Shown: in pieces, positions 1 through 64,000 of the stretch
How the letters are laid out: each line of letters opens with the position of its first letter
Position numbering within the stretch: position 1 is the first letter of the stretch
IMG/VR virus record: IMGVR_UViG_3300029711_000003
Span: 36,538-100,537 of that record
DNA: 64,000 nucleotides
Source: a virus
Strand: one strand, 5' to 3'
Position numbers and translations under genes: made by a program
The notes under the pieces: model-generated
Seen by the model: only the letters and a program-made list of their open reading frames with translations
Databases searched by the model: none
What the model was told of the DNA's origin: nothing

Positions 1-165
1 AACATCATTGATTTTGGAGAAGATTTTGATGTTAATAATATAACAGTTGAAAACTGGAAGAAAGTATTTTCATCTTGGAAAGTAAACATAAACGTATTTG
101 CTTACTTTCTGAAAAGGTCACAAATACTTTCTACTTATGTAAACAAACTAACATCTGAAAAGTAG
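1..165 (+). CDS. C-terminal fragment of an upstream virion-module gene (partial; start outside window)
   Basis: Frame 1 is open from base 1 to TAG 163-165 (...YVNKLTSEK*). The stop sits 1 nt before the next ATG, the same tight packing as the following baseplate genes. Confidence 0.45.
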   Translation, partial: NIIDFGEDFDVNNITVENWKKVFSSWKVNINVFAYFLKRSQILSTYVNKLTSEK

Positions 166-166
166 T

Positions 167-1057
167 ATGGAAGGAAAGTTTGAAATAAACAGGGGTGGTA
201 ACAACGCCATAGGACAGTCAGGTATCGGTTTTATCGTAGTTCCTGACGATAATACAAGGCAACAATATATTGATGATTGCTATCGTACATCTACGGTAAC
301 AATCAATGGAGGTTTTGGTTATGGTTACATAAGTGCTGTTAAGATTTTGCCTGACGTTCTTCAAAAAATACGCTTTCCGCTAAAAAGCACGGAGAGAGGA
401 ACGCCAGTGTTATGGTTGAGGGAAAATTTCTCAAACCGTCCCATTGTTATTGGTATAATAAGTGAAGAAGGTTACACAAACCTTTTGAAAGAAAATCAAA
501 ACCGATTTGTTCAGGAAATAGACGGAAAAACGGTTGAGATTTTTCAAGATGCTAATTCGGCTACACTAAACATAAATGTTGTAGGAAAATCTGATACTCC
601 AGCTAATATCAATATCAAGGTTGCTTCTGGTTCAGAAGATAGCGTTGTTAACATAGATAGCGATGGCAAGGTAAATGTTTCCGCTAATGATTTCACAGCA
701 ACAGCAAGAAATACTTTTAATATATTTTTGAAGGACGGAAAGAATGATGAGCTAATTTCTTTGATTGGCGATTCAGAAAAGATGGAATTCAAAGATAAAT
801 TTGGTAATGTAATAACTTCTAATGAAGAAAATGTTAACATTACCGTTGCTGGAAAGTTCAATGTAAACAGCGGTAAAGAGCCGATGGTGCTTGGACAAAC
901 TCTTGTAGATTTGTTGAGCGAAATATTGGATGCTATTAAGCAGATAACGGTAGTCACGCCTGTCGGTACTTCTTCTGTTCCTGTTAATATAGCATCATTT
1001 ACTTCTGCTCAGCAAAAATTGAAAAATATATTAAGTACAATTTCTAATTTAGATTGA
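167..1057 (+). CDS. baseplate hub / central spike-like protein (gpV, gp5, Mu gp45-like)
   Basis: 296 aa. OB-like N-part: GTPVLWLRENFSNRPIVIG resembles the G..V.V.F..GD...P.V.G hub motif. Repetitive beta-rich middle (NINIKVASGSEDSVVNIDSDGKVNVSAN). Lies directly upstream of the gp25-like and J-like genes. Motif and synteny only. Confidence 0.45.
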   Translation: MEGKFEINRGGNNAIGQSGIGFIVVPDDNTRQQYIDDCYRTSTVTINGGFGYGYISAVKILPDVLQKIRFPLKSTERGTPVLWLRENFSNRPIVIGIISEEGYTNLLKENQNRFVQEIDGKTVEIFQDANSATLNINVVGKSDTPANINIKVASGSEDSVVNIDSDGKVNVSANDFTATARNTFNIFLKDGKNDELISLIGDSEKMEFKDKFGNVITSNEENVNITVAGKFNVNSGKEPMVLGQTLVDLLSEILDAIKQITVVTPVGTSSVPVNIASFTSAQQKLKNILSTISNLD

Positions 1058-1058
1058 T

Positions 1059-1325
1059 ATGCCAATAGCAACTGAAGCATTAAGAGCGTTTTTGACTCAG
1101 GGAATAAAAAATGCGCTTGACCAACCAATTGATGAAACTTCTAATTCAGACGAAGTTAAACAAAGATTTGCACAAAACATTGCTAATGCAATAGCAGATG
1201 GAGTTGACGCTTGGATTAAGACCGCTACTGTTACTGTACAGCCAGGAATACCAGTATCAACAGCAGGTGGGCCATCAGCTCAAACTGGAGCTACAACTGG
1301 TCAGGGAACTGGTACAATATCGTGA
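1059..1325 (+). CDS. hypothetical small virion-module protein
   Basis: 88 aa. ATG 1 nt after the previous stop. Gly/Thr-rich tail TAGGPSAQTGATTGQGTGT. Confidence 0.5.
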   Translation: MPIATEALRAFLTQGIKNALDQPIDETSNSDEVKQRFAQNIANAIADGVDAWIKTATVTVQPGIPVSTAGGPSAQTGATTGQGTGTIS

Positions 1326-1357
1326 ACAAACAGTTATAATTCATAGAAAAGAATAAT

Positions 1358-2092
1358 ATGAGCGCAATTACATCTGTTATAGAAAATACGTTGAATGCTG
1401 CAATGACCGTAGGTAAGGCGGCACTTCACGCTATGGCTCCTGATAACTACGAGTATTACATGTGTTCTCTTGAACTCATTGATTGCTCAGGTAATCAGGT
1501 AGGCTTTATTTCATTCGTTGTAATGCCCAATAATATAACTGAAAGCACAACTCCTATACAGACCCAAACAAAGACGAAGAACGGCATGGTGACATTATTC
1601 AATGATTCATTTGCTCCTGTTAATATATCTTTGCAGGGTACATTTGGAAGAAAGTTCAAGATTGTTACCGATATGGTTGACCCAAGTGAAAAGGGTAATA
1701 ATTTCTTCAATGGCAATATTGGTAAAATTGCTGGCGTTGAAATAGCGATTAAAAGTGGTTATGGGCTTACAAGAGTGTTACAATACATATTGAAAAAGAC
1801 TAATGAATTGGACACGCAAGGCAGACCTTACATTCTGTTGTTCAATAATTATTCTTTCAATTCTTCTTATGTCGTTGACGTCATGAGCTATTCTTTCAAT
1901 CAGAGTATTGAGAATAACATGCTTTGGTTCTACGAGCTTCAATTGAAGGCAATAGCACCTGGCTCAGCGGTAAGGAGTAGTAAACAGAACAATGCTCAAC
2001 TTTTGAAAGTAGTTGCTTCCAATGCCATAGCTCAAGGATTGACTAATGTAATTAATGATGTAAAACGTAACAACACATTAAAGTATGTTTAG
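1358..2092 (+). CDS. hypothetical baseplate-module protein
   Basis: 244 aa. Long ORF with an 8-nt overlap onto the next gene. No motif recognised. Confidence 0.55.
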   Translation: MSAITSVIENTLNAAMTVGKAALHAMAPDNYEYYMCSLELIDCSGNQVGFISFVVMPNNITESTTPIQTQTKTKNGMVTLFNDSFAPVNISLQGTFGRKFKIVTDMVDPSEKGNNFFNGNIGKIAGVEIAIKSGYGLTRVLQYILKKTNELDTQGRPYILLFNNYSFNSSYVVDVMSYSFNQSIENNMLWFYELQLKAIAPGSAVRSSKQNNAQLLKVVASNAIAQGLTNVINDVKRNNTLKYV

Positions 2093-2993
2093 TGATATTG
2101 TAAGTGACTTTGAAAATATAACCAAGTTTGCCTTGTTAGACTACTTGGAACAATATAGGGATTTCATGCAAAATGATTTCTCCTATATTTCTTCATATTA
2201 CAACGGAGATACGGCAAGTGTTGATTCATCTTATATTTCCAATTTCAATTCTTTGAGGACTAAGAGCAAAACACTGATGCAGCAGTTCATAAACTTTTCT
2301 CACCGATTATCGAATTGCGGTTTTTGGGAGCTTCAGGAGTATTGTCAAGACCTTAATGATACTTTGGAAAAGATAACCAAATTGCCTAAGTATTACAGAA
2401 CATCTAAGACGGTAAGAGGTTATCAGCCGTATATACAAGTCAAGGGAAACATTGGCGGTATGAAAACCGTTAAGGATTTAGCCGAAGAAATAAGTTCCAA
2501 TGGTGTTAGCGAAATAAGTCTTATCATTGATAATGACCTTCAGGAGAAAGATTGGGAAATTGACCAATTGTCTGCCGTTACTGCCTTTGTAAATAATCAG
2601 GTGGACGTAGTAGTTGAAACAATTCTTGAACAGCCTGTAGGCAATCAAATTTATGGTAAGGATATTGCTCGCAAGATAACACTGGAAGACAATGATATTG
2701 CCGTTAAGAAATATGAAGACAACGTTGAACAAAAATGTGATATTCTATTAGAGCTTGAGCGTGGTAACATTCCTGAAATGCCTGCGTTTGGTAAAAATCC
2801 GCTTCAAGGTACCAATATGGCTAATTACAATTATGCTGAATTGGTAAAGGACTTGCAGAGCGTATTTCTTCAGGATGATTTGTTTGAATCAATAGAAGTT
2901 ACAAACGTTGAATTCAAAGATGGCGACTTGTATGTCACTTGTTCTATTCAAACCAAGTATTCGTATTCAACTGTAAAAACATTAAGATTATGA
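2085..2993 (+). CDS. baseplate wedge protein with gp25/GPW-like C-terminal domain
   Basis: 302 aa. The C-terminus LELERGNIPEMPAFGKNPLQG...LFESIEVTNVEFKDGDLYVTCSIQTKY fits the gp25/GPW pattern (P.FG ... I.V ... L.V...I). ATGA overlap with the J-like gene. Confidence 0.55.
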   Translation: MFSDIVSDFENITKFALLDYLEQYRDFMQNDFSYISSYYNGDTASVDSSYISNFNSLRTKSKTLMQQFINFSHRLSNCGFWELQEYCQDLNDTLEKITKLPKYYRTSKTVRGYQPYIQVKGNIGGMKTVKDLAEEISSNGVSEISLIIDNDLQEKDWEIDQLSAVTAFVNNQVDVVVETILEQPVGNQIYGKDIARKITLEDNDIAVKKYEDNVEQKCDILLELERGNIPEMPAFGKNPLQGTNMANYNYAELVKDLQSVFLQDDLFESIEVTNVEFKDGDLYVTCSIQTKYSYSTVKTLRL

Positions 2994-4186
2994 TAACGAA
3001 AATAACATCAGTAGATGAATTGAAGCAAATATGGTTGGAGATATTTCTCAACAAAACCGATAAGGTGAGTGACGTTTCGGATGAGTCAGTTTTGAACGGT
3101 ATTGCATACGGATGCGGAAAACTTGCTCAAAGAACATTGGCTAATCAAGCTATCATTGAAGGTCATATCTTTCCTGATACTGCTTATGGAGATTATCTTG
3201 ACCAGTTAGCTGCTATTCGTGGCGTAGCTCCGAGATTTGGTGCAACGGCAAGCTCAACTTATGTTAGAGTGATTGCTGATGCTGGAACGTCTTATTTAGC
3301 AGGAACACATCAGTTTACTTCTACTTCGGGAATTGTATTTGTACCCGAAAAGAGCGTGACGGTTGGTGAAAATGGATATGCTTATGTTAAGGTAAGAAGT
3401 TTGCAGAGCGGATTGTCTGCTAATGTAGATGCACTTTCCATAAACCAAGTGTCTCCAATTCCTGAGGGTCATATAAATTGTACAAATGAGTATGCTGCAA
3501 CTGGAGGTCGTGACCAAGAAGATGATGAACTGTTCCGACAGAGGATAAAAGAAAGTATAAATCAATTGTCAAGAACAACGCTGTCTTATCTTGAGCAAGT
3601 TTTCATGAAAATCAATAACAATGTTTTAAGGCTGTTCAAAGGTAGTACGGACGAAAGCGGACGTTTGAATTTGATTGTAGTTTCAGTAAACGGACAAGAT
3701 TTCACGGAAGATGAGTTCAATGAAATTCTCAGCCGTTCTGAAGAATATCTTTCTTTGTCCGAGCTTTTGAGAACTTCTACAGATTATGCTTTGAAGCTCA
3801 ATAATGTTGACTGGCTTACAGTTGACGTTGAGTTCCGAGTAGATTTTGACCCTGCTTATGACCAAGACGAAATTCGCAAGAACATACAGATTCAAATGTC
3901 AAAACTTTTTGACTATCGTTTTTGGCAATATGGTGATAAGGTAGAATGGGAAAATTTGTTGTATGCCGCTAAGAATGTTGAGGGTGTTAGATACGTGCCT
4001 GATACACACTTTTCTCCGCACGCTGATATAAATGTACCGAAATATCAATTGCCACGCATTAGAGGATTTGTATTGAGAGATTTGGATGGCAATATCATAG
4101 AAGACAATGGCGGCGTATTGAGTGAGTTCTATTATCCCAATGAGCCTGATGATTCATTTTCAAGTTCTGTTTTAATGACTATTTGA
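2990..4186 (+). CDS. baseplate J-like protein (P2 gpJ / T4 gp6 family)
   Basis: Start moved to ATG 2990 (ATGA overlap with the previous stop); the track start 2939 lies inside the previous gene. Carries the signature ATGGRDQEDDELFRQRI (GG.D.E.DE.LR.R of Baseplate_J). Follows the gp25-like gene. Confidence 0.7.
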   Translation: MITKITSVDELKQIWLEIFLNKTDKVSDVSDESVLNGIAYGCGKLAQRTLANQAIIEGHIFPDTAYGDYLDQLAAIRGVAPRFGATASSTYVRVIADAGTSYLAGTHQFTSTSGIVFVPEKSVTVGENGYAYVKVRSLQSGLSANVDALSINQVSPIPEGHINCTNEYAATGGRDQEDDELFRQRIKESINQLSRTTLSYLEQVFMKINNNVLRLFKGSTDESGRLNLIVVSVNGQDFTEDEFNEILSRSEEYLSLSELLRTSTDYALKLNNVDWLTVDVEFRVDFDPAYDQDEIRKNIQIQMSKLFDYRFWQYGDKVEWENLLYAAKNVEGVRYVPDTHFSPHADINVPKYQLPRIRGFVLRDLDGNIIEDNGGVLSEFYYPNEPDDSFSSSVLMTI

Positions 4187-4187
4187 T

Positions 4188-4493
4188 ATGAGAACGGAAG
4201 TAAGTGTAAAAACGACAACCGAAGTTGACACCAAAACTGGCGATTTTCTTATAAGTTGTTTTGCTGATATGAACGAAGATGGGTCAAAAACTCCTTCTAT
4301 TTACAAGTCAGATGTTTTAGACAGTACTAAGATAATTGACAATGTTTCGGGAAAAGAGGGAGAATTGATGTTGACCTATTCGGGAGATACGGTTGGTGAA
4401 ATCAACGATGACGGTGAACTGGTAATAAATCCTGACGGTGATGACGTCAATAAGTACAATAAACAAGATGAAAACTTGATATATGAAGGATAG
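4188..4493 (+). CDS. hypothetical acidic protein (baseplate/fibre module)
   Basis: 101 aa. ATG 1 nt after the J-like stop. 11-nt overlap with the next gene. Confidence 0.5.
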   Translation: MRTEVSVKTTTEVDTKTGDFLISCFADMNEDGSKTPSIYKSDVLDSTKIIDNVSGKEGELMLTYSGDTVGEINDDGELVINPDGDDVNKYNKQDENLIYEG

Positions 4494-6168
4494 TATATTA
4501 CAAGCAATAGGTGATGTTCTTATCATTGATGTTGTTCCTAAGATAAACGGACGTATCCAATTCACGGAGTATTCGGACGTATGGGAAGGAATAACAGATG
4601 AAAGGACGGTGAACAAAGAGTTCCGTGTTTCAGCAGACGGAGTTTTTTGGAGTAATTGGTTGGCTTTAACAAATGAAAATCTTGCCAACGGTCAATTCGT
4701 TGCCAACGGTCAATTCACCATCCAACTCCGATTTACCCGTACTGGTACAGATGAAACTGGAGTAATAGAGTTCAAAACAATAGACTTCTATGGGTCAAGG
4801 GAGGAAATTCAATTTGTCGCTCCTACCTTGTCTTCCAGTATATTCGCTGATATTGTTGGTACAGACGGTTTACGTCAATTGGAAGAAAATTTATTCAAGA
4901 AGCTGTATTACAGAGGCATTTTGCCCGATTACATAATCAGAGCTGCTAATTCAGATGCTGAAGAAGATGCTGACTTTATTGATGTGTTTTATAGCGTGGC
5001 ACGTTTCTTCGCTATAATGATACGTTTCTTCACGAGATTTGAAAATTTCAAAGACGATTTTGATTTGATGCGTGAAAACGTAAGACAATATGGCTTGTAC
5101 TTTGATGAATCAAATATCACTCTGGAAGAGCTTCAATTTCTTTCTCAGCATCTGTTCGATGAGATACGAAAGAGAGGAACAGTGATGATATTTAAGCGTC
5201 AGGGTGACGTTGTAAATGGTCAACCGCTGCCCATAGATGGAGAATTTATAAGACTTCTAAGAAGTAAGCCGAGCGATGAGTTGTTGTATGAGAATGTTCC
5301 GTTGTATAAGGTAGGTTGGTGTCTTGGACAATGTTCTCCTATGTATCGTGGCACTTCTCAAGCCTACTATTTGAACAAGACTAAGGAAAACACAGAAGAT
5401 TTTGTTGATATCAATAACTTCATTATAACTAATAGCGGCAGAGGAAATTATGAGTTGCAGACATTCAACAATAAAAAGGTTTTGCGACTTTTCCAAACAA
5501 CTACTTCAAACACCACTGTCGGTTTAGGTCGTGTGAACGAAGATACGGAGGTATCAATTGATGATTTAATTGTAGTTGATTCACGTTTAGATTATGAAAT
5601 AACATTCGCTTTCCAAGTAGTTGGTAGTGGTTCTTCAAATAACAAATTACTGTTTGGAGTAGAAGGATTTGACATTTTAGGCAATAGGTTGAACGATGCT
5701 TTCATAACTCCTAATGGTGACCAAATATCGGAAACTTTTGTTTTGGAAAGTTTGTCTAAATGGAAAAGGAACAATTGGTATTATGCCAGAGGAATTTTGC
5801 ACGCTTATTCATCTGTTAACATGGATGAAAATCTTACAAATTTAGGATTTGGCACCAATTTGTATTTCAACAATTCATTTGTTAAATACATTCTGCCCAA
5901 GATACAGATAAGCGGAACAGCTACATTTGACGTGAAGATTTGGGACTACAAAGTAAGACCGCTGGTAAGAGGAACGAACATATTGCCGTTAAAAAGCGGT
6001 GAGGAAAATTCTCATAGTCTTGGTTTCATACAAAGCCAAAGGATATTCTACAGCTATGTTAGAAACAACAATAATAGTCAAAGCAAGGATGAAATAACAG
6101 ATATTATAGAAAAGTATTTGTTACCATATAACACAACAGATATATTTGTTTTCATGAGTAATTATTAA
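4483..6168 (+). CDS. baseplate-distal / tail-fibre-associated structural protein
   Basis: 561 aa. Positioned after the J-like gene. Contains an in-frame 18-bp tandem duplication (ANGQFV ANGQFT, 4684-4719). No catalytic motif recognised. Confidence 0.45.
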   Translation: MKDSILQAIGDVLIIDVVPKINGRIQFTEYSDVWEGITDERTVNKEFRVSADGVFWSNWLALTNENLANGQFVANGQFTIQLRFTRTGTDETGVIEFKTIDFYGSREEIQFVAPTLSSSIFADIVGTDGLRQLEENLFKKLYYRGILPDYIIRAANSDAEEDADFIDVFYSVARFFAIMIRFFTRFENFKDDFDLMRENVRQYGLYFDESNITLEELQFLSQHLFDEIRKRGTVMIFKRQGDVVNGQPLPIDGEFIRLLRSKPSDELLYENVPLYKVGWCLGQCSPMYRGTSQAYYLNKTKENTEDFVDINNFIITNSGRGNYELQTFNNKKVLRLFQTTTSNTTVGLGRVNEDTEVSIDDLIVVDSRLDYEITFAFQVVGSGSSNNKLLFGVEGFDILGNRLNDAFITPNGDQISETFVLESLSKWKRNNWYYARGILHAYSSVNMDENLTNLGFGTNLYFNNSFVKYILPKIQISGTATFDVKIWDYKVRPLVRGTNILPLKSGEENSHSLGFIQSQRIFYSYVRNNNNSQSKDEITDIIEKYLLPYNTTDIFVFMSNY

Positions 6169-6180
6169 AAGCGTAAAAAT

Positions 6181-7629
6181 ATGTCAAGATTGAAATTTAG
6201 TTCCAATCTTTTTCTTGAGGTTAATGAGCTGCAACGGTTCAACAAATTCTTGGAAGAAGATGGATGGAAAAGAGCAATGAAGGCAATATCAAAGAACTTC
6301 GGTATTGTTGAAAATGCGTCAAATTCCTACTTCAAAGTAACCGCACGTTCAGGTAGCAATTCGGTGATTGTAATCAATGCAGGTATTGCCTTTGATAGCA
6401 ATATGGATGCTATCGTAATGACGGATGACTTGGAATTGTCGGTAGGAAATACTGGTTCAAACCGTTGGGTCATCTTATCAAGAGCCGTAACCAATGAAGA
6501 ACAAGGAACTGTTAGCATCAATTCGGACGGTTCACTTTCAGGCATTGGAACTGAATTCACTAAGGTATTGAGAGGCCAACCCAATTTTCCTGTTAAGGTT
6601 AAATTCAACTCAACGAGCAATAACGGAGAATATGAAGTTGTTTCAGTTACTTCTGATACTTCGGCACTACTTTCGGGGTCATTCGTAAATCAAAGCAATA
6701 TAAAGTATTCGGTTGTTGGAACATTCACACCTGGCTTCCAACCTACTGAAGATAACAAAATGATTTATGAATATGACTCTTATAACATAGAGGTTGTTGA
6801 TTCAGAGGATAGACCAGCTGTATCGGAAGATGAATTCATTCTTGCTATGATATCATTTGACGTCAGTGGTTCAATGAATGTTTCGGATGAAAGAATAAGA
6901 TATATGTTTAACAATCCTTACACTCAATCCGATGAATCAGACAATTCTACTGACCCATTGGTAAGTTTATTGAGTACTGGGGTTGTTGGAGGTATTCATG
7001 CTGTAGGTAGTGCCGCCGCAGAATTTGAATTGATTATGGAACACGGATATACGGTAACAAGACATGAGTTGATTACCACTTCCACTTCCAATACTTTCAA
7101 CATCATTAGTGGACAAAGTAATTTCTTGGGCACTGGTAACATTCCTGACGGTATGTTCAGAGGATGGCTGCTTGTAAACCGAGCTAATATGAAGTATGCT
7201 TTGATTGATGACAATAGCAATAAGTCTTTGTACATTTCCAATCTTGATACTTCTATTATATTGGATAGCGTAAATGATTTCATCATTGTTCCTAATTGCA
7301 ATGAAATTGAATATGAAGTTACAGTATCTAACAATGTTGACCATCCAAACATACCTTTCTATTTCAGAAGTTCTATTTGGAATTTATACACAAGAGCTAA
7401 GGTACATGCTTTTTATCCGAGCAATGACGTAGATAATTTTGACAATCAAGTCACTATAACCATCAAATACCGTCTTATGGACAATAGCGGTAATCAACAG
7501 CCTTTTAGCAATCTTGCTATTGCTCAATTTGAAAACGTCAACGGACAGACAGAAACTCTTTCCGAAAGCTCATTTGTCGTTGACCTTACTACCATTGAAC
7601 CTGAAGCTAAACAACGTAATTATTCTTGA
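6181..7629 (+). CDS. tail-fibre-like structural protein
   Basis: 482 aa. Ser/Thr/Asn/Val-rich beta-type composition. Lies inside the fibre module. Confidence 0.4.
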   Translation: MSRLKFSSNLFLEVNELQRFNKFLEEDGWKRAMKAISKNFGIVENASNSYFKVTARSGSNSVIVINAGIAFDSNMDAIVMTDDLELSVGNTGSNRWVILSRAVTNEEQGTVSINSDGSLSGIGTEFTKVLRGQPNFPVKVKFNSTSNNGEYEVVSVTSDTSALLSGSFVNQSNIKYSVVGTFTPGFQPTEDNKMIYEYDSYNIEVVDSEDRPAVSEDEFILAMISFDVSGSMNVSDERIRYMFNNPYTQSDESDNSTDPLVSLLSTGVVGGIHAVGSAAAEFELIMEHGYTVTRHELITTSTSNTFNIISGQSNFLGTGNIPDGMFRGWLLVNRANMKYALIDDNSNKSLYISNLDTSIILDSVNDFIIVPNCNEIEYEVTVSNNVDHPNIPFYFRSSIWNLYTRAKVHAFYPSNDVDNFDNQVTITIKYRLMDNSGNQQPFSNLAIAQFENVNGQTETLSESSFVVDLTTIEPEAKQRNYS

Positions 7630-7630
7630 T

Positions 7631-8485
7631 ATGTTACTATATTTAACAGGTGCAAGCACCTCATTAGTTAAAAGTGAGGACAATCCTCAAACAGATGCAA
7701 GTAAGAGCTTGGGTGGATATATTTCTTCCACTCCAGCTCCCAACGCTGCTTTGAATAGTTTGTTTGATATGATTTCTTCTTATACTTTGGAGAAGAAGCA
7801 AAAAGAAACTATTGCGCTTGGTTTGATTAACCAATTAGAAACAGCCGTAAAGAACGTTGAATTGAAAATAGTAACGGACGTTGATAACGTAGCTACATTC
7901 AAAGTAGCAGCCGTTGCTGTTAGTTCAGACAACTATCGGATGGAAAGTATTTCAAGCCGTTATCAGGAGCCTATGGCGGCTGAATTTCATGATGCTTCAT
8001 TTTACAGAGCTTGCGTTGATTTAGAGGTTACTCAATACGCTGGTAAGGATGAAGAAATAGCACTTTATCCATTTGGCATTTCTTTCGTTGTTCAGGAAGA
8101 AGGATGGGAAGGAACATGGAAGGCTTTTGAAGAGGCATTTTCCAATGACGAAACATACGAGATAAGGCGAATATCTAAAAAGAAATATAGGATTGGCAGG
8201 CGTGACGAAAAATTATTGGAAAAACCACTTAAATGTTTTTACATAACCACTGAAGGTTTTAAGGCAGAATTTTTAGGCGAATTATCCAATGAATCTGACA
8301 ATACGGTATTGATTTCTGAAAGACTGGAGCCGAAAGAAGCAATTGGATTATGGATTCAAAGAGATATAAAAGACTCATCAATTTCCAGTAATGAACAATT
8401 ACTTGAAGATTACAAACATCATGTCATTAAGGAAACTGTTGAGGATGTAGAAATTGTTGTAAGCTACGATTTAGGAGAGCCGTGA
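7631..8485 (+). CDS. hypothetical virion-module protein
   Basis: Start moved to ATG 7631, 2 nt after the previous TGA; the track start 7514 lies inside the previous gene. 284 aa beginning MLLYLTGASTSLVKSEDNPQTDASKSLGGYIS. Confidence 0.5.
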   Translation: MLLYLTGASTSLVKSEDNPQTDASKSLGGYISSTPAPNAALNSLFDMISSYTLEKKQKETIALGLINQLETAVKNVELKIVTDVDNVATFKVAAVAVSSDNYRMESISSRYQEPMAAEFHDASFYRACVDLEVTQYAGKDEEIALYPFGISFVVQEEGWEGTWKAFEEAFSNDETYEIRRISKKKYRIGRRDEKLLEKPLKCFYITTEGFKAEFLGELSNESDNTVLISERLEPKEAIGLWIQRDIKDSSISSNEQLLEDYKHHVIKETVEDVEIVVSYDLGEP

Positions 8486-8569
8486 AATAAAACTCCAGAT
8501 ATAGACATAATTGAATGAGGTAAAACTTATTCAAAGCAAATTAAATGTTAAACTTAAATTATTAAAATT

Positions 8570-8779
8570 ATGGACGAAAATGTCGGTAAGATTTATTGCT
8601 TGGACAGAGGCAATGATGATGCGTTAGCAGCTGCTATTTTAGCAAATGGTAATAGACGTGATTATGACCCGATGACTGCGGCGGCTCTGCTGAAGCAGAC
8701 TCAGAGACTTCTGAACGCTTATCGTAATGGTTGCGGCTGTGGATGTAACGATGGTTGCGGAAACGGCTGCGGTTGCTAA
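8570..8779 (+). CDS. small protein with C-terminal Gly/Cys repeat tail (NGCGCGCNDGCGNGCGC)
   Basis: 69 aa. The N-part, about 52 aa, is charged and looks helical. The tail has 6 Cys in the last 15 residues (8726-8776). The region is locally GC-rich. Confidence 0.55.
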   Translation: MDENVGKIYCLDRGNDDALAAAILANGNRRDYDPMTAAALLKQTQRLLNAYRNGCGCGCNDGCGNGCGC

Positions 8780-8797
8780 TTAAAGGAGGGCACTACT

Positions 8798-9223
8798 ATG
8801 GCAGTATATTTATCACCCGTGGGATTATCATCTGCGCCAGTAGCAAACCAAGTTTCTTTGTCAGCAACTTTCAAAGAACGTCTTTGTCGTAGAATTTGCG
8901 AAAATTCAACAAATCAACCTGAAGCATTCGTAACTTATAAGACTGGTACTCCAATCTTTAATGGAACGACTGTTTTCGTACCTGTTATTGCTACTGTAAC
9001 AATAGTAACGCCAGGATGCGGTTGTAAAGCTACAACTCAGGTTATTGTTGAAGAGTTTATGGCTACATTTCAAGGACAAACTGGATTGCCTACAAATGTT
9101 TCACTATCAGCTGAGGGACAAACTCAACGGTTGGCTAATGTTTCTTGCGGCAGTTCTAACTGTTTGGCGATTTACAGCTCATTGACTGTAACTATTACAC
9201 CTGCTACAACGGCAGCTGCTTGA
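8798..9223 (+). CDS. beta-rich Cys-containing protein, partner of the Gly/Cys-tail peptide
   Basis: 141 aa. Strong SD AGGAGG at 8784-8789, 8 nt before the ATG. Thr/Val/Ser-rich, with 6 Cys (LCRRIC, PGCGC, SCGSSNC). Followed by a terminator. Confidence 0.6.
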   Translation: MAVYLSPVGLSSAPVANQVSLSATFKERLCRRICENSTNQPEAFVTYKTGTPIFNGTTVFVPVIATVTIVTPGCGCKATTQVIVEEFMATFQGQTGLPTNVSLSAEGQTQRLANVSCGSSNCLAIYSSLTVTITPATTAAA

Positions 9224-9236
9224 GTTAGTTAATTTG

Positions 9237-9277
9237 GGGCAGAAGGTAGATTTTTACAGTTTATCTTCTGCCCTTTT
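9237..9277 (+). terminator. rho-independent terminator
   Basis: GGGCAGAAG (9237-9245) pairs with CTTCTGCCC (9265-9273), followed by TTTT. Confidence 0.75.
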
Positions 9278-9305
9278 GTATAAACAATTAAATAAATGAA
9301 TCGTT

Positions 9306-9812
9306 ATGTTACAGTTCAAAGACATTAAGCAAAACTCAAATGTTTACATTCTTGATAAGAATACAGTTGAGATAACGACAGGAAAGATAAGCTCAGCTTC
9401 ATTTCCAAAGCTGGAATACAATCCGCAAACTGGTCAACAACAGATGATGATAACATTCGGTATCGAAGCCGATGGTAAATCACCCACTTATTCGATACCT
9501 GAATCAGCGTCAGTAGTTACGGCTGGCGATTTGATAATTGCTACAGAAAAGTCAGGTTTGTTGCATGATATTGAAATACTCAATAACACATCAGACCAAT
9601 TCTTGACTAATGTTGACAATCTCATCGAACACCACAAAATGGTTAAGGAGAAAGCAACGGCATTACTGTCTGACCTCAATCCAGTTTACAAAGAGAAACA
9701 GGAAACGGAAAAGAGGTTCAATAGCATTGAAGACAGATTCAATAAGTTTGAGAAGAAAGTGGACGGCATGAGCCAAATGCTTGAGAATTTCATTAAAAAG
9801 ATGGAGAGCTAA
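9306..9812 (+). CDS. hypothetical protein with coiled-coil C-terminus
   Basis: 168 aa. C-terminal heptad-like charged region (KEKQETEKRFNSIEDRFNKFEKKVDGMSQMLENFIKKM). Confidence 0.5.
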   Translation: MLQFKDIKQNSNVYILDKNTVEITTGKISSASFPKLEYNPQTGQQQMMITFGIEADGKSPTYSIPESASVVTAGDLIIATEKSGLLHDIEILNNTSDQFLTNVDNLIEHHKMVKEKATALLSDLNPVYKEKQETEKRFNSIEDRFNKFEKKVDGMSQMLENFIKKMES

Positions 9813-9815
9813 GTT

Positions 9816-10349
9816 ATGGGAAAGAAAAGATTTATCATATTCCAGTGCTCTCAACACACTGAAGATAAGGTAGGAAACGAGCCAGTTCACGTTCACGGAG
9901 AAGTAACCTCATCAGGCAAAACTCACGATATTGAATTTACACTACCATATGAACAATCGGCAAATGCCCTGATGTCCGCAAAGGGATATGTCGAATATGT
10001 TAAGAAACATGGATACCATTTTACTGAAAAACTTGCGGAACACGTCAGTAAGATGCTGTATAATAAGATACCGCAGCTCCAATACATACCCGAAAGTCAA
10101 ATATCGGATTTGATTGAAGCTAATAAAATCAATCTAAATAAAAAGGCAACATTAGGCGACATGATATATGCTACTAATGTTGCTTATTCTACTTTCTATC
10201 CAGACCTGTTAAAAGATATGAAGGCATGCCTTATTCATGCCCACAAGATGGTTAATTCAGTGAATGGATACGATGGTTCAGTATTTTGTCGCTGGACTGC
10301 TGACGCTATTGGTAAAGCGATAAAGATTGATTGGGAAAAATTTATATAA
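9816..10349 (+). CDS. hypothetical protein
   Basis: 177 aa. ATG 3 nt after the previous stop. No motif recognised. Confidence 0.5.
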   Translation: MGKKRFIIFQCSQHTEDKVGNEPVHVHGEVTSSGKTHDIEFTLPYEQSANALMSAKGYVEYVKKHGYHFTEKLAEHVSKMLYNKIPQLQYIPESQISDLIEANKINLNKKATLGDMIYATNVAYSTFYPDLLKDMKACLIHAHKMVNSVNGYDGSVFCRWTADAIGKAIKIDWEKFI

Positions 10350-10361
10350 AAGAGGTGAGTT

Positions 10362-11048
10362 ATGGCAGGATATGATGATACATATAATATGATAATAAGC
10401 ACGCTGATGGGGCGTCCAAACGGTACGGAGATTCAACCTGAAAACCATCAAGCGTTTGCTCTCAATATGCTGGAATATATACGGAGCTTGGAATTGCTTG
10501 CTAACGCACCTTTCATTGGCGTGGCTACACCTACTACACAACCCGTACAGCCCGATGATTCCCGTGCTTGCTATATAGCAGGAGTTGCCCAAGACCGCAC
10601 AACTACCTTTCAGAACTTTCGTGATATGAACGGCAACCCCATTTCTATTACTAATGGGGAAATGGAAGCGTGTTTAGTTATATTTGTTTGGAATGCTCAA
10701 TATTGGAGTGCTGAAACAGTACCTACGAACATTATAAGTTCCGCTGACCAAGCGTACTTCTTCTACAACTTGACTATCCGAAAGACTTATGACAGCGTGT
10801 CGGATATGAATGCTGACGTATCAGCTCCAGTAGGTAATGACGGAAAATACATTAAGGTAGGAGAGATTGTTTCAGTTCATAATGAAGATGACCCGACTGA
10901 GGACGCTATATACAGTTGGGAAGAAGGTCCAAGATGGCAATTACAAATGAAATTATCTGCACTTGATAGCCGAGTATTTGACGGAGGTCGTGCGGATAGT
11001 AAGTATGGAGGAGCAAGAAACATCGATTGCGGCACAGCTCAGGTATAA
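10362..11048 (+). CDS. fibre-module protein with C-terminal DGG motif
   Basis: 228 aa. SD-like GAGGTGA upstream. The C-terminal VFDGGRADSKYGGARNIDCGTA resembles the DGG.A tail also found at the end of ORF 60540-60854. Confidence 0.4.
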   Translation: MAGYDDTYNMIISTLMGRPNGTEIQPENHQAFALNMLEYIRSLELLANAPFIGVATPTTQPVQPDDSRACYIAGVAQDRTTTFQNFRDMNGNPISITNGEMEACLVIFVWNAQYWSAETVPTNIISSADQAYFFYNLTIRKTYDSVSDMNADVSAPVGNDGKYIKVGEIVSVHNEDDPTEDAIYSWEEGPRWQLQMKLSALDSRVFDGGRADSKYGGARNIDCGTAQV

Positions 11049-11076
11049 GCTGAGACAGGGCTTATTCAAGGTTGGG

Positions 11077-11127
11077 AAGAAGGAAATGATGTCAAAATGT
11101 ATTGATGTTCATTTCCTTCTTTTTTTT
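11077..11127 (+). terminator. rho-independent terminator
   Basis: AAGAAGGAAATGA (11077-11089) pairs with TCATTTCCTTCTT (11109-11121), followed by a T-run. Confidence 0.7.
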
Positions 11128-11169
11128 ACTTATCAGTTATTATAAAACAAAACATTTAATATTAACATT

Positions 11170-13956
11170 ATGGCAGACAGAATTCAACAAAGGCGGGACA
11201 CCGCCGCAAGATGGAAGCAATACAATCCCATATTGCTTGAAGGTGAGGTAGGGTATGTGACCGATAACCCTAACCAGTATAAAATTGGCGATGGTGTTCA
11301 TACTTGGAATGAACTACCGCTACGTGGATTTGACGGAATACTTGTTCATGAGCTTGGAAACAGTCAGACAGCAGCAATGAGTCAACAAGGAGTTAGTTAT
11401 TCATTGCTTTTTCTTTTAAGAAGGGACGTATATTTTTCAGAATATTTTATTAATTCAAACCCTTCTTGGTTTTTAAACATAGGAGAAAAAATTGAAAAGT
11501 TTTCTCCATCATTATTTACAAAATTGTCTGATTATAAATCAAGCGAAGAACCACCTTTGGTTAATTATACAACATATGTAATAAAGAATGACACTACAGA
11601 CATTTTTTATGTGTATGTTAATTTTCGTTCTGATGCAAGATATTCTGACAACTTTAAATATTTAAAAGTTGCAATTTTTGATGAAAATGATAATAATACT
11701 GCAAATTCTTATGAAGATGGGAGTTTATTGCTTGGAGTTTATCCTAAAAATACTCTTGTTATATCTGGCAATACTTGGGTATCGGAGCCAAGAAGAATAT
11801 TATTACAAAACCTGATTTATGATTACTCTTATGATTCATATATTGAAAAAAATAAGAATAGCATTGGTAATTATGTAGAATCATATGAAAAAGTTAACCT
11901 ATTAAGTAATTATTTGATAACACAAAAAGAGGCAAACTGTTTTACAGAAGGTCATAGACTAAAGGTATTGGTAAAATGGGATGCTAATGTGGACATTGGA
12001 AATTATGCCTACATTACACAAGATATTGCTCCAAATTTTGATTTTAATTATAACTATCACTGGGAAATATATAATAAGGGGGATTATCCTATAACTATTA
12101 ACATAGGGTTAACAAAAGGTGTTCATGATTGGAGTGAAGGGTACATCTTTAAAAAAGAATCGGTGGTAATAAACCCAGGAGAGAAATTCTCATTTACAGC
12201 GAATAAATATGATATTGTTAAGAGTTATTATGACCTTAATGGTAGAGATAGAGGAAACATTTATGACCTTAATTTGCAATATACTTATATGCACACAGTA
12301 TTGTATGGAGATACTGGAGCAAATACTGATATTTTTTCTCATTCTGGCAATATAGAAGTATCAATGTATTATACAATAAACAATGATATATATGAGACAA
12401 ATACTGAAAATTCAAGAAATTCAGGTTGGTTAGTAGGTGGATTGCCTAAAAATGCAATATTTAGGGATGAAAATCCGAACAATAAAGATTCATTTACTAA
12501 GGATGCTATGTCTGTAATACAGATTGATTACAGAACAATAAAACTTATAACTAATATAACTTCAAGTGTTATGGGTTCTGTTTATAGGGGAATTTATTGG
12601 AGAATTTATTATAACAATCTTGAAGATTTGAAAGGAATATGGAGGCTTACAAGTAAGTATAACAAATATGACAATTGTCATATTCATTGGAATATATGTG
12701 ATTGGAGTCCTAATGAACATGACGTTATAGATATAGATAACCCAGAAGGAGCATATAAAGATTATGATTTATATTCTTTAATTACAAATTATAAGAGTGT
12801 GCATTCAGAAGATGGAAAGTGGACAGGAATACTTGAGAATCAGGGATTTTTATATATATCATTTCTGAATTATAATAAAGATGGATATTTTTCAGAATTT
12901 GAAGATATATTAACATTAGATTTCTTACCAAATGATTCAAAGGTTATTGCTTCAGAGTTCACTCCGCAAGCAGAAGAAAGAATTTTACAAATATCTCAAG
13001 ATGGAACTGCTAACAAAACATTGATTACAAATTGGGGTGATAGTCTAACAGCTGGAGCAGGTTCATCAAATCATGATAACCAATCAATAGTATTATCAGC
13101 AATTAGAGATAAAGGTTATCCTGATTTAAGTCTATCAGATACCCAAGATATTACATATAGTATAATGATGCAAGCACTTCTTGGTGATGACTATAATGTT
13201 ATGAATTGTGGCGTAGGAGGAGAAAATATCAATACTATTGCGGCAAGACAAGGAGCAACCTATTTGATTACTACAAATGACTTTACTCTTCCATCTGATA
13301 CAACTCCCATACAAATAGGAGATTACACAACAAGATTAATGACTCCATGGGGAAGACAGGCATCCCCTTTACTACAGGGGGATGGAAACTCTGTCAATCC
13401 ATGTTATGTAGAGGGAATAGAATGTACACTTAAATGGACTGGAACATCTTGGTCAGATAGTAATGGAACATATACTATTCAAAGGGTTGCTACTGGCGAT
13501 AGAGAAATAAAATTTTCAAATAAAACGCCAATTATATTATACGGTTCTCAATTAAGTTCAAATGCAAAAATAGCAGTATTATGGTGCTGGCAGAATGGAG
13601 GGTATAATGATGATAATGACTTGATTGAAAAGTTAGATAAAATGATTTCTACTTTACAAACAAATAAATATCTCATAATAGGACTTCATTCAGGAGATAC
13701 CTCAACAAGAGAAACGCAAGAAAATGCTTTATCTTCTAAATATGGCGGAAAGTTCTTTAATTGGAGGCAATATATTTCAACAAATGGAATGTATGATTTT
13801 GGCTTAACTCCTACTGAAGAAGATTTAACTGCAATGTCTAAAGGTGAATGTCCTAAATCTTTACTGAAAGATAATGTTCATCTTAAAGCAGCTGGATATG
13901 CAATACTTGGATTCAAGATAATTGAGAGGTTCAAGGCTTTGGGATATGTTTCTTGA
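11170..13956 (+). CDS. tail fibre/spike with C-terminal SGNH (GDSL) esterase domain
   Basis: 928 aa. The N-terminus IQQRRDTAARWKQYNPILLEGEVGYVTDNPNQYKIGDGVHTWNELP is the conserved fibre-anchor motif of HylP/Mtd-type phage fibres. The C-terminal ~300 aa carry SGNH blocks: NWGDSLTAGAGS (block I), GVGGENI, and DNVHLKAAGY (block V). Confidence 0.7.
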   Translation: MADRIQQRRDTAARWKQYNPILLEGEVGYVTDNPNQYKIGDGVHTWNELPLRGFDGILVHELGNSQTAAMSQQGVSYSLLFLLRRDVYFSEYFINSNPSWFLNIGEKIEKFSPSLFTKLSDYKSSEEPPLVNYTTYVIKNDTTDIFYVYVNFRSDARYSDNFKYLKVAIFDENDNNTANSYEDGSLLLGVYPKNTLVISGNTWVSEPRRILLQNLIYDYSYDSYIEKNKNSIGNYVESYEKVNLLSNYLITQKEANCFTEGHRLKVLVKWDANVDIGNYAYITQDIAPNFDFNYNYHWEIYNKGDYPITINIGLTKGVHDWSEGYIFKKESVVINPGEKFSFTANKYDIVKSYYDLNGRDRGNIYDLNLQYTYMHTVLYGDTGANTDIFSHSGNIEVSMYYTINNDIYETNTENSRNSGWLVGGLPKNAIFRDENPNNKDSFTKDAMSVIQIDYRTIKLITNITSSVMGSVYRGIYWRIYYNNLEDLKGIWRLTSKYNKYDNCHIHWNICDWSPNEHDVIDIDNPEGAYKDYDLYSLITNYKSVHSEDGKWTGILENQGFLYISFLNYNKDGYFSEFEDILTLDFLPNDSKVIASEFTPQAEERILQISQDGTANKTLITNWGDSLTAGAGSSNHDNQSIVLSAIRDKGYPDLSLSDTQDITYSIMMQALLGDDYNVMNCGVGGENINTIAARQGATYLITTNDFTLPSDTTPIQIGDYTTRLMTPWGRQASPLLQGDGNSVNPCYVEGIECTLKWTGTSWSDSNGTYTIQRVATGDREIKFSNKTPIILYGSQLSSNAKIAVLWCWQNGGYNDDNDLIEKLDKMISTLQTNKYLIIGLHSGDTSTRETQENALSSKYGGKFFNWRQYISTNGMYDFGLTPTEEDLTAMSKGECPKSLLKDNVHLKAAGYAILGFKIIERFKALGYVS

Positions 13957-13982
13957 AACATCAGATAACTAATAAATACACA

Positions 13983-14009
13983 GGGGATGATTTTTTCATC
14001 CCCCTTTTT
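13983..14009 (+). terminator. rho-independent terminator
   Basis: GGGGATGA / TCATCCCC stem with a T5 loop, then CTTTTT. Confidence 0.8.
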
Positions 14010-14090
14010 ATAATAAAATCAAAGTTATAAGTAATGCGTGAACGTCTTTACCAGTAACGCACGAGAGGCAGCAATGTCCTGGATAATTGA

Positions 14091-14210
14091 GGGGTAAACT
14101 TCTGACAACTGCCGACTATCATACCCAAGTAATTAAAACAATATTGTCAAACATAGGGGATTTAGGGGTTAAACTTTCACTTTATATCCTAATCACCCCA
14201 AGTAATTAAA
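14091..14210 (+). repeat. two imperfect direct repeats (about 48 nt each, about 74-nt period) at the structural/replication boundary
   Basis: Copy 1 (14091-14138): GGGGTAAACTTCTGACAACTGCCGACTATCATACCCAAGTAATTAAAA. Copy 2 (14165-14210): GGGGTTAAACTTTCACTTTATATCCTAATCACCCCAAGTAATTAAA. The ends GGGGT(T)AAACTT and CCCAAGTAATTAAA are shared. Confidence 0.6.
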
Positions 14211-14218
14211 GAAAAAAA

Positions 14219-14362
14219 ATGGACAAACAAAAAACCGTTTGGGAAGCATTTATGGAATTTGTTAATTCCAAAGAAATTGGTACTATTATAACACGCCAAG
14301 AAATTATACAATATATAAACCGAGAAAACTGGCATGTGTCCATACGGAGGTACTACCAGTGA
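14219..14362 (+). CDS. small ORF (47 aa), possibly the N-terminal part of a frameshifted wHTH gene
   Basis: MDKQKTVWEAFMEFVNSKEIGTIITRQEIIQYINRENWHVSIRRYYQ*. Below the track size cutoff. Overlaps the next ORF by 29 nt in another frame. Confidence 0.3.
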   Translation: MDKQKTVWEAFMEFVNSKEIGTIITRQEIIQYINRENWHVSIRRYYQ

Positions 14363-14564
14363 TATTGAAGGATATTGGAATAATATCAATTTTTGTCATA
14401 AGCATTATTCTGTAAGCACTCTTGACTATATGCGCAACCTTGCTGAAAAGGTGTATTATTTAGACAAAACACGTTGCTCTGGTATGTATGTTGTTAACAA
14501 ACACTTTCCTTCAGGCTACACCGTTTCTCAGTTAAGAAAAGATTATGATAGTAGAACATGGTAG
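14334..14564 (+). CDS. small winged-helix-like protein
   Basis: 76 aa. STLDYMRNLAEKVYYLDKTRCSGMYVVNKHFP has the recognition-helix plus wing pattern (...YL......G.Y.V...P). Confidence 0.45.
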   Translation: MCPYGGTTSDIEGYWNNINFCHKHYSVSTLDYMRNLAEKVYYLDKTRCSGMYVVNKHFPSGYTVSQLRKDYDSRTW

Positions 14565-16063
14565 ATATAAACATTACAAGGATAAACAATTTTGAATACA
14601 GTTTCAAACTGTCCAGTCGTGATGGCATACGTCATGTAGCAAAGGCTTTGACCTTTCGCAATCCTGACCCTTTTGCTTATTCTCATAAAATAGAAAAATT
14701 TGACAAGCGCAGGTTGACATTCCGTATAGGTATGTTGCCTACGCTTCAAGCGTATATTAAGGAACATGGTTTGTCGTTTCAAATATCTGATTATGATTAC
14801 CACTTACCCGATGGAGTGGAAATAGACAGCCGTATGTCTGGGCGGTATGTTCATCAGCGTCATGCGGTTGAGGCTTTCTTTCGCCGTCGCTTTGGAATCA
14901 TAGTTGTCCCGACACGTGGAGGAAAGACGTTTATTGCCTCAGAGATATTGCGTATATTTCTTGATACAGATGAAGGCAATTTTCTTTTCCTTACTGATAA
15001 CACAACGTTGTTCACTCAGGCAGTGAATGATATACGGACGTATTTTGAACCGTATGGCGGTATAGAAGTTGGAGAAATACGGGCAGGTCGTATTGATATC
15101 AGCCATAGAGCTACTGTTGGTATGATACAGACTATACAGAGTACATTAAGCGGTCGTTGTCGGGATAAGAAGAAAAAGAAGGATTTGGAGAAATATATTC
15201 GTGAGTTGAAATTCCTATGCGTAGATGAGGTTCATGAAAATTGTTCGGACGCTAAACTGAAAACCTATAAAAAGGCAAGAAATTTGGAATATCAGCTTTG
15301 TTTGTCCGCAACTCCATATCGTGCCGGCGCGTTGGTTCAAAATTTGAAACTCAAGGAATGGAGCGGTGACGTTGTTTATACAATAACAGAGAAAAGATTG
15401 AGGAAACGTCATGTACTTTCAGACTATCGGGTGTTCATGCTTTTAATAGACCACAATGAAATATCATATGATGTAGCCGTAGAGGATTATGCGGGTTATC
15501 GGACGGCTTTGATTTTCAACTCCGAGATAAGAAACCGAGTGTTGATGATGATGATGAAGGTACTTCGGGAGCTCAATTTGAAAACGCTTGTGTTATTCCA
15601 AAGTATAGAGCATGTTAGCAAGATGGCAGAACTTTCGGGCGAAAGATTTATCAGCGGACAGACTAAAAGCGCAGAGCGTGAGCGAGCAAAAGCTGAATTT
15701 CTTTCGGGTGAGGGAGGTTTTTTGCTTGCATCTGATATTTTCAAGAAAGGTGTGACGCTGCCGCAAGTTGAGGTATTGATAAACGTAGATGGCGGATTGG
15801 AGGATGCTAACACTATTCAGAAAAAAGGACGTGTACTGGGAGCAACCGAAACTAAGAGCCGAAGCCTGATTATTGATTTCTTTGATTTGTATGATGCGTA
15901 TTTTTCAGCTCACTCTGAAACACGGTTAAACACTTATGTAGAAGCAATCGGAGAAAAACGTGTTGGCATTCTTGATACTTCTGTTGATGATTGGTTAGAA
16001 ACTTTTAGAAGATGGACAATAAAGTGGTTCGCCGCAGACAAAGGCTATTCCGTTACGCAGTAG
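14558..16063 (+). CDS. SF2 DNA helicase (DExH, UvsW/type III Res-like)
   Basis: 501 aa. Walker A VVPTRGGKTFIA, DEVHE box, LSATP, and helicase-C motifs (LLASDIFKKGVTLP, QKKGRVLG). Confidence 0.7.
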   Translation: MVDINITRINNFEYSFKLSSRDGIRHVAKALTFRNPDPFAYSHKIEKFDKRRLTFRIGMLPTLQAYIKEHGLSFQISDYDYHLPDGVEIDSRMSGRYVHQRHAVEAFFRRRFGIIVVPTRGGKTFIASEILRIFLDTDEGNFLFLTDNTTLFTQAVNDIRTYFEPYGGIEVGEIRAGRIDISHRATVGMIQTIQSTLSGRCRDKKKKKDLEKYIRELKFLCVDEVHENCSDAKLKTYKKARNLEYQLCLSATPYRAGALVQNLKLKEWSGDVVYTITEKRLRKRHVLSDYRVFMLLIDHNEISYDVAVEDYAGYRTALIFNSEIRNRVLMMMMKVLRELNLKTLVLFQSIEHVSKMAELSGERFISGQTKSAERERAKAEFLSGEGGFLLASDIFKKGVTLPQVEVLINVDGGLEDANTIQKKGRVLGATETKSRSLIIDFFDLYDAYFSAHSETRLNTYVEAIGEKRVGILDTSVDDWLETFRRWTIKWFAADKGYSVTQ

Positions 16064-16617
16064 ATTTGTTCATTGAATTATTGGAACAAGTAACTAAACG
16101 TAAACGGATAAAATACACGTGTAATGACGCTGATACGGTTTGTTGGAATAATTTCATGGATACATTCTCAGACCGTATCGGTGAGGATTTTATAAGGAAG
16201 TTTTGCGAGTATGGTATTCAGAGCTGGTTTAATGACGGTACAGAAAGAGATTATTCACGTTCAGTCCGTTTCAATTGGATTTTTGGTAAGTCAGCAATAG
16301 AGCGTTGGAAAAAGTATGATATTGAAACCAACGTGTATATAACACGTATTGGCATTAAAAAAGACCATAAAATCAACGTTATTCGTAAACATACGGAAAT
16401 TCCTAAAATAGTAGGTACATTAAGACATACGGAGGAAAAATTCAAGGCTGAATTTCATAATACACGCAAAGGCTTACTGTGGTGTATTGCTAATACTACT
16501 TTGTATTTTCATAAGAGTTCTTTATGTGCTACTTGTAATTATAAAAATGAATGTAAAAAATTACTCAAACAAGAGTATCCAAAAATATATTTGAAAAGGG
16601 GATATGGCGAAAGATAA
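16012..16617 (+). CDS. hypothetical protein with C-terminal Cys cluster
   Basis: 201 aa. The track start overlaps the helicase by 52 nt, so the true start may be internal (e.g. ATG 16156). Contains CATCNYKNEC near the C-terminus. Confidence 0.45.
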   Translation: MDNKVVRRRQRLFRYAVDLFIELLEQVTKRKRIKYTCNDADTVCWNNFMDTFSDRIGEDFIRKFCEYGIQSWFNDGTERDYSRSVRFNWIFGKSAIERWKKYDIETNVYITRIGIKKDHKINVIRKHTEIPKIVGTLRHTEEKFKAEFHNTRKGLLWCIANTTLYFHKSSLCATCNYKNECKKLLKQEYPKIYLKRGYGER

Positions 16618-17992
16618 TATGTTAGCAACAAATTTTGTTGTTGAGCTTATTGCTGCTGCGTTGGAACGTAGGACAGTTTTTGAAATTGTAAAACAATATC
16701 TTAAATTTTCCTATCTTCAAGAAGAAGCAGAAAAGAAACTCTGGCAGTGGGTCACCAAGCGTTATGACCTTACTGGTAAAGTTCCTACGATTGGTCAGAT
16801 ACAACAACAATTTGTAGATGATGAACGGGTGCTTGAAAAACTTGAAGAGATAGGCGATGTTGAGATTGATGAAAATGGCGGTTATGAATTGATAATAGAT
16901 AGCTTTGAGAAGTTCATCAAAAAGATGAAATTTCTTGAGGTTAATGATAAGATTGCTGACACTTACAATCGTGGTGATAAAGAGGGAGCTTGGGAGTTAT
17001 TTGTTAAGTCCGCTGAAGATTTCAGTAAGTTCTCCATTCAGGACGCTAAGTTTGAAACTGTATTTGGTGACTTTGCCGAACGTCAGGCGAAACGTAAGAG
17101 TGAAGATTGGAATTTTCGTTTTAAGATACCTACTGGAATTGATGAACTTGATTATAGGCTTGGAGGAGAAAGCGGTGGCCCTGAAACTGGTGAATGTGTT
17201 CTTTGGTTAGGCGATTCAGGAGCTGGTAAGAGTCAATGTTTGGTATCAGTAGGTATAGCTGCTGCAAGACAAGGATTCAGAGTTGCCCACTTTCAGTTAG
17301 AAGGCACGAAAGAGCAGTGTTTGAACCGTTATGACGCTGCTTGGACAGGTACGCTTTATCAAGATGTGAAGCTTGGTAACATAACCGCTAAGAAAATGGA
17401 AGTGACCAAGCGTATCATCAAGAAGCTCCGAAAGACCGATATTATTGTAAGTTCAGAGGAAACTTTCAACGCCAAGACGCTTGTTGATATTCGTAGGGAG
17501 TTGAAAGAAATGGAGAAGAAGTATGGCAAGATTGATGTCATAATTATAGACTATTTGGAGTTGTTAGAGCTGGGCGATGGGCACCGTTACACTCCAAGTG
17601 AAGAGCGTTTCCGTCAAGCTAAGTTAGCGAAAGGGATGAAGATGCTTGCTATGGAATTCAATGCCGTAGTTCATACTGCAACTCAAAGTAGTAATATCCC
17701 AGAGGAACAGAAGAATGACCCTGAGTTTGTCATAACAAGAGCGCAGTTGAATGAAGATAAAGGAAAGTGCAGACCTATGGACGTGTTTGTTACTATAAAT
17801 CAAACAAGGGATGAAAGGAAAGAAGAAATAATGAGGTTGTATATAGATAAAGCACGTGAATATAAAAGCGGAGATATTATATATATATGCAATAATTTTG
17901 CTTATGCACGTTTTTATGACCGCAAACGTACTATCGAATTAAATATGGATGACGGTTGGGGTGAGTTTTATGATAAGGATGAAGAAGAATGA
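16604..17992 (+). CDS. DnaB-like replicative helicase (T4 gp41-like)
   Basis: 462 aa. RecA-type C-domain with Walker A GDSGAGKSQ, Walker B VIIIDYLELL, and HTATQS. Confidence 0.75.
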   Translation: MAKDNMLATNFVVELIAAALERRTVFEIVKQYLKFSYLQEEAEKKLWQWVTKRYDLTGKVPTIGQIQQQFVDDERVLEKLEEIGDVEIDENGGYELIIDSFEKFIKKMKFLEVNDKIADTYNRGDKEGAWELFVKSAEDFSKFSIQDAKFETVFGDFAERQAKRKSEDWNFRFKIPTGIDELDYRLGGESGGPETGECVLWLGDSGAGKSQCLVSVGIAAARQGFRVAHFQLEGTKEQCLNRYDAAWTGTLYQDVKLGNITAKKMEVTKRIIKKLRKTDIIVSSEETFNAKTLVDIRRELKEMEKKYGKIDVIIIDYLELLELGDGHRYTPSEERFRQAKLAKGMKMLAMEFNAVVHTATQSSNIPEEQKNDPEFVITRAQLNEDKGKCRPMDVFVTINQTRDERKEEIMRLYIDKAREYKSGDIIYICNNFAYARFYDRKRTIELNMDDGWGEFYDKDEEE

Positions 17993-18270
17993 AGTTGATT
18001 GTTGCTAATAAGATAAAGGAAACCGAAAAAGCGGTTGACTATTGTATAACATTTTGGATAGATAGTTGTGACTATTATATCTACAAATGGTTACCAAAGA
18101 AATTAGTCATTCCAGTAGATGACCGACATATTAAGGTAGGAGATATTGGATTGAAAATGATAATTGATGAGATTGCCCGCAAACATACTTTTAACAGAGC
18201 AAGCTACACCGCAAGGTTTTATCCTGAGAATATAATATGGAATAAAGAAGATGAAGCTGATTTCAGATGA
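17989..18270 (+). CDS. hypothetical protein
   Basis: 93 aa. ATGA overlap with the helicase stop. Confidence 0.5.
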   Translation: MKLIVANKIKETEKAVDYCITFWIDSCDYYIYKWLPKKLVIPVDDRHIKVGDIGLKMIIDEIARKHTFNRASYTARFYPENIIWNKEDEADFR

Positions 18271-19210
18271 TGATTTGAAGGATTTGTTAATCAATCCTAA
18301 ACCAACACGGAGCGGACAATACATTTCAGATTGCCCGCTTTGTGGTAAAGAACAACACTTTTATATTTCACGTAAAACTCAAATGTGGGATTGTAAGAAG
18401 TGTCATTCTTATGGCAGTATTTATAAGCTCCTACGATTGCTTGATAAAACATATCTGCTTGCTGGTAGTACCATAGAAAATAAGGAACGCATTGAGAGTA
18501 TTCGGGAAATGACTCAGGAGCTTATTAGCAATGATGATATAGAACTTTCGGAGCTGCCTGTTAAGAAGATGCCTGTTGGATGGAAAGTGTCTGCTAAGAG
18601 CACGAAATACTTGTTAAGCCGTGGCATAACTCCTGAAGATTGTAAGCGTTACAATATCGGAGCTACTGATATGTTTCGTAAGTACGAAAATTATGTACTG
18701 ATTCCAATTTACGATGATGGTAAAATAAGAGGATTTTTGGGCAGATACGGAGACAAAAAAGTTCCTGAAGATAAATTACGCTATAATAATAGTATAGGAA
18801 CGGAGTTTGCCGAATTATTGTTTGGATATGATGAAATAACAGGCAATACCAGTACAGTCGTATTAGTCGAAGGAGTGTTTGATAAAATTGCCGTTGATAA
18901 AGTCCTTCATCTTTGGGATGGAGAAGAAGTAAAATGTGTTTGTACTTTTGGTAAAAAGATAAGTGACAAACAAATAAAGAAACTGATGTTGAAAGGAGTT
19001 ACAAATGTAATATTGTTATATGATTTTGACGCTATTAAGGAAATCAAAAAGTATGGTTTGGAGCTTGAAAAATACTTTGTTACAAGTATTACTTATACCA
19101 ATAAAAAAGATATAGATGAATGCTCAGAAGATGAAGCGTTGGAAGTTTTCACCCATTTGATGAAACCAAAAGATTTTAATGAGGGTGTAATCGGTAAATT
19201 AAAGAAGTAA
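18251..19210 (+). CDS. DNA primase (Zn-ribbon + TOPRIM)
   Basis: 319 aa. Zn-ribbon CPLCGKEQHFY...DCKKCHSYG. TOPRIM motifs VVLVEGVFDKIA and LLYDFDAIK. Confidence 0.75.
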   Translation: MKLISDDDLKDLLINPKPTRSGQYISDCPLCGKEQHFYISRKTQMWDCKKCHSYGSIYKLLRLLDKTYLLAGSTIENKERIESIREMTQELISNDDIELSELPVKKMPVGWKVSAKSTKYLLSRGITPEDCKRYNIGATDMFRKYENYVLIPIYDDGKIRGFLGRYGDKKVPEDKLRYNNSIGTEFAELLFGYDEITGNTSTVVLVEGVFDKIAVDKVLHLWDGEEVKCVCTFGKKISDKQIKKLMLKGVTNVILLYDFDAIKEIKKYGLELEKYFVTSITYTNKKDIDECSEDEALEVFTHLMKPKDFNEGVIGKLKK

Positions 19211-19213
19211 GGT

Positions 19214-19651
19214 ATGGAAACAAAAAAGAAGACAAGAAATTTATCCGTTGCTGAATACTTTCTTGTTATTCAGAAAGAATACTTGATTGCTGAATTTAGA
19301 AAGAAAATCTATTTTAGCAAGAATGACAAGAATTATTATCAGCGAGTAATGAACGGTAAGCGTGAAAAAATTGAAATGATTTCCAAGCGCAACCGTTTAG
19401 ACAACATATTTAACAATGCTGCTAAGATGGAAGAAATGAGAAACGAGCTTTTTGACCGTCTTGGTAAACCAAAGTTTGAAATGTCTCAAACGGACATTGA
19501 TAACTATTATTCCGTTGGCAATGAATTTTCTTTCCGTGGTGATATTTGGATTTTAGACCAAGTAAACAGCGATGGTACGCTCACGCTGTATTCTGCTAAA
19601 TTACAACAATACGAAACGGCTGATAAATCTGAAGTTTGTAGGATTTTATAA
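19214..19651 (+). CDS. hypothetical protein
   Basis: 145 aa. ATG 3 nt after the primase stop. Confidence 0.5.
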   Translation: METKKKTRNLSVAEYFLVIQKEYLIAEFRKKIYFSKNDKNYYQRVMNGKREKIEMISKRNRLDNIFNNAAKMEEMRNELFDRLGKPKFEMSQTDIDNYYSVGNEFSFRGDIWILDQVNSDGTLTLYSAKLQQYETADKSEVCRIL

Positions 19652-19700
19652 GATTCAATAATTCATTATTTTCTGTGGGTTTGTCCTGGTTTTTGCTAAA

Positions 19701-19813
19701 CAAAAGTTAAAATTTTGGGCAAACCCAAATTTTTTCCAAAAATTATTTTGCCGTTTGTAAAATTCTCCGTACCTTCGCTTCAGAATTGTAAATGAAATCG
19801 TAAATTGAATTGT
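19701..19813 (+). promoter_or_regulatory. class-1 terminator-promoter cassette, copy A
   Basis: AGTTAAAATTTTGGGCAAACCCAAA box/hairpin plus T-run. TTTG (19747-19750), 19-nt spacer, then TACCTTCG (19770-19777), which fits Bacteroides -33 TTTG / -7 TAnnTTTG. The leader carries ATTGTAAA / ATCGTAAA / ATTGTATG repeats at 19785, 19797 and 19809. Confidence 0.6.
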
Positions 19814-20458
19814 ATGAATGCTAAAATAAAAATGTCCGAAAGGCTTTATCGTCGCTATGAGTATCTTGCTCCGAGATACGCCAGTAGGATATTCTCATAC
19901 GAGCAATTGTCTTATGAATATGAAGATTTGGTACAAGAGTTCCGTATCAAGATTTTCACTTCCATTAAGGCTTATGGACGTAGATGGCTAAGGTATCGGA
20001 GAGGTGAAGCACCCAAGCCAGTTCCTTTGAAATACTATTTGGAAGCAGCATGTTCTAATAAGATGCGTGATTTCACTAAGTATATTACAAGAGAGAACAA
20101 TAAAACGAGTATTGATGAAATCCATTATGATTATGGAGTTAATGACGATACAACAATTTCTCCTGAACGCAATATCTTTATAGTAAATGGCGTGAATTTA
20201 TTGGAGGGATTGACTGGTAAGGAAAGAGCCGTTTTTTCTCTTTATTTGCGAGGTTGCAATAAAATTTTGCTTAACAAAGTTTATTTTAGCAATAAAGAAG
20301 AAAAACGGTTGAGAAAAGAAGTTTTGGAAACTGGCGATGAGCCGTTTGGCGTAGCAGATATAATAGATTTACAAAAGAGCTATTTGATTCGCAAGTACGG
20401 AAATGACTTACTCCAGCAAAACCGAGTTTTTTCAACTTACAACTTCGATGAAGAATAA
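19814..20458 (+). CDS. sigma-70-family-like transcription factor (phage sigma, candidate)
   Basis: Start set to ATG 19814 (track uses TTG 19805). Region-2-like YEDLVQEFRIKIFTSIKAY...PLKYYLEAACSNKMRDFTKY. Region-4-like LTGKERAVFSLYLRG. Confidence 0.5.
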   Translation: MNAKIKMSERLYRRYEYLAPRYASRIFSYEQLSYEYEDLVQEFRIKIFTSIKAYGRRWLRYRRGEAPKPVPLKYYLEAACSNKMRDFTKYITRENNKTSIDEIHYDYGVNDDTTISPERNIFIVNGVNLLEGLTGKERAVFSLYLRGCNKILLNKVYFSNKEEKRLRKEVLETGDEPFGVADIIDLQKSYLIRKYGNDLLQQNRVFSTYNFDEE

Positions 20459-20496
20459 CTTTTTAACATAGTAATAACTTAAAAATTGTAAAGAAA

Positions 20497-21696
20497 ATGG
20501 CAACAAAATTGAATCCAGCAACTGCTAAGAAAGTGAAGGCATTGGGTATTAATGCTAAATCAGAAGAAGATGCACGTGAGAAACTGCTTGAAATCCTGAA
20601 GGACAACGGCATTGACGGCATGGAAGAGGAAGACACCGAAACTCTTATTGACATTGCCGAGAGCTATGTTGAGGAAGGCGGTGAAAATGAATCAGAAGAG
20701 CAAGAGGCAGAAGAGCTTGCTAATGAAGCTGAGGAAGAGGAAACTGAAGAAGAAAAGCCGAAGGCAAAGGTCAAGAAAGCTCCTGCTAAGGATGACGATG
20801 AAGAAGAGGAAGAAGAAACTGAAGAAGAGCCTGAAGAGGAAGAAACTGAAGAAGGTGATGAGTTTGACGAAATGGACAGAACGGAGTTGAAATCCTATAT
20901 CAAGAAGAATGGGCTGGAAATTACTGTCAAGAAGTCTATGACTGATGACGACATCCGTGACCTCATTCGTGAAGCAGTAAATGATGAAGAGGAAGAAACG
21001 GAGGAAGCAGAAGAGGAAGCTCCAGCATCGAAAGAAAAGGCTGCTAAGAAAGCTGAAACGAAAGCTCCTGAGAAGCCTGCGAAGAAGAAAGAGGAAAAGA
21101 AAGAAACTAAGTCAAAACCTGCCGGCAAGCGTGGTACTAAACTTGACCCGAAGAACAACGAAGATGACCGCAAGGCATTTGCTCCTTTGAAAAAGCTGTT
21201 CCCTGAAGATGAGTTCAACTATGCTTGGGTAGCAAGCGCAGGAGTTACAATCAAACATAAGGGTACAAACTCCAACCGTTCTATGGTTCTGATTGAGAAC
21301 TGTTCTCAGATGCCCGATGGTTCTATCAAGTGTAACTTGTATCTGCTTACTTTCAACAAGCAGCTTGAAGTTCTTGATGAAGCAGGTATTGAGTACGAAA
21401 AGTGCTGGAGCGGTGCACCGCTTATCAAGGGCATAACTCTTGATGAGGCAATCGAAATCATCAAAGGCTTGCTTGACAACATTCTGTCTTCTGTAAAGAA
21501 AATCGACAAGAAGCTGGGAGAAAACCGCAAAAAGATGGAGGAAAATCTGAACAAGAAAGCTCCGAAGAAAGCGGCAAAGCCTGCTAAGGATGATGACGAT
21601 GAAGAAGAGGAAGAAACTGAGGAAGAAGAAACGCCGAAGGCAAAACCTGCCTCAAAGAAGGCTGTAGCAACAAAGAAAACTACAAAGAAAAAGTAA
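20497..21696 (+). CDS. acidic/basic low-complexity protein with HeH/SAP-like motif
   Basis: 399 aa. Poly-Glu tracts alternate with KPKAKVKKAPAK-type tracts. HeH-like DRTELKSYIKKNGLEITVKKSMTDDDIRDLI (20875-20976). Globular C-domain, then a Lys-rich tail. Confidence 0.55.
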   Translation: MATKLNPATAKKVKALGINAKSEEDAREKLLEILKDNGIDGMEEEDTETLIDIAESYVEEGGENESEEQEAEELANEAEEEETEEEKPKAKVKKAPAKDDDEEEEEETEEEPEEEETEEGDEFDEMDRTELKSYIKKNGLEITVKKSMTDDDIRDLIREAVNDEEEETEEAEEEAPASKEKAAKKAETKAPEKPAKKKEEKKETKSKPAGKRGTKLDPKNNEDDRKAFAPLKKLFPEDEFNYAWVASAGVTIKHKGTNSNRSMVLIENCSQMPDGSIKCNLYLLTFNKQLEVLDEAGIEYEKCWSGAPLIKGITLDEAIEIIKGLLDNILSSVKKIDKKLGENRKKMEENLNKKAPKKAAKPAKDDDDEEEEETEEEETPKAKPASKKAVATKKTTKKK

Positions 21697-21731
21697 TTTG
21701 CGTAACTGCATAAATGATAGATAGAGATTGG

Positions 21732-21778
21732 AAGGAGCTGCTTGAGAAAGTGGCTCCTTTTTCTTTTTACAACGTTAC
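21732..21778 (+). terminator. class-2 terminator + TACAACGTTAC box
   Basis: Hairpin AAGGAGCTGCTT-GAGA-AAGTGGCTCCTT plus T-run, then TACAACGTTAC (21768-21778). Near-identical cassette at 37990-38036. Confidence 0.7.
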
Positions 21779-21816
21779 TTACATAGTTAGAAATAATAAG
21801 TTAAACAAATTGAAAT

Positions 21817-23016
21817 ATGGAAAATATTGATTTCAAAAATGTGTTTATTCCGCCACTTGGCGTAATTTCAACTTCACAATTCAGTGAGATGTATCCTGTG
21901 GTTAATGACTATATTCTCAATGAAATGAAGTTTGAGGATAGCAGGGATGGAAAGGTAAAGGAAATGCTTGATATTAAAACAATGTTAAGCAATCCGTATC
22001 GTAGATGCGTAGGCGGTTATCGAAGAAACATAAATGTGTTCTTTTTGCTTGCTGAAGCTATGTGGATTGTTTTAGGCAGGAAAGATGTTGAGACATTAGT
22101 CAATTTCAATAACAATATGAAAAACTTTTCCGATGATGGTGAAACATTTCACGCTCCTTATGGTTTTCGTTTGCGCCATTGGGGTATAAGGACAGAGGAT
22201 AAGTTTGAGGAAGGAGTTAATACTGCTCAAGGTTCAGACCAAGTTTTGAATGCTATCAAACTTTTGACGGAAAATCCTAACACCCGTCAAGTTGTTATGT
22301 CTATTTGGAATCCAAACTTTGATTTAGGATTCAAAACAAAAGACATACCTTGTAATGATATGGTGATGTTAAAGATAAGGAACGGAAAGCTGATAACAAC
22401 GGTTCAAAATCGTAGCAACGACTTGCATTGGGGTTTGCCTACGAACATATTCCAGTTCTCATTCCTCACCGAAGTTATGGCGGCTTGTTTAGGTATAGAG
22501 CTTGGCACTCAAACTCATAATTCTCAGAGCCTACATATATATGAGTGGAATGATGTTGCTAATGTTATGGATGAAGAATATAAGAAAATCGGAAACGGTT
22601 TTGATTTGTATCATTGGGCTCATGAGAAGCATATGGATTTCAACTTCAATCACGAAGTTCCTGCTAACCGTTTCCGTGAGATTGAATACAATTTTTCGGT
22701 TATTATCGAAAATCTGAATAAAGTTGCTAAGGGAGAGAGTGAGAACAACGATGAAATCCAAGCATTAGCAATGTTTTCTAATTATCTGTATAACTCTTAT
22801 CTGTTATTGAAGATTTATTTGGATTACAAGCATGATATTAAGTCTGCTAAGACGGATGAGGAAAAGGATGTTGCCCGTTTGAAGGCAATTTCAGATATTG
22901 AATTGATAGAAATTGAGAACAAGTTACAAGGATGGGACATTTCAGTTCTTGCTAAGAATTTCTTTGCCGCAAGGTTACACAATAAGGTAGAACATGAATA
23001 CATTGGTAAGTTATGA
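21817..23016 (+). CDS. ThyA-family pyrimidine C5 transferase (thymidylate synthase or dUMP hydroxymethylase) with ~130-aa C-terminal extension
   Basis: 399 aa. MSIWNP. Catalytic Cys in DIPCNDM (PCH in canonical ThyA). NRSNDLHWGLPTNIFQF corresponds to RSxDxxLGxPFN with the Asn retained. SLHIY. Confidence 0.7.
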   Translation: MENIDFKNVFIPPLGVISTSQFSEMYPVVNDYILNEMKFEDSRDGKVKEMLDIKTMLSNPYRRCVGGYRRNINVFFLLAEAMWIVLGRKDVETLVNFNNNMKNFSDDGETFHAPYGFRLRHWGIRTEDKFEEGVNTAQGSDQVLNAIKLLTENPNTRQVVMSIWNPNFDLGFKTKDIPCNDMVMLKIRNGKLITTVQNRSNDLHWGLPTNIFQFSFLTEVMAACLGIELGTQTHNSQSLHIYEWNDVANVMDEEYKKIGNGFDLYHWAHEKHMDFNFNHEVPANRFREIEYNFSVIIENLNKVAKGESENNDEIQALAMFSNYLYNSYLLLKIYLDYKHDIKSAKTDEEKDVARLKAISDIELIEIENKLQGWDISVLAKNFFAARLHNKVEHEYIGKL

Positions 23017-26000
23017 CAAAAAGTCTATCTGAATGGATTGAAAACAACAAACTTTCGGTATCGGAGTCAAAAATCAATGACTCCGATATTGTAAGTATTG
23101 AAGGTGTTGGAACATTCCTTTATGTACATCCGTTTGACGGTAAGATAATTGATGAAGATTTTGCTTTCATATTATCGGATGAAGAGTTTGATTTGCTTGA
23201 TGAAAAGAAAGTAGATTACATATTGTTTGAGTTCGGTAAGAAATTCTATTATTCCAGTCCTAAACAATCGAAGAACAGATACAACGAAATCATTTACAAA
23301 CCTGAGTTCAATGATTTCAAGTATTTGGGTACAACGAAAGAAACAACAGAAGATATATTTCCATTTGTTCACCTTGGAGTTCATTCCGAGTATGAAATGT
23401 TGAATGGTTCGGGAGCCTGTGAGTTGTGGGCTAAGAAAGCTGCCTTTATGAAAGTTAAGGCTTTGGGCATATGTGATAAAAATACTATGGCTGGAGTTCT
23501 TTCATTTCAGACCGCTTGTGAAAAGAAAGGGGTGAAGTCAATAATAGGTGAAACCGTAACTGTAGCAATAGATTATTCCGAAGAAAAACAAAACCAAGAA
23601 ACATTTGAATTAAAGCTATATGTTTTGAATTATGAGGGGTGGAAAAATCTGTTGCTTATCAATAAAGCTATAAATGTTGACTATGATGGTTTTATTCCTG
23701 ATACGTTACTTTATACGCTGGGAAAGGGCTTATGCTGCGTAGTGCCCAAAGAGAGTGAATTCAACTACATTAAGGATGATAAGGTGAAAGTGTTAAAACT
23801 TATAGCCAAATACAAAAAGACGTTTGACCAAGTCTATTATCAAATTGATACGGTTGAATATACTTCTCAACAATTATTCCGTAAGCACTTGGAAAACATT
23901 GATACTTATATAATGAAATACAAAAGGTTCATCAAGCCTATCTTAATCAATGATTCATATTATCTTGATGCCGAAGAAGGTGGATTGAAATCTTTGTTGA
24001 ATAAGGTATCGGGAAAGGCTGCGCCTGAATCAAACAATCAATTCTTCAAGAGCTTTATGGATACCTTGGAATCATATAAGGAATGGGGAGAGGTATCGGA
24101 GCTATGGGACATTATTTTATCAGGAAGACATTATGCTGAAAAGCTCACAGATAAAATTGATTTCCGCATAAATACTGGAGAACGTAAGTTGCCTCATTTT
24201 GAGGTTAAGGATGTTGAAGGACTGTTCTTTCAGGAGCTTGAACGTGGAATAAACGAGCGTTTGGGAGATTTGCCTCCAAAGAAGATGAAAGAATATCTCA
24301 AGCAGATAGAAACCGAGTGCGCTGTTATAGTTCCTAATGGTTTGTGCGATTATTTTATGATACTTTGGGACATCATAAAGTGGTGTCATGATAATGATAT
24401 AAACACTGGTCCAGGACGTGGTTCAGTTTGCGGTAGTCTTATAGCGTACTGTTTACATATAACAGACGTTGACCCATTGAAGTATGGATTGATGTTTGAG
24501 CGTTTCTTGAATGAAACACGTGTATCGGGAGAGCGAGCGAAAAGTGCGGACAGTATGCCTGATATAGATGTTGATTTTCCAACAGAGTTCCGTGATGCTG
24601 TTAAAGAGTACATCAAAGAAAAGTATGGTTATGCTTACACTTGTAGTATTGGTACATATACGAGAATGAAGCTCAAAACTTGTATCAAGGACTTCGGAAA
24701 GGTTAAGGGATTGTCATTTGATTTGACAAATAAATTGACTAAGGATATAGATGACCAAATAGAATACACTTGGGGAGATTTGATTGAATATGCAAGCAAG
24801 TCGAAACTTCTTTTCAAGTTTGTTCAGGAAAATCCTGAATTGGTTCATATGACCAAATATGCACTTCTTCAGCCGAAAGCTGAAAGCGTACACCCGTCAG
24901 CCGTTATTATCGTACCTAAACATGCTGTGGACGGTACGAACAGAGAAATGGACTTGTGGGAGTGGATGCCTGTAAAGAAAATTGATGGTGTATTGGTATC
25001 TGAATGGGAAGGAAAGTACATTGATAAGTCAGGTTTTTTGAAAGAGGATATTCTTGGACTTTCTCAGCTTGATAAGTTTAAGAGTATTTTGAAACTTATT
25101 GAAAATAATTGTCACAAGAAAATAGATGTTAACAAGATACCGCTGGACGATGAAGCGACATTCCGATATTTCAAACGTGGTTGGAATGAAGATGTATTTC
25201 AGTTCGGTACGACTGGGTTGATGAATTATTGTCGTCAAGTTAAGCCTGATAGTTTGGAAAACCTTATAGCCATGACTGCTTTGTTCAGACCTGGACCCAT
25301 GGAGCTTAATGCGCATCAAGACTTTGCTGATATTAAGAACGGAAAGAAGAAACCTGTGTATGACTTTGGTATGGAAGATATAACCAAAGAAACTTATGGA
25401 CTTTATGTGTATCAAGAGCAGGTTATGCAAGCCGTAGTTGTCGGAGGTTTGACGAAGGTTGAATCAGACGTTCTCCGTACTACGATTAAGAAGAAGGATG
25501 TGAAAACACTGGCTTCATTTGGCGATAAGTTTAAGGATGGATATGCTAAACTTTTGTCAAAGAATGGTATCAAAAATCCTGAAGAGTATGCTAATCACGT
25601 ATGGTATAAGCTGCTTGCCTTTTCAGGGTATGGTTTTAACAAATCACACGCTGCCGCTTATTCTATAATGTCTTATTGGAGCCAATGGTTTAAGGTTAAT
25701 TATCCGTTGGAATTTTGGACAACTGCTCTTCAATTCTCCAAAGAGGGAGAAGTGCCATACCGTTTAGCTGAGTTGAAAAAGACAGGAGCTGAAATTGAGA
25801 TACGTCCACCTGATGTTAATTTCTCCGATATAAATTTCACTTGCGATGCGAAAGAACAGCGCATCTTCTTCAGCCTGACGAAAATTAAGGGAGTAGGAGA
25901 AGTGGCGGTGAAGAATATAATGGATACAAGGCACGCAGGTGGGCAGTTCTATTCGTTGGAAGAGTTCCTCAGCCGAGTACCCAGTAAGGTAAACAAAACT

Positions 26001-26564
26001 GTTGTAAAATGCTTAATAGTAGCTGGAGCGTTTGACCTGATAGAAGGTGTTAACAATCCGAGAGATAGAAAGAAGCTGCTGGAGAAGTATTTGGAAAGCA
26101 AGAATGAAAGTTTACCAGAAGAATACTCAGGAGCGGATAGCAATTCCAACGCATTTTGGATTTTGGAACAAAAACGTCTTACTGGGTTTGGAGAAGTAGA
26201 TTATGAAACCATGATACGTGATGCCATTCCTAACAAGCGTTTGTCTAAGTTGTATGTCAATGATAGCGAGTTCCTTGATACTAAGGAAAAAACGGAAGTT
26301 GTTATTGCCGGCAAACTTATATTCTATCGTGAGCGTGATATTAAGAACGGAAAGGTGTGTACTATTCAGATAGACTGTAATAATACTATTTTGAACGCCA
26401 TTCTTTGGCCAGACGCATACGAGAAGATTGATGAGGATATAGCTAATTTGAAGGGTTGTATCGTAGCTTTGAGCGGTACGGTTGAAAAAGACCGATATAG
26501 GAATGAAAAAAACTTGTATAGTAACAATAAAACAAAGTTATATGTTATATCAGAATCAAAATAA
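23013..26564 (+). CDS. dnaE: DNA polymerase III alpha subunit (DnaE-type replicase)
   Basis: 1183 aa. PHP N-terminus (HLGVHSEYEMLNGSG), GRGSVCGSLIAYCLHITDVDP, PDIDVDF, FRPGPM, GYGFNKSHAAAYS. Confidence 0.9.
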   Translation: MTKSLSEWIENNKLSVSESKINDSDIVSIEGVGTFLYVHPFDGKIIDEDFAFILSDEEFDLLDEKKVDYILFEFGKKFYYSSPKQSKNRYNEIIYKPEFNDFKYLGTTKETTEDIFPFVHLGVHSEYEMLNGSGACELWAKKAAFMKVKALGICDKNTMAGVLSFQTACEKKGVKSIIGETVTVAIDYSEEKQNQETFELKLYVLNYEGWKNLLLINKAINVDYDGFIPDTLLYTLGKGLCCVVPKESEFNYIKDDKVKVLKLIAKYKKTFDQVYYQIDTVEYTSQQLFRKHLENIDTYIMKYKRFIKPILINDSYYLDAEEGGLKSLLNKVSGKAAPESNNQFFKSFMDTLESYKEWGEVSELWDIILSGRHYAEKLTDKIDFRINTGERKLPHFEVKDVEGLFFQELERGINERLGDLPPKKMKEYLKQIETECAVIVPNGLCDYFMILWDIIKWCHDNDINTGPGRGSVCGSLIAYCLHITDVDPLKYGLMFERFLNETRVSGERAKSADSMPDIDVDFPTEFRDAVKEYIKEKYGYAYTCSIGTYTRMKLKTCIKDFGKVKGLSFDLTNKLTKDIDDQIEYTWGDLIEYASKSKLLFKFVQENPELVHMTKYALLQPKAESVHPSAVIIVPKHAVDGTNREMDLWEWMPVKKIDGVLVSEWEGKYIDKSGFLKEDILGLSQLDKFKSILKLIENNCHKKIDVNKIPLDDEATFRYFKRGWNEDVFQFGTTGLMNYCRQVKPDSLENLIAMTALFRPGPMELNAHQDFADIKNGKKKPVYDFGMEDITKETYGLYVYQEQVMQAVVVGGLTKVESDVLRTTIKKKDVKTLASFGDKFKDGYAKLLSKNGIKNPEEYANHVWYKLLAFSGYGFNKSHAAAYSIMSYWSQWFKVNYPLEFWTTALQFSKEGEVPYRLAELKKTGAEIEIRPPDVNFSDINFTCDAKEQRIFFSLTKIKGVGEVAVKNIMDTRHAGGQFYSLEEFLSRVPSKVNKTVVKCLIVAGAFDLIEGVNNPRDRKKLLEKYLESKNESLPEEYSGADSNSNAFWILEQKRLTGFGEVDYETMIRDAIPNKRLSKLYVNDSEFLDTKEKTEVVIAGKLIFYRERDIKNGKVCTIQIDCNNTILNAILWPDAYEKIDEDIANLKGCIVALSGTVEKDRYRNEKNLYSNNKTKLYVISESK

Positions 26565-26614
26565 TATGAAACAGGAAGAAGAAATAATTGTTGTTTTCCC
26601 TTGGACAATTTTTA

Positions 26615-27229
26615 ATGTTAAAAGTCATGATAAAGGAATTTGTTAATAAAATTGTATCTTTGGACAACGTTCATCAATGGGCAGAACGTGATAGCGTTAT
26701 CAAAGAAACCGTATCGCAACATTCATTTAAGGTTGCATCATTTGCCATCTTCATTCTTGATAGATTGGAAAATGAAAATTGTAATGTAATTGGTAAAGGA
26801 AATCAAGATTGGATTGAGTTCCGAAAGAATTGCGTTGAGTATGCTGTTTTACACGACTTTGATGAAGCAATACTTGGACGTGATATCAGTCATGTCGTTA
26901 AGTATAATAAACATAATGGCGACAAAATCAGAAAGGATATTGATGACTATGTCAATTATGAAATTGAACGTCTTGGATTAAATCTGATTAAGGATGAAAT
27001 AAATCCTAATGTTAAGACGTTTGTGAAATTCTGCGATTGGCTTGCTATGATGTCTTTTATTTATCGTAACAAATCAATGGGAGTGCGAACATTCGGTAAT
27101 GAGAGAATGTATTGCCAAGATAAAGCAACAGAAAGCAGTGTGGTAGTTCAATCTATGTTGAACAAAGTTTTCCATATTGAAAGTTTCAAATGTTTGGTAG
27201 AAATACTTAATGACTATATTTATGAATGA
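26615..27229 (+). CDS. HD-domain phosphohydrolase (YfbR-like 5-prime deoxynucleotidase)
   Basis: Start set to ATG 26615 (track uses TTG 26588). VSQHSFKVASFAIFIL and AVLHDFDEAILGRDISHVVK give the H...HD...D pattern. Confidence 0.6.
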   Translation: MLKVMIKEFVNKIVSLDNVHQWAERDSVIKETVSQHSFKVASFAIFILDRLENENCNVIGKGNQDWIEFRKNCVEYAVLHDFDEAILGRDISHVVKYNKHNGDKIRKDIDDYVNYEIERLGLNLIKDEINPNVKTFVKFCDWLAMMSFIYRNKSMGVRTFGNERMYCQDKATESSVVVQSMLNKVFHIESFKCLVEILNDYIYE

Positions 27230-27566
27230 ACAGATAGTTGAAGACCTGAAAATAATTCAGGAAAAGGAGCCTGATGCGTATAAGGCGGTAGAAATGGTGA
27301 TTCACCATATAGCAGGCACTTACAGCGATAAGTACGAAGTGAAAGAAGATACGGTCATTGATACAAAGAAAATGCTGTACAATGCTAAAATGGGCAAGTA
27401 CATCAATATATATCAAGTCAACCGTTATCTTCAAAGAGTTCTTTCGGAGGGTAAAAAGAAGTCTGATTTGCTGAATGATATTTTCAAAGCTATACATTAT
27501 TTGGTGTTTGAAATAACAAGGCGAATTAAACAAGGCGAAATAGATAACACTGAATATAAGGTATAA
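27210..27566 (+). CDS. DUF3310-like protein
   Basis: 118 aa. KYINIYQVNRYLQRVLSEGKKKSDLLNDIFKAIHYLVFEI resembles the N.IKYL.R...KG...DL.KA.HYL pattern. Confidence 0.35.
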   Translation: MTIFMNEQIVEDLKIIQEKEPDAYKAVEMVIHHIAGTYSDKYEVKEDTVIDTKKMLYNAKMGKYINIYQVNRYLQRVLSEGKKKSDLLNDIFKAIHYLVFEITRRIKQGEIDNTEYKV

Positions 27567-27567
27567 C

Positions 27568-28089
27568 ATGGAAAAACGTGTAATACAAATTAGTGGCAAT
27601 ACCTATAAACTCATATTTGACAATTTTGATGAGGACGTAGATATTGATTCATTGTTGAAGATTGACTACTCAAACCTCATTGGAGAGCTTGTTACGTTTC
27701 CAGTGATATTGAATAGGTTTGGCATATTACTTGCTGAAGCTGAATCGCAAGTTGCCGAAACTAAACTCAATATGGATGTGTATGAAGCTAAAACCAAAGA
27801 AAGGTTGAGGATTGAACTTGCTGAACAGAATAATGGAAAAACTCCTACGGTTGAAGCTCTGAATAATGCCGTTGTGTCTAACAAGGCATATCAAGCTATG
27901 AAACGTAAGTATATCGAAGTTGTGAAAACACGTGATTACATCAATTCTATATTTTGGGCGGTCAAGGATAAGTCCGAGAAGTTGAACAAGCTATCCTTGT
28001 CTATACAGCCAGGCGATTTGTCTGACTCTGTTATAGAAGGTAGAGTGAACAACGTTTTAGTTAAAAAGATAAAGAAAGTTATTGAATAA
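27568..28089 (+). CDS. UvsY-like recombination mediator (tentative)
   Basis: 173 aa helical protein immediately upstream of the SSB-like and UvsX-like genes. Assignment rests mainly on synteny. Confidence 0.3.
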   Translation: MEKRVIQISGNTYKLIFDNFDEDVDIDSLLKIDYSNLIGELVTFPVILNRFGILLAEAESQVAETKLNMDVYEAKTKERLRIELAEQNNGKTPTVEALNNAVVSNKAYQAMKRKYIEVVKTRDYINSIFWAVKDKSEKLNKLSLSIQPGDLSDSVIEGRVNNVLVKKIKKVIE

Positions 28090-28106
28090 ATTGTTAATTA
28101 AAAAGA

Positions 28107-29393
28107 ATGGCAACAAAAAATTCAGCTGCGAGCTTGCGTTCACAATTGAAAGCAACTCCGATTAAGAGCCTGAAAAAACAGGTTGACGAAGACAACGAAA
28201 TGATTGGCGCATATGCTGCTAATGAGTATTTGAACTTGGAAGATGGTAAGACAATTAAAATCCGTATCTTTCCAGCTCATCCAGGTGTTGAAAACTTCTA
28301 TTTACCTAAGAAATGTTATTGGCTATCCATTGCCGGCAATGACGGCGATATGCGACGTGCTCAAGTACTGGATAGCCGTGCTCATGGCGGTACGAAGTAC
28401 GATTTGGTTGATGAGTACGTTAAGTGGGCTAAGAAGAAGTGGGCTAAGGATAGCGACAGATTGGACGCTTTGACTGGTACTGGACCAAACTCTAATAGCC
28501 TCAATCCTCAATACTCTTGGCTGTGCTATGCTGACCGTGTAACCGCTGATGACCCATTGAAGGCAAAAGTTTGGGAATTCAAGAAAATGGTTCGGGATGC
28601 TCTGAACAAGCTGGCGTTCTCCGAAGATGAGGATGAGGTTATTGAGATTGACCCGTTCACTGACCCAGATGAAGGTCTGCCTATTCTTGTTAAGTATATG
28701 AAAAATCCTAACAAGAAAAAGGGTGAAACTTATTATGAAGTATCATTTCCGAAGAAGGTGACGGCAAGACCGCTTACTGACGAAGAAATTGAGTATTTCA
28801 TGACTTTGAAACCGCTCACAGAGCTGTTACCGAAGTATGGTATCAGAGATTTTGAAAGAGCTTTGGAAGGCTTGCAAAACTTTGATGAGGAAAATGAAAT
28901 GGGCTTGTTTGACGATGACGATTGGTTGGAACATGTTGAGGAAATCAAGGCTCAATATGACGGTGAAGAGGATGAAGACGACAAACCAGCTAAGAAGAAA
29001 ACCTCAAAGAAAGTCACCAAAAAGTCCGTAGAGGATGAAGACGATGACGAAGAAGAAACGGAGGAAGAAGAAAAGCCGAAAGCAAAGGGAAAGACAAACA
29101 AGAGAAAGCCTGAGCCCGAAGATGAAGAGGATGATGAAGAAGAAACTGAGGAGCCTGAAGAGGAAGAAGCAGACGACAACGAAGAAGATGATGGGCTTGA
29201 TGATTTGGATAGAGCAGGATTGAAGAAGTATATCCGAGAAAATGAACTTGATATTTCAATCAAGAAGTCCATGTCTGACGATGACGACAACGAAGAAGAG
29301 CCTGAAGAAGAGGAAGAAGATGATGAGGAAGAAAAGCCGAAGGCAAAAGTATCACTTGCTGACATCAAAAAGAAACTCGCAGGCAAGAAATAA
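28107..29393 (+). CDS. gp32-like ssDNA-binding protein with long acidic/basic C-terminal region
   Basis: 428 aa. GKTIKIRIFPA, YSWLCYADRVTADDPLKAKVWEFKKMVRDALNKLA and IDPFTDPDEGLPILVKY parallel the T4 gp32 segments AVIRFLP, SYWANILVVKDP...KVFKYRFGKKIWDKI and PWEGANFVLKV. The acidic tail carries a HeH-like motif. Confidence 0.5.
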   Translation: MATKNSAASLRSQLKATPIKSLKKQVDEDNEMIGAYAANEYLNLEDGKTIKIRIFPAHPGVENFYLPKKCYWLSIAGNDGDMRRAQVLDSRAHGGTKYDLVDEYVKWAKKKWAKDSDRLDALTGTGPNSNSLNPQYSWLCYADRVTADDPLKAKVWEFKKMVRDALNKLAFSEDEDEVIEIDPFTDPDEGLPILVKYMKNPNKKKGETYYEVSFPKKVTARPLTDEEIEYFMTLKPLTELLPKYGIRDFERALEGLQNFDEENEMGLFDDDDWLEHVEEIKAQYDGEEDEDDKPAKKKTSKKVTKKSVEDEDDDEEETEEEEKPKAKGKTNKRKPEPEDEEDDEEETEEPEEEEADDNEEDDGLDDLDRAGLKKYIRENELDISIKKSMSDDDDNEEEPEEEEEDDEEEKPKAKVSLADIKKKLAGKK

Positions 29394-29422
29394 TTAAGAT
29401 AGAGAATTTACTGTTTTTTGAG

Positions 29423-29460
29423 CCACCCGTGTCTGTGATAGATGTGGGTGGTTTTCTTTT
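29423..29460 (+). terminator. rho-independent terminator
   Basis: CCACCCGTGTC / GATGTGGGTGG stem (includes G-U pairs), then TTTTCTTTT. Confidence 0.65.
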
Positions 29461-29497
29461 TATCAGCGTTATTATAAATATCTAAAAGTAATGTATT

Positions 29498-30634
29498 ATG
29501 ACAAAAAGTATCATTGATAAAATTGTTCAAAAATTTAATTCTGAAGACGTTATTAAGTTTTCTGATAAAAATGGGTTTGCAGAAGTAGAAAGTTGGGCTC
29601 ACACAGGAAGTCCTACACTTGATTACAATCTTCATACTTTCGGATTGCCTACTGGTATAGTGGAGATTGCAGGAGCAAGCCGTTCAGGCAAGACAACCAT
29701 TGGTTTAATGGCTATGAAATACTTTCTACTGGAAAATGTAGATAATGGCATAGCAGTCATTCTTTCAAGCGAAAATAGAGATAATAAAGATTATGCCTTA
29801 CAGCTTGGATTGCCTGTAAATAGAATTATCATTGTTAAAATTAAGTATGTAGAGGCTATGTTCATGCAGGTTAAAAAACTCATCATGGATACAGATGAGA
29901 TAATGAAACCAATGAAACTCAAACCCAAGTTTTTCTTTCTTTGGGATAGTCTTGGAGCAACGCTTTCAAAATCTGAACTTGATACTATGGAAGAGAATAC
30001 AAAACGTATGGAGAAAGAACTTCAGAGGGGAAGCGAGGTTGATGAAATAGAGTTGAAGAGTGAGAAGATGATGGCATTTGCCAAAGAAGCTAAGAAGTTT
30101 GCTAAGAGTTTAATGGCAGAAATGTACACTCATACTATGCACTTTGTTATGTTAAATCATCAATATGATAATACAGCACCAGGAAGTTTCATAACTACCA
30201 AAAAATCAACTGGAGGCGAATGGGTTGCTTTGTTTTCTTGTTTACGATTATCTACCAGCATTGTAAAACATGAGAAAATAGATGATGAAGAAGTAGCTCA
30301 GATAACAAGAGTAAAAGTTGTTAAAAATGACTACGGAAGCCGTAAGTACACCGATATAAGGATATTGCTTGGTTATGGCATAATACTTTCTCAAGAGGAT
30401 ATTGATTATGCTTTGGAAAATGGTATATTGCAAAAAGAAGGAGCAAAGAAAATAAGTTTTATGAAAGGCAAGTTGTCGTGGAGTTCTCCGAGAGAACTTT
30501 TCAATAATTATAGACAACATAATAAGTTCCTCAAGGTTTTGGAAAATAAGATAAGAAAGTCAATGCAGAAAGACCTTATTGATTTGAAAGAAAATCTTGC
30601 TAAGAATATAGAAATTGAGGAAGATGAAGAATAA
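29498..30634 (+). CDS. RecA-family recombinase (UvsX-like)
   Basis: 378 aa. Walker A GASRSGKTT. Walker B FFFLWDSLGA. Flanked by the SSB-like and Mre11/Rad50-like genes. Confidence 0.7.
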   Translation: MTKSIIDKIVQKFNSEDVIKFSDKNGFAEVESWAHTGSPTLDYNLHTFGLPTGIVEIAGASRSGKTTIGLMAMKYFLLENVDNGIAVILSSENRDNKDYALQLGLPVNRIIIVKIKYVEAMFMQVKKLIMDTDEIMKPMKLKPKFFFLWDSLGATLSKSELDTMEENTKRMEKELQRGSEVDEIELKSEKMMAFAKEAKKFAKSLMAEMYTHTMHFVMLNHQYDNTAPGSFITTKKSTGGEWVALFSCLRLSTSIVKHEKIDDEEVAQITRVKVVKNDYGSRKYTDIRILLGYGIILSQEDIDYALENGILQKEGAKKISFMKGKLSWSSPRELFNNYRQHNKFLKVLENKIRKSMQKDLIDLKENLAKNIEIEEDEE

Positions 30635-31718
30635 GTATGCAGTAGGTGTATTGATAAATGATATACATCTTGATAAGAGCAATGGAAGTTTAGTCAAAGA
30701 CATCTTCCAACAGCTTATGAAAGTTTGCAAAGAGTACAACACCCATCGTATATTCTGCGGTGGGGATGTATTCACTAACAGGTCTGGTCAGCCTTTACAA
30801 TGCTTAACAGATTGGAAAGAAATATTAGAAAAATTAAAAGAAAAGGGCTATGAATTTTATGTTATTCCAGGAAATCATGACAAAACTGATAGCAATAGCG
30901 AAAAAAGCTATCTTGACATTTTTGGGGGAAATCATGTTCATTTGTTTCGTAATGCTGGCCGTGTTTTGCTTGATGGTTGTGTTATCGGTTTCATTCCTTA
31001 TTTCCAAGATGAAAAATGGTTGGAAGAATTTCAAAGATTGGAGGATGAGATTAATGACAACTTGATAGAAGAAGATATATATATTGATGACGCTACGATA
31101 CTGATAACTCATATGGGGTTTGATGGTGTTGTTAATAATGACGGTAGTCGTGTTAGTTCTATTATTAAGCCGTCTATGTTTAAGAATTGGACTAAGGTTT
31201 TGATTGGTCATTATCATAACGCATCTGAATTAGCAGACAATGTTATTTACACAGGTTCAGCTTATCAAAACAACTATGGAGAGAATATAACAGACAAAGG
31301 TTTTACAGTCATTTTTAATGACGGTTCAATTAAACACGTTCAATCTGATTTTCCGAAATATATCAAAGAAGTTATTGACGCTAATGATAAGGAAACTTTA
31401 ATGAATTTGTTGGAAAAGTACGGAGGTGAAGAACGTGATTACATACGGTTTGTTTTTGTAGGAAAGAAAACCGATTGTCAAAAGATAAACATTGCTGAAA
31501 TACAAGTAAAATATGGCATCGACTGCAAGTTTGTCAGTAACGAAGAAAAAGAAGCTATTGAGTTATCGGAAGATGACGCTGTTCTTGAATACGACAAGAA
31601 AACTCTTACAAAGGACTTTATGAAGTTCTGTTCAGATAACGACATAAAGGGTAAACAATTCAAGTATGGTTTTGATTTGATAAAAGGTGTAAAGTATGTG
31701 GAATCCAGTAAAAATTGA
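30624..31718 (+). CDS. Mre11/SbcD-like nuclease (T4 gp47-like)
   Basis: Start set to ATG 30624. Metallophosphatase motifs NDIHLD, GGDVFTNR, GNHD, ITHMG, GHYH. Confidence 0.8.
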   Translation: MKNKYAVGVLINDIHLDKSNGSLVKDIFQQLMKVCKEYNTHRIFCGGDVFTNRSGQPLQCLTDWKEILEKLKEKGYEFYVIPGNHDKTDSNSEKSYLDIFGGNHVHLFRNAGRVLLDGCVIGFIPYFQDEKWLEEFQRLEDEINDNLIEEDIYIDDATILITHMGFDGVVNNDGSRVSSIIKPSMFKNWTKVLIGHYHNASELADNVIYTGSAYQNNYGENITDKGFTVIFNDGSIKHVQSDFPKYIKEVIDANDKETLMNLLEKYGGEERDYIRFVFVGKKTDCQKINIAEIQVKYGIDCKFVSNEEKEAIELSEDDAVLEYDKKTLTKDFMKFCSDNDIKGKQFKYGFDLIKGVKYVESSKN

Positions 31719-33552
31719 GTTTTGTAATCTTTTTTCTCATAAGCATTCTCAATATGAGTTTAAGAACGGAAAGTGTGTTGTTATTTTTGGAGATAACAAA
31801 GATGATAAGTCACTTCAAAACAATGGTTCGGGAAAGACAACTTTGTTTGAAGCCGTTTGTATAGCATTGACTAATGAGAGCCTAAGAGGTTTGAAAAAAG
31901 AGAGTTTTATCAATCGGGAAGCGGATAATTGTAAGATTGTCTTTTGTCTTGAAAATTCTGCTATGAAGATGAAACTGAGAATTGAGCGTCAGTTCTTTCG
32001 TGGTAGTAAGCCCGCCAAGATAGCGATATATGAAAACGGTGAGTTAAACTCTCAGATTGTATCGGTAAATGAAGCAAACAAAAGAGTTCTTGAACTCATT
32101 GGAATAAGCCGAGAGGATTTGTTGAGGTATTTCATAATCAGCCAAGATAATCATTATACTTTCTTCACCGCAAGCGACAGCGAGAAAAAAGAGATAATGA
32201 ACCGCATCACTTCGGCTGATATGGTCAATCCAGTCATTGAGCAATTAGATTTGAAGTTCAAGGAGAAGGATGCCGAGTACAAACAGATTAATGATGAGAT
32301 AGGTAAGTTATCTGATAAAAGAGAATTATTGGAAGAGCAAAAGAAAGAAGTGCTTGCTAATGATAATACTGTCTATGAGATAAAGAGGATAACGGAAAGT
32401 AAGGAAACGGCTGAGGAAGTGATACGAGATAAGAATAATGATATTGCTAATTACAAAAAACGTATTGCTGAATTAGATAAGGAATTGTCTGATATTGTAT
32501 TGACCGATGTTACGGAGCTTGTAAAGAAAAAGAAGAAAATTCAATCCGAGTGTGATGATTTGGAGAGCGAATTGCTCAATAACAAAAAGTTGTTGAAGAA
32601 ATTGAAAAATGAATTAGGTCTGACCATAACTTGTCCTCATTGTCAAAAGGAGTTTATACCAGAGAGCCAGTTGAATCTTTCACCTGAAGAAATACGTGAA
32701 GCAATTGGTCAATTGAACAAAGAAACTTCTGATTTATCTTCCAAATTAGAGAAACGTGAAAAGAGTTTGGAAAAGGTCAAGAAAGATATATTGAGAGCCG
32801 AAGAACAAAAAGAGGAAATGGACAATTTATCCTACGAAAAGAATAAGCAACAAAGACGGATAAATAATGCTCAAGAAACTATAAAAGAAATGCAAGACAG
32901 CATTGATATATATGATAAACAGATTGCTGAATTAAAGAGAAAGAAGAAAGATAACAAATTGCTGAACAGCTTAAATGAACGCATAGCCGATTGTGGTAAA
33001 CAGATTGATGAATTAGTCAATCGTTTACAGCCCATAGCTGACGAAATAGACATGATTAAGTTTTGGCAATTCAATATGGGTAAAAACGGTTTTTCTACCT
33101 ATCTTGCTAATAAATCAATAAAGATTATCGAAGGAATAACAAACAGCTTTTTGAGGAAGTTTGGTGTTGATATATCGGTATTGATTAATGGTTTCAAAAT
33201 CCTACGTTCGGGAGAAGTAAGAGAGAAGATTGATGTGTTTGTTTTGAACGATGGTATCACCGCCGAACAATTTATGTCTAAGAGCGGAGGTGAAAGAGGT
33301 CGTGTTACACTTGCCGGCATACTTGGCATTCAGCATCTTATAAATCTATCTACAAACGGCAGAGGATTGAATTTGTTACTGTTAGATGAGGTTTTTCCTG
33401 GGATTGATGCTATGGGTCAGGAGAAAATTATCAAAGTACTGGAAACTCTTGGCGTAACTATTATGTTGATAACTCAGAATGTTAGTGAGTCATTTAATAA
33501 CGAGAATACATTGTATGTAGTTAAGTCAGGAGGCGAAAGCCGATATTTATAA
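31696..33552 (+). CDS. Rad50/SbcC-like ATPase (T4 gp46-like)
   Basis: 618 aa. Walker A NGSGKTTLFEA. Long coiled-coil with a CPHC hook. Signature SGGERGRVTLA. Walker B LLLLDEVF. Confidence 0.8.
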   Translation: MWNPVKIEFCNLFSHKHSQYEFKNGKCVVIFGDNKDDKSLQNNGSGKTTLFEAVCIALTNESLRGLKKESFINREADNCKIVFCLENSAMKMKLRIERQFFRGSKPAKIAIYENGELNSQIVSVNEANKRVLELIGISREDLLRYFIISQDNHYTFFTASDSEKKEIMNRITSADMVNPVIEQLDLKFKEKDAEYKQINDEIGKLSDKRELLEEQKKEVLANDNTVYEIKRITESKETAEEVIRDKNNDIANYKKRIAELDKELSDIVLTDVTELVKKKKKIQSECDDLESELLNNKKLLKKLKNELGLTITCPHCQKEFIPESQLNLSPEEIREAIGQLNKETSDLSSKLEKREKSLEKVKKDILRAEEQKEEMDNLSYEKNKQQRRINNAQETIKEMQDSIDIYDKQIAELKRKKKDNKLLNSLNERIADCGKQIDELVNRLQPIADEIDMIKFWQFNMGKNGFSTYLANKSIKIIEGITNSFLRKFGVDISVLINGFKILRSGEVREKIDVFVLNDGITAEQFMSKSGGERGRVTLAGILGIQHLINLSTNGRGLNLLLLDEVFPGIDAMGQEKIIKVLETLGVTIMLITQNVSESFNNENTLYVVKSGGESRYL

Positions 33553-33580
33553 AAATCTCAAAGTTTATATAAGATATGAA

Positions 33581-34093
33581 ATGTGTAAACTTATATTATA
33601 TATGGAAAACAGAATATGGATAAAACATGTTAAAGACAGAAAGTTAATAGCAATAGACCCAGGAAAAAACGGAGGAATTGCGGTGTATTCGGTAGATAAA
33701 GACAAGCTGTTAGAAGTTGTTAAAATGCCAGATACACCGCAAGACTTGCTTTCATTCTTGTCTAAGTATCAAGTAAACAGCAAATGTTATCTTGAGAAAG
33801 TAGGAGGAATGCCTGGCCAAGGAGGTATGGCGATGTTCAATTTTGGTAAGGGATTTGGGCATTTGGAAATGGCTTTATTATGTCGTAAAATACCGACTAT
33901 GGAGGTGACGCCTCAGAAGTGGCAGAAGGCATTGCAATTAGGCACTAAGGGTAATAAAAGTAACACCGAGTGGAAGAATAAGCTGAAAGCACGTGCTCAA
34001 CAGCTTTTTCCAAATGTTCCTATGACACTTGCCGTAGCCGATGCACTTTTAATTCTTGAATATTCAAAAATAACAGAAAGGGCTTCAAAATGA
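33581..34093 (+). CDS. RuvC-like Holliday junction resolvase
   Basis: 170 aa. IAIDPGKNGGIAVYS (first catalytic Asp) and ADALLILEY near the C-terminus. The start could instead be ATG 33602. Confidence 0.55.
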   Translation: MCKLILYMENRIWIKHVKDRKLIAIDPGKNGGIAVYSVDKDKLLEVVKMPDTPQDLLSFLSKYQVNSKCYLEKVGGMPGQGGMAMFNFGKGFGHLEMALLCRKIPTMEVTPQKWQKALQLGTKGNKSNTEWKNKLKARAQQLFPNVPMTLAVADALLILEYSKITERASK

Positions 34094-34425
34094 AATTTGT
34101 TTGTAGAAATAAGGATTGTAAAAAGTATGGGATTGAGGATGATTATTCTTCAGTCACATACAAGTTTATAGGCGGTGAGCTTATGGCTGAATGCGCTCCT
34201 TGTCCTTGTTGCGGACAACTAAGAGAGGAAATCAACCCAAACAGGGAAATTCCTTTGTCGGAGAAGAATGTGTCTATTGGTATGTACACCAGCGCATCGC
34301 CTGAGCAACGTAGAGAAATGTTGAAAAAGCGTTCTCACGAGCATTATGAGAAAGAGATTAAACCATATAAGGAACATAAAGTTCATGAAATGGTGAAAAG
34401 GTTTAAGGACGCAAGCAAAGGTTGA
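34090..34425 (+). CDS. Zn-ribbon protein
   Basis: 111 aa. CRNKDC...CAPCPCCG. ATGA overlap with the previous gene. Confidence 0.5.
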   Translation: MKFVCRNKDCKKYGIEDDYSSVTYKFIGGELMAECAPCPCCGQLREEINPNREIPLSEKNVSIGMYTSASPEQRREMLKKRSHEHYEKEIKPYKEHKVHEMVKRFKDASKG

Positions 34426-34430
34426 CCATT

Positions 34431-35057
34431 ATGAGTTTGGAGAGCGTATATTTCAAAAGAGATTATCACTACAAGGCTAAATTTGTCAACAAGTGTATTG
34501 CGATAATCAGATTCACGAAGAGTGAGAAAAGACGGAAAGCATATCACAATCTTGTATTCAAGATGATGAAAGATATTGTGAAGAAGAATATTGCTAATTA
34601 TTTGAATCTTCTTTCGTCTATTGACATGAAAGATACGATGCCGAGCCGTGATGAGTTGATTGCTGATTGTTACATAATTTTTGCTAAATGCGTTGAGAAG
34701 TATAAGCTGGGCAAAGGTTACAATTTTTATTTCTATTTCAACAAGTCTTTATCAAGAAACTTTTTCAGAGATTATCAAAAGGAAGTCCAACGCAATAATT
34801 CTGTGGAAATAACTGAAGCACTTATTACTGTAAATTCAGGCTTTCATGATTATCGTCAATTAGATACAACAGAGTTGCTGATGACGCATTTAGGTTTGAC
34901 TGAATTAGAAATAAGAATTTGTCGTTCAAGGATGTTAGGGCAAAAAACATCTGAATTTTTATCCGAAAATGAAGATGTTACTAATGCTCAATATTCTAAG
35001 TGTTTGAAAAGAGTTAAAGAGGTTTTGATTGAATTTCAAGAAGAAGGAGAAATATAA
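34431..35057 (+). CDS. second sigma-70-family-like factor (candidate)
   Basis: Start set to ATG 34431 (track uses TTG 34422). Region-2-like DELIADCYIIFAKCVEKYK..GYNFYFYFNKSLSRNFFRDYQKE. Region-4-like LGLTELEIRICRSRMLGQKTSEFLSE. Confidence 0.45.
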   Translation: MSLESVYFKRDYHYKAKFVNKCIAIIRFTKSEKRRKAYHNLVFKMMKDIVKKNIANYLNLLSSIDMKDTMPSRDELIADCYIIFAKCVEKYKLGKGYNFYFYFNKSLSRNFFRDYQKEVQRNNSVEITEALITVNSGFHDYRQLDTTELLMTHLGLTELEIRICRSRMLGQKTSEFLSENEDVTNAQYSKCLKRVKEVLIEFQEEGEI

Positions 35058-35058
35058 C

Positions 35059-35397
35059 ATGGAATATAACATTTTTCAAAAAGCTATTGAACAACTTGTA
35101 ATGGAAGGTAATGTAATTCTGCAAGTTGTTATGCCCGATGGCGAAAGTTTGTATTTTGCCGTATATAAGTGGCAAGAGGGTTATTTTAACACCGCTCAGT
35201 CTATTGACTTCAACACTGTAGAAGGGGTTAATATAACAGACTTTCTTTACAAGAATTCAGCACAGTACAATAATCGTACAACATTTATGTCTTTGTTCAA
35301 CAAAGTAATGGACGAAGGCGTTTTGATACGTTGTGAGTTTACCAAAGGTTCAACGTGGTATAAATGGAGCTCACCAATGGCTGTAACTAAGAGGTAA
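35059..35397 (+). CDS. hypothetical protein
   Basis: Start set to ATG 35059, preceded by AAGGAG (track uses TTG 35029 inside the previous gene). 112 aa. Confidence 0.5.
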   Translation: MEYNIFQKAIEQLVMEGNVILQVVMPDGESLYFAVYKWQEGYFNTAQSIDFNTVEGVNITDFLYKNSAQYNNRTTFMSLFNKVMDEGVLIRCEFTKGSTWYKWSSPMAVTKR

Positions 35398-35424
35398 CAT
35401 AGTTTACTTTGAAAAAGAATAATT

Positions 35425-36909
35425 ATGACACCTTCAAAGTATCAAACAGCTATTTATAAAGCATTTCAATTAACAAAAAGAGATATAAACATTTCAGCAG
35501 TAGCGGGAAGCGGAAAAACTACAACGCTGTTAGAATTGTTAAAGTTCGTACCGAGAGGAATGAAAACATTGTTTCTTGCTTTCAACAAAAGTATTGTTGA
35601 GGAATTGAAGAGCAGAAACGAAAATAAAGAAGCTGCTATAATGACAATTCATTCTTGCGGTTGGCGAGCTATTATGATACGATATGGTTCAAGAGCTAAG
35701 ATGAATCCAAATAAAACAATTGCTAAGACTGAAATTGTATTGGAGCAAAATAAAATTCCTGCTAAAAGATATAGTTATTTTTTCTATGTAATTCCGAAGC
35801 TGTTAGACCTTATGCGTTGTAACATGACGGAAAACACTTTGGAGGCAATTCGTGAGCTTGCTATGTATTATGACGTAGATATAGATGATGAGGATATTCC
35901 GTTGGTTCAGCGTGCCTTCAAATTGGTAGTAGGAGATAAGAGTCAGTTTGACTTTATGGACATGATATATGTTCCAGTTACTGACCCGTCAGTTAGGCTG
36001 AAAAAGTATGACTATGTTTTCTGCGATGAAAGTCAGGACTTTTCAATTTGTCAACATGAGTTCATTAAGCGTTGTATAAATCGTAGGGGCAGGCTGATAA
36101 CGGTGGGGGATGGCAACCAAGCAATCTATGGATTTGCGGGGGCAGATGCTAATAGCTATGATAAATTAGCATCCATAAATGGTCAGGCAATACGTTTGCC
36201 GCTTTCGGTATCGTACCGTTGTGCAAAAGCAATCGTTCTGGAAGCTCAGAGATATGTTCCATCAATATCATATGCTCCCAACGCTGAAGAAGGGAAAGTT
36301 GATATAAATAGTTTGACCACTATTCGGGAAGGCGATTGGATACTGTGTAGAAACTTGAAGCCTTTGATTCAAGCGTATCTTTGGTTGATAAAGAATAAGA
36401 TAAAATGTAAGATAAGGGGTAAGGATATTGCCGAAAACATTGTAAATCTTATAAGAAAGACTGGAGCAAAAACTCTTGATGGGCTTATGAATGCGTTGGA
36501 AATAGAGCGAAATAAATTGCTTGATAAGCTGACGAAAAAAGGAATAAGGAAACCGAGCCTACACCCGAAGATGGAAGTGCTGGAGCAAAAGCAGGAAGTG
36601 ATTGCTTTTCTGTCCGATGAAGTTACGAGCGTAGATGGATTGATAAAGTTACTTGAAGGCATATTCAGTGATGATACAGACGGTATATTGCTAAGTACAA
36701 TCCATAAAGCAAAGGGATTGGAAAATGAGCGTATATTCTTCATTTGTCCAGAGTTGATACCGAGTAAGTATGCTACGCAAGATTGGCAGATAGAGCAAGA
36801 ATGGCACTTAAAGTATGTAGCGGTGACCAGAGCTAAAAGAGAATTGATATATGTTCCTCAAAGTGTATTTGATAATGATTTGATGAGCAACGTTACTATT
36901 GACAAATAA
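35425..36909 (+). CDS. UvrD/PcrA-like SF1 helicase
   Basis: 494 aa. AVAGSGKTTTL, VFCDESQDFS, TIHKAKGLE, YVAVTRAK. Confidence 0.8.
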   Translation: MTPSKYQTAIYKAFQLTKRDINISAVAGSGKTTTLLELLKFVPRGMKTLFLAFNKSIVEELKSRNENKEAAIMTIHSCGWRAIMIRYGSRAKMNPNKTIAKTEIVLEQNKIPAKRYSYFFYVIPKLLDLMRCNMTENTLEAIRELAMYYDVDIDDEDIPLVQRAFKLVVGDKSQFDFMDMIYVPVTDPSVRLKKYDYVFCDESQDFSICQHEFIKRCINRRGRLITVGDGNQAIYGFAGADANSYDKLASINGQAIRLPLSVSYRCAKAIVLEAQRYVPSISYAPNAEEGKVDINSLTTIREGDWILCRNLKPLIQAYLWLIKNKIKCKIRGKDIAENIVNLIRKTGAKTLDGLMNALEIERNKLLDKLTKKGIRKPSLHPKMEVLEQKQEVIAFLSDEVTSVDGLIKLLEGIFSDDTDGILLSTIHKAKGLENERIFFICPELIPSKYATQDWQIEQEWHLKYVAVTRAKRELIYVPQSVFDNDLMSNVTIDK

Positions 36910-36942
36910 TCGTAAAATAAATTGTAAATATAAATTGTTATG
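36909..36942 (+). promoter_or_regulatory. 12-13-nt periodic ATYGTAAA leader repeats overlapping the start codon
   Basis: ATCGTAAA (36909), ATTGTAAA (36921), and ATTGTTATG (36934, containing ATG 36940). Confidence 0.45.
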
Positions 36943-37179
36943 GAAGAAACTAAGAAATGTCCACGCTGCGGACGTGAACTACCAAAGAGTGAGTTTTTCG
37001 GAGGTTATTGCAAGGAATGTAAGAGAGCTATGAACCGAGAATATACTCAGCGCAAGGCTAAGCTGCGCCGTGTAGGCAATCCGAAACTTGCTGAGTTTAC
37101 GCCACGTGAGCTCATGGAAGAGTTACGTTTCAGAGGATACAGAGGTGAACTAACATTTGAACAGAAAATAAAGATATGA
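36940..37179 (+). CDS. Zn-ribbon protein
   Basis: 79 aa. CPRCGR...CKEC. Confidence 0.5.
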   Translation: MEETKKCPRCGRELPKSEFFGGYCKECKRAMNREYTQRKAKLRRVGNPKLAEFTPRELMEELRFRGYRGELTFEQKIKI

Positions 37180-37182
37180 GAT

Positions 37183-37377
37183 ATGGAAGACATTAGAAGA
37201 AAGGCTCACTTTGATGAGCTTAACAAAAGCAAAGATGAGATTGGTTCATCGCCAAGAAAGTATATTGGAGTTCCACGTCCAGTACGTTGTATGGAATGCG
37301 GTCGTTTGGTTGACGCTAATGAAGATAAGGGTCATATGACTCGTAATGGATATATTTGTAAACAATGTTTAAGATAA
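37183..37377 (+). CDS. Zn-ribbon protein
   Basis: 64 aa. CMECGR...CKQC. Confidence 0.45.
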   Translation: MEDIRRKAHFDELNKSKDEIGSSPRKYIGVPRPVRCMECGRLVDANEDKGHMTRNGYICKQCLR

Positions 37378-37383
37378 CGAGAT

Positions 37384-37959
37384 ATGATACAGATTGACAA
37401 ACATTATTACTACAAAGGCAATGAATACGTTGTAACAGGCTTTTGTAAAGTTAAGACAACGAGCGATGAATGGGTAGATGGAGTGTCTTACAAGAAGGCT
37501 TCAGAAGAAAGCACCGAAATTTATGTGAGAGATAAGGAAGCGTTTGAGTATTATTTCATACCTACAACGCTGGAAGTAGGCGATATAATTATTGCCGTAT
37601 CTATGGGCAAAGTTGTCGCTGAATACGAAGTTACCAGTATTGATTCGGAGAGTTCTCAAGCAACCGCTAAGAGCCCATCAGGCATTGATTTGATAGTTAA
37701 TACAGCCGTTGATTCGGATGCCGTTGTTACCAAAGTTGAAGGTGGAGTGCCTTACACAGCGGATTATTACTATCAACTTGCTAACATGAGAGAGCGCATG
37801 AAAAATTCGACAATTATAGATAAGATGGTAAGTGCGCTTTCAACTGCTGCGACAAGGGTTCAGGATATTCCTGCTTCCAATACGACTTACAGATTGGAAG
37901 AGTCACTGAAATCAATCCAACAGACCTTGGATGTAATTTATAACAAATTCGGGGTTTGA
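37384..37959 (+). CDS. hypothetical protein
   Basis: 191 aa. No motif recognised. Confidence 0.5.
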   Translation: MIQIDKHYYYKGNEYVVTGFCKVKTTSDEWVDGVSYKKASEESTEIYVRDKEAFEYYFIPTTLEVGDIIIAVSMGKVVAEYEVTSIDSESSQATAKSPSGIDLIVNTAVDSDAVVTKVEGGVPYTADYYYQLANMRERMKNSTIIDKMVSALSTAATRVQDIPASNTTYRLEESLKSIQQTLDVIYNKFGV

Positions 37960-37989
37960 CATAAGCAACACACTTCTACAAATGACGAA

Positions 37990-38036
37990 AAGGAGAGCTT
38001 GAGAAAGTTCTCCTTTTTCTTTTTTTACAAAGTTAC
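37990..38036 (+). terminator. class-2 terminator + TACAAAGTTAC box
   Basis: Hairpin AAGGAGAGCTT-GAGA-AAGTTCTCCTT plus T-run, then TACAAAGTTAC (38026-38036). Homologous to 21732-21778. Confidence 0.7.
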
Positions 38037-38071
38037 TGTAAACAGAGAAACTGTTAAAAATAAACAATATT

Positions 38072-38500
38072 ATGGACGGAAAAAGAAAATTTACGCCTGA
38101 GATAATAGATGAGTTGAAGGCAAACGAAGTATTTGTATTTGGTTCCAACCGTAATGGAAATCATTACGGAGGTGCAGCGAAAGTAGCATATGAAAAGTTC
38201 GGTGCTGAATGGGGAGTAGGAGAAGGTCACACTGGGCAGTCCTATGCCTTGCCTACGCTGGACGAGAATATGGAAAAGGTAACGGAGGATGAGCTGGAAG
38301 ATAGCTTTGCTAAACTCATCGGATATGCTGACGACAATCGGCAGCTGACGTTCTATGTTACTAAGGTAGGATGCGGCATAGCAGGTTGGGACATTGAAAC
38401 GGTTAAGCGTTGCTTTTGGAAAGGAGCAGCCGAAGTTAGCCCTGACCCTGAATGGAAGTCAATTCCGAGCAATGTGATTATCCCAGAGGAATTTGTATGA
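38072..38500 (+). CDS. Rossmann-like protein of the phage FVFGSN...GQSYA.PT family (LOG/DprA-superfamily-like)
   Basis: 142 aa. VFVFGSNRNGNHYGGAAKVAYEKFGAEWGVGEGHTGQSYALPT is a motif I recall from a widespread phage non-structural family. No search was run. Confidence 0.4.
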   Translation: MDGKRKFTPEIIDELKANEVFVFGSNRNGNHYGGAAKVAYEKFGAEWGVGEGHTGQSYALPTLDENMEKVTEDELEDSFAKLIGYADDNRQLTFYVTKVGCGIAGWDIETVKRCFWKGAAEVSPDPEWKSIPSNVIIPEEFV

Positions 38501-38811
38501 ATAAAGACATATCATATGGTCATTGGTATCCAGTTAAACCAGGCGGTATGCCCGAAGATTTGCTTGGATACAAAACTTTTGATAAGTTTGATATAACTGA
38601 AGCAGTGTTAATTCCACACTTTTGGGGAAATGAAAAAGGAGGTGGAGAATACTATCCTGCTTGCCGTATGAGAAAGAAAGGAAATAAGGAGTGGAAATGG
38701 TATCCTTGTAACTCAGCAAAACCATTGTTTTGGATGCCCATACCGCATATCCCAACCAAAGCAGGCGTAGCCGTTTATAAAAAGTATTACAATGAAGAAA
38801 AGAAGTCCTGA
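38497..38811 (+). CDS. DUF551-like protein
   Basis: Start set to ATG 38497 (ATGA overlap). The C-terminal ...KPLFWMPIPHIP resembles the DUF551 ending W.P.P.P. Confidence 0.45.
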   Translation: MNKDISYGHWYPVKPGGMPEDLLGYKTFDKFDITEAVLIPHFWGNEKGGGEYYPACRMRKKGNKEWKWYPCNSAKPLFWMPIPHIPTKAGVAVYKKYYNEEKKS

Positions 38812-39082
38812 AGAGATAGAGAAAGAAGCTATGCAGTATCAGCTTGCGATGCTTAAAAATGAACGTAGGAATTGTGACCAATTACAAAGTATTCGTAAGA
38901 TAGTAGGACATATGAATAGCTTTAATGCTGTTGTTGCTGATGCTAAAAGTCGTTTAGAGTATGATTTGTATCGTCAGCGTTTGCGACAAGCTATGCATGA
39001 TTTGAAAATAAAGGATGAGGATGCTTGGGCGGTTGCAGACCGATACGTGCAAGATAATTTAGATGTTTTATCAATTTGGTAA
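38792..39082 (+). CDS. hypothetical protein
   Basis: 96 aa, helical. Confidence 0.45.
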   Translation: MKKRSPEEIEKEAMQYQLAMLKNERRNCDQLQSIRKIVGHMNSFNAVVADAKSRLEYDLYRQRLRQAMHDLKIKDEDAWAVADRYVQDNLDVLSIW

Positions 39083-39083
39083 T

Positions 39084-39371
39084 ATGAAATACATTATTTT
39101 CAAGAAAGGAGAAATTGTAATGCCTGTTATCTTTCATGAGTATATAAATCATTGCGATGTTAAGATAGGTGATGACTGGATTACAGTTTCAGCAGGTTTT
39201 TGTAATATAGTGCAAGGACGTTTGAAGGTAGATTATGAAAGTAGTTCTGTAAGTCTTTCTTTGAAACCTAATAAAACTGACGGAGCGGTAATGACTATGC
39301 TTGCTAATAATTATAGTGTAGCATTTTTCATGGACCAAAATGATATGTATTATCCTAAAATTGACAAATAA
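39084..39371 (+). CDS. hypothetical protein
   Basis: Start set to ATG 39084, directly after the previous TAA (track start 39063 overlaps). Confidence 0.45.
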   Translation: MKYIIFKKGEIVMPVIFHEYINHCDVKIGDDWITVSAGFCNIVQGRLKVDYESSSVSLSLKPNKTDGAVMTMLANNYSVAFFMDQNDMYYPKIDK

Positions 39372-39887
39372 ATGGAAAATAAACAATCTATGATAGAGGA
39401 ATGGGCAAAGAAAGTAGAACATTCCAAGAAACAAGAGTTGTCCAAAGAAGCAGCAAAGCATTTTATGATAGTATGCTTGAATGCAAAGAAGATAGATGAG
39501 GATAAGGAGCTGATTGCTGATTTAGAAAATAAGCGTCACGGAGTAGGTTCAGCGTTTTGGCTACGAGTCAAGCGCCTTCATACATATTCCGTAACACCGT
39601 CACTGGCTTTGTTCCTTGCTTCAGATGTATTAGACAATTTCGGTAAGAGCACTATGATGGCAGCGTATCTGCAATACATAGCCGTGAAGAGAGGTATTAA
39701 GACCATTGGAATAAGTGAATGGGCGCAATGGGCGTTTCCATGGGGATTGCCTACCGAAGATGAATGGGAAAGACTTTGGAACGCTCAGAAGATACCTTTG
39801 GAAGAGAGGTTTGACGCCATGACCGACAACATGCTGGATTGTCCGAACATGTTTGGTAAAAGTATTTGGGAAATTAAAGAGAAATAA
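39372..39887 (+). CDS. hypothetical protein
   Basis: 171 aa. ATG directly after the previous TAA. Confidence 0.5.
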   Translation: MENKQSMIEEWAKKVEHSKKQELSKEAAKHFMIVCLNAKKIDEDKELIADLENKRHGVGSAFWLRVKRLHTYSVTPSLALFLASDVLDNFGKSTMMAAYLQYIAVKRGIKTIGISEWAQWAFPWGLPTEDEWERLWNAQKIPLEERFDAMTDNMLDCPNMFGKSIWEIKEK

Positions 39888-39890
39888 GAT

Positions 39891-40154
39891 ATGGGAGAAG
39901 GAATGTCAAGAGAACAAGCAATAATATGTTTGCAAAAATTGAATTTTTATTTCAACGTCATATGTATATCTTTGAGAGACACCAAAGAAAAGATTGTTGA
40001 AATAAGAAAATTCAAGAATACAGATGGAACGGAGCTATATGAGAAGCGTCATTTTGTCAGGCAAAAGACATATATTCATGATTATGAATCCATGATACGC
40101 TGGTTAGAGCTTGTTTCATTAAGAGTAGCAAAAGTAACGTATCTAAAAAAGTAG
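39891..40154 (+). CDS. hypothetical protein
   Basis: 87 aa. Confidence 0.45.
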   Translation: MGEGMSREQAIICLQKLNFYFNVICISLRDTKEKIVEIRKFKNTDGTELYEKRHFVRQKTYIHDYESMIRWLELVSLRVAKVTYLKK

Positions 40155-40156
40155 CA

Positions 40157-40462
40157 ATGAATTATAGCATGGAATGGAAGATAGGAGAAATAAAGCAGAT
40201 AAACGGTGAGTGGTATCAGTGCATTAAGTCCATTACCTGTAATGGTTGCGGGTTCAACGACAAAGGATGTACTGCCGATAGACGCTTAACAGGAGATTGT
40301 TCAGGCAGATTGGATGGCACATCGGTCATCTTCAAGAAACTTGAAAAGATTGGAAAACCTTATATGTATAAGGGTAGATTTGTGCAACCTTATAAGAGGG
40401 GTGATGATTTCATTTTATTTGAGCATGGAAGTAATAACATTATTGATTATAAACATGAATAA
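40157..40462 (+). CDS. hypothetical Cys-containing protein
   Basis: 101 aa. CIKSITCNGCGFNDKGC...GDC. Confidence 0.45.
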   Translation: MNYSMEWKIGEIKQINGEWYQCIKSITCNGCGFNDKGCTADRRLTGDCSGRLDGTSVIFKKLEKIGKPYMYKGRFVQPYKRGDDFILFEHGSNNIIDYKHE

Positions 40463-40465
40463 GAT

Positions 40466-40954
40466 ATGGTAAGAAAAGTAAAAATGAGTCATGAAGATAT
40501 AGATTATCTATTAGATAGATTGTCTGAAATACTACGTGATAATAACTATGAGGGAAATGAAGATGAAATCTGCAATTCCTTATTAAAGTATATCGAAGAA
40601 GAAAGACATGATAGTATGAAACCATTTGACCTTGAAGCAGCCAAGGCAGGAAAGCCTGTTTATACAAGGGATGGTCGCAAAGCAAGAATTATTTGTTTTG
40701 ACAAAAATAAAGATATATATCCACTTGTAGTTTTAGTATGCGATGGAGAAGGATATGAAATGATTGCTCAATATAAGGCAGATGGACTTCATCCAACAAT
40801 ACCACAAAATGACCTTATGATGCTTTCAGAAAAGAAAGAGGGATGGATTAAAGTTAAGAAAGATGTCAATCTTTACGCTACAAAAGAAGAAGCTGATAGA
40901 AAAATGATTGGTAATACTGATTATGTAAGTGCTAAAGTTGAATGGGAGGAATAA
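40466..40954 (+). CDS. hypothetical protein
   Basis: 162 aa. Contains MKPFDLEAAKAGKPVYTRDGRKARIICFD. Confidence 0.5.
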   Translation: MVRKVKMSHEDIDYLLDRLSEILRDNNYEGNEDEICNSLLKYIEEERHDSMKPFDLEAAKAGKPVYTRDGRKARIICFDKNKDIYPLVVLVCDGEGYEMIAQYKADGLHPTIPQNDLMMLSEKKEGWIKVKKDVNLYATKEEADRKMIGNTDYVSAKVEWEE

Positions 40955-41005
40955 AGTATGGCATGAGTAGCAGTAAGTAAGGCTGGAACAGAACTGATTT
41001 CACCA

Positions 41006-41176
41006 GTGAAGCCTATAAAAGATGGAGCTTGGTGGAGTTGCGTTGAGGAAATTTCAATAGAAGGCGAATATGGTGATGTAGAAATGTCTATTGAATTACC
41101 AAAAGGTAGTATCAAGAAACTTATTGGTAGAGATTTGACTTGGGAAGATGAACCTGTTGAATTAAAAGAAGAATAA
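41006..41176 (+). CDS. small ORF (GTG start), or a 72-codon ORF from ATG 40958 with an in-frame TGA at codon 3
   Basis: Frame is open from 40967 to TAA 41174-41176 (VAVSKAGTELISPVKPIKDGAWWSC...VELKEE*). The only upstream ATG (40958) is followed by GCA TGA. Confidence 0.3.
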   Translation: MKPIKDGAWWSCVEEISIEGEYGDVEMSIELPKGSIKKLIGRDLTWEDEPVELKEE

Positions 41177-41177
41177 T

Positions 41178-41624
41178 ATGGAAGAAAATTATCAAGTAAT
41201 CATTGACAAAAAGCATTTTGACCGATTAAATGAGCAAACTAATTTATCCCAAAAAGCTGCTTATGATAGAGCAAAGGAAATTTGGGATAAAGAAGGAAAG
41301 GTTGATTTGACAATAAGGCTTTATTTGAAATCCTCAAGAAAAGATATTGAAGGATATGACGAATATAGGTTTGATAATTATTGTTATTTGTCCGAAAGAG
41401 GAAAATTCATAATACCAAAGAAGATGAAAGAACGGTTGGCGGATATTATCAAAGCGAATACAGACCAGCTTATGGAGGAAAGTTTTGGTAGAAATTTAGT
41501 TCATATTAACAAAATCATATGTCTTGAACGTACCTATGAAAGGTTGATAAAAAGATATAAGGTAATTACGATAACAGGTTGGTTGTTAGCCTTGCTTATT
41601 GTAATAATGAATGCTATTTTGTAG
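41178..41624 (+). CDS. hypothetical protein with C-terminal transmembrane helix
   Basis: 148 aa. C-terminal ITITGWLLALLIVIMNAIL. Confidence 0.5.
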   Translation: MEENYQVIIDKKHFDRLNEQTNLSQKAAYDRAKEIWDKEGKVDLTIRLYLKSSRKDIEGYDEYRFDNYCYLSERGKFIIPKKMKERLADIIKANTDQLMEESFGRNLVHINKIICLERTYERLIKRYKVITITGWLLALLIVIMNAIL

Positions 41625-41749
41625 AAATATAAAATAAAGACTATTGCGCTTCAATGAAGAAGCAGGCTAAAATAAAAGTTTAGCAATAAATCTTTGTCGA
41701 AGCGCAATTATAGTATAGCAAGGAAATATTGTAAAACAAAATAGTGAGT

Positions 41750-43015
41750 ATGGATAATAGCAAAATGATTGAAATCCCAGAGGGAGTTGTGGATGTTAAA
41801 GAATACAAGAAAATGCTTGCCTTGTCAAAACACCCAATTCTCAAGAATACAATTTACATTGCCTCAGATGGTAGTGAAATAAACATTGGGATGTTGCCGC
41901 ATAGGTTGAAGAAGTACGTTGAGCATTTGTCACTCAAAGAGCAAGAGGACATATATGAGCTCAAGCGTAGGTATAATGTTTTGCGTGGAAAGATAAGTGC
42001 GGCAAAGGCAAAAGCCTATGGACACGCTGGTATGTATGGAGGCAAGAATAAGGATGAAGCCCAAGCAAACAAATTAAGTCCGTTTGAGGAAGATATAATT
42101 GAATTGCTTGGGCGTATGTTCACTATTGCCGAAGTTGTAAAGATAATGGGAGAAGACAACGGCATAATTGTTTCAGAGGATGAAGTCAAAGAAGTTCTCA
42201 AAAAACATATCGTGGAGGTTGAGCGAAAGCGTGAAGAGTTCCGCAACAAAGTAACCGATGTCCGATTGTATAACAAACGCCCAAGACTTGAAGAGCTTGC
42301 TTGGATGTATTCTAAGATGAAAGCACGATACGTTGCGCTGAACGGCATTGATGCTTACAATTCTATGTTACGCACTCTTGAGCAAATTCGTAAGGAAGCG
42401 GAGGGTGACGTGATAAACATTAATGGCGCTTTGGATGTTAACATAGAAATACAAATACAAAACCATATACAAAAAGAGATTTTGCGTACTATAAACCTCA
42501 AAGAGATTATCTTGGGGCGTGTAGCGGCAAGAATGAACTATGACCCTAAAAAGCTGATTGCTGGTTTACATAATTCGTACTATGCGAAGTTTGTAGATAT
42601 ATCAGGAGAATTTGACCCCAATGCTGAAATGGATTATCCGTCCAGCTCTGCTTACGACTTCACTGCTATTGAGCGGCAAAGCAATCATGACGTAGTAGAT
42701 GTTACCCCAGAGCCTATCACGGAAGAGCAAAAGAGCAGTGCCCAAAACATCAAAGATTTGTTCTTGGCTAAGATACGGAAGCAACGTCAGGCGATGGAGG
42801 CACGCAATGCTGGATTTGATGCTGATGCGGAAAGAAAGCGTCCAACCGCTACGGAAGAAGAACGACCGATTGACCGCAAGCAATTTGGACCAGGACATTA
42901 CAAAGATAGCATACCGCCATCGCAAAGGAAGTGGAACAAGGGTTTGGGGTATGATTACAAAACTCCACGTTACAAGGGTGAGCAACCGAAAAGAAAGAAT
43001 AACAAAAAAGAATAA
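41750..43015 (+). CDS. hypothetical HTH/coiled-coil protein with basic C-terminus
   Basis: Start set to ATG 41750 (track uses GTG 41744). HTH-like LSPFEEDIIELLGRMFTIAEVVKIMG. Arg/Lys-rich C-terminus. A small-terminase role is possible but unsupported. Confidence 0.4.
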   Translation: MDNSKMIEIPEGVVDVKEYKKMLALSKHPILKNTIYIASDGSEINIGMLPHRLKKYVEHLSLKEQEDIYELKRRYNVLRGKISAAKAKAYGHAGMYGGKNKDEAQANKLSPFEEDIIELLGRMFTIAEVVKIMGEDNGIIVSEDEVKEVLKKHIVEVERKREEFRNKVTDVRLYNKRPRLEELAWMYSKMKARYVALNGIDAYNSMLRTLEQIRKEAEGDVININGALDVNIEIQIQNHIQKEILRTINLKEIILGRVAARMNYDPKKLIAGLHNSYYAKFVDISGEFDPNAEMDYPSSSAYDFTAIERQSNHDVVDVTPEPITEEQKSSAQNIKDLFLAKIRKQRQAMEARNAGFDADAERKRPTATEEERPIDRKQFGPGHYKDSIPPSQRKWNKGLGYDYKTPRYKGEQPKRKNNKKE

Positions 43016-43020
43016 AGAGT

Positions 43021-43257
43021 ATGAACGTACAAGAGTTTATTGAAAAGAATTTGTCAAATGCTAAGTTTGACCGAGATTTCAACCGATACCTTTATTTGAA
43101 AGAACGGTTGGAGAAGCAACAGCAAATTATGTCTTCTGAGGAAGGCGGTGAGATATTTAATGAGTTCCTTGCTTTGAAAGATAAGCTGTTTGACCTTGCT
43201 ATGTACCGTTTCTTGCGACACAGAGAAATAGAGGATAGCGGGAATATAGATAAGTAG
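43021..43257 (+). CDS. hypothetical protein
   Basis: 78 aa, helical. Confidence 0.45.
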   Translation: MNVQEFIEKNLSNAKFDRDFNRYLYLKERLEKQQQIMSSEEGGEIFNEFLALKDKLFDLAMYRFLRHREIEDSGNIDK

Positions 43258-43278
43258 CACTTTGTACTTTGCATTGAT

Positions 43279-43316
43279 GAAGCTCTGGGCTGTGAAGTTC
43301 GGAGCTTTATTTTTGT
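43279..43316 (+). terminator. rho-independent terminator (moderate)
   Basis: GAAGCTC / GAGCTTT stem around a 16-nt loop, then ATTTTTG. Confidence 0.5.
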
Positions 43317-43350
43317 TCATTCTTCACAGTTTTCCACAACCTTTTGCTTA

Positions 43351-43478
43351 ACAAGAGTTAAAAATTGCCCAAAATTAAACTTTTTGGTAAAATTTCTTGC
43401 TAAAAATTTTGCCGTTTCGCAAAAGTCCGTACCTTCGTAGTGTAATTAAAACGATAACGATTAAAAAACAACAAAGAT
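43351..43478 (+). promoter_or_regulatory. class-1 promoter cassette, copy B
   Basis: AGTTAAAAATTGCCCAAAAT box. TTTG (43408-43411), 18-nt spacer, then TACCTTCG (43430-43437). Confidence 0.55.
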
Positions 43479-43751
43479 ATGGCAACAAAAGAAGTTACAT
43501 TAAAAGTAGAAAACAGATGGATGGATAGTTTGGAATATGTTTGCTTACATATTACGTCACCGTCAGGTAAAACTATCGTAATTTCCAAGAATGACATTTT
43601 TGATATGAGATTGGATAAGAAATTGACTGATAAAGTCGATGCCACGCTCAGGAGAGTTGTCAAAGGAACGGTGCTTTGGAAAACAGTTGATTTTGTTTCT
43701 AATGTTGAGGAAATGAAAGATTTATTATCAATAGCCAGTAGAATGTACTAA
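43479..43751 (+). CDS. hypothetical protein
   Basis: 90 aa. First gene after cassette B. Confidence 0.5.
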   Translation: MATKEVTLKVENRWMDSLEYVCLHITSPSGKTIVISKNDIFDMRLDKKLTDKVDATLRRVVKGTVLWKTVDFVSNVEEMKDLLSIASRMY

Positions 43752-43775
43752 TTTATAAAACAAACAATTGAACAT

Positions 43776-44912
43776 ATGGAAACTGTAAAACTTACAAATA
43801 ACGAAAAGAGCGTACTGGTAGCAATCGTAGCAAATGCTAAACAAGTAGGAGATAACGGAGTTGAGTTCATTCTTGAAGATGTAGCAAAGACTACTGGTAA
43901 ATCAATCAGAAGCATCTCAGCAACCGCTGGAAGTCTTGCTAAGAAAGGAATGCTGTTGACCGCTAATGGCGAAAGCTATTTTGACGGAGTAGTAACCGAA
44001 GCTGGACTTCATGAAGTAGAAGAAAGCGACAAAGTTAATCAAGAAGTAAACAATAACAAAAATCAAGACAATATGGAAGATAAGAATTTTGATGCTCCAG
44101 CAATGGACGAAAGAATTGTAAAGCTCAACGAGCTGAAGAGTGTTAAGATGGCAGCTTTGTCGAAGTCTAAAAGACCTGCTGCGAAGGCAAACAAAAACGC
44201 TGCTCAATTCGTACTTGAGCGTTGGGACGATGAAGAAGAGCTGAAGAGATTTATCAGCGATGAATCAATGAAAGTAGAGTGCTATGAAGTTTGGTGCATT
44301 GCTGATAGCCGATATAAGCAGCTCAGTTACCGTCCAGAGGAAGCTCCGAAAGAAGATGCTCAGCCCAAGGCAAAGAAGACAACGAGCAAGAAAGAAACTA
44401 AGAAAGCTGATAAGACGGAGCAGCCGAAAGAAAAGGCAGCTAAAACTGCCCGCAAAGTGGGTGACGTTCACCCGAAGCACCCGACATGGGTATGGACGGA
44501 GTATGCGCCAGGAAAGTTTGATTGGCGTACCAATCCGAAAGATAAGAAGCAGGGTCAGCGTACCGATATGGCGGACAAAAAGGAGAAGCAGCCGAAGTCC
44601 AAATCAGCCGAAAAGAAGTCTGCTAAGGGCAAGGAAGCAAAGCAGGAAGCTCCGAAGAAAGCAGAGAAACCTATTTATACAATTGACGAGTGGGTTGCTT
44701 TGCCTACCAAACCTACAAGCGCCAAAAGCAAAATGTCGGAAGCTCAGAAAGAAGCGTTCAAGCTCATCAACAAGGGTTATCGGATAACGGCTGATAAGAA
44801 GTTCTTTCAGAATGTGGAAGGTGATAATAAGTCATGTAATTGGGCATCCGTTGAGGCTATGCTGAAGCGTTATGGTATTGATTATGTTCCTATGGGTTTG
44901 ATTAAAGAATAA
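43776..44912 (+). CDS. winged-helix protein with Lys-rich (histone H1-like) linker
   Basis: 378 aa. N-terminal LTNNEKSVLVAIVAN...DVAKTTGKSIRSISATAGSLAKKGML (MarR-like wHTH). Central KKTTSKKETKKADK...KPKSKSAEKKSAKGKEAKQEAPKKAEKP. Confidence 0.5.
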   Translation: METVKLTNNEKSVLVAIVANAKQVGDNGVEFILEDVAKTTGKSIRSISATAGSLAKKGMLLTANGESYFDGVVTEAGLHEVEESDKVNQEVNNNKNQDNMEDKNFDAPAMDERIVKLNELKSVKMAALSKSKRPAAKANKNAAQFVLERWDDEEELKRFISDESMKVECYEVWCIADSRYKQLSYRPEEAPKEDAQPKAKKTTSKKETKKADKTEQPKEKAAKTARKVGDVHPKHPTWVWTEYAPGKFDWRTNPKDKKQGQRTDMADKKEKQPKSKSAEKKSAKGKEAKQEAPKKAEKPIYTIDEWVALPTKPTSAKSKMSEAQKEAFKLINKGYRITADKKFFQNVEGDNKSCNWASVEAMLKRYGIDYVPMGLIKE

Positions 44913-44916
44913 GAAT

Positions 44917-45159
44917 ATGAAAGAACTTACACAGAAAGAAGCAAAGCAAAAGTCTTTGGCTATGGACGTAGCTTGGGAGATTGTTTTGGGTTGCGATAGA
45001 CTTGACCGTACAGACCTAAGAGCGATTGTTGACCAAGAAGGTTTTGACGTAGAAGAAATGAAAAAACAAACACGTCATTATATCGAAAATAATTATCACG
45101 GAAGTTCAGATGATTTTGTTGAAGAACAATTAGCATATTGGTACGAACCATGGAAGTAA
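44917..45159 (+). CDS. hypothetical protein
   Basis: 80 aa. Confidence 0.45.
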   Translation: MKELTQKEAKQKSLAMDVAWEIVLGCDRLDRTDLRAIVDQEGFDVEEMKKQTRHYIENNYHGSSDDFVEEQLAYWYEPWK

Positions 45160-45635
45160 ACAAAAGCAAAATAATCAAGGAGTTGTGTCAGTTAGCAGAA
45201 ATTATGAACGGCAGAGCAAAGAAATACTATGAGAGTATGATAGCTGACGCAACACCTGTTCGGATAACTCCTTTGTCAGAATTATTCAATGAATATGAGA
45301 TAGATATGATAAAGCGAGTAATTAAGCCCGAAGCTAAACAATGTTACAAGAATGCCTCAGACCTTTGCGTGCTGTTTCCTGACCGTGTTAAATACGTTGA
45401 AGGTAGATTTACCGTATGCGGACTTTTCAGCACGGAGCATGCTTGGAATAAAGTTGTAGATAAGTACGTTGATATTACTGCTGAATTAGCGTTGAACAAT
45501 AATATCAACGAAGAAGAATATGTTGCTTTGGGAGAATATGAGTACGAAGAAACATTATCATATTTGTACAAAAGCAAGGTTTACGGAGGTATATATGAAC
45601 AAAGATTTTTAGAAAACTATGGCAAAAATTTATAG
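45150..45635 (+). CDS. transglutaminase-like / papain-fold cysteine peptidase (tentative)
   Basis: Start set to ATG 45150. KQCYKNASDLC...STEHAWNKVVDKYVDIT fits the C...HAW....D.T pattern of the transglutaminase-core fold. Confidence 0.3.
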   Translation: MEVNKSKIIKELCQLAEIMNGRAKKYYESMIADATPVRITPLSELFNEYEIDMIKRVIKPEAKQCYKNASDLCVLFPDRVKYVEGRFTVCGLFSTEHAWNKVVDKYVDITAELALNNNINEEEYVALGEYEYEETLSYLYKSKVYGGIYEQRFLENYGKNL

Positions 45636-45888
45636 AGCAAACGGTGATGTGGAAAATGTAGAGCCGAAGAATGGTACAGACTTTCAGTTGGAAGAGTTAC
45701 AAAAAATCGTAGGAGGCTACATTGAGTGCTTGAATTTTACGGATGGAACTTTATTGGTTTGTAACGAAGAGGGCAAACTAATGAACCTGCCTTACAATGA
45801 GAAAGCTACAAACTTGGTAAGAAAGAACGGATATGATGACTATATTGTAGGCGATGTATTACTTTGTAATAATGAGGAGGTGCATTGA
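45619..45888 (+). CDS. DUF3846-like protein
   Basis: 89 aa. LEELQKIVGGYIECLNFTDGTLLVCNEEGKLMNLPYNEKAT fits L..LQ..VGG.IE...L.DG..L..NEEGKL..LP.N..AT. Confidence 0.5.
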   Translation: MAKIYRANGDVENVEPKNGTDFQLEELQKIVGGYIECLNFTDGTLLVCNEEGKLMNLPYNEKATNLVRKNGYDDYIVGDVLLCNNEEVH

Positions 45889-46172
45889 TGCAAGATGAGA
45901 AATATAAAGCAAAGGATGGAACTATTTATGTACGCATAAATAAGTTACGAGCAAGAAACTATTATGGTTCAGGAAAGACCATTTTGCTTGTTCCCGATGG
46001 AATGAGATTAGAGCTTGCTTGGGATAGTCTTAAACTTATTAGTTTGTATGACAACCCAGAGGATAAGCGTAATTTTGACCGTAGGGTTGATGATTATGTC
46101 TATTATAGGAATTTGAGCAAAGGCAGAAACACTAAGACACTTAAATACTTTATCAAACAAAAGGACTTATGA
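45885..46172 (+). CDS. hypothetical protein
   Basis: 95 aa. ATGA overlap at its start. Confidence 0.45.
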   Translation: MMQDEKYKAKDGTIYVRINKLRARNYYGSGKTILLVPDGMRLELAWDSLKLISLYDNPEDKRNFDRRVDDYVYYRNLSKGRNTKTLKYFIKQKDL

Positions 46173-46348
46173 AAACAGTTTATCTTGACATAATGGTAGG
46201 CAATATGTTCGTAGCTCAATTGCCTTACAAAGTCAATCCGATATTCCCAGCAACCGATAAGGAGCTGCGTGAGTATGTCGTTTCCAAACGCCCAACGCTA
46301 CGAAACAAAAAGTTTGTTATATCATTTTCTAACAATCGTGTAATATGA
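46169..46348 (+). CDS. small hypothetical protein (59 aa, below track cutoff)
   Basis: MKTVYLDIMVGNMFVAQLPYKVNPIFPATDKELREYVVSKRPTLRNKKFVISFSNNRVI*. ATGA overlaps with both neighbours fill an otherwise unexplained gap. Confidence 0.5.
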   Translation: MKTVYLDIMVGNMFVAQLPYKVNPIFPATDKELREYVVSKRPTLRNKKFVISFSNNRVI

Positions 46349-46575
46349 GCAAAAAGATTACTAACAAATACCGAGTAGCAAGAATTTGTAACGCTATCTT
46401 ATGCCTTGCTTTGCTAATCATAATAATGAGAGCAGCGTACAACACTTGGAGTATGTACGGTCAATATACTTTGTTTAGTTTTCTTGTATCCTTATTTATT
46501 CACGGTACGTTCAGCGGTATGATTTATCTTGGTATTGATTATCTGCTTCGTAAATTCACGAAAGAAGATGTTTGA
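46345..46575 (+). CDS. small membrane protein (2 TM; holin-like topology)
   Basis: 76 aa. TM1 ICNAILCLALLIIIM, TM2 LFSFLVSLFIHGTFSGMIYLGI, charged C-terminus. Confidence 0.45.
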   Translation: MSKKITNKYRVARICNAILCLALLIIIMRAAYNTWSMYGQYTLFSFLVSLFIHGTFSGMIYLGIDYLLRKFTKEDV

Positions 46576-46783
46576 CTTTAATGAGCAATTCCGTTTCTCA
46601 GAAGCTGACCGTGATATGACGGATGCTTTGTTTGGTATATTTTTCATGAACCAACAAGCAAGAAAGCGTAATGAGGCTTGGGTTCAGACGAAACCTAATC
46701 AAAGAAGTGAACAAGGACAAAAACGTATAAATCTGTTAAAAGAACAAGCAGAAGACATAGAATATGAAGAGCTTTGTGATTGA
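46568..46783 (+). CDS. hypothetical protein
   Basis: Start set to ATG 46568 (8-nt overlap; the track start 46529 lies inside the previous gene). Confidence 0.4.
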   Translation: MFDFNEQFRFSEADRDMTDALFGIFFMNQQARKRNEAWVQTKPNQRSEQGQKRINLLKEQAEDIEYEELCD

Positions 46784-47105
46784 TATAACAGCAGCTAGTT
46801 ATAATGGTTTAGGAATAGTTGGGAGAAGGATAATCACTGAACAATTCCCAAACCGAAAGGAAGCAATGAAATATTTGTGCAAAAATTACTATCATATCAA
46901 AATAAACAAAATAACGGAAATGAAAAATTACATTGTTAAATTCTTTGGAAGTAAGAATAGACGTGAACAAATCAAACAAGTTAAAAACATGATTGTACAA
47001 GCCTCAAGAGCTACGGAAGTTGAAGACATCTTGAGACACAAGTATGGATATGAAGTTATCAACGGTTTGAAAATAAGAGAATGTGAGCAAAATGAGAATG
47101 AATGA
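46764..47105 (+). CDS. hypothetical protein
   Basis: 113 aa. Confidence 0.45.
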   Translation: MKSFVIDITAASYNGLGIVGRRIITEQFPNRKEAMKYLCKNYYHIKINKITEMKNYIVKFFGSKNRREQIKQVKNMIVQASRATEVEDILRHKYGYEVINGLKIRECEQNENE

Positions 47106-47355
47106 TTTTTTTAAGATTACACTTGCTGCCTTGTTTAGCATAGTAATACTGGGTTGTGTAATTATGGGAATAATTCAGGAGTGTAGCAGAAGCAGAATTT
47201 ACAGCACTCCTAAGAGAATTATAAAACGTGAACGAATATCTGAAAGCTCCGATAACGAAATATGGCGTACAAGCACGTATCATCTTGTTACGGTGGAATA
47301 TGATACGATACCTAAGAAAACCAGCTGGGATACAGCGCATGAATTACCAAGATGA
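47092..47355 (+). CDS. small membrane-anchored or lipoprotein-like protein
   Basis: Start set to ATG 47092 (track uses GTG 47083). N-terminal FKITLAALFSIVILGCVIMGII contains a lipobox-like ILGC. Confidence 0.4.
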   Translation: MRMNDFFKITLAALFSIVILGCVIMGIIQECSRSRIYSTPKRIIKRERISESSDNEIWRTSTYHLVTVEYDTIPKKTSWDTAHELPR

Positions 47356-47786
47356 AGAAAATTATATTGATATTTGTATTATCGGCATTTGCTATGATTG
47401 CCGTAGGTCAGGAGCCTTTGTTTAAGAAGTCAAGCAACAAAGTATCATCAAAATGTATAAAAGGAAAGATTTATACAACTTATGAATACTTTGATTATTA
47501 CTTTTATTCGGGCAAGACCATCATCAAAAGTATTAAGTTTAAGAAAGCTGACCTGAACGACTACTTCAACCCAGAGGAAGCGGATTGGAACGCTACGGAG
47601 TTGTATGATGAGGATATTGAGTATTTGCGTAGTAAGAATGTAGAGCATTGCGATACTGTTGTGCAAGGAAAGCGGTTTGTTGGTTGGTATGTTGTTATCC
47701 GAGATACCAAGACGGAGAAGAATTCAATCACTACCAAACCTAAGAAGAAAGCACCGCAAACAAGTTCTTATATGCGTAAAATTTAG
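47352..47786 (+). CDS. secreted protein (signal peptide)
   Basis: 144 aa. MKKIILIFVLSAFAMIAVGQEP. ATGA overlap with the previous gene. Confidence 0.5.
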   Translation: MKKIILIFVLSAFAMIAVGQEPLFKKSSNKVSSKCIKGKIYTTYEYFDYYFYSGKTIIKSIKFKKADLNDYFNPEEADWNATELYDEDIEYLRSKNVEHCDTVVQGKRFVGWYVVIRDTKTEKNSITTKPKKKAPQTSSYMRKI

Positions 47787-47925
47787 CAACAAAAGTTAAA
47801 AATTTGCCCAAAATAGTTAAAAGCAGGAGATTTACCAAAAATTTCTTGCTTTTTATTTTGCTATTTCCGCAAAAGTTCGTACCTTCGCTAACAGAAACAA
47901 TAACAAATTAAACATTATCAAACAT
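47787..47925 (+). promoter_or_regulatory. class-1 terminator-promoter cassette, copy C
   Basis: AAAGTTAAAAATTTGCCCAAAATAGTTAAAA box (47794-47822). AGCAGGAGATTT/AAATTTCTTGCT hairpin plus T-run. TTTG (47857-47860), 19-nt spacer, then TACCTTCG (47880-47887). Confidence 0.6.
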
Positions 47926-48228
47926 ATGAAAGTAGTAAACTTGAGCAAACAGGAAATAAGGGATTTGTTAGCATTGATAAACAACTCCGATAACGAGTGC
48001 TATGATAGCATTGCAAAGAAGCTGAACCGTGAGACTTTGTATTTGACCGTACTAAAAGCCGTTGACGGTCGTTTCGGCAAGCGAGTATTGAAACCTCAGT
48101 ACCGTAGATGTTGGAGAGTGATGACCTATGGAGCGTTGGCGTTTCTGTTCTTCAGATTTGTCGTTTGTCCGTTCTTCGCTTGGTGGGATAAGGTAGTGAC
48201 ATTCTTGAACTATGTAATTTGGGGATGA
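47926..48228 (+). CDS. hypothetical protein with C-terminal TM segment
   Basis: 100 aa. C-terminal YGALAFLFFRFVVCPFFAWW. Confidence 0.5.
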   Translation: MKVVNLSKQEIRDLLALINNSDNECYDSIAKKLNRETLYLTVLKAVDGRFGKRVLKPQYRRCWRVMTYGALAFLFFRFVVCPFFAWWDKVVTFLNYVIWG

Positions 48229-48467
48229 AGAAAGAAACAGCATACAAAGTATTGGCTAAGATACGATGGCAGATACACATACAAGAAATGTTCTTGATGA
48301 AAGCAGGCAGGATACAGAGCCTGAAGTCCAAAGATAGGGAAATGATAATAAAAGACGTTTGCTGGGTTGATGGTACTCTTTCAGGGCAAGTACAATATGC
48401 CCAACGAAGAAGGGAGAAGCTGATGAGAGCCTACGAGCGTATAATGAATAAGCATATTAGAAAGTGA
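48225..48467 (+). CDS. hypothetical basic protein
   Basis: Start set to ATG 48225 (ATGA overlap; track uses TTG 48219). Confidence 0.45.
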   Translation: MKKETAYKVLAKIRWQIHIQEMFLMKAGRIQSLKSKDREMIIKDVCWVDGTLSGQVQYAQRRREKLMRAYERIMNKHIRK

Positions 48468-48486
48468 CGAGCAACACAATTACCAA

Positions 48487-48556
48487 ATTGCTCCTGTGTT
48501 CCAAGCTAAGAAGCAGTAAAAGACTTCGGATGAATAGCGATGGGCACAGGAGCAAT
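48487..48556 (+). other. long-range 12-bp stem (possible terminator or small structured RNA)
   Basis: ATTGCTCCTGTG (48487-48498) pairs with CACAGGAGCAAT (48545-48556) around a 46-nt loop containing CTTCGG. Followed by CATTATTTTATT. Confidence 0.4.
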
Positions 48557-48858
48557 CATTATTTTATTGGGTCAATTCCTTGCTAATAGGGGGATTGGTT
48601 TACAGGGGGTTTATAGTGCGCGTGAGCGTACCCGTATATGCGTGCGTATATACATGACAAATTCAACAAATATAAACTGATGTACTTTGTAAGGAAAGGG
48701 GTGCGGGGGAAACCATTACTTTGGTACATAAGGGGTATGCCATCAAAGTTATACATTCCAGTAATCAAAAAATTTCAAACATCAAGATTATTTCTGACGA
48801 TGTATTCGATATGATTTTCAGAGTTTATTGTAGCATAACGAAATGTTTTAACAGAATT

Positions 48859-49224
48859 ATGATGAAACTAAAAATTAACAAAGAGGCAAAGAATTTTGCC
48901 GTTGAGCTTGAAAAAGAATATCCGAGCTTGAAGAGTTATCATGAATTGATTTCTAAGGAAGTCGGTTGTCCTTGGGAAGAAGTAGTTTGTTTAGATGTTC
49001 ATCCAGACAATGCTATTGGCGATGAAGAAGGATGGCAGATTGAGGCTTTCTTTCCACGTGGCGTTGACCCTGAAACAAGCATGATTAATGATGACTATAA
49101 GACCAAAGATTTTTTTGTTGGTTCGGTAGTACGTTTGAAACAGGACGGAGCTACATTTGTTGCCGAGACAAATACAAGTCCTTGGACCATTTATGCTAAT
49201 CCAAAGACAATCGAAGTATGGTAA
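48859..49224 (+). CDS. hypothetical protein
   Basis: Start set to ATG 48859 (track uses TTG 48721; ATG 48811 is also possible). 121 aa. Confidence 0.45.
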   Translation: MMKLKINKEAKNFAVELEKEYPSLKSYHELISKEVGCPWEEVVCLDVHPDNAIGDEEGWQIEAFFPRGVDPETSMINDDYKTKDFFVGSVVRLKQDGATFVAETNTSPWTIYANPKTIEVW

Positions 49225-49571
49225 AGGTAAGAGAAAGTCAGATACCTGAGGACAGCGGAAAGAAGCAAGACGCTATCCCAGCGGATGATGAGCACAAACG
49301 TCTTAAAAAGACCGTCATCAGTTTCCAAGAAGAAGGCATTGTAATATCGGCATATGACCTACACACCATTGAGAAAGATATGAGGTTTGTGGAAAAACCG
49401 AAAGCTCATTTTGAATGGGGTATTGCTATAAACAAAGGACTTGAATCAGGTCAATTTGTGAAAAAATCCGATGTTTATATGTGGTATAACAGTGAAGAAG
49501 TACGTGACGAGAAATACGAGAGGTTGTTGAAATTACTGGAATCAGAGGGTTTGAACATCATAGAAGTTTAG
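49218..49571 (+). CDS. hypothetical protein
   Basis: 117 aa. 7-nt overlap with the previous gene. Confidence 0.5.
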   Translation: MVKVRESQIPEDSGKKQDAIPADDEHKRLKKTVISFQEEGIVISAYDLHTIEKDMRFVEKPKAHFEWGIAINKGLESGQFVKKSDVYMWYNSEEVRDEKYERLLKLLESEGLNIIEV

Positions 49572-49623
49572 AAAGCAAGTATAATACTGTCATAAATTGT
49601 TAAATTTTTAATTGTAAACAAAA

Positions 49624-49932
49624 ATGAATAAGTATGATTTAGTGTCAGCAGTAGCCGAAAAGACTGGGCTGACGAAGAACGATGTTAACAAAGTGATTGA
49701 TGCTATCCAGCCTGTAATCATTGAAGAGTGCGTTGATAAAGGTGGAGAGGTAAATTTGCCGCAGCTTGGTAAGTTCAAGCAGAAGGTTAATCCTGCCCGC
49801 AAAGGTATCAATCCGTTGACTAAGAAGCCTATGGATGTGCCCGAAAGCCATACTTTGCGCTTTCAGCCGTCATCTTCACTCAGGAAAGTTGTTGAGCCGA
49901 AGAAAGCAGCTGCCAAGAAAGGTAAGGAATAA
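49624..49932 (+). CDS. HU/IHF-family DNA-binding protein with Lys-rich tail
   Basis: 102 aa. MNKYDLVSAVAEKTGLTKNDVNKVIDAI...GKFKQKVNPARKGINPLTKKPMDVPESHTLRFQPS matches the HU fold signature. Tail is EPKKAAAKKGKE. Confidence 0.85.
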   Translation: MNKYDLVSAVAEKTGLTKNDVNKVIDAIQPVIIEECVDKGGEVNLPQLGKFKQKVNPARKGINPLTKKPMDVPESHTLRFQPSSSLRKVVEPKKAAAKKGKE

Positions 49933-49957
49933 CCACATTTCTCCATGATGAAAATGA

Positions 49958-50008
49958 AAACGGAACTTGTCGTTTGATAGTTCCGTTTCTTTTTTCTACA
50001 AAGTTTAC
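49958..50008 (+). terminator. class-2-like terminator + TACAAAGTTTAC box
   Basis: AAACGGAACT (49958-49967) pairs with AGTTCCGTTT (49979-49988), then a T-run, then TACAAAGTTTAC (49997-50008). Confidence 0.7.
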
Positions 50009-50029
50009 AATAAAAAATTTGACAATGAT

Positions 50030-50344
50030 ATGAAAGCGATAACGAACAAAGAAAGGTTACCAAAGTTTCTTATGGTGAACGATATTCCTGAGAAGCGTTC
50101 TTGGAACAAACATCTTCTCAAGCCCTACAAAAAAGGAGAGATTGTGAAAGTAGCTCCTTTTGAAGAGCAAAAAAGGAATGAGGCGTATGATGAACAATTT
50201 AGATTTGTTAAACCGAACAATGACCCATTATGGTTTAGACAAAGATACGTGGTTATATATCGCAAGGATGACAACGGAAAGTTCACTTTGAAATATACCG
50301 AAGATTGGGAAAGTTTTGATTTATTAACAAAAATAAAAAAGTAA
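50030..50344 (+). CDS. hypothetical protein
   Basis: Start set to ATG 50030; the track start 49967 is non-ATG and lies inside the terminator. Confidence 0.5.
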   Translation: MKAITNKERLPKFLMVNDIPEKRSWNKHLLKPYKKGEIVKVAPFEEQKRNEAYDEQFRFVKPNNDPLWFRQRYVVIYRKDDNGKFTLKYTEDWESFDLLTKIKK

Positions 50345-50348
50345 CAAA

Positions 50349-50816
50349 ATGAAAAAAGCTAAGATTGAAAAGAAACTCGCAAAGGCTTTGTTTAATGACA
50401 AAGAGCGTGCCGTGATTATGAACTCATTGTACTATTCGGTACATAAGTACAAACAACACGGAGATACCGACAATGCGGTATTTGTTCAGGCGGTTGCTAA
50501 CCGTGTAGCCGAAGTGTTTGATATTCAAAATCAGAAGTACACCAAGGCAGAGGTTGACGCCATTGTTGAAAATGCTCTCAAAGAAGCAAAAGAGCGGTTT
50601 GTTAAAATTCTTGATAATGAGTCTTACTCGCAGTTCAAGAGAGGTTATCAGAAAGCTATGGAGCAGTTCAACAATGGAGTTTGCGTGGCGGTATTACATC
50701 ATCACGATGAAGAAGCAAAAGATGATGGTGAGCAAAAACCTGATGCACCGAGCAATGATGAGAAGCCCGAAGGTGGGGAGAATAAAGACAACACTGAGCA
50801 TACCGAAGGCAAATGA
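50349..50816 (+). CDS. hypothetical protein with acidic tail
   Basis: 155 aa. Confidence 0.5.
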   Translation: MKKAKIEKKLAKALFNDKERAVIMNSLYYSVHKYKQHGDTDNAVFVQAVANRVAEVFDIQNQKYTKAEVDAIVENALKEAKERFVKILDNESYSQFKRGYQKAMEQFNNGVCVAVLHHHDEEAKDDGEQKPDAPSNDEKPEGGENKDNTEHTEGK

Positions 50817-51107
50817 TTTTTCTCACAACGGTAATACTGATAATTGCGTTCCTTGTTCGTGGTGCCTATAACATGAAGAATGGTTAGCCTTTAAGCAATC
50901 ATAGCACTTCTGTTTCAGAGGTTGATAGCGATGAGAAACATTGTCGTGAAGCGGATTATCAGCAACCCGATATTTTAGATGTTAACAAGGCATTCATCTG
51001 CGACCAGTTGATGCTACATTTGTATGCTTTGTATTAGATGTTCAAAAGTTTTATTGAACAATAGGCGATAGAGAATTTACATATATTTTTAGACAAACAT
51101 TTTATCC

Positions 51108-51157
51108 TTGCCCCTAATGAAGCTGATGCATAAGTGGATTTAGGGGCAATTCTTTTT
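51108..51157 (+). terminator. terminator-like hairpin ending a 377-nt non-coding region
   Basis: TTGCCCCTAA (51108-51117) pairs with TTAGGGGCAA (51140-51149) around a 22-nt loop, then TTCTTTTT. Confidence 0.5.
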
Positions 51158-51193
51158 GAACAAAGTTCTATAAATAGAGAAAAATCAACATAT

Positions 51194-51862
51194 ATGATAA
51201 AGAGTAATTACATAGTATTTGATACAGAAACTGGCGGTTTAGACGAAACGAAAAATCCAATCACTCAGTATGCTGCTGTAGTTCTTGAAGGACGTACTTT
51301 GAAAGAAATAGACCGTTGGGAAACATTCGTTAAGCCGTATGGAGATTTAGTGATTGAAAAAGATGCGCTTGACCATACGATGGTTTCAATGTCCGATATA
51401 AACAAGGGATTGAAAGTAAAGGATTTTGTTGCTACGGTCAAAGAGTTTTGGGAAACTCATAGGGCAAAATCAAAACGTAAGGAAATGGGACGGTTAGTTC
51501 CAGTAGGTCATAATATACCGTTTGATAACCGTTTCTTGAATTTTGCTTTGAACTTTTGCGGAGAAAGCTACGATATTACTGAGTGGATGTATCCTAACTT
51601 TATTGATACATTTCCTATTGCTAAATTAGCTTTTGGAGTATCGGGTGATGAAAAGATAAATTTGGGAGCTTGTTGTGAACGTGCTAAGATTAAACTCACC
51701 GATGCTCACGGTGCTATGAATGACGTAGAAGCTACAGCAGACCTTTTGCGTTGGTTTATGAAGAAGTTAAGAGCTAAGAAGGGAGAAGGAACTGCGGATG
51801 ACGTTTCTTCAGGTCGTGCGAGAGGTAACGAGTTCTTTGAATTCAAATGTGCAGCAAAATGA
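51194..51862 (+). CDS. DEDDh 3-prime to 5-prime exonuclease (DnaQ/epsilon-like)
   Basis: Start set to ATG 51194 (track uses GTG 51134 inside the hairpin). Exo I YIVFDTETGGL, Exo II GHNIPFDNRFL, Exo III HGAMNDVEATADL. Confidence 0.8.
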   Translation: MIKSNYIVFDTETGGLDETKNPITQYAAVVLEGRTLKEIDRWETFVKPYGDLVIEKDALDHTMVSMSDINKGLKVKDFVATVKEFWETHRAKSKRKEMGRLVPVGHNIPFDNRFLNFALNFCGESYDITEWMYPNFIDTFPIAKLAFGVSGDEKINLGACCERAKIKLTDAHGAMNDVEATADLLRWFMKKLRAKKGEGTADDVSSGRARGNEFFEFKCAAK

Positions 51863-52179
51863 GTTATCAAACATTTCAATTAGCGCAGCAATTAGAGGAA
51901 GCGTTCAACAGTGTTGGTTCTTCTATGATGTCCGTGAACTTTGCCGCTAAGTTACTTGCTTATGTATATGTTCGTGGTGGAGGCAATGAAGCTGTGACGA
52001 TGCACGAAGGGTTGAATGCCGGCATAGCCATAGCTCAACAGAAATTCAATATCAAAGGCGGTGAACGTCCAGACTATAAAGGAATTGCTTGTATAAGAGC
52101 TTTTATCAATGAGCTTGAACGTAAGGGCGATGATACGCCTTGGTTGAAAGACATATATCGTAGATACAACTTGAAATAA
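51859..52179 (+). CDS. hypothetical protein
   Basis: Start set to ATG 51859 (ATGA overlap). Confidence 0.45.
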   Translation: MSYQTFQLAQQLEEAFNSVGSSMMSVNFAAKLLAYVYVRGGGNEAVTMHEGLNAGIAIAQQKFNIKGGERPDYKGIACIRAFINELERKGDDTPWLKDIYRRYNLK

Positions 52180-52216
52180 ACAGTTATTATAAACATAAAT
52201 TGAAAATTTGAATCGT

Positions 52217-52987
52217 ATGACTGAACAATTGAACAATGAAGCTCCGAAACGTAAACGGAGAACGAAAGCAGAAATGGAAGCTGCCCGTGCCGCAGGTGAG
52301 GCTCCTGCTAAGAGAGTGAAGAAAGATACTGGCGAAACTAAGAAAGGTGATGAGCAAGCACCTAAAGCACCTAAAGCACCTGAAACTTATGCTGCTAAGC
52401 CTAAGCTGAAGCCCGAACAATCCGTACTTATTATGGCATGTCTTGAGCCTCAGGTTGCTAAAAAGGCAATGGATGCTGCTAAGGAAAGAGGTGTTGAAGT
52501 AGTTATTCTTGAAGATAAGGTTATTCATGACTATTTGGACATGAAGACTAAGAAGCCTGAGAGTTTGGGTGAGTTCTTGAGTAATACTTCTAACCGTCTT
52601 CAAGCAGAACAAAACCGTACCAAACTTTGGATGATAGTTACAGGCGGTGCTCCAGTAGAACAAGCATCAACGAGAATTATCACCGAAACGGAGGTTGTGA
52701 AGAAGACAACGTTGTCTCATGGACAAGCAAAGGCTATGTTCAATCTTTTGAGAGCTTTCGGATTGTTGAGATTCACGAAAGGAACGCATGAGTTTGTTTT
52801 GAACTTCGACAAGAACGATTGTCATAACACTATCGAAACGGAAGTATTGAGTATGGCGGAAGTTATGAACAATGACATCTTGCGTTTCAAGAACAGTATT
52901 GAATCAGATACCAGTTTATCAGAAGAACAAAAGAAACAGAAATATGATGAATTCAAGAACAGCGTTTGTGAGTCGCTGCGCTTTTAG
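52217..52987 (+). CDS. hypothetical protein with Lys/Pro/Ala-rich N-terminal region
   Basis: Start set to ATG 52217 (track uses TTG 52208). N-terminal APKRKRRTKAEMEAARAAGEAPAKRVKK...APKAPKAPETYAAKPKLKPE. Confidence 0.5.
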   Translation: MTEQLNNEAPKRKRRTKAEMEAARAAGEAPAKRVKKDTGETKKGDEQAPKAPKAPETYAAKPKLKPEQSVLIMACLEPQVAKKAMDAAKERGVEVVILEDKVIHDYLDMKTKKPESLGEFLSNTSNRLQAEQNRTKLWMIVTGGAPVEQASTRIITETEVVKKTTLSHGQAKAMFNLLRAFGLLRFTKGTHEFVLNFDKNDCHNTIETEVLSMAEVMNNDILRFKNSIESDTSLSEEQKKQKYDEFKNSVCESLRF

Positions 52988-53012
52988 TAGTTTTGTTTTT
53001 ATTTAGCTTGAG

Positions 53013-53038
53013 GCTGACGGAGCAATCCGTCAGCTTTT
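53013..53038 (+). terminator. rho-independent terminator
   Basis: GCTGACGGA-GCAA-TCCGTCAGC, then TTTT. Confidence 0.8.
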
Positions 53039-53056
53039 GTTGCATATAGGAGGATT

Positions 53057-55840
53057 ATGTTTGATTTAGATACAATAGAACAAAAAGATAAGAAGCTGGT
53101 AAGCATTCTTCAGTCGCCAACTCATCAATTGGAATGTCTTTCAATAGTTGACGAGATAATTGATAGCATGGATGACAAAGGCATACTTGAACTAATGTCT
53201 GGTTCGGACGGAGATTTGGACTATATTTTAGATTGTATGTTGAAGGATACATTCCAAGTAATGTACACTGGCAATCCTCATATTGATTTTGCTCCGAGAT
53301 ATACTGATAGGTTATCTCAAGCAGTAGAAGAAATATTGAGGTGCAAGAATTTGACATACTTCATTACTTCGGTAATGCCCGATTTTCAGTTGTCTTGGCA
53401 TCATTTGGAATGGGGAGATTTGGTTCACCGATATAAAAAGTTGTGCATAGAAGCTGCCCGTGACCACGGCAAGTGCGAAGCAGTTGGAACAAAGGTAAGA
53501 ATGTATGACGGCTCCATTAAGAAAGTTGAAGATTTGATAATTGGAGATTTGCTAATGGGAGTTGATTCAAAGCCAAGAAAGATTATTCATCTTCATAGAG
53601 GCGTTGATGACAATATGTTTAGAATTGACCAAAGTAAAGGTGATAGTTATACAGTCAATTCTAAACATATTTGTACCGTCATTAAAATAGGTAAGAGAGG
53701 AAAGAATTTGACAGAACACGAAAAGAATATTGTTGATATTGACATTCCAACTCTTTTATCTTATTCAAAGAACTTTCTTTCAGAACGCATACGTGGTTTT
53801 AAGGTCGCTTGGGAAGCTCCTGAAAGAAAAGTATTGATTGAACCTTATTTCTTGGGGTATTGGTTAGGCGATGGAAATTCAAATAATCAAAAAATAACTA
53901 TTGAAGATGTAGAGGTTGTTCGGTATTTAGAAGAATATGCTGAAAGACTTGGTATGACAACTTCAAGAAAAGGATTGTTGTCTAACATTAGGAGAAAAAT
54001 AATATCTTGTAAAACCAAAAACAAGTTAAACATGTTTTTGAAAGCATATAACTTGATATATAACAAACATATTCCTAATGTTTACATACATAATTCAAGA
54101 AAAGTTCGTTTGGAATTGTTAGCTGGACTTTTAGATTCAGATGGAGATTTATGGTGCAATGGTTATCATTTTGGCAATATAAATAAAAGATTGGTTGAGG
54201 ATGTAAAAAATCTTGCTGATAGTTTGGGTTTCAGAACTTATATGTCAGGCGGTAGAAAGTACCATAAACAACTGAAGAGAATGTATGATTGGTGGGGAGT
54301 TTCTATTTCAGGAAAGATTGATGAAATACCTGTAAAAATACCAAGAAAAAAGATTGAATATAATTGGGGAAATAAGGCTTCAAATAAAGATTGGGGAGTC
54401 ATAGATGGAATAGCACCAAGTGTCGTGTCTTCTATAAAAATAACAAATGTTGGTAAAGGAGAATATGTTTCAATTACCACTGATGGAGACCATAGATTTT
54501 TGCTTGCTGATGGTACAGTTACTCATAATTCTTACTATTTCTCCAATGCTTATGCCGCTTGGCAATTGTATAAGTATGCTAAGCCGAAGGGTACTCAATT
54601 TTCAGCAAGACCTACAAAGTCAAATTCAAACCGTGGATATTTGTTCAGTTTCTCTTTGCAACAATCCGTTGACCTTATGGAGATATTGAAAAACACGATT
54701 GAAAGTAATGATATATTGAAAGAACGTCTGTACCCTGATTCCAAAGATAAGAGCGGAGCGTGGGCAAGTACGAATATAGTATGTAAGAACGGAGCGAGAT
54801 TGACGTGTAAGGGATTTGGGTCATCAGTACGTGGTGCTCACCCATATTGGATAGTAGTAGATGATGGATTGAAAGATAACGTCATCTACAGTCAATTACA
54901 GAGGCAGAAAAGCATTGATTATTTCCATTCGGTAATTATGAACATGCTTGTACCAGGTGGTCAAATAATTGTAGTTGGCACTCCTTTCCATGCTTCAGAC
55001 TTATACGGAGATTTGAAAAGCAAAAGCATACATGCTACTGGTAATAAGAAAGGATGGTTTGTAATTGAATATCCTGCTATCTTTCCTGACGGTCGCATTC
55101 TTTGGCCACAACGTTGGAGTTTCTTTGACCTTATGGACAAGAAAGCTACGCAAGGAAACATCATTTTCAGTAGGGAAAATCTTTGTCGTCCAATCACCAA
55201 TGAAAGTTCTATCTTTCCGCTCAAGGTTTTGGAGCGTTCTTTGGTACGTATGGAGAATTATGTTCTTGTTCGCAATAGGGATGACTTTCCGATTAAGTTC
55301 AACAAAGTTGTCGTTGGATGTGACTTTGCTATTTCTGCAAATGTTGGTACAGACTACACTGTGTTTACGGTTTGGGGAGTTGACGATGAAACTGGAGAGC
55401 GTTGGTTGTTGCATTTCTATCGGGATAAAGGAAAGACGTTTCACGAGCAGATGCAAGTATTGAAAGGCATAAATGTGAGATTCAGACCTGATACAATGAT
55501 TTTGGAACAAAACACGTTCCAACAGATATTCGTACAAGAAAGTGATAAACAGGGGCTGCCAGTTATAGGACATACCACTGGTATAGATAAGTATGATTTG
55601 AAGACAGGCTGGCCTGGACTTGCCATAGATTTTGAACGTGGCAAAATACATATACCGATTGGAGATAAGTATTCACAAGACGTGAAAGACCTTATTTTCT
55701 CAGACCTTGGTTCGGTAGCATTTACCGATAAGGGATTGGAGAGCGTAGGAGAACACGATGATATCAGTTCTTCTTTCTGGCTTGCTAAGTTAGGAGCTAA
55801 CTTGATTACCACAGGATTCAAGTACACTTTCCTGGGTTAA
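53057..55840 (+). CDS. terL: terminase large subunit, interrupted by an intein
   Basis: 927 aa. SD AGGAGG at 53048-53053. Walker A is split as AARDHGK|intein|S. Walker B WIVVDDGL. Coupling motif VVGTPFH. Nuclease Asp motifs VVGCDFAIS and EHDDISSSFWLA. Confidence 0.85.
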   Translation: MFDLDTIEQKDKKLVSILQSPTHQLECLSIVDEIIDSMDDKGILELMSGSDGDLDYILDCMLKDTFQVMYTGNPHIDFAPRYTDRLSQAVEEILRCKNLTYFITSVMPDFQLSWHHLEWGDLVHRYKKLCIEAARDHGKCEAVGTKVRMYDGSIKKVEDLIIGDLLMGVDSKPRKIIHLHRGVDDNMFRIDQSKGDSYTVNSKHICTVIKIGKRGKNLTEHEKNIVDIDIPTLLSYSKNFLSERIRGFKVAWEAPERKVLIEPYFLGYWLGDGNSNNQKITIEDVEVVRYLEEYAERLGMTTSRKGLLSNIRRKIISCKTKNKLNMFLKAYNLIYNKHIPNVYIHNSRKVRLELLAGLLDSDGDLWCNGYHFGNINKRLVEDVKNLADSLGFRTYMSGGRKYHKQLKRMYDWWGVSISGKIDEIPVKIPRKKIEYNWGNKASNKDWGVIDGIAPSVVSSIKITNVGKGEYVSITTDGDHRFLLADGTVTHNSYYFSNAYAAWQLYKYAKPKGTQFSARPTKSNSNRGYLFSFSLQQSVDLMEILKNTIESNDILKERLYPDSKDKSGAWASTNIVCKNGARLTCKGFGSSVRGAHPYWIVVDDGLKDNVIYSQLQRQKSIDYFHSVIMNMLVPGGQIIVVGTPFHASDLYGDLKSKSIHATGNKKGWFVIEYPAIFPDGRILWPQRWSFFDLMDKKATQGNIIFSRENLCRPITNESSIFPLKVLERSLVRMENYVLVRNRDDFPIKFNKVVVGCDFAISANVGTDYTVFTVWGVDDETGERWLLHFYRDKGKTFHEQMQVLKGINVRFRPDTMILEQNTFQQIFVQESDKQGLPVIGHTTGIDKYDLKTGWPGLAIDFERGKIHIPIGDKYSQDVKDLIFSDLGSVAFTDKGLESVGEHDDISSSFWLAKLGANLITTGFKYTFLG
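53474..54529 (+). mobile_element. intein with LAGLIDADG homing-endonuclease domain (352 aa) in the TerL P-loop
   Basis: Begins CEAVGTKVRMYDGSIKKVEDLIIGD (block A Cys1). LAGLIDADG motifs LGYWLGDGNS and LLAGLLDSDGD. Ends GTVTHN, followed by the +1 Ser (SYYFS). Confidence 0.85.
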
Positions 55841-55881
55841 GACAGAGTTAAGTTAAAAGTAACATAAATTCATTTTAACGT

Positions 55882-56331
55882 ATGAAAAAAAGACAAGTAA
55901 ACATTATCCTGAAAGGATATGGAAAATTGCCCGTATATGCTACGGAGCATTCAGCAGGAGCAGACTTGTATTCTGCTAATGCTGTTAACATTATCATTTA
56001 TCCCAATGAGCGCAAACTCATTCCTACTGGCGTTTATATAGAATTGCCTGAAGATGCTGAAGGATGTATAAGACCGAGAAGCGGATTGAGTTTGAAAAAA
56101 GGACTTGTAGCAATAATTGGAACAATTGATGCTGATTATCAAGGAGAAGTTGGTATCATTCTACATAACACAAGCGATACGACTTGGACTATTGAACGTG
56201 GAGAACGTCTTGCTCAGATAGTATTTAATGGCGATGGCGGTCTGTTCCAAGCAGAATGGAATAGAGTTTCAGAATTCACCCGAAGTAGCGAGAGAGCTGA
56301 TGGTGGTTTTGGTCACACAGGAGTAAAGTGA
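55882..56331 (+). CDS. dut: dUTP diphosphatase (trimeric dUTPase)
   Basis: 149 aa. SAGADLYS, RPRSGLSLKKG, GTIDADYQGEV, and the C-terminal RADGGFGHTG motif. Confidence 0.9.
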   Translation: MKKRQVNIILKGYGKLPVYATEHSAGADLYSANAVNIIIYPNERKLIPTGVYIELPEDAEGCIRPRSGLSLKKGLVAIIGTIDADYQGEVGIILHNTSDTTWTIERGERLAQIVFNGDGGLFQAEWNRVSEFTRSSERADGGFGHTGVK

Positions 56332-56332
56332 T

Positions 56333-56896
56333 ATGAAAAGTTTTGCACTTAAAAAGCCTTTGACCAAAAATCAGGTAGATGATTTGACAGAAGCGTTGGT
56401 GAATACTATGCGCTATTCTGACCCAAATGTTGAATATCCGAGTTTTGACGAGGCTAAAAGTGATGATGGGGTAATAGCTGAATGGTTTTACCCCATTTTC
56501 AATGGTACAAATGATTTCTCCGAGCTTACTGCTATACATATGTACATTACTCAGGAAGCTACGTTTGAGGAAGTTGGAGAGTTGTTATTGGGCATTGCTA
56601 TGACTGAAATGAAACATTATGATAAGTTGGCTGATTTTATTCGTAAGATAGGAGGAAAGATTGACCAGCGTTTCAACAATTCAGGTGTAACAATAGGTAA
56701 GAATTCAGAAGAAGCTATCAAAATTGCTATCGGAGCAGAAGAGAAAACAATTGACTTCTATGAAAAATTACAAGAGAAGCTGATAAAACTTGATGAGACA
56801 CCTACTATCCGCATAGCATTACAATTACTTGCTAAGTTGATAGCTGATGAAGTGGTTCATTTGAAATTATTAAAAGAACGAATAAAGAAAGATTGA
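56333..56896 (+). CDS. ferritin-like di-metal four-helix-bundle protein (Mn-catalase/CotJC-like)
   Basis: 187 aa. IAMTEMKHYDKLADFIRKIGG (EMxH...LGG pattern). Second ExxH in ADEVVHLKLL. Confidence 0.5.
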   Translation: MKSFALKKPLTKNQVDDLTEALVNTMRYSDPNVEYPSFDEAKSDDGVIAEWFYPIFNGTNDFSELTAIHMYITQEATFEEVGELLLGIAMTEMKHYDKLADFIRKIGGKIDQRFNNSGVTIGKNSEEAIKIAIGAEEKTIDFYEKLQEKLIKLDETPTIRIALQLLAKLIADEVVHLKLLKERIKKD

Positions 56897-56898
56897 CA

Positions 56899-58821
56899 AT
56901 GAAAAAAGACGGTATTGATTTGTTAGCTGATTATGTATTTCTTTCAAAGTATTCTCAGCGAAATTCAGAAGGAAGGCTGGAGCATTGGCATGAAACAATT
57001 GAACGTATTTATGCGATGCACGAAGTTAAGTTGAACAAACTTGGACTTTGTAATATCGGTGTACAAGAAATGATACATAAGGCTATGGCGATGGAGAATG
57101 ATAAGAAAATTCTTTCATCGCAGCGTGGAAGACAATTTGCATCACCAGTAGAAACAAGCGGTATTTTGAAGCATGAAGCAAAACTTTACAATTGTTGTTC
57201 TACTTATATAGACCGTATCGAAGTATTCAGCGAAATAATGTATCTTTTGCTTTGCGGTTGCGGTGTCGGATATTCCTTGCATAAGGAGTATATTGATAAA
57301 CTGCCTGTGGTTAAGAAGCAAATTGGTGAATTTGTTACTTATAAAATAGAAGATAGCATTGAAGGTTGGGGTGATTCCATAAAATGGCTCATGGAAAATA
57401 TGTTTGAAGGCAGAGACACACGTATGGACTTCACCGCTATCCGTCCAGAGGGAGCTTTGATTGATGGAAAGTTTGTAGCACCTGGCCCTGAGCCTTTGAT
57501 AAAAGCTCATGAAAATATCAAGAAAGTAATGCTTGGAGCTCAAGGACGCAAGCTCACCAGTATTGAAATTCACGACATTATTTGTTTTATAGCTAATAGC
57601 GTTGTGAGCGGTGGTGTAAGACGTTCTGCTATGATTGCTTTATTTGATAAGGATGATGACTTGATGCTCCGAGCTAAGACAGGAAGCTGGTGGACAGAAA
57701 ATCCTCAAAGAGCTATGGCAAACAATTCTATTCTTACAAGTGACAAAGACCGTTTGTCATACAAAGAAATGAAAGAGAAGCTGCAAGTGATACGGCAATT
57801 CGGAGAGCCAGGAGTTGTAAATGCAGCTGATTATAGTTACACTGTCAATCCTTGCGGTGAAATAGTAATGAAACCGAGTATTGATGGTCGTACAGGTTTT
57901 GCTTTTTGTAATCTTGTTGAAATAAATGCAGAGAGAGTAAGGACAGAAAAGGAATTTTATGAAGCATGCGAGGTTGCTTCATTCGTTGCTACACTTCAAT
58001 CACTTTATACTGACTTCAAATATCTATCCGCTGCATCACGAGAGATAGCTGAGCGTGATAGAGCTATTGGAGTAAGCATTACAGGCATATATGCCAATCC
58101 TATTCTTCAGGGTGAAGTCCTTAAAGCAGGTGCTAAGATAGTGGCAGAAACAAACTCCAAATGGGCAGAAGCATTTGGAATAAATCGAAGTCGTACTTGC
58201 ACTACAATTAAACCGAGCGGAAATGCTTCATCAATTCTTGGCTTGTATTGCAGCGGCATTCATCCAGCTCATGCTATGAAGTATTTGCGCCGTGTGCGTA
58301 TTAAGACTTACAGTCCAGAGTTCATTGCTTTGAAGGACACTCCTATGGTTAAAGTACTGAGAGGCGATGAGGCTGTTATCAGCTTTCCTATCGAAGTTAA
58401 GAGCGGATGGATTGTTTGCAAGGATAGTGTATCAGCCGTTGAGCATTTGAAGTTCATTGGTATGGTTAAGCACTATTGGATTAACAAGGGTAGCATTGAG
58501 AAGAAAGCAATATCAAACAATATATCCGCTACAGTAGAAGTTCGTGATGATGAATGGGACGAAGTAGCAGCAGTATTGTTTACTAATGACTATTTGTTCA
58601 CTGGAGTAAGTTTGTTGCCTAAATTGGGTGACCAAATATACGACAATGCACCGTTCCAACGTTTATCTTCAAAAGAGGTTAAAAAAGAATTCAATGATAT
58701 CAAAAAGTATCTTGAAGACAATGAAGTAGATTTCAACGTTATTATGAGTAACCGAGATAACATTTATTCAGGCGATATGGTTGCCGTTGGATGTTCAGGA
58801 GGTTCATGTGAATTGAAATAA
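56899..58821 (+). CDS. nrdJ: ribonucleotide reductase, class II-like (adenosylcobalamin-type NrdJ)
   Basis: Start set to ATG 56899. TVNPCGEIVM...FCNLVEINA (NPCGE...CNL..IN, as in class II). C-terminal redox pair CSGGSCEL. No NrdB-type partner is adjacent. Confidence 0.65.
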   Translation: MKKDGIDLLADYVFLSKYSQRNSEGRLEHWHETIERIYAMHEVKLNKLGLCNIGVQEMIHKAMAMENDKKILSSQRGRQFASPVETSGILKHEAKLYNCCSTYIDRIEVFSEIMYLLLCGCGVGYSLHKEYIDKLPVVKKQIGEFVTYKIEDSIEGWGDSIKWLMENMFEGRDTRMDFTAIRPEGALIDGKFVAPGPEPLIKAHENIKKVMLGAQGRKLTSIEIHDIICFIANSVVSGGVRRSAMIALFDKDDDLMLRAKTGSWWTENPQRAMANNSILTSDKDRLSYKEMKEKLQVIRQFGEPGVVNAADYSYTVNPCGEIVMKPSIDGRTGFAFCNLVEINAERVRTEKEFYEACEVASFVATLQSLYTDFKYLSAASREIAERDRAIGVSITGIYANPILQGEVLKAGAKIVAETNSKWAEAFGINRSRTCTTIKPSGNASSILGLYCSGIHPAHAMKYLRRVRIKTYSPEFIALKDTPMVKVLRGDEAVISFPIEVKSGWIVCKDSVSAVEHLKFIGMVKHYWINKGSIEKKAISNNISATVEVRDDEWDEVAAVLFTNDYLFTGVSLLPKLGDQIYDNAPFQRLSSKEVKKEFNDIKKYLEDNEVDFNVIMSNRDNIYSGDMVAVGCSGGSCELK

Positions 58822-59117
58822 TGGAATCAGAAAAATTCATATTAAGTATTCTCAAGAAAATCGAAAGTTTGAAAGATGGCGTTATTGCTTATGCTTATAA
58901 AACAGGCAATGCTACGATGACGCATACTTGGTGGGAAGTCTCTGTCTCAGACTTCGACTTGTATATGAACGACAAGCGTTTCAAAAATCTGTCTAACGCA
59001 TGGCATAAAGCCACAATCGTCCATAATGTTTCGCTTGTGTTCGTATGCGGTTGGGTACCTACTGAGGAACGGCTTTCAAAACTTGCTGATGAGAATAATT
59101 TGATATTGAATATCTGA
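58821..59117 (+). CDS. hypothetical protein
   Basis: 98 aa. TAATG junction with the RNR gene. Confidence 0.5.
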   Translation: MESEKFILSILKKIESLKDGVIAYAYKTGNATMTHTWWEVSVSDFDLYMNDKRFKNLSNAWHKATIVHNVSLVFVCGWVPTEERLSKLADENNLILNI

Positions 59118-59142
59118 TTCCTTTTTTTTCTTATAAAATAGT

Positions 59143-59173
59143 AAAAATACGCTTTGCGGCGTATTTTTTTTTT
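59143..59173 (+). terminator. rho-independent terminator
   Basis: AAAAATACGC-TTTGCG-GCGTATTTTT, then an extended T-run. Confidence 0.75.
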
Positions 59174-59204
59174 GTCCAAATATGATATATGAAAAAATGA
59201 AGAT

Positions 59205-59477
59205 ATGAAAAATTTGTATGTTGATAAAAATTCAAGAGCAGTTCAATGTTCTATCATTGGATATGGCAAGAATTTTTCAGTTGGCGAAATTACTGATAGT
59301 GAAGTTCACGGATTCATAAGAGTGAAAAATATTGGAGAAGATATGGCGATATTCAGATATTCTAATTATAAGGATAGCGATGGAATTTATTTGTCGCCAG
59401 GTGAAACTGAATATTTCTTTGTTGATGATGACCATTCAATAGAAATAGTTCAAGGTACACTCAATATAATGTATTAA
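59205..59477 (+). CDS. hypothetical small beta-rich protein
   Basis: 90 aa. First gene of the Ig-like/BACON operon. Confidence 0.5.
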   Translation: MKNLYVDKNSRAVQCSIIGYGKNFSVGEITDSEVHGFIRVKNIGEDMAIFRYSNYKDSDGIYLSPGETEYFFVDDDHSIEIVQGTLNIMY

Positions 59478-59479
59478 TT

Positions 59480-59893
59480 ATGTTGTTTGGTTTTAGATTT
59501 GGCAAATTAGGCAATAAAAAAAATAATCTTTCTAATAAGCCTATTGTTTCATTTGATACTTCTACATTAATTATATTGGACCAAAATGGAAATTCTGTAG
59601 TTGGTGCAAAAGTAGAAGTATCAAATGGAGCGAGCGTTTTTATATCTTATACTGATGAAAACGGGAAAGCCGAAATAAAAGGTAAGTATGGAAATATTTA
59701 TACTTTAACAATTAGCGGAGAAAACATTGAAACAAAGGTAATATATGATTGGCAATTTCAAGAAAGTTACAACATTCAAGTAGAAACAAAGCTGTTTTTA
59801 GAAGTCAAGCCTGAATATATTTGGTTGACACGCGGCAATAATTATACCGATACAGTAGATGTTATGTCGAATGTAGATTGGTTTATTCAATAA
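59480..59893 (+). CDS. CarboxypepD_reg-like domain + N-terminal half of a BACON-type domain
   Basis: 137 aa. ILDQNGNSVVGAKVEVSNG...YTDENGKAEIKGKYGNIYTLTISGEN (prealbumin-like). Ends FLEVKPEYIWLTRGNNYTDTVDVMSNVDWFIQ*. Confidence 0.55.
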   Translation: MLFGFRFGKLGNKKNNLSNKPIVSFDTSTLIILDQNGNSVVGAKVEVSNGASVFISYTDENGKAEIKGKYGNIYTLTISGENIETKVIYDWQFQESYNIQVETKLFLEVKPEYIWLTRGNNYTDTVDVMSNVDWFIQ

Positions 59894-59912
59894 TCTTTTA
59901 ACATTTTTCATT

Positions 59913-60530
59913 ATGGCAACAAAACCATCATGGCTAACAACCAACCCTGCTACTGGCGGCAGCGGTAATGGAGCCATTCAAAACAGCGCCAGTGAACACA
60001 CAGGTCGTGTGGCAAGAACGGGAACGGTTACTGTAACCGCAACTGGGTTATCAACTCCTAAGACTTACAAAGTCACTCAAACTCCGAAGGCTGAATTTGT
60101 CAGCTTTGATAATGGAGCTGAAATGGCAGCTGGTAAGTCAGGCGGAGCGTTGACAATCCAAGGTAAGAGTAACTCAGCCAAACTTACTTTCTCTTGGGTA
60201 GGTGACGTTGACGATGTTGATATTCCAGAGTCATATCAAGCAAATGGCACTCCTACTAATAATGGAGATGCGATTGAAGGTGACCCTGGTGCTCAAAATG
60301 AGTATGCTTTCTCTATTCAATTGACGCTGCCTGAAAACGAAACGGTTGATGAAGTTGTAAGAACATTGCTTGTAACGGCAGACGGAGCTCAAACGGCTCA
60401 AATTGCTATCAAGCAGGCTGCTGGTGACCCGACGCTTGAAATTGAGCCTACTGAAATCACCATTCCGCAGGCTGGTACTCCTGCCGTATCTGTACAGGTT
60501 ACTTCTAACACAACTTGGACAATATCGTAA
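59913..60530 (+). CDS. BACON/Ig-like repeat protein (C-terminal half-domain + full domain + N-terminal half-domain)
   Basis: 205 aa. Starts PSWLTTNPATGGSGNGAIQ...RTGTVTVTATGLSTPKTYKVTQ. Ends LEIEPTEITIPQAGTPAVSVQVTSNTTWTIS*. Confidence 0.6.
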   Translation: MATKPSWLTTNPATGGSGNGAIQNSASEHTGRVARTGTVTVTATGLSTPKTYKVTQTPKAEFVSFDNGAEMAAGKSGGALTIQGKSNSAKLTFSWVGDVDDVDIPESYQANGTPTNNGDAIEGDPGAQNEYAFSIQLTLPENETVDEVVRTLLVTADGAQTAQIAIKQAAGDPTLEIEPTEITIPQAGTPAVSVQVTSNTTWTIS

Positions 60531-60539
60531 GGTAGATTC

Positions 60540-60854
60540 ATGGAAAAGACCATTGATTGGAAAGATGGGAATGGCGTCATAACCGTAACTTATAATGGTG
60601 ACGGTGCAGGCGTCATTTCCATTACAAGCACTCCTAACAATACTGGCGCTGGTAGAAGTCAAGAAATAACTATTGAGACAACCTATCCGTATGCTGTAAA
60701 GAAAACCTTATTGGTTTATCAGGAAGGCACTGGTTCAATCGATGGCGGCAATGCTTCAACCAATGAATTTGACAATACGATTGATTGTTCAACGGCAGAC
60801 AGTATGTTTGGAGAAGGAGATACCTTGTATGACGGTGGAGGGGCAAATTTATAG
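60540..60854 (+). CDS. C-terminal half of a BACON-type domain + DGG-motif tail
   Basis: 104 aa, in the same frame as the previous ORF (TAA + 3 codons between them). IDWKDGNGVITVTYNGDGAGVISITSTPNNTGAGRSQEITIETT..KKTLLVYQEG, then IDGGNAST...YDGGGANL. Confidence 0.55.
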   Translation: MEKTIDWKDGNGVITVTYNGDGAGVISITSTPNNTGAGRSQEITIETTYPYAVKKTLLVYQEGTGSIDGGNASTNEFDNTIDCSTADSMFGEGDTLYDGGGANL

Positions 60855-60988
60855 TTAAAATTTGCCCAAAATAGTTAAAAAGCGAAATTTCTACAAAGAT
60901 TTTTCGCTTTTTATTTTGCCGTTTGCGAGAAAAGTCGTACCTTCGCTTCAGAATTGTAAATAACATTGTAAATTAAATTGTAAAAATT
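60851..60988 (+). promoter_or_regulatory. class-1 terminator-promoter cassette, copy D
   Basis: AGTTAAAATTTGCCCAAAATAGTTAAAA box. AGCGAAA/TTTCGCT hairpin plus T-run. TTTG (60915-60918), 19-nt spacer, then TACCTTCG (60938-60945). ATTGTAAA at 60953, 60965 and 60977, with the ATG at 60989 (exact 12-nt register). Confidence 0.65.
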
Positions 60989-61747
60989 ATGGAATTAGAC
61001 AGCGTATTAAAGAAACTGAGAAAACTTCAAAAGTTGTATGAAGGTGCTAAGAAGATAAACTCAGAGGGTGAAGCATTAGCAGCCGCAGCGGCAATCCAAA
61101 GACTTCTTACTATGTACAATTTATCAATGGATGAAATTGGCAAAGAAGAAGAACGGAAAGATGAAATCTTGGAAGAGAAGATGAGCGGATACACTTACAA
61201 GAGTATCGGTGGTGAGTGGGAGTTCCGTTTGTTGTATGTTCTTTGCAAGTGGAATTTTTGCAAATGCTTTCAAATGGGCGGAACATACAAGAAGCTGATA
61301 ATTTTCGGCAAAAAGGAAAACATGGAAACCGTTAAGTGGTTGCGCGATGTGCTTGCTGAGAGATTTGTAGAATTTTCCAAGAAGCGTTTCAAGGAATACA
61401 AGGAAACTATGGAATATGCTATGAAGCCTATCAGCTTGGATAAGTATCAGAGAAGTTACCTCATGGGATGCGCAGCTGGGCTGGATGCTAAACTGAAAGA
61501 AGAAAGTGACCGAGATAAGAAAGAAGATGCTGATTTCAGTGCAAAGGTTACTGCCCTTGTGGTTCGTAATGATACGGCTGTTACGGAGTATATTCATAAC
61601 AAATATCACGTAGGAAGGGGAAGGAGAAGACAAGAGAATTATGATTCAGCAAGAGCTTACGGATACAAAGACGGTAAGAATACCAGTATCAACAGACCGA
61701 TTTCAGGAGGTCAAGCTCAAGCAAGTAAAGTTGGGCTGTTAAAATAA
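60989..61747 (+). CDS. DUF2786-like protein
   Basis: 252 aa. N-terminal LKKLRKLQKLYEGAKKINSEGEALAAAAAIQRLLTMYNLSMDEI fits the KI.KLLAL......NEAE.A..KAQ.L pattern. Confidence 0.45.
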   Translation: MELDSVLKKLRKLQKLYEGAKKINSEGEALAAAAAIQRLLTMYNLSMDEIGKEEERKDEILEEKMSGYTYKSIGGEWEFRLLYVLCKWNFCKCFQMGGTYKKLIIFGKKENMETVKWLRDVLAERFVEFSKKRFKEYKETMEYAMKPISLDKYQRSYLMGCAAGLDAKLKEESDRDKKEDADFSAKVTALVVRNDTAVTEYIHNKYHVGRGRRRQENYDSARAYGYKDGKNTSINRPISGGQAQASKVGLLK

Positions 61748-61764
61748 ATTCCATATGTTTGATT

Positions 61765-61805
61765 CTATGGGGGTTGTCCTTCGGGGCAGTCCCCATAGTT
61801 TGTTT
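61765..61805 (+). terminator. rho-independent terminator
   Basis: CTATGGGG...TTCG...CCCCATAG extended stem, then TTTGTTTT. Confidence 0.75.
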
Positions 61806-61843
61806 TATCAAGTATAATAGTCTTATGTAACAAATAATTTCAT

Positions 61844-62611
61844 ATGATAGGCATAATATACAAATTCACTATCTTGACCAGTTTGAAGTATTTTGGTCAC
61901 AAACCATTCTACGTTGGACAATTTTCTCGCAATGTTTCAATGGAACAATTTTTGAGAAATGATTGTTTTGTTTATGACGGTAGCGGTAAGACTTGGGAAA
62001 GATTTTATGAAGGACTAAGAAGAAAGTTTCCAACTTGCTGGAGAAAGTTAATCAAAAGAGAAATATTGTTTTATTCAAATAATTGCTCTCAAAAAGTTCT
62101 TGACGCTATGGAAGCGTATTACATCAAGAAAGAGAAAGCGCATTATTCATACAAGTTAGGAGGCTGTAATATATTATGGGGCACCGCTAATAAGTTCGGT
62201 TCAGGAAGCCCAATGAAAGACCCAATGGTTGCTAAGAAGGTTACTGATAAGATAAAAGGAAGAAAGGGTGCTAAGCGTTCTGCTATTGGAAGAATGAATA
62301 TGTCAATAGCTGCAAAGAAGTCTTGGAAAAATGCAGAAAGCAGAAGAAAGAAAGTTTCAAATGCTATATCTGAATATATGAGAAATGGTGGAGCAAAGAA
62401 ATTATCGAATGAAAGAAAAGGCAAAAAATTTTCTATTGAAACGAGAATGAAAATATCAAAAAATCATGCTGATTTCAAAGCTTCAAAACATCCGTTATTC
62501 GGTGTTAAGTATGACTGGATAAATAATGGTGTAATCAACAAAAGGTTAAACAAAGGTGATAAAATGCCAGCAGGGTTTATTTATGGTAGAATTAAAAGAA
62601 AGAAAATATGA
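61844..62611 (+). CDS. GIY-YIG homing endonuclease with NUMOD3-like repeats (Seg/I-TevI-like)
   Basis: 255 aa. GIIYKFT...PFYVGQ (GIY-YIG). Conserved Glu in LDAMEAYYI, Asn in GGCNILWG. Repeated basic DNA-binding motifs (GSPMKDPMVAKKVTDKIKGRKG, FSIETRMKISKNH). Confidence 0.7.
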   Translation: MIGIIYKFTILTSLKYFGHKPFYVGQFSRNVSMEQFLRNDCFVYDGSGKTWERFYEGLRRKFPTCWRKLIKREILFYSNNCSQKVLDAMEAYYIKKEKAHYSYKLGGCNILWGTANKFGSGSPMKDPMVAKKVTDKIKGRKGAKRSAIGRMNMSIAAKKSWKNAESRRKKVSNAISEYMRNGGAKKLSNERKGKKFSIETRMKISKNHADFKASKHPLFGVKYDWINNGVINKRLNKGDKMPAGFIYGRIKRKKI

Positions 62612-63582
62612 ATATATTGATAGATGGTAACTACGCATACCATAAAGCGTTTTCAGTATTTTCAACATATTATAAGGGTCAAGATTTAGAAGAAGTAATG
62701 TCTGACCCTGAAAAGCAACAAGTTCTTATAAGAAAATGTATAATAGATATTTGTTCAGCAATTCGTAGATTTAATAATGTTGAAAGAGTAGCGGTTGTTA
62801 TAGATAGTCATTCGTGGCGTTACAATTTCTACGATGACTATAAGTACGCACTTACAAGAGTCAGAGACCCATATTACAAGCATTTCCTGACCGTTTTAGA
62901 TATGTTTGAAGCCTTACTAAGGAAGAAGGGTTTGATAGTCAGTAGAGTCATGGGAGCAGAGGGTGATGATTTGCTTTATGTTTGGGCATTGTACTTCGGT
63001 TATTGTTTAGATGAAGAGTTGGTCATCATCACGGGTGATTCAGATATTCGTCAAATCATGACTAAGAACGTAGCGTTGTTTAACAACAACTCAAAGAATT
63101 TGAAGATGTATTGCACTCCTGAAAGGGAAGTATTTTGGAATGAATATCTTGAAACCGATGTTCAGGTAATAGCTACGAAACCATTTGAGGTATTGTTATA
63201 CAAAGTCATCATGGGTGATACGTCTGATAACATACCGAAGTTGAAGTCAGGTTTTGGACCAAAGGCATTTGAGAAATTCATTGATTTCATTTCTCCTTAT
63301 GACGAGCCGAAGAATGTTGAGCTTGTAGAAATGGCTCAATGGATTGCTTCACGTTTCTCTGATTTCACAAAGATGAAGTATGAGGATGTTTTAGGAAAGG
63401 TTTTATTCAACCTGAAGATGACTTGGCTCAACCTTTCAGTGTATAACAATACCGATTATCGGACTAAGAACGGCAAGAGCCTTCTTGAGAATATGCTTGA
63501 CGATGTTAACAACCAAAAGGATAATTACAGTTATAAAGGTGAATATACATTGGAAAGTTTTTACGGCATGATAATTAAATAG
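62608..63582 (+). CDS. 5-prime to 3-prime exonuclease / flap endonuclease (T4 RNase H-like)
   Basis: 324 aa. GAEGDDLLY, ITGDSDIRQI, VIMGDTSDNIPKL. Confidence 0.8.
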   Translation: MNILIDGNYAYHKAFSVFSTYYKGQDLEEVMSDPEKQQVLIRKCIIDICSAIRRFNNVERVAVVIDSHSWRYNFYDDYKYALTRVRDPYYKHFLTVLDMFEALLRKKGLIVSRVMGAEGDDLLYVWALYFGYCLDEELVIITGDSDIRQIMTKNVALFNNNSKNLKMYCTPEREVFWNEYLETDVQVIATKPFEVLLYKVIMGDTSDNIPKLKSGFGPKAFEKFIDFISPYDEPKNVELVEMAQWIASRFSDFTKMKYEDVLGKVLFNLKMTWLNLSVYNNTDYRTKNGKSLLENMLDDVNNQKDNYSYKGEYTLESFYGMIIK

Positions 63583-63590
63583 CATGAATT

Positions 63591-63776
63591 ATGAAAAGAA
63601 AGATTATCTTTATTGCAATCATTGTTGTGATAGTCATAGCAATATTGCTGTTTGCTCACTACGCTCCAGTTTGGGTTTCAATAACTAATTTGGTAGCGTT
63701 GGCTGTCGGTGTTGTTTTAGGTTGGATTGCTAATGTAGCATACAACAAGTTCGTAAAAGGAAAAACGGAGGAATGA
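63591..63776 (+). CDS. small membrane protein (2 TM)
   Basis: 61 aa. IIFIAIIVVIVIAILLF and LVALAVGVVLGWIANV. Confidence 0.5.
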   Translation: MKRKIIFIAIIVVIVIAILLFAHYAPVWVSITNLVALAVGVVLGWIANVAYNKFVKGKTEE

Positions 63777-63778
63777 GT

Positions 63779-64000
63779 ATGAACGACATTGAGAAAGCAA
63801 TTAAGGATGCCCGAGCAGCTCAGGTAGGTCGCATCTACGGAACATTTCAGAATGCTAAGGAAGTAACCGTTGATGAGAATGGAATTCAAAAAGCTGATGA
63901 CGGAGAGGTTGAAAAATCTGACATCATGAACGCTTTGTCTTATCAGGGTGAAATCAAGGTATCGAAAACTGGTAAGGAAATTAAACAGCAAGTTGACGAT
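63779..64000 (+). CDS. hypothetical protein (partial; runs off the window end)
   Basis: ATG 63779, 2 nt after the previous TGA. Open for 74 codons to base 64000 (MNDIEKAIKDARAAQVGRIYGTF...). Absent from the track because no stop falls in the window. Confidence 0.5.
   Translation, partial: MNDIEKAIKDARAAQVGRIYGTFQNAKEVTVDENGIQKADDGEVEKSDIMNALSYQGEIKVSKTGKEIKQQVDD

What the first reader, a model, noticed from the sequence alone, without database searches (positions are those of the whole stretch)
1..64000. Apparent complete absence of GATC across 64 kb
Seen: reading the whole window and checking every GAT and every 10-mer block boundary, I found no GATC tetranucleotide. Related strings are abundant (GATATC, GATTC, GATG, GATA, ATCGAT). 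My rough, uncomputed base-composition estimate is that on the order of a hundred or more sites would be expected. Codon choice supports selection: Asp is usually GAT, but before a codon starting with C it is written GAC (e.g. gac-cct at 3848, gac-cga at 18121, gac-caa at 23826, gac-cct at 38446). Ile ATC is never preceded by G. Other 4-bp palindromes are present (GGCC, CCGG, GCGC, TCGA, GTAC, CTAG). Established: total avoidance of one short palindrome in a phage is the classical signature of counter-selection by a restriction system recognising that site. GATC is the target of the MboI/DpnII/Sau3AI types and, when methylated, of DpnI-like enzymes. Inference: the host population carries GATC-directed restriction, and this phage evades it by site elimination. 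That would be independent of, or redundant with, any base modification (see the ThyA-family finding).
Basis: seen in the sequence. Interest (0 to 1): 0.62.

Follow-up and report, generated by a model that had tools for sequence, protein, structure and literature searches.

The report
Gut phage purged of restriction sites
This 100-kb uncultured phage, probably of gut Bacteroidales, has silently rewritten its genes so that GATC and about twenty other restriction-enzyme target words are almost gone, which is a clean but classical way for a phage to escape bacterial DNA-cutting defences.

Summary
GATC occurs 0 times in the 64-kb window, against 165-208 expected. It occurs once in the complete ~100.4-kb phage genome, against 233 expected from synonymous-codon shuffles.

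GATC is not alone. CTAG (2/118), CGCG (5/68), CCGG (8/96), GGCC (17/90) and TCGA (71/243) are also purged, as are about 12 six-base palindromes. Other palindromes (AGCT, ACGT, GTAC, ATAT) are at expectation.

- **How the sites are removed.** Removal is by synonymous codon choice in all three frames.
- **Phage genes.** The phage has no DNA methyltransferase of the three main Pfam families (D12 Dam-like, N6/N4, C5). It has no DpnII-, MutH- or DpnI-family nuclease.
- **Relatives.** Among 62 relatives the GATC-avoiding state switches at least 10 times. Whole-genome counts are 1/233 here, 225/304 and 286/312 in two relatives, and 0/223 in the nearest one. That nearest relative additionally purges AGCT and ACGT.
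- **Candidate hosts.** The five most purged 4-mers are exactly the five 4-bp palindromes methylated in Bacteroides fragilis-group isolates. DpnII-, MjaI- and HpaII-type enzymes each occur in 6-8% of 201 sampled Bacteroidales species.

Verdict: this is restriction-site avoidance, a known phenomenon. This scan has already reported it in at least 13 other genomes.

One extra: some asymmetric words are purged on one strand only (CTTAG 0/47 against CTAAG 157). This resembles T7's evasion of type III enzymes.

The parts
1..64000 (.). GATC-free stretch. It is the larger part of a ~100.4-kb phage genome that holds one GATC in all, at genome position 36448, 89 bp upstream of the window.
46795..46798. 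The only CTAG in the window (88-152 expected in the window by the Markov models). The genome has 2 against 118 expected.
3848..3853 (+). Example of context-dependent codon choice: Asp written GAC before CCT, in frame in ORF 2939-4186.
   Evidence: genome-wide statistics
23826..23831 (+). Example GAC-CAA inside the DnaE-type DNA polymerase gene.
23013..26564 (+). DnaE-type DNA polymerase (1183 aa). Used as the marker to collect 74 related loci and build the family tree.
21817..23016 (+). ThyA-fold gene (Pfam Thymidylat_synt, 92 bits), a possible thymine-modification enzyme. It is conserved next to the polymerase in 63 of 74 relatives regardless of avoidance pattern.
59913..60530 (+). ORF with a BACON domain (PF13004, 30.8 bits, cut-off 25), a Bacteroidota-associated domain. 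This is one of the host clues.

Best explanation
This is the genome of an uncultured, apparently virulent ~100-kb phage whose hosts are most likely gut Bacteroidales. Its lineage has been selected to lose the recognition sequences of the restriction enzymes it meets. Any mutation that creates GATC exposes incoming unmethylated DNA to cutting and is removed by selection. The same applies to CTAG, CGCG, CCGG, GGCC, NTCGAN palindromes, AAGCTT, CTTAAG, GTATAC, CTATAG, TTTAAA, CGWCG and others. All these words can be avoided by synonymous codons, so the proteins are unaffected.

Site loss protects in three situations at once. It works against enzymes that cut unmethylated GATC (DpnII/MboI type). 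It works against enzymes indifferent to adenine methylation (Sau3AI type). It works against enzymes that cut only methylated GATC (DpnI type), which matters in a host group where GATC methylation varies from strain to strain.

Shown here: the depletion, its synonymous mechanism, its lineage specificity, the absence of phage methyltransferases of the three main families, and the presence of cognate enzyme families in Bacteroidales. Inferred: the identity of the host, and that its enzymes are the selective agent.
For: **Depletion is specific to restriction-type words**
- Five of the six most depleted of all 256 tetramers are palindromes. AGCT, ACGT, GTAC and ATAT are at 0.92-0.99 of expectation.

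**Mechanism**
- Asp GAT/GAC before C is 1/171. ATC after G is 0/412. TCN after xGA is 0/48.
- TGACC is over-represented, 167 against 56, as the footprint of replaced sites.

**Orthologue comparison**
- Of 135 and 172 GATC sites in the genes of relatives G005 and G012, none is kept here.
- Where the residues are identical, this phage has GACC, GATT or GATA.

**Lineage specificity**
- Whole-genome GATC is 1/233 (G000), 1/254, 0/223, 225/304 and 286/312.
- On a polymerase tree of 62 relatives the avoiding state changes at least 10 times for GATC, 6 for CTAG, 4 for CCGG, 5 for CGCG, 4 for GGCC and 4 for GCGC.
- The nearest relative (88% polymerase identity) also purges AGCT (29/301) and ACGT (17/192), which are untouched here.

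**No self-protection by methylation**
- G000 has no D12, N6_N4 or C5 methyltransferase.
- Only 3 of 33 relatives have any of these.

**Host side**
- The nearest cultured phages all infect Bacteroidota.
- A BACON domain is present.
- A relative's 97-kb contig is binned in a Bacteroidales MAG.
- In 201 species genomes of that order, the DpnII family has 12 strong hits (15 in all), Sau3AI-like or MutH 3, DpnI 2, MjaI (CTAG) 16 and HpaII (CCGG) 14.
- DpnII genes sit in methylase-nuclease operons.

**Independent methylome catalogue**
- The catalogue covers the B. fragilis group (PMC10333322, Suppl. Data 11 and suppl. tables).
- Its 4-bp palindromic methylated motifs are GATC, CTAG, CGCG, GGCC and CCGG. 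These are exactly the five most purged here (1 in 4368 by chance).
- Six-base catalogue palindromes have median O/E 0.21 against 0.54 for the rest (p=0.036).
- GATC 6mA is the commonest methylated motif in gut phages (PMC10711547). GATC methylation is strain-variable in Bacteroides (PMC4101878 and PMC10333322).
Against: - The host is not identified. Binning of a phage contig in a MAG is weak evidence, and no CRISPR-spacer or culture link was obtained.
- The five purged 4-mers are also among the commonest restriction specificities in bacteria generally. The 5/5 match does not single out the B. fragilis group.
- CTAG is under-represented in many genomes for other reasons. Here, however, relatives with normal CTAG (188/185) argue for specific selection.
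- Pfam nuclease families do not prove specificity.
- A putative thymine modification (ThyA-like gene) might have been expected to make avoidance of T-containing sites unnecessary.
- No experiment shows that restriction is the agent.
Confidence: 0.85

Rival explanations
1. The main driver for GATC is methylation-dependent restriction (DpnI-like, type IIM/IV). The phage is methylated by orphan or prophage Dam-type enzymes in one strain and then cut in the next, so only site loss helps.
For: - GATC methylation is strain-variable and often prophage-borne in Bacteroides (PMC4101878 and PMC10333322).
- DpnI-family genes with the DpnI_C domain exist in the order (2 of 201).
- Rusinov et al. note that GATC is avoided in all 46 phages whose hosts encode such enzymes (PMC6286503).
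Against: - DpnII-type systems are about six times commoner in the same sample (12 against 2).
- The co-purged words (CCGG, CGCG, GGCC, AAGCTT and others) are classical type II targets.
- This is a sub-variant of the same explanation rather than a true alternative.
Confidence: 0.07
2. GATC is counter-selected by Dam-directed mismatch repair (MutH nicking of unmethylated GATC), as proposed for enterobacteriophages, and not by restriction.
For: There is a historical precedent in coliphages (McClelland 1985; Deschavanne and Radman 1991; from my own knowledge). D12-class methylases are present in Bacteroides (control line).
Against: - The MutH family is found in only 3 of 201 genomes of the candidate host order. 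Two of those have the double-domain Sau3AI-like layout.
- The purge is complete rather than partial.
- It is accompanied by many non-GATC palindromes, which MutH cannot explain.
- It switches on and off among close relatives.
Confidence: 0.02
3. The phage encodes its own GATC-specific nuclease to destroy host DNA and has purged the site to spare itself.
For: None direct. The logic parallels T4, which distinguishes its own DNA from host DNA. Many ORFs in this genome are unannotated.
Against: - No DpnII-, MutH/Sau3AI- or DpnI-family match at E<=1 in G000 or in four relatives.
- It would need about 20 different nucleases to explain the whole list.
- Relatives with the same gene order keep GATC.
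Confidence: 0.02
4. Generic compositional or mutational bias, or an assembly artefact.
For: Several words are depleted at once, and the genome has strong strand skew (A 34%, C 15%).
Against: - Nulls that keep dinucleotides, trinucleotides, or the protein sequence plus codon usage all expect 165-233 sites.
- Single-base neighbours of the purged words are normal.
- Relatives of similar G+C content (37-39%) keep 225-286 sites.
- The same genes in relatives carry GATC where this phage has synonymous alternatives.
Confidence: 0.01

Closest known systems
Recognition-site avoidance as an anti-restriction strategy of virulent dsDNA phages (Rusinov et al. 2018, PMC6286503)
   Same: Near-complete elimination of orthodox type II palindromic sites, most marked in non-temperate dsDNA phages. 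[quoted passage not shown]
   Different: The host here is uncultured and unknown. The list is unusually long (5 four-base, about 12 six-base and several degenerate words). Turnover of the list is documented across 62 relatives.
Staphylococcus phage K and Sau3AI: a >100-kb lytic phage genome with no GATC (O'Flaherty et al. 2004; from my own knowledge, not re-checked here)
   Same: Total loss of GATC from a large virulent phage genome, attributed to a GATC-cutting host enzyme.
   Different: Different phage family and host phylum. Here GATC is one of many purged words.
Phage T7 and EcoP15I: all 36 CAGCAG sites in one orientation (Meisel et al. 1992; reviewed in PMC3874151). Strand-biased depletion of type III and MANTIS sites in Pseudomonas phages (bioRxiv 10.64898/2026.09.23.753747)
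   Same: In this phage CTAAG occurs 157 times on one strand and 0 on the other (47 expected). AAGACC is 32 against 0 (16 expected). CGAG is 166 against 9 (90 expected).
   Different: No cognate enzyme is known. The whole genome is transcribed in one direction, so an RNA-level cause is not excluded. Overall enrichment of Bacteroides asymmetric methylation motifs among one-strand-purged words is not significant (p=0.24).
GATC counter-selection in enterobacteriophages by Dam/MutH mismatch repair (Deschavanne and Radman 1991; from my own knowledge)
   Same: GATC is under-represented in a phage genome.
   Different: The MutH family is rare in the candidate host order (3 of 201). The purge here is complete and includes many other palindromes.
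Self-methylation by phage-borne methyltransferases (for example the multispecific C5 methylases of Bacillus phages SPR and phi3T; from my own knowledge)
   Same: One relative (G012) carries a 479-aa C5 methylase. It is the lineage in which CCGG (285/185), CGCG (215/150) and GCGC (161/129) are not avoided.
   Different: The phage of this window has no such gene and relies on site loss.

Membership tests
Restriction-site avoidance (anti-restriction by site elimination) | The site count is far below an expectation that preserves composition, coding sequence and codon usage. | tested here: met
   GATC is 0 against 165-208 in the window and 1 against 233.5 +/- 11.3 in the genome.
Restriction-site avoidance (anti-restriction by site elimination) | The depleted words are restriction-type words (short palindromes), not arbitrary words of the same composition. 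| tested here: met
   Five of the six most depleted tetramers are palindromes. AGCT, ACGT, GTAC and ATAT are at expectation. The five most purged 4-mers equal the five 4-bp palindromes methylated in the B. fragilis group.
Restriction-site avoidance (anti-restriction by site elimination) | Removal is by silent changes, in every reading frame. | tested here: met
   Codon-context counts. By frame, GATC is expected 126/45/64 and observed 1/0/0. Orthologue comparison.
Restriction-site avoidance (anti-restriction by site elimination) | The pattern differs between related phages, as expected if host enzymes rather than phage biology set it. | tested here: met
   At least 10 state changes for GATC on the tree.
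Restriction-site avoidance (anti-restriction by site elimination) | The host encodes enzymes that recognise the avoided sites. | tested here: inconclusive
   The host is unknown. In 201 Bacteroidales species genomes, DpnII has 12-15 hits, MjaI 16, HpaII 14, Sau3AI-like or MutH 3 and DpnI 2. Operon context is confirmed.
Restriction-site avoidance (anti-restriction by site elimination) | Phage DNA escapes restriction in vivo or in vitro, and adding sites restores sensitivity. | not testable with these tools
   This needs a cultured host and phage.
Dam/MutH-driven GATC counter-selection | The host has a MutH-type GATC nicking enzyme coupled to Dam. | tested here: not met
   The MutH family is in 3 of 201 genomes of the candidate host order, two with a Sau3AI-like double domain. 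The host itself is unknown, so this is not absolute.
Orientation bias against type III-like enzymes (T7/EcoP15I type) | An asymmetric motif is present many times but in one orientation only. | tested here: met
   CTAAG is 157 on one strand and 0 on the other, where 47 are expected. AAGACC is 32 and 0 (16 expected). Single-base neighbours of CTTAG are normal.
Orientation bias against type III-like enzymes (T7/EcoP15I type) | A host enzyme with that specificity needs inverted site pairs. | tested here: inconclusive
   AAGACC (6mA), GAACC, CGACC and CCAGA are methylated motifs in B. fragilis-group isolates, but the enzyme types were not determined. There is no significant overall enrichment.

The most novel reading that the evidence does not exclude
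Besides ordinary palindrome avoidance, this phage lineage has purged several asymmetric words from one strand only. CTTAG is 0 against 47 expected while CTAAG is 157. GGTCTT is 0 against 16 while AAGACC is 32. CTCG is 9 against 90 while CGAG is 166. If this reflects orientation-dependent defences (type III, type ISP or MANTIS-like) in gut Bacteroidales, each phage's full 'avoidance barcode' is a negative image of its host strains' restriction repertoire. That barcode holds about 20 words and changes quickly between relatives. It could then be used to assign uncultured gut phages to hosts and to predict unknown enzyme specificities.
Probability: 0.4. Interest if true: 0.5.

Novelty: new member of a known kind. 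Interest (0 to 1): 0.28.

Why it matters
Restriction-site avoidance is textbook biology, and this scan has already met it in at least 13 other genomes, several of them gut Bacteroidales phages. The practical value here is as data.
- This phage family gives a well-resolved series of about 100-kb genomes in which individual restriction words are purged or tolerated independently. That makes it a natural experiment on how fast phages track host restriction repertoires.
- The match between the purged set and the published Bacteroides methylome supports a Bacteroidales host. It also suggests that avoidance profiles can help link uncultured phages to hosts.
- For anyone trying to culture or engineer this phage, the list tells which restriction systems it is already immune to.

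Tried and rejected
- **Megablast against cultured phages.** An 8-kb piece found nothing. There is no close cultured relative, and the best protein matches are 31-35% identical.
- **Whole-record GATC counts.** I fetched four whole relatives instead.
- **'Relatives' and 'of' for a virus record.** I used the Bacteroidales MAG that holds a relative's contig as the centre instead.
- **Do GATC-keeping relatives protect themselves with a Dam-type methylase?** Rejected. Only 2 of 33 relatives have a D12 methylase, and both still avoid GATC.
- **A phage-encoded GATC nuclease.** No match.
Not present here (CT 0.96 of expectation).
- **Enrichment of Bacteroides asymmetric methylation motifs among one-strand-purged 5-mers.** Not significant (3 of 28 against 27 of 463, p=0.24). 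Only individual matches stand.
- **The crAss002 paper's 'GATC' hits** are the name of a sequencing company.
- **The lone GATC is not a conserved functional site.** The nearest relative has GAA-AGA there, and another relative's single GATC lies elsewhere.
- **Not attempted.** A CRISPR-spacer search for the host, because the collection scans need a fixed pattern.


Full report
**1. The observation**

An exact two-strand search finds no GATC in the 64,000-base window. Dinucleotide-preserving shuffles expect 208 +/- 12. Base composition expects 206 and a second-order Markov model 165.

The window is the last 64 kb of a 100,537-bp contig whose ends overlap by 99 bp. The contig is therefore a circularly assembled genome of about 100,438 bp. 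IMG/VR classes it as having direct terminal repeats, and CheckV estimates it 100% complete.

The whole genome holds one GATC, at genome position 36448, 89 bp before the window. Shuffling synonymous codons within each gene keeps every protein and each gene's codon usage. That null expects 233.5 +/- 11.3 sites, and none of 200 shuffles fell below 205.

- Asp before a C-starting codon is GAT once and GAC 171 times, against 73-74% GAT in other contexts.
- Ile ATC never follows a G-ending codon (0 of 412).
- After a codon ending in GA, Ser is never TCN (0, against 48 AGY).

All three reading frames are therefore purged (expected 126/45/64, observed 1/0/0). Three of the four quoted examples are at the stated coordinates and the fourth is two bases off.

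**2. GATC is not alone**

Under the codon-shuffle null, several four-base palindromes are depleted in the genome:

| Word | Observed | Expected |
|---|---|---|
| CTAG | 2 | 118 |
| CGCG | 5 | 68 |
| CCGG | 8 | 96 |
| GGCC | 17 | 89 |
| TCGA | 71 | 243 |

AGCT, ACGT, GTAC and ATAT sit at 0.92-0.99 of expectation. Five of the six most depleted of all 256 tetramers are palindromes.

Twelve six-base palindromes that contain none of those cores are at or below 0.17 of expectation:

| Word | Observed | Expected |
|---|---|---|
| CTATAG | 0 | 28 |
| CTTAAG | 0 | 30 |
| TTCGAA | 0 | 30 |
| GTATAC | 0 | 20 |
| AGCGCT | 0 | 14 |
| CGTACG | 0 | 8 |
| AAGCTT | 3 | 54 |
| TTTAAA | 4 | 49 |
| TACGTA | 2 | 19 |
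| ATCGAT | 3 | 22 |
| ATGCAT | 3 | 20 |
| GGTACC | 2 | 12 |

The symmetric degenerate word CGWCG is 7 against 76. Two asymmetric words are low on both strands: CCTCG/CGAGG (1 against 14 and 6 against 49) and CTCGA/TCGAG (0 against 25 and 2 against 43). TGACC is three-fold over-represented (167 against 56), which is the footprint of GAT-C rewritten as GAC-C.

The statement in the note that other four-base palindromes 'are present' is literally true but misleading.

**3. What the genome is**

Nearly all genes lie on the + strand (92 kb of coding sequence on +, 2.5 kb on -). PHROG and Pfam matches in the window identify:
- a DnaE-type DNA polymerase
- DnaB-like and other helicases
- an SbcC-like protein
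- a large terminase
- a ribonucleotide reductase
- tail proteins
- a ThyA-fold enzyme
- a BACON-domain protein

No cultured phage is close at the DNA level. The best polymerase and terminase matches, at 31-37% identity, are all phages of Bacteroidota (Chryseobacterium, Cellulophaga, Tenacibaculum, Bacteroides) or uncultured human-faecal phages.

IMG/VR holds 74 related loci with 49-87% polymerase identity (plus one distant locus at 35%), many from contigs of about 100 kb. One relative's 97-kb contig is binned in a MAG titled 'uncultured Bacteroidales bacterium'. Together with the BACON domain, this points to Bacteroidales hosts. No direct host link was obtained.

**4. Why this is selection by restriction and not composition**

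(a) Relatives differ. In the ~20-kb loci around the polymerase, each palindrome is purged in some lineages and normal in others. On a maximum-likelihood polymerase tree of 62 relatives, the 'avoiding' state (O/E <= 0.15) changes at least 10 times for GATC. It changes 6 times for CTAG, 4 for CCGG, 5 for CGCG, 4 for GGCC and 4 for GCGC.

(b) Whole genomes of four relatives confirm it:

| Genome | Polymerase identity to G000 | GATC obs/exp | Other words (obs/exp) |
|---|---|---|---|
| G000 | - | 1/233 | AGCT 436/440; ACGT 297/314 |
| G004 | 83% | 1/254 | - |
| G001 | 87-88% | 0/223 | AGCT 29/301; ACGT 17/192 |
| G005 | 77% | 225/304 | CTAG 188/185; ACGT 4/234 |
| G012 | 72% | 286/312 | CTAG 0/118 |

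(c) Orthologous genes show the mechanism directly:
- Of 135 GATC sites in G005 genes and 172 in G012 genes that align to G000 orthologues, none is GATC in G000.
- Where the encoded residues are the same, G000 has GACC (24 and 30), GATT (10 and 11) or GATA (4 and 11).
- In the other direction, of 331 AGCT sites in G000 genes aligned to G001, only 4 remain AGCT in G001.

(d) The residual GATC is not conserved. G001 has GAA-AGA at that place, and G004's single GATC lies elsewhere. This is what mutation-selection balance predicts.

**5. The phage does not protect itself by methylation, and has no recognisable GATC nuclease**

Six-frame profile searches of G000 find no D12 (Dam-class), N6/N4 or C5 DNA methyltransferase, even at E <= 1.

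Among 33 relatives' records:
- Two have a D12 enzyme, and both still avoid GATC (1/57 and 0/70 in their loci). One of the two also has an N6/N4 enzyme.
- One has a C5 enzyme. That record, G012, is the lineage in which CCGG (285/185), CGCG (215/150) and GCGC (161/129) are not avoided. Its sister L012 has CCGG 0/66 and CGCG 0/22. This is a single but telling case of methylation replacing avoidance.

No DpnII-, MutH/Sau3AI- or DpnI-family gene is found in G000 or in four relatives. This removes support for the idea that the phage spares itself from its own nuclease.

**6. The candidate hosts have the matching enzymes**

I sampled 201 species-representative genomes of the order of the MAG that holds the relative's contig.

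| Enzyme family | Site | Genomes with hits (of 201) |
|---|---|---|
| DpnII | GATC | 12 strong full-length, 15 in all |
| MutH | GATC | 3, two with the Sau3AI-like double domain in 439-496-aa frames |
| DpnI | methylated GATC | 2 |
| MjaI | CTAG | 16 |
| HpaII | CCGG | 14, and also in the B. thetaiotaomicron control |

Two DpnII genes inspected lie in methylase-nuclease operons. One has the D12 methylase, DpnII and second-methylase layout known from pneumococcal DpnII.

The scarcity of MutH argues against the Dam/MutH explanation proposed for coliphages.

**7. Independent published data agree**

The methylome survey of Bacteroides fragilis-group isolates (PMC10333322) reports GATC and CTGCAG methylation in at least one isolate of all five species. 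It reports CGCG methylation in all P. distasonis isolates.

Its supplementary motif tables list, as four-base palindromes, exactly GATC, CTAG, CGCG, GGCC and CCGG. These are the five most purged four-base palindromes here (one chance in 4368).

The tables also list CTTAAG, GTATAC, AAGCTT, CTRYAG, MTCGAK, CTCGAG and CGWCG, all purged here. Six-base catalogue palindromes have a median O/E of 0.21 against 0.54 for the others (one-sided p = 0.036).

Further published points:
- GATC methylation is present in one B. dorei strain and absent in another, and is carried by a prophage (PMC4101878).
- GATC is the commonest 6mA motif among 22,673 gut phages, and GGCC and CTAG are among the common 4mC motifs (PMC10711547).

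Because methylation status varies between strains, loss of the site is the only state immune to all three classes of GATC enzyme (methylation-sensitive, methylation-indifferent and methylation-dependent). This last step is inference.

Caveat: these five words are common restriction targets in bacteria at large, so the match supports a Bacteroidales host but does not prove it.

**8. Relation to base modification**

The ThyA-fold gene next to the polymerase (Pfam Thymidylat_synt, 92 bits) is conserved in 63 of 74 relatives' loci, whatever their avoidance pattern. The remainder include loci cut off at that end.

Whatever modification it supports is therefore a constant of the family. The avoidance lists vary on top of it.

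**9. One-strand avoidance (outside the original finding)**

Some asymmetric words are purged from the + strand only:

| Purged word (+ strand) | Observed | Expected | Reverse complement | Observed | Expected |
|---|---|---|---|---|---|
| CTTAG | 0 | 47 | CTAAG | 157 | 130 |
| GGTCTT | 0 | 16 | AAGACC | 32 | 20 |
| CTCG | 9 | 90 | CGAG | 166 | 183 |
| GAACC | 14 | 57 | GGTTC | 87 | 72 |

Supporting details:
- Single-base neighbours of CTTAG are normal (CTTAC 79/72, CTTAT 157/156, TTTAG 98/99), and the CT dinucleotide is not depleted.
- The purge affects every available reading frame.
- It is shared by G001 and G004 but not by G005 or G012.
- In G005, ACTTAG/CTAAGT is absent from both strands (0/18 and 0/26), so the duplex motif is a DNA-level target in this family.

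A type II enzyme cannot explain one-strand purging. Enzymes that need inverted site pairs can. T7 escapes EcoP15I because all 36 of its sites point one way (PMC3874151). A 2026 preprint reports the same strand bias for type III and MANTIS sites in Pseudomonas phages. Rusinov et al. did not find it systematically.

AAGACC (6mA), GAACC, CGACC and CCAGA are methylated motifs in B. fragilis-group isolates. However, catalogue motifs are not significantly enriched among one-strand-purged 5-mers overall (p = 0.24). The whole genome is transcribed in one direction, so an RNA-level cause cannot be excluded. I rate the type III-like reading at about 0.4.

**10. Verdict**

The phenomenon is classical (PMC6286503; Staphylococcus phage K, from my own knowledge). 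This scan has already reported it in at least 13 other genomes, several from gut or rumen Bacteroidales phages.

It is a new member of a known kind. Interest is modest and lies in three things: the documented rapid turnover of the list within one phage family, the match to Bacteroides methylomes, and the orientation-specific purges.

Noticed in passing
whole window and genome, + strand: Several asymmetric words are purged from one strand only. CTTAG is 0 against 47 expected while CTAAG is 157. GGTCTT is 0 against 16 while AAGACC is 32. CTCG is 9 against 90 while CGAG is 166. GAACC is 14 against 57 while GGTTC is 87. The pattern is shared with relatives G001 and G004 but not G005 or G012. It resembles T7's one-orientation EcoP15I sites.
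   Followed up: partly
relative G012 (record of L039), G012:C1:18748-19806: This is the only one of 33 relatives with a C5 cytosine methyltransferase (479-aa frame). It is also the lineage where CCGG, CGCG and GCGC are not avoided and are even over-represented (285/185, 215/150, 161/129). Its sister L012 has CCGG 0/66.
   Followed up: partly
relatives G001 (L089-L093) and G005 (L094-L098): The nearest relative G001 has purged AGCT (29/301) and ACGT (17/192). G005 has purged ACGT (4/234) and ACTTAG/CTAAGT (0/18 and 0/26). All of these are untouched in this genome. Only 4 of 331 aligned AGCT sites survive in G001.
   Followed up: yes
window 53057-55840 (+): The large terminase ORF is 927 aa. Terminase profiles match two separate parts. 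Residues ~77-503 also match 'putative helicase' or hypothetical genes of Klebsiella and Bacteroides phages. This suggests an inserted or fused domain.
   Followed up: no
L039, L044, L047, L049, L051 and others (match spans of 4.4-5.3 kb against 3.5 kb here): The polymerase gene match is about 1-1.7 kb longer in many relatives. This suggests inteins or other insertions in the DnaE-type polymerase of those lineages.
   Followed up: no
L082:1261-2902 (-), a Bacteroidales genome: A DpnI-family gene (with DpnI_C), which cuts methylated GATC, lies directly next to a D12-class adenine methyltransferase. The pairing looks paradoxical unless the methylase has another specificity.
   Followed up: no
L037 and L038 (IMGVR_UViG_3300029572_000001, 199 kb): One 199-kb viral contig carries two different copies of the polymerase region (62% and 58% identity to the query, with different GATC content). 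It is probably two related phage genomes joined in assembly.
   Followed up: no
genome position 36448 (89 bp before the window), ORF 35143-36702: The single GATC of the genome is a GAT-CGC (Asp-Arg) pair in a 520-aa protein. It is not conserved: the nearest relative has GAA-AGA there.
   Followed up: yes
L076 (CALVSV010000163.1, 2.7 kb): A 2.7-kb contig encoding part of a related polymerase (58% identity) is binned in a MAG titled 'uncultured Bacilli bacterium'. This is most likely a binning accident and is not usable as host evidence.
   Followed up: no

Follow-up and report, generated by a model that had tools for sequence, protein, structure and literature searches.

Three consecutive plus-strand ORFs in the 64,000-nt stretch of viral DNA that we analysed (the window) begin or end inside a BACON-type Ig-like domain, a fold of the sugar-binding type, raising the question of whether half-domains encoded on adjacent genes belong to one fold and, if so, how they are brought together. 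The first-pass annotation, whose ORF coordinates and translations we reproduced exactly, had offered readthrough or recoding, recent fragmentation of a gene, and head-to-tail assembly of the separate proteins as explanations. ORF1 (59480..59893) encodes 137 aa, ORF2 (59913..60530) encodes 205 aa and ORF3 (60540..60854) encodes 104 aa, each from its own ATG. Junction 1 (59894..59912, plus strand) is an A/T-rich 19-nt spacer across which the reading frame changes. Junction 2 (60528..60539, plus strand) consists of the TAA stop codon and the 9 nt of GGTAGATTC that precede the ATG of ORF3, which lies in the same frame as ORF2.

The domain content of the three proteins was examined with a custom HMM of 85 positions that was built from 440 contiguous BACON domains and run at -Z 1. 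ORF1 matched through residues 106-136 (14.1 bits, 2e-6), which correspond to HMM positions 2-31 and stop 1 residue short of the end of the protein; we refer to this segment (59795..59887) as the N1 connector. ORF2 matched twice, through residues 4-56 (45.6 bits; positions 35-85; the C1 connector, 59922..60080) and through residues 173-205 (26.2 bits; positions 1-32), the latter forming the N2 connector (60429..60527) that runs to the stop codon. In ORF3, residues 14-61 matched positions 39-85 (15.1 bits, 1e-6) within a C2 connector that comprises residues 1-62 (60540..60725). Thus all four termini are cut at one HMM position, about 32-35, which is the same BACON loop. The first half, about 33 residues containing the strands up to the SNxxW motif, lies at the C terminus of the upstream protein, and the second half, about 52 residues (WL..P.SG.GNG...R...Q), lies at the N terminus of the next. 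A contiguous sandwich of about 85 residues is absent from the termini, and the only complete Ig-like unit among the terminal and middle parts is the BACON-like middle domain of ORF2 (residues 58-171; 60084..60425), whose structure matches in the PDB include the BACON-bearing BoGH5A (3zmr).

Plain concatenation restored one domain at each junction. ORF1 joined to ORF2 gave a single full-length match of 67.7 bits (positions 2-85), and ORF2 joined to ORF3 gave a single full-length match of 38.1 bits (positions 1-85), as expected from the first-pass claim that both junctions fall between BACON halves. Moreover, a pseudo-domain built from the termini of the ORF2 family matched 452 contiguous BACON domains from end to end without an indel. 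The junction 2 concatenation contains about 9 surplus residues, which correspond to a conserved M..[IV]xW extension of ORF3 (M-x-K-T-I-x-W-K-x-G-x-G ahead of residues 14-61) that probably duplicates the Trp strand. Junction 2 had been described as a single in-frame TAA; the codon is present, but the join is not seamless. In Pfam searches of the separate ORFs and of the conceptual fusions, BACON (PF13004) matched ORF2 residues 3-56 at positions 7-60 of 61 (30.8 bits, cutoff 25) and ORF3 below threshold (14.4 bits), and ORF2 matched positions 42-89 of 94 in BACON_2 (PF19190). Neither Pfam BACON nor BACON_2 matched ORF1 by itself, and in the conceptual ORF1+ORF2 fusion the BACON_2 match reached back over junction 1.

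This interpretation depends on the register in which the domain is read, since the first-pass annotation had allowed that each ORF might hold only complete domains. We checked the register on the BACON arrays of 42 long multi-BACON proteins. The array began at HMM position 6 or earlier in 38 of them and ended at position 80 or later in 39, without leftover halves. The true domain register is therefore first half followed by second half. The reverse register, in which the second half followed by the first would be the true domain and the ORFs would hold whole domains, is contradicted by these arrays and also by a structure prediction in which removal of ORF2 residues 1-57 destabilised the far C-terminal segment rather than the adjacent one.

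Apart from the connectors, ORF1 contains a region (residues 32-91; 59573..59752) that resembles a CarboxypepD_reg-like (transthyretin-like) beta-sandwich; it is sub-threshold in Pfam (25.6 bits vs a cutoff of 32.3), and several ORF1 homologues carry a precomputed PF13620 annotation. ORF3 ends in an acidic Gly/Asp-rich tail (IDGG...YDGGGA; 60726..60851), a separate module, and in P0129 a tail of this type sits on an unrelated N-terminal region. A terminator-like hairpin with an 11-bp stem and a T run (59143..59168, plus strand) is a possible 5′ boundary of the transcription unit. It is followed by an ORF of 90 aa without a family match (59205..59477, plus strand), the stop codon of which is 2 nt before the ORF1 start and which is possibly co-transcribed with ORF1. 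Immediately 3′ of ORF3, a stable hairpin with a U run (60867..60918, plus strand; -16.9 kcal/mol, z = -4.7) is likely the intrinsic terminator that ends the cassette.

The split arrangement is widespread and recurs in many gut phages that are unrelated to one another; family hits number 2,733 in all. We found 830 relatives of ORF2, the best 120 of which are 196-205 aa long, and proteins of the ORF2 type (about 200 aa with the same termini) form dozens of clusters below 50% identity, with the same gene boundaries in hundreds of independent assemblies. On this comparison, the ORF2 boundaries are ancient. In a representative library at 50% identity, 96 of the 150 best matches (150-1304 aa) carried a second half at the start and a first half at the end. 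The flanking genes are equally regular: an upstream ORF ended in a first half, 0-3 residues from its stop codon, in 83 of 90 units, and a downstream ORF started with an ORF3-type second half in 84 of 85. The crAss-like phage cr111_1 has the triplet with both flanks, cr127_1 has only the upstream partner, and DP SC_6_H4 has a clear downstream partner and an upstream partner that was identified by eye. The csAssE-Sib phage contains a solitary ORF2-type gene with no adjacent partner gene, and there are two first halves per one second half in L089, L091 and cr127_1; both arrangements weigh against simple pairing of neighbouring gene products. Among GenBank phages we found no DNA match, whether close or remote, and no protein match to ORF1, and PHROGs contains no family for ORF2 or ORF3.

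Selection has acted on all three pieces, with dN/dS values of 0.14-0.32 across the ORFs, 0.14 for ORF1 and 0.05 for the N2 connector. Synonymous sites are saturated in distant relatives; conservation is at the protein level. The length of ORF1 is conserved (134-138 aa), although ORF1-type proteins as a whole range from 70 to 343 aa and ORF3-type proteins are either 81-143 or 449-581 aa long, some with a Gly-rich domain. N1 is the sole part of ORF1 that can be aligned with distant relatives; between lineages only the connectors remain alignable and the cargo is exchanged. The connectors also change together. In cr111_1 and DP SC_6_H4, all four halves jointly show replacement of Trp30 and Arg66 by Phe and a non-Arg residue.

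Two readings place all of the halves on one polypeptide, or once did so. Readthrough of the TAA at 60528 combined with a +1 frameshift near 59877-59893 would yield a single multi-BACON protein, and the in-frame arrangement of ORF2 and ORF3 with TAA plus 9 nt, which recurs in L009, is what such a mechanism could use, as are the junction 1 fusions found among relatives. However, the commonest junction 2 in relatives is a TAATG stop/start overlap that places ORF3 in another frame, and because most relatives use another frame, the in-frame TAA that the first-pass annotation singled out is incidental. Spacers of 10-58 nt follow TAA, TGA or TAG at junction 1, gaps between the genes range from -16 to 64 nt, and frame offsets of 0, 1 and 2 all occur, with no conserved frame relation across relatives. 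The window contains no tRNA, including suppressor tRNA. The readthrough product scored below the plain concatenation with the custom HMM (33.4 vs 38.1 bits), and at junction 1 the +1 frame does not open before 59877, so that in the shifted product the two Trp residues would be separated by about 20 residues as compared to 7-9 in a fused relative or the plain concatenation. Recoding is thus very improbable. Reassignment of a stop codon was rejected on the grounds that the three stop codons are all used at junctions and that the window is without a tRNA. That one multi-BACON gene was recently pseudogenised, or was broken by a mistake in sequencing or assembly, has in its favour only the first impression of broken domains, and the probability of this reading is practically negligible. 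Identical boundaries recur in clusters below 50% identity and across hundreds of independent assemblies, and in many lineages the three genes are separate and of the same length. All three pieces are under purifying selection and start with an ATG, and ORF3 is followed by a terminator. Because stop codons, gaps and frames vary and the dN/dS values are low, we read the products of ORF1, ORF2 and ORF3 as separate polypeptides.

Comparison of fused and split versions among relatives, which the first-pass annotation had proposed, showed that the split triplet prevails and that natural fusions occur at junction 1 and as unit-to-unit joins. In the protein P0174 junction 1 is fused, such that N1 is contiguous with C1, while its C terminus is still an N2 half and a gene for an 89-aa protein of the C2 type starts 4 nt downstream. 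The N2 half of P0174 has only a trans partner because N1 is already contiguous with C1 and the C2 gene is separate. In tandem-unit proteins N2 is fused to C1, and the same two units that are joined in these proteins are present as separate genes in L071. These comparisons point to at least two connector classes, N1/C1 and N2/C2. In two loci with a downstream tail-sheath-like gene, an anchor protein ends in an N2-type half, and in L091 this half is about 74% identical to the C-terminal half of the large subunit itself. An N2-type half at the end of an anchor is what one would expect of a subunit that initiates a head-to-tail chain.

The main rival to pairing between proteins is closure of ORF2 on itself. 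ORF2 carries both complementary halves, an arrangement whose consequence was not considered in the first-pass annotation. In a circularly permuted fold, the first half at the C terminus would fold onto the second half at the N terminus within one chain and the resulting BACON sandwich would pack beside the middle domain, leaving ORF1 and ORF3 to pair together (N1 with C2) or to bear unpaired tags. AlphaFold of ORF2 alone gave a confident model (pLDDT 95.2, pTM 0.83) with both termini above 90, and removal of residues 1-57 lowered only the C-terminal half, from about 94 to 69-73 pLDDT (about 23 points). The prediction and the truncation suggest that ORF2 can also close on itself, but the AlphaFold monomer tends to satisfy a complementary piece in-chain and hence does not discriminate cis closure from trans pairing. 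BFVD models of homologues of 209-221 aa superposed only in part (TM about 0.7, rmsd 18), which counts against self-closure. A Foldseek search of the PDB returned only generic Ig-like and BACON partial matches, and the ORF2 profile had no sequence match in the PDB at E values up to 1. Mean-field DCA on 208 family members, a sample of low power, gave a Mann-Whitney P of 0.086 with a within-half control correlation of about 0. The only significant result of this analysis was the overlap of the strongest couplings, as 7 of the top-50 coupled pairs were shared between contiguous domains and the termini of ORF2 as compared to 1.5 expected (P = 4e-4), a measure that does not separate cis from trans. 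Covariation of the ORF2 termini above chance would fit cis closure or a homotypic contact as well as a chain. Both halves lie on one chain in the 96 proteins described above, the ORF2-type gene of csAssE-Sib stands alone, and the tandem-unit proteins show that N2 contiguous with C1 is natural. Nevertheless, self-closure does not account for the colinear donor-only and acceptor-only flanks in more than 90% of loci, for N1 being the class that is fused to C1 in P0174, or for P0174 retaining N2 and a downstream C2 gene when its C1 is already completed by N1, and it would require a very large loop in the proteins of 685-1304 aa. We consider self-closure unlikely. It is less probable still that the halves do not pair at all and serve instead as terminal tags that dock on another virion protein or as blocks of DNA-level homology for module swapping. 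The persistence of connectors while cargo differs would fit such a role, as would the varied genome contexts, with nucleotide-metabolism genes here and tail and lysis genes in L005. In contrast, the protein-level conservation, the exact complementarity of the halves as parts of one fold that is contiguous in fused relatives, and the joint Trp/Arg replacements argue against it, and a lone half sandwich of three or four strands would expose its hydrophobic core.

Intermolecular completion of the split domains appears best supported by the comparative evidence, namely the orphan halves, the natural fusions and the connector classes. On balance we favour a model in which ORF1-ORF3 form a conserved three-gene cassette from which a Bacteroidota phage builds a modular, non-covalent BACON Ig-like fibre or adhesin. 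Each of two BACON domains would be coded in two pieces on adjacent polypeptides; the ORFs would be translated separately, often with coupling through TAATG overlaps in relatives, and the halves would complete each other in trans after translation. ORF1, a predicted donor-only subunit consisting of cargo X and a first half, would pair through N1 with C1 of ORF2, and ORF2, which has both connectors, would pair through N2 with C2 of ORF3, an acceptor-only subunit that would carry cargo Y in the form of its acidic tail. The product would be polar, a chain of the form ORF1-(ORF2)n-ORF3 that contains one or more copies of ORF2, and the conserved plug-and-socket connectors would allow phages to swap cargo ends without redesign of the joint. 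The sequences themselves establish where the domains are split, that the split is conserved under purifying selection, and that connector classes and natural fusions exist. The evidence for trans pairing is comparative throughout, and we infer trans-complementation, the stoichiometry, virion attachment and the adhesin role from it.

A broader version of this model, which we put forward tentatively, is a chaperone-free, pilus-like assembly system of complementary half-BACON domains in Bacteroidota phages. Initiators would have a first half only and terminators a second half only, and extenders of 200-1300 aa, with the second half at the N terminus and the first half at the C terminus, would polymerise head to tail. 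Which subunit follows which would be dictated by the connector classes N1/C1 and N2/C2, and the system as a whole could act as a universal connector for the exchange of adhesin or receptor-binding cargo between unrelated phages. The phages concerned are crAss-like phages, phages of the Pol III-alpha type, to which this window belongs, and those with a tail-sheath-like gene adjoining the cassette.

Several known systems resemble parts of this arrangement. In chaperone-usher pili and the type V pili of Bacteroidota, the following subunit supplies the missing segment of an incomplete Ig-like fold, giving polar head-to-tail chains in which tip or terminator subunits have one of the two functions. 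The cassette has complementary incomplete folds at opposite termini. Pilus subunits donate one strand, whereas here about 33 of about 85 residues (about three strands) would be donated, and exchange in pili is driven by a chaperone and usher or a protease, whereas the cassette proteins appear cytoplasmic, beginning without signal peptides as judged by eye. Reconstitution of one fold from two separately encoded fragments is also familiar from circular permutation and fragment complementation of single domains, as in systems of the split-GFP type and split PH domains. These are mostly engineered or isolated cases, in contrast to the natural, widely conserved cassette with its distinct connector classes. 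Work by Fraser and colleagues from 2006 reportedly described programmed frameshifts that add Ig-like domains to structural proteins of phages. Such domains likewise occur at gene boundaries of phage structural genes, but with a conserved frame, a slippery site and whole domains, whereas the cassette has variable frames and gaps and a boundary within the domain. Modular fibres joined end-to-end or by adaptors, such as T4 gp34-37 and the branched tailspike adaptors of CBA120/G7C-type phages, share with our model small or medium-sized proteins that are joined non-covalently through conserved joints, with exchangeable distal modules. In these fibres the joint is a dedicated interaction domain or a trimeric plug at the N terminus rather than two halves of one monomeric domain. 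The head fibres of PhicrAss001 are formed by gp21 and gp29 (PMC10172136), and gp29 resembles ORF1 in its small size and in its sandwich, which is of CATH 2.60.40.1120 (carboxypeptidase-regulatory-like).

The closest relatives by domain family are the BACON-repeat proteins of Bacteroidota phages, which include crAssphage gp64 and are described by BACON PF13004 and the ‘viral BACON’ family BACON_2 PF19190 (de Jonge et al. 2019, PMC6949934). They too are often encoded near tail genes, and they are presumed to function in adhesion to glycans or mucus; gut-phage BACON and Ig-like proteins displayed on phage K1F conferred epithelial adherence (bioRxiv 10.64898/2026.02.02.702849). Proteins of the gp64 type have tandem contiguous repeats within one large ORF flanked by tail genes, whereas the cassette consists of three small ORFs and divides each of two domains over neighbouring genes, always at one loop. 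Word searches for splitting or truncation of domains gave no hit within de Jonge et al. 2019 (PMC6949934), and our literature searches turned up no account of a phage assembly that uses split BACON or other split Ig-like domains.

If completion in trans is correct, the cassette would represent a natural, widespread case of a small domain that is divided between two polypeptides and serves as a joint, and thereby a new assembly principle for phage fibres or adhesins. The exchange of adhesion or receptor-binding modules among gut phages would then have an explanation, as would the truncated appearance of many small gut-phage proteins annotated as ‘BACON’, ‘lipocalin-like’, ‘cellulase’ or ‘GH5’. 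The connectors could also provide orthogonal, genetically encoded protein connectors for engineering.

The cassette in this window lies between ribonucleotide reductase and DUF2786/DUF7168 genes. The neighbouring genes that we scanned gave RNR-insertion, DUF2786/DUF7168 or homing-endonuclease-like matches, or none, and in relatives the cassette is found near tail-fibre and lysis genes.

Three neighbouring small genes on the plus strand of the window encode proteins of 137 aa (ORF1, 59480-59893), 205 aa (ORF2, 59913-60530) and 104 aa (ORF3, 60540-60854). Re-examination reproduced exactly the coordinates, translations and junctions reported in the first-pass annotation. Junction 2, between ORF2 and ORF3, consists of TAA followed by GGTAGATTC, with both ORFs in the same frame. 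In Pfam searches, ORF2 residues 3-56 matched positions 7-60 of the 61 in BACON (PF13004; 30.8 bits, cutoff 25) and positions 42-89 of the 94 in BACON_2. A weak BACON match was found at ORF3 residues 15-62, as well as a sub-threshold CarboxypepD_reg match at ORF1 residues 32-91. When a conceptual fusion was searched, the BACON_2 match reached back over junction 1, between ORF1 and ORF2.

A pseudo-domain HMM was constructed by joining the C-terminal 34 residues to the N-terminal 57 in 208 members of the ORF2 family. This HMM matched 452 contiguous domains of long multi-BACON proteins end to end, and since the aligned lengths were 81-88, there was no indel at the joint. An independent BACON HMM of 85 positions was built from 440 of these domains. 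ORF1 residues 106-136 corresponded to positions 2-31 and ORF2 residues 173-205 to positions 1-32 (first halves), whereas ORF2 residues 4-56 corresponded to positions 35-85 and ORF3 residues 14-61 to positions 39-85 (second halves). Plain concatenation restored a single full-length match in each case (ORF1+ORF2, 67.7 bits; ORF2+ORF3, 38.1; ORF2+ORF2, 74.7; ORF1+ORF3, 28.8). Thus, both junctions fall inside a BACON domain, as the first-pass annotation had claimed. Junction 1 was seamless in the domain alignment. At junction 2 there were about 9 additional residues; they form a conserved M..[IV]xW[KE]xGxG extension, which aligned with the first half's Trp strand.

We also assessed the opposite register, under which every ORF would consist of whole domains only. 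The arrays in 42 long multi-BACON proteins started at HMM position 6 or lower in 38 cases, ended at position 80 at least in 39, and contained no leftover halves, while every half-only match was strictly terminal in a protein of ORF2 type. These findings led us to reject the opposite register, and truncation of ORF2 to residues 58-205 pointed the same way.

The first halves fell into two HMM classes, N1 (ORF1-type) and N2 (ORF2 C terminus), as did the second halves, C1 (ORF2 N terminus) and C2 (ORF3-type). Comparison of fused and split versions in relatives identified fusions at junction 1 and between ORF2-type units. In P0174, a 456-aa protein fused at junction 1, the internal domain scored as N1 (29.1 versus 15.6 for N2) and C1 (52.8 versus 2.2 for C2). 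Its terminal N2 is retained without a free partner in its own chain, and an 89-aa gene of C2 type follows 4 nt on. In six tandem-unit proteins (P0159, P0180, P0184, P0190, P0208 and P0160), N2 is contiguous with C1 internally and the terminal halves are kept. The split counterpart of the P0159-like fusions occurs at locus L071, where two ORF2-type genes (3337-3936 and 3995-4609), each with a second half, a middle domain and a first half, are separate ORFs 58 nt apart. At loci L089 (1959-5538) and L091 (1943-6415), a smaller protein ending in an N2-type half, with a conserved N terminus (MxxxxxxxxKxAADxxGITPTDIG...), is encoded directly upstream of a large C1...N2 protein of 845 or 1304 aa; in L091 this half shares about 74% identity with the half at the C terminus of the large protein itself. 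No acceptor-only gene was adjacent in either locus, leaving two first halves per second half. Flg_new repeats were present in P0264.

The split arrangement was present in several unrelated phage groups. The window phage encodes a Pol III-alpha polymerase with distant kin in Chryseobacterium, Cellulophaga and Bacteroides phages. Among crAss-like phages, both flanking genes carried a half in cr111_1 (Steigviridae), whereas in cr127_1 (Crevaviridae) only the upstream gene did, no second half being seen in the downstream gene. In phage DP SC_6_H4 the downstream gene was clearly ORF3-type, and the upstream first half was apparent by eye but undetected by the HMM scan. A further group consisted of contigs with a tail-sheath-like gene after the cassette. 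In cr111_1 (L002 1362-2759) and DP SC_6_H4 (L003 2256-3865), which are related, the conserved Trp was Phe in both first halves and the conserved Arg was Gln, Asn or Thr in both second halves, a replacement that by eye was concerted over all four halves. Only ORF1 residues ~101-136 and ORF3 residues ~3-63 could be aligned between lineages. ORF1-type proteins spanned 70-343 aa. ORF3-type proteins came in two size ranges, 81-143 aa and 449-581 aa, a Gly-rich ALK_LTK_GRD region occurring in the longer range. The acidic tail of ORF3 (60726-60851; IDGG..NTIDC.TADS...G.D.LYDGGGA) was 90% identical to the C terminus of P0129 (131 aa). As the N-terminal region of P0129 is unrelated, the tail is a module in its own right and may be a docking peptide.

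The first-pass annotation had raised recent gene fragmentation and readthrough or recoding as two of its explanations. A set of 5.8 billion proteins contained 830 ORF2 relatives, the best 120 of which were all 196-205 aa. Searching 1.84 billion cluster representatives (50% identity) with a profile gave 2,733 matches; among the best 150, 96 had a second half at the start and a first half at the end (150-1304 aa, mostly 197-226 aa), 41 were long multi-BACON proteins with contiguous domains that lacked both halves, and 13, mostly fragments, had one half only. Relatives of ORF1 (n = 27, mostly 134-138 aa) and ORF3 (n = 9, 94-143 aa) were likewise kept as separate genes. Relative to the 91%-identical L009, dN/dS was 0.14 for ORF1, 0.22 for ORF2 (0.05 for its C-terminal half) and 0.32 for ORF3. 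Given the retained lengths and these ratios, gene decay has a negligible chance of being correct. Recoding, by readthrough or frameshifting, would produce one polypeptide. In a gene-order survey of 90 ORF2-type units (88 loci plus the window), the upstream ORF ended 0-3 residues from a first-half match in 83, and 84 of 85 downstream ORFs began with an ORF3-type second half. Those 83 upstream ORFs used TAA (59), TGA (15) or TAG (9) as stop codon, ended 10-58 nt ahead of ORF2 and occurred in each of the three frame offsets. Junction 2 gaps were -16, -1, 2, 3, 9, 28, 58 or 64 nt in all frames, most frequently as a TAATG stop/start overlap. Only L009, a near twin of the window, shared its in-frame TAA; in the L065-L070 group the two ORFs were in frame with TAA plus 3 nt between them. 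The 64-kb window contained no tRNA genes, and the ORF2-ORF3 readthrough product fit the 85-position HMM less well than the plain concatenation (33.4 versus 38.1 bits). Recoding is therefore very improbable.

From these data we conclude that the three-gene arrangement is conserved and under selection, and that it encodes each of two BACON domains in two pieces on separate polypeptides. The most parsimonious mechanism, and the one toward which we lean, would be non-covalent completion in trans: ORF1 would only donate a half, ORF3 would only accept one, and ORF2 would act as a bridge or an extender, such that the connectors would form a universal joint for exchangeable cargo. The logic is analogous to donor-strand complementation in pili. 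The main rival, which we regard as possible but rather doubtful, is self-closure of ORF2-type proteins, which would then be circular permutants. AlphaFold2 results fit this rival: with 63 homologues in the alignment, full-length ORF2 was modelled with mean pLDDT 95.2, pTM 0.83 and both termini above 90. In an equivalent run on residues 58-205, the middle domain retained pLDDT 87-97 and the last 30 residues dropped to 73, 69 and 72 (pTM 0.76). The C-terminal half thus loses pLDDT without the N-terminal half, indicating that the model closes ORF2 on itself, although cis and trans pairing cannot be told apart from the prediction of a monomer. Predicted closure was not uniform, as BFVD homologues of 209-221 aa superimposed only partially (TM about 0.7, rmsd 18). 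Also compatible with self-closure is a solitary ORF2-type gene in csAssE-Sib, but self-closure leaves unexplained both the flanking donor-only and acceptor-only genes and the P0174 locus. In DCA, across-cut coupled pairs of contiguous domains were enriched among coupled pairs of ORF2's own termini (top-50 overlap 7 versus 1.5 expected, P = 4e-4, with low power), an overlap that would be equally expected from homotypic head-to-tail contact. That the halves are terminal tags or recombination linkers seems unlikely.

Foldseek against the PDB returned generic Ig-like matches only, including BACON-bearing BoGH5A (3zmr); the BFVD homologues belong to metagenomic phages, both crAss-like and 'Myoviridae sp.', and one of them carries the annotation 'Cellulase'. 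The csAssE-Sib gene (L001 2989-3645) is annotated 'glycosyl hydrolase family 5 protein' and has a 12-residue tail beyond the first half; both neighbours are on the opposite strand, and no partner gene adjoins it in this 151-kb genome.

The proteins may serve in virion decoration or adhesion, as suggested by the domain family and by the literature on BACON and Ig-like proteins of phages (PMC6949934; bioRxiv 10.64898/2026.02.02.702849) and on capsid fibres of small size whose sandwich is related (PMC10172136). BACON adhesins of phages are known, as is assembly through complementation of a fold, but literature searches that took in the paper on crAss-BACON and the structural atlas of PhicrAss001 found no account of a BACON or other Ig-like domain divided between neighbouring phage genes.

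ORF1-3 and a 90-aa ORF form a cassette enclosed by two hairpin terminators (59143-59168 and about 60867-60918). Its neighbours in the window are ribonucleotide reductase, DUF2786/DUF7168 (60989-61747) and homing-endonuclease-like genes, among them a 255-aa ORF shortly downstream of both the cassette and the DUF2786/DUF7168 gene (61844-62611; match to the homing-endonuclease family phrog_314, E = 3e-8). In relatives, the L005 cassette is flanked by a GDSL-esterase fibre gene and an amidase, and a tail-sheath-like gene follows the cassette on some contigs, directly so in L089 and L091. The terminator bracketing, together with this tail-fibre/lysis setting versus a nucleotide-metabolism/replication setting here, suggests that the cassette is a mobile, self-contained unit.

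No nucleotide similarity of the window to GenBank phages was found; a close relative is the 64,782-bp IMG/VR contig behind L009. All gene-like ORFs of at least 150 aa in the window (1-64000) are on the plus strand. The large terminase ORF (53057-55840, 927 aa) most likely bears an intein, as its two terminase-homologous parts are separated by a Hint domain (residues 141-206) and by matches to LAGLIDADG homing endonucleases (residues 339-399). Mtd (major tropism determinant) is a target of diversity-generating retroelements, and a 928-aa tail protein (11170-13956) has an N-terminal Mtd_N domain (33.7 bits).
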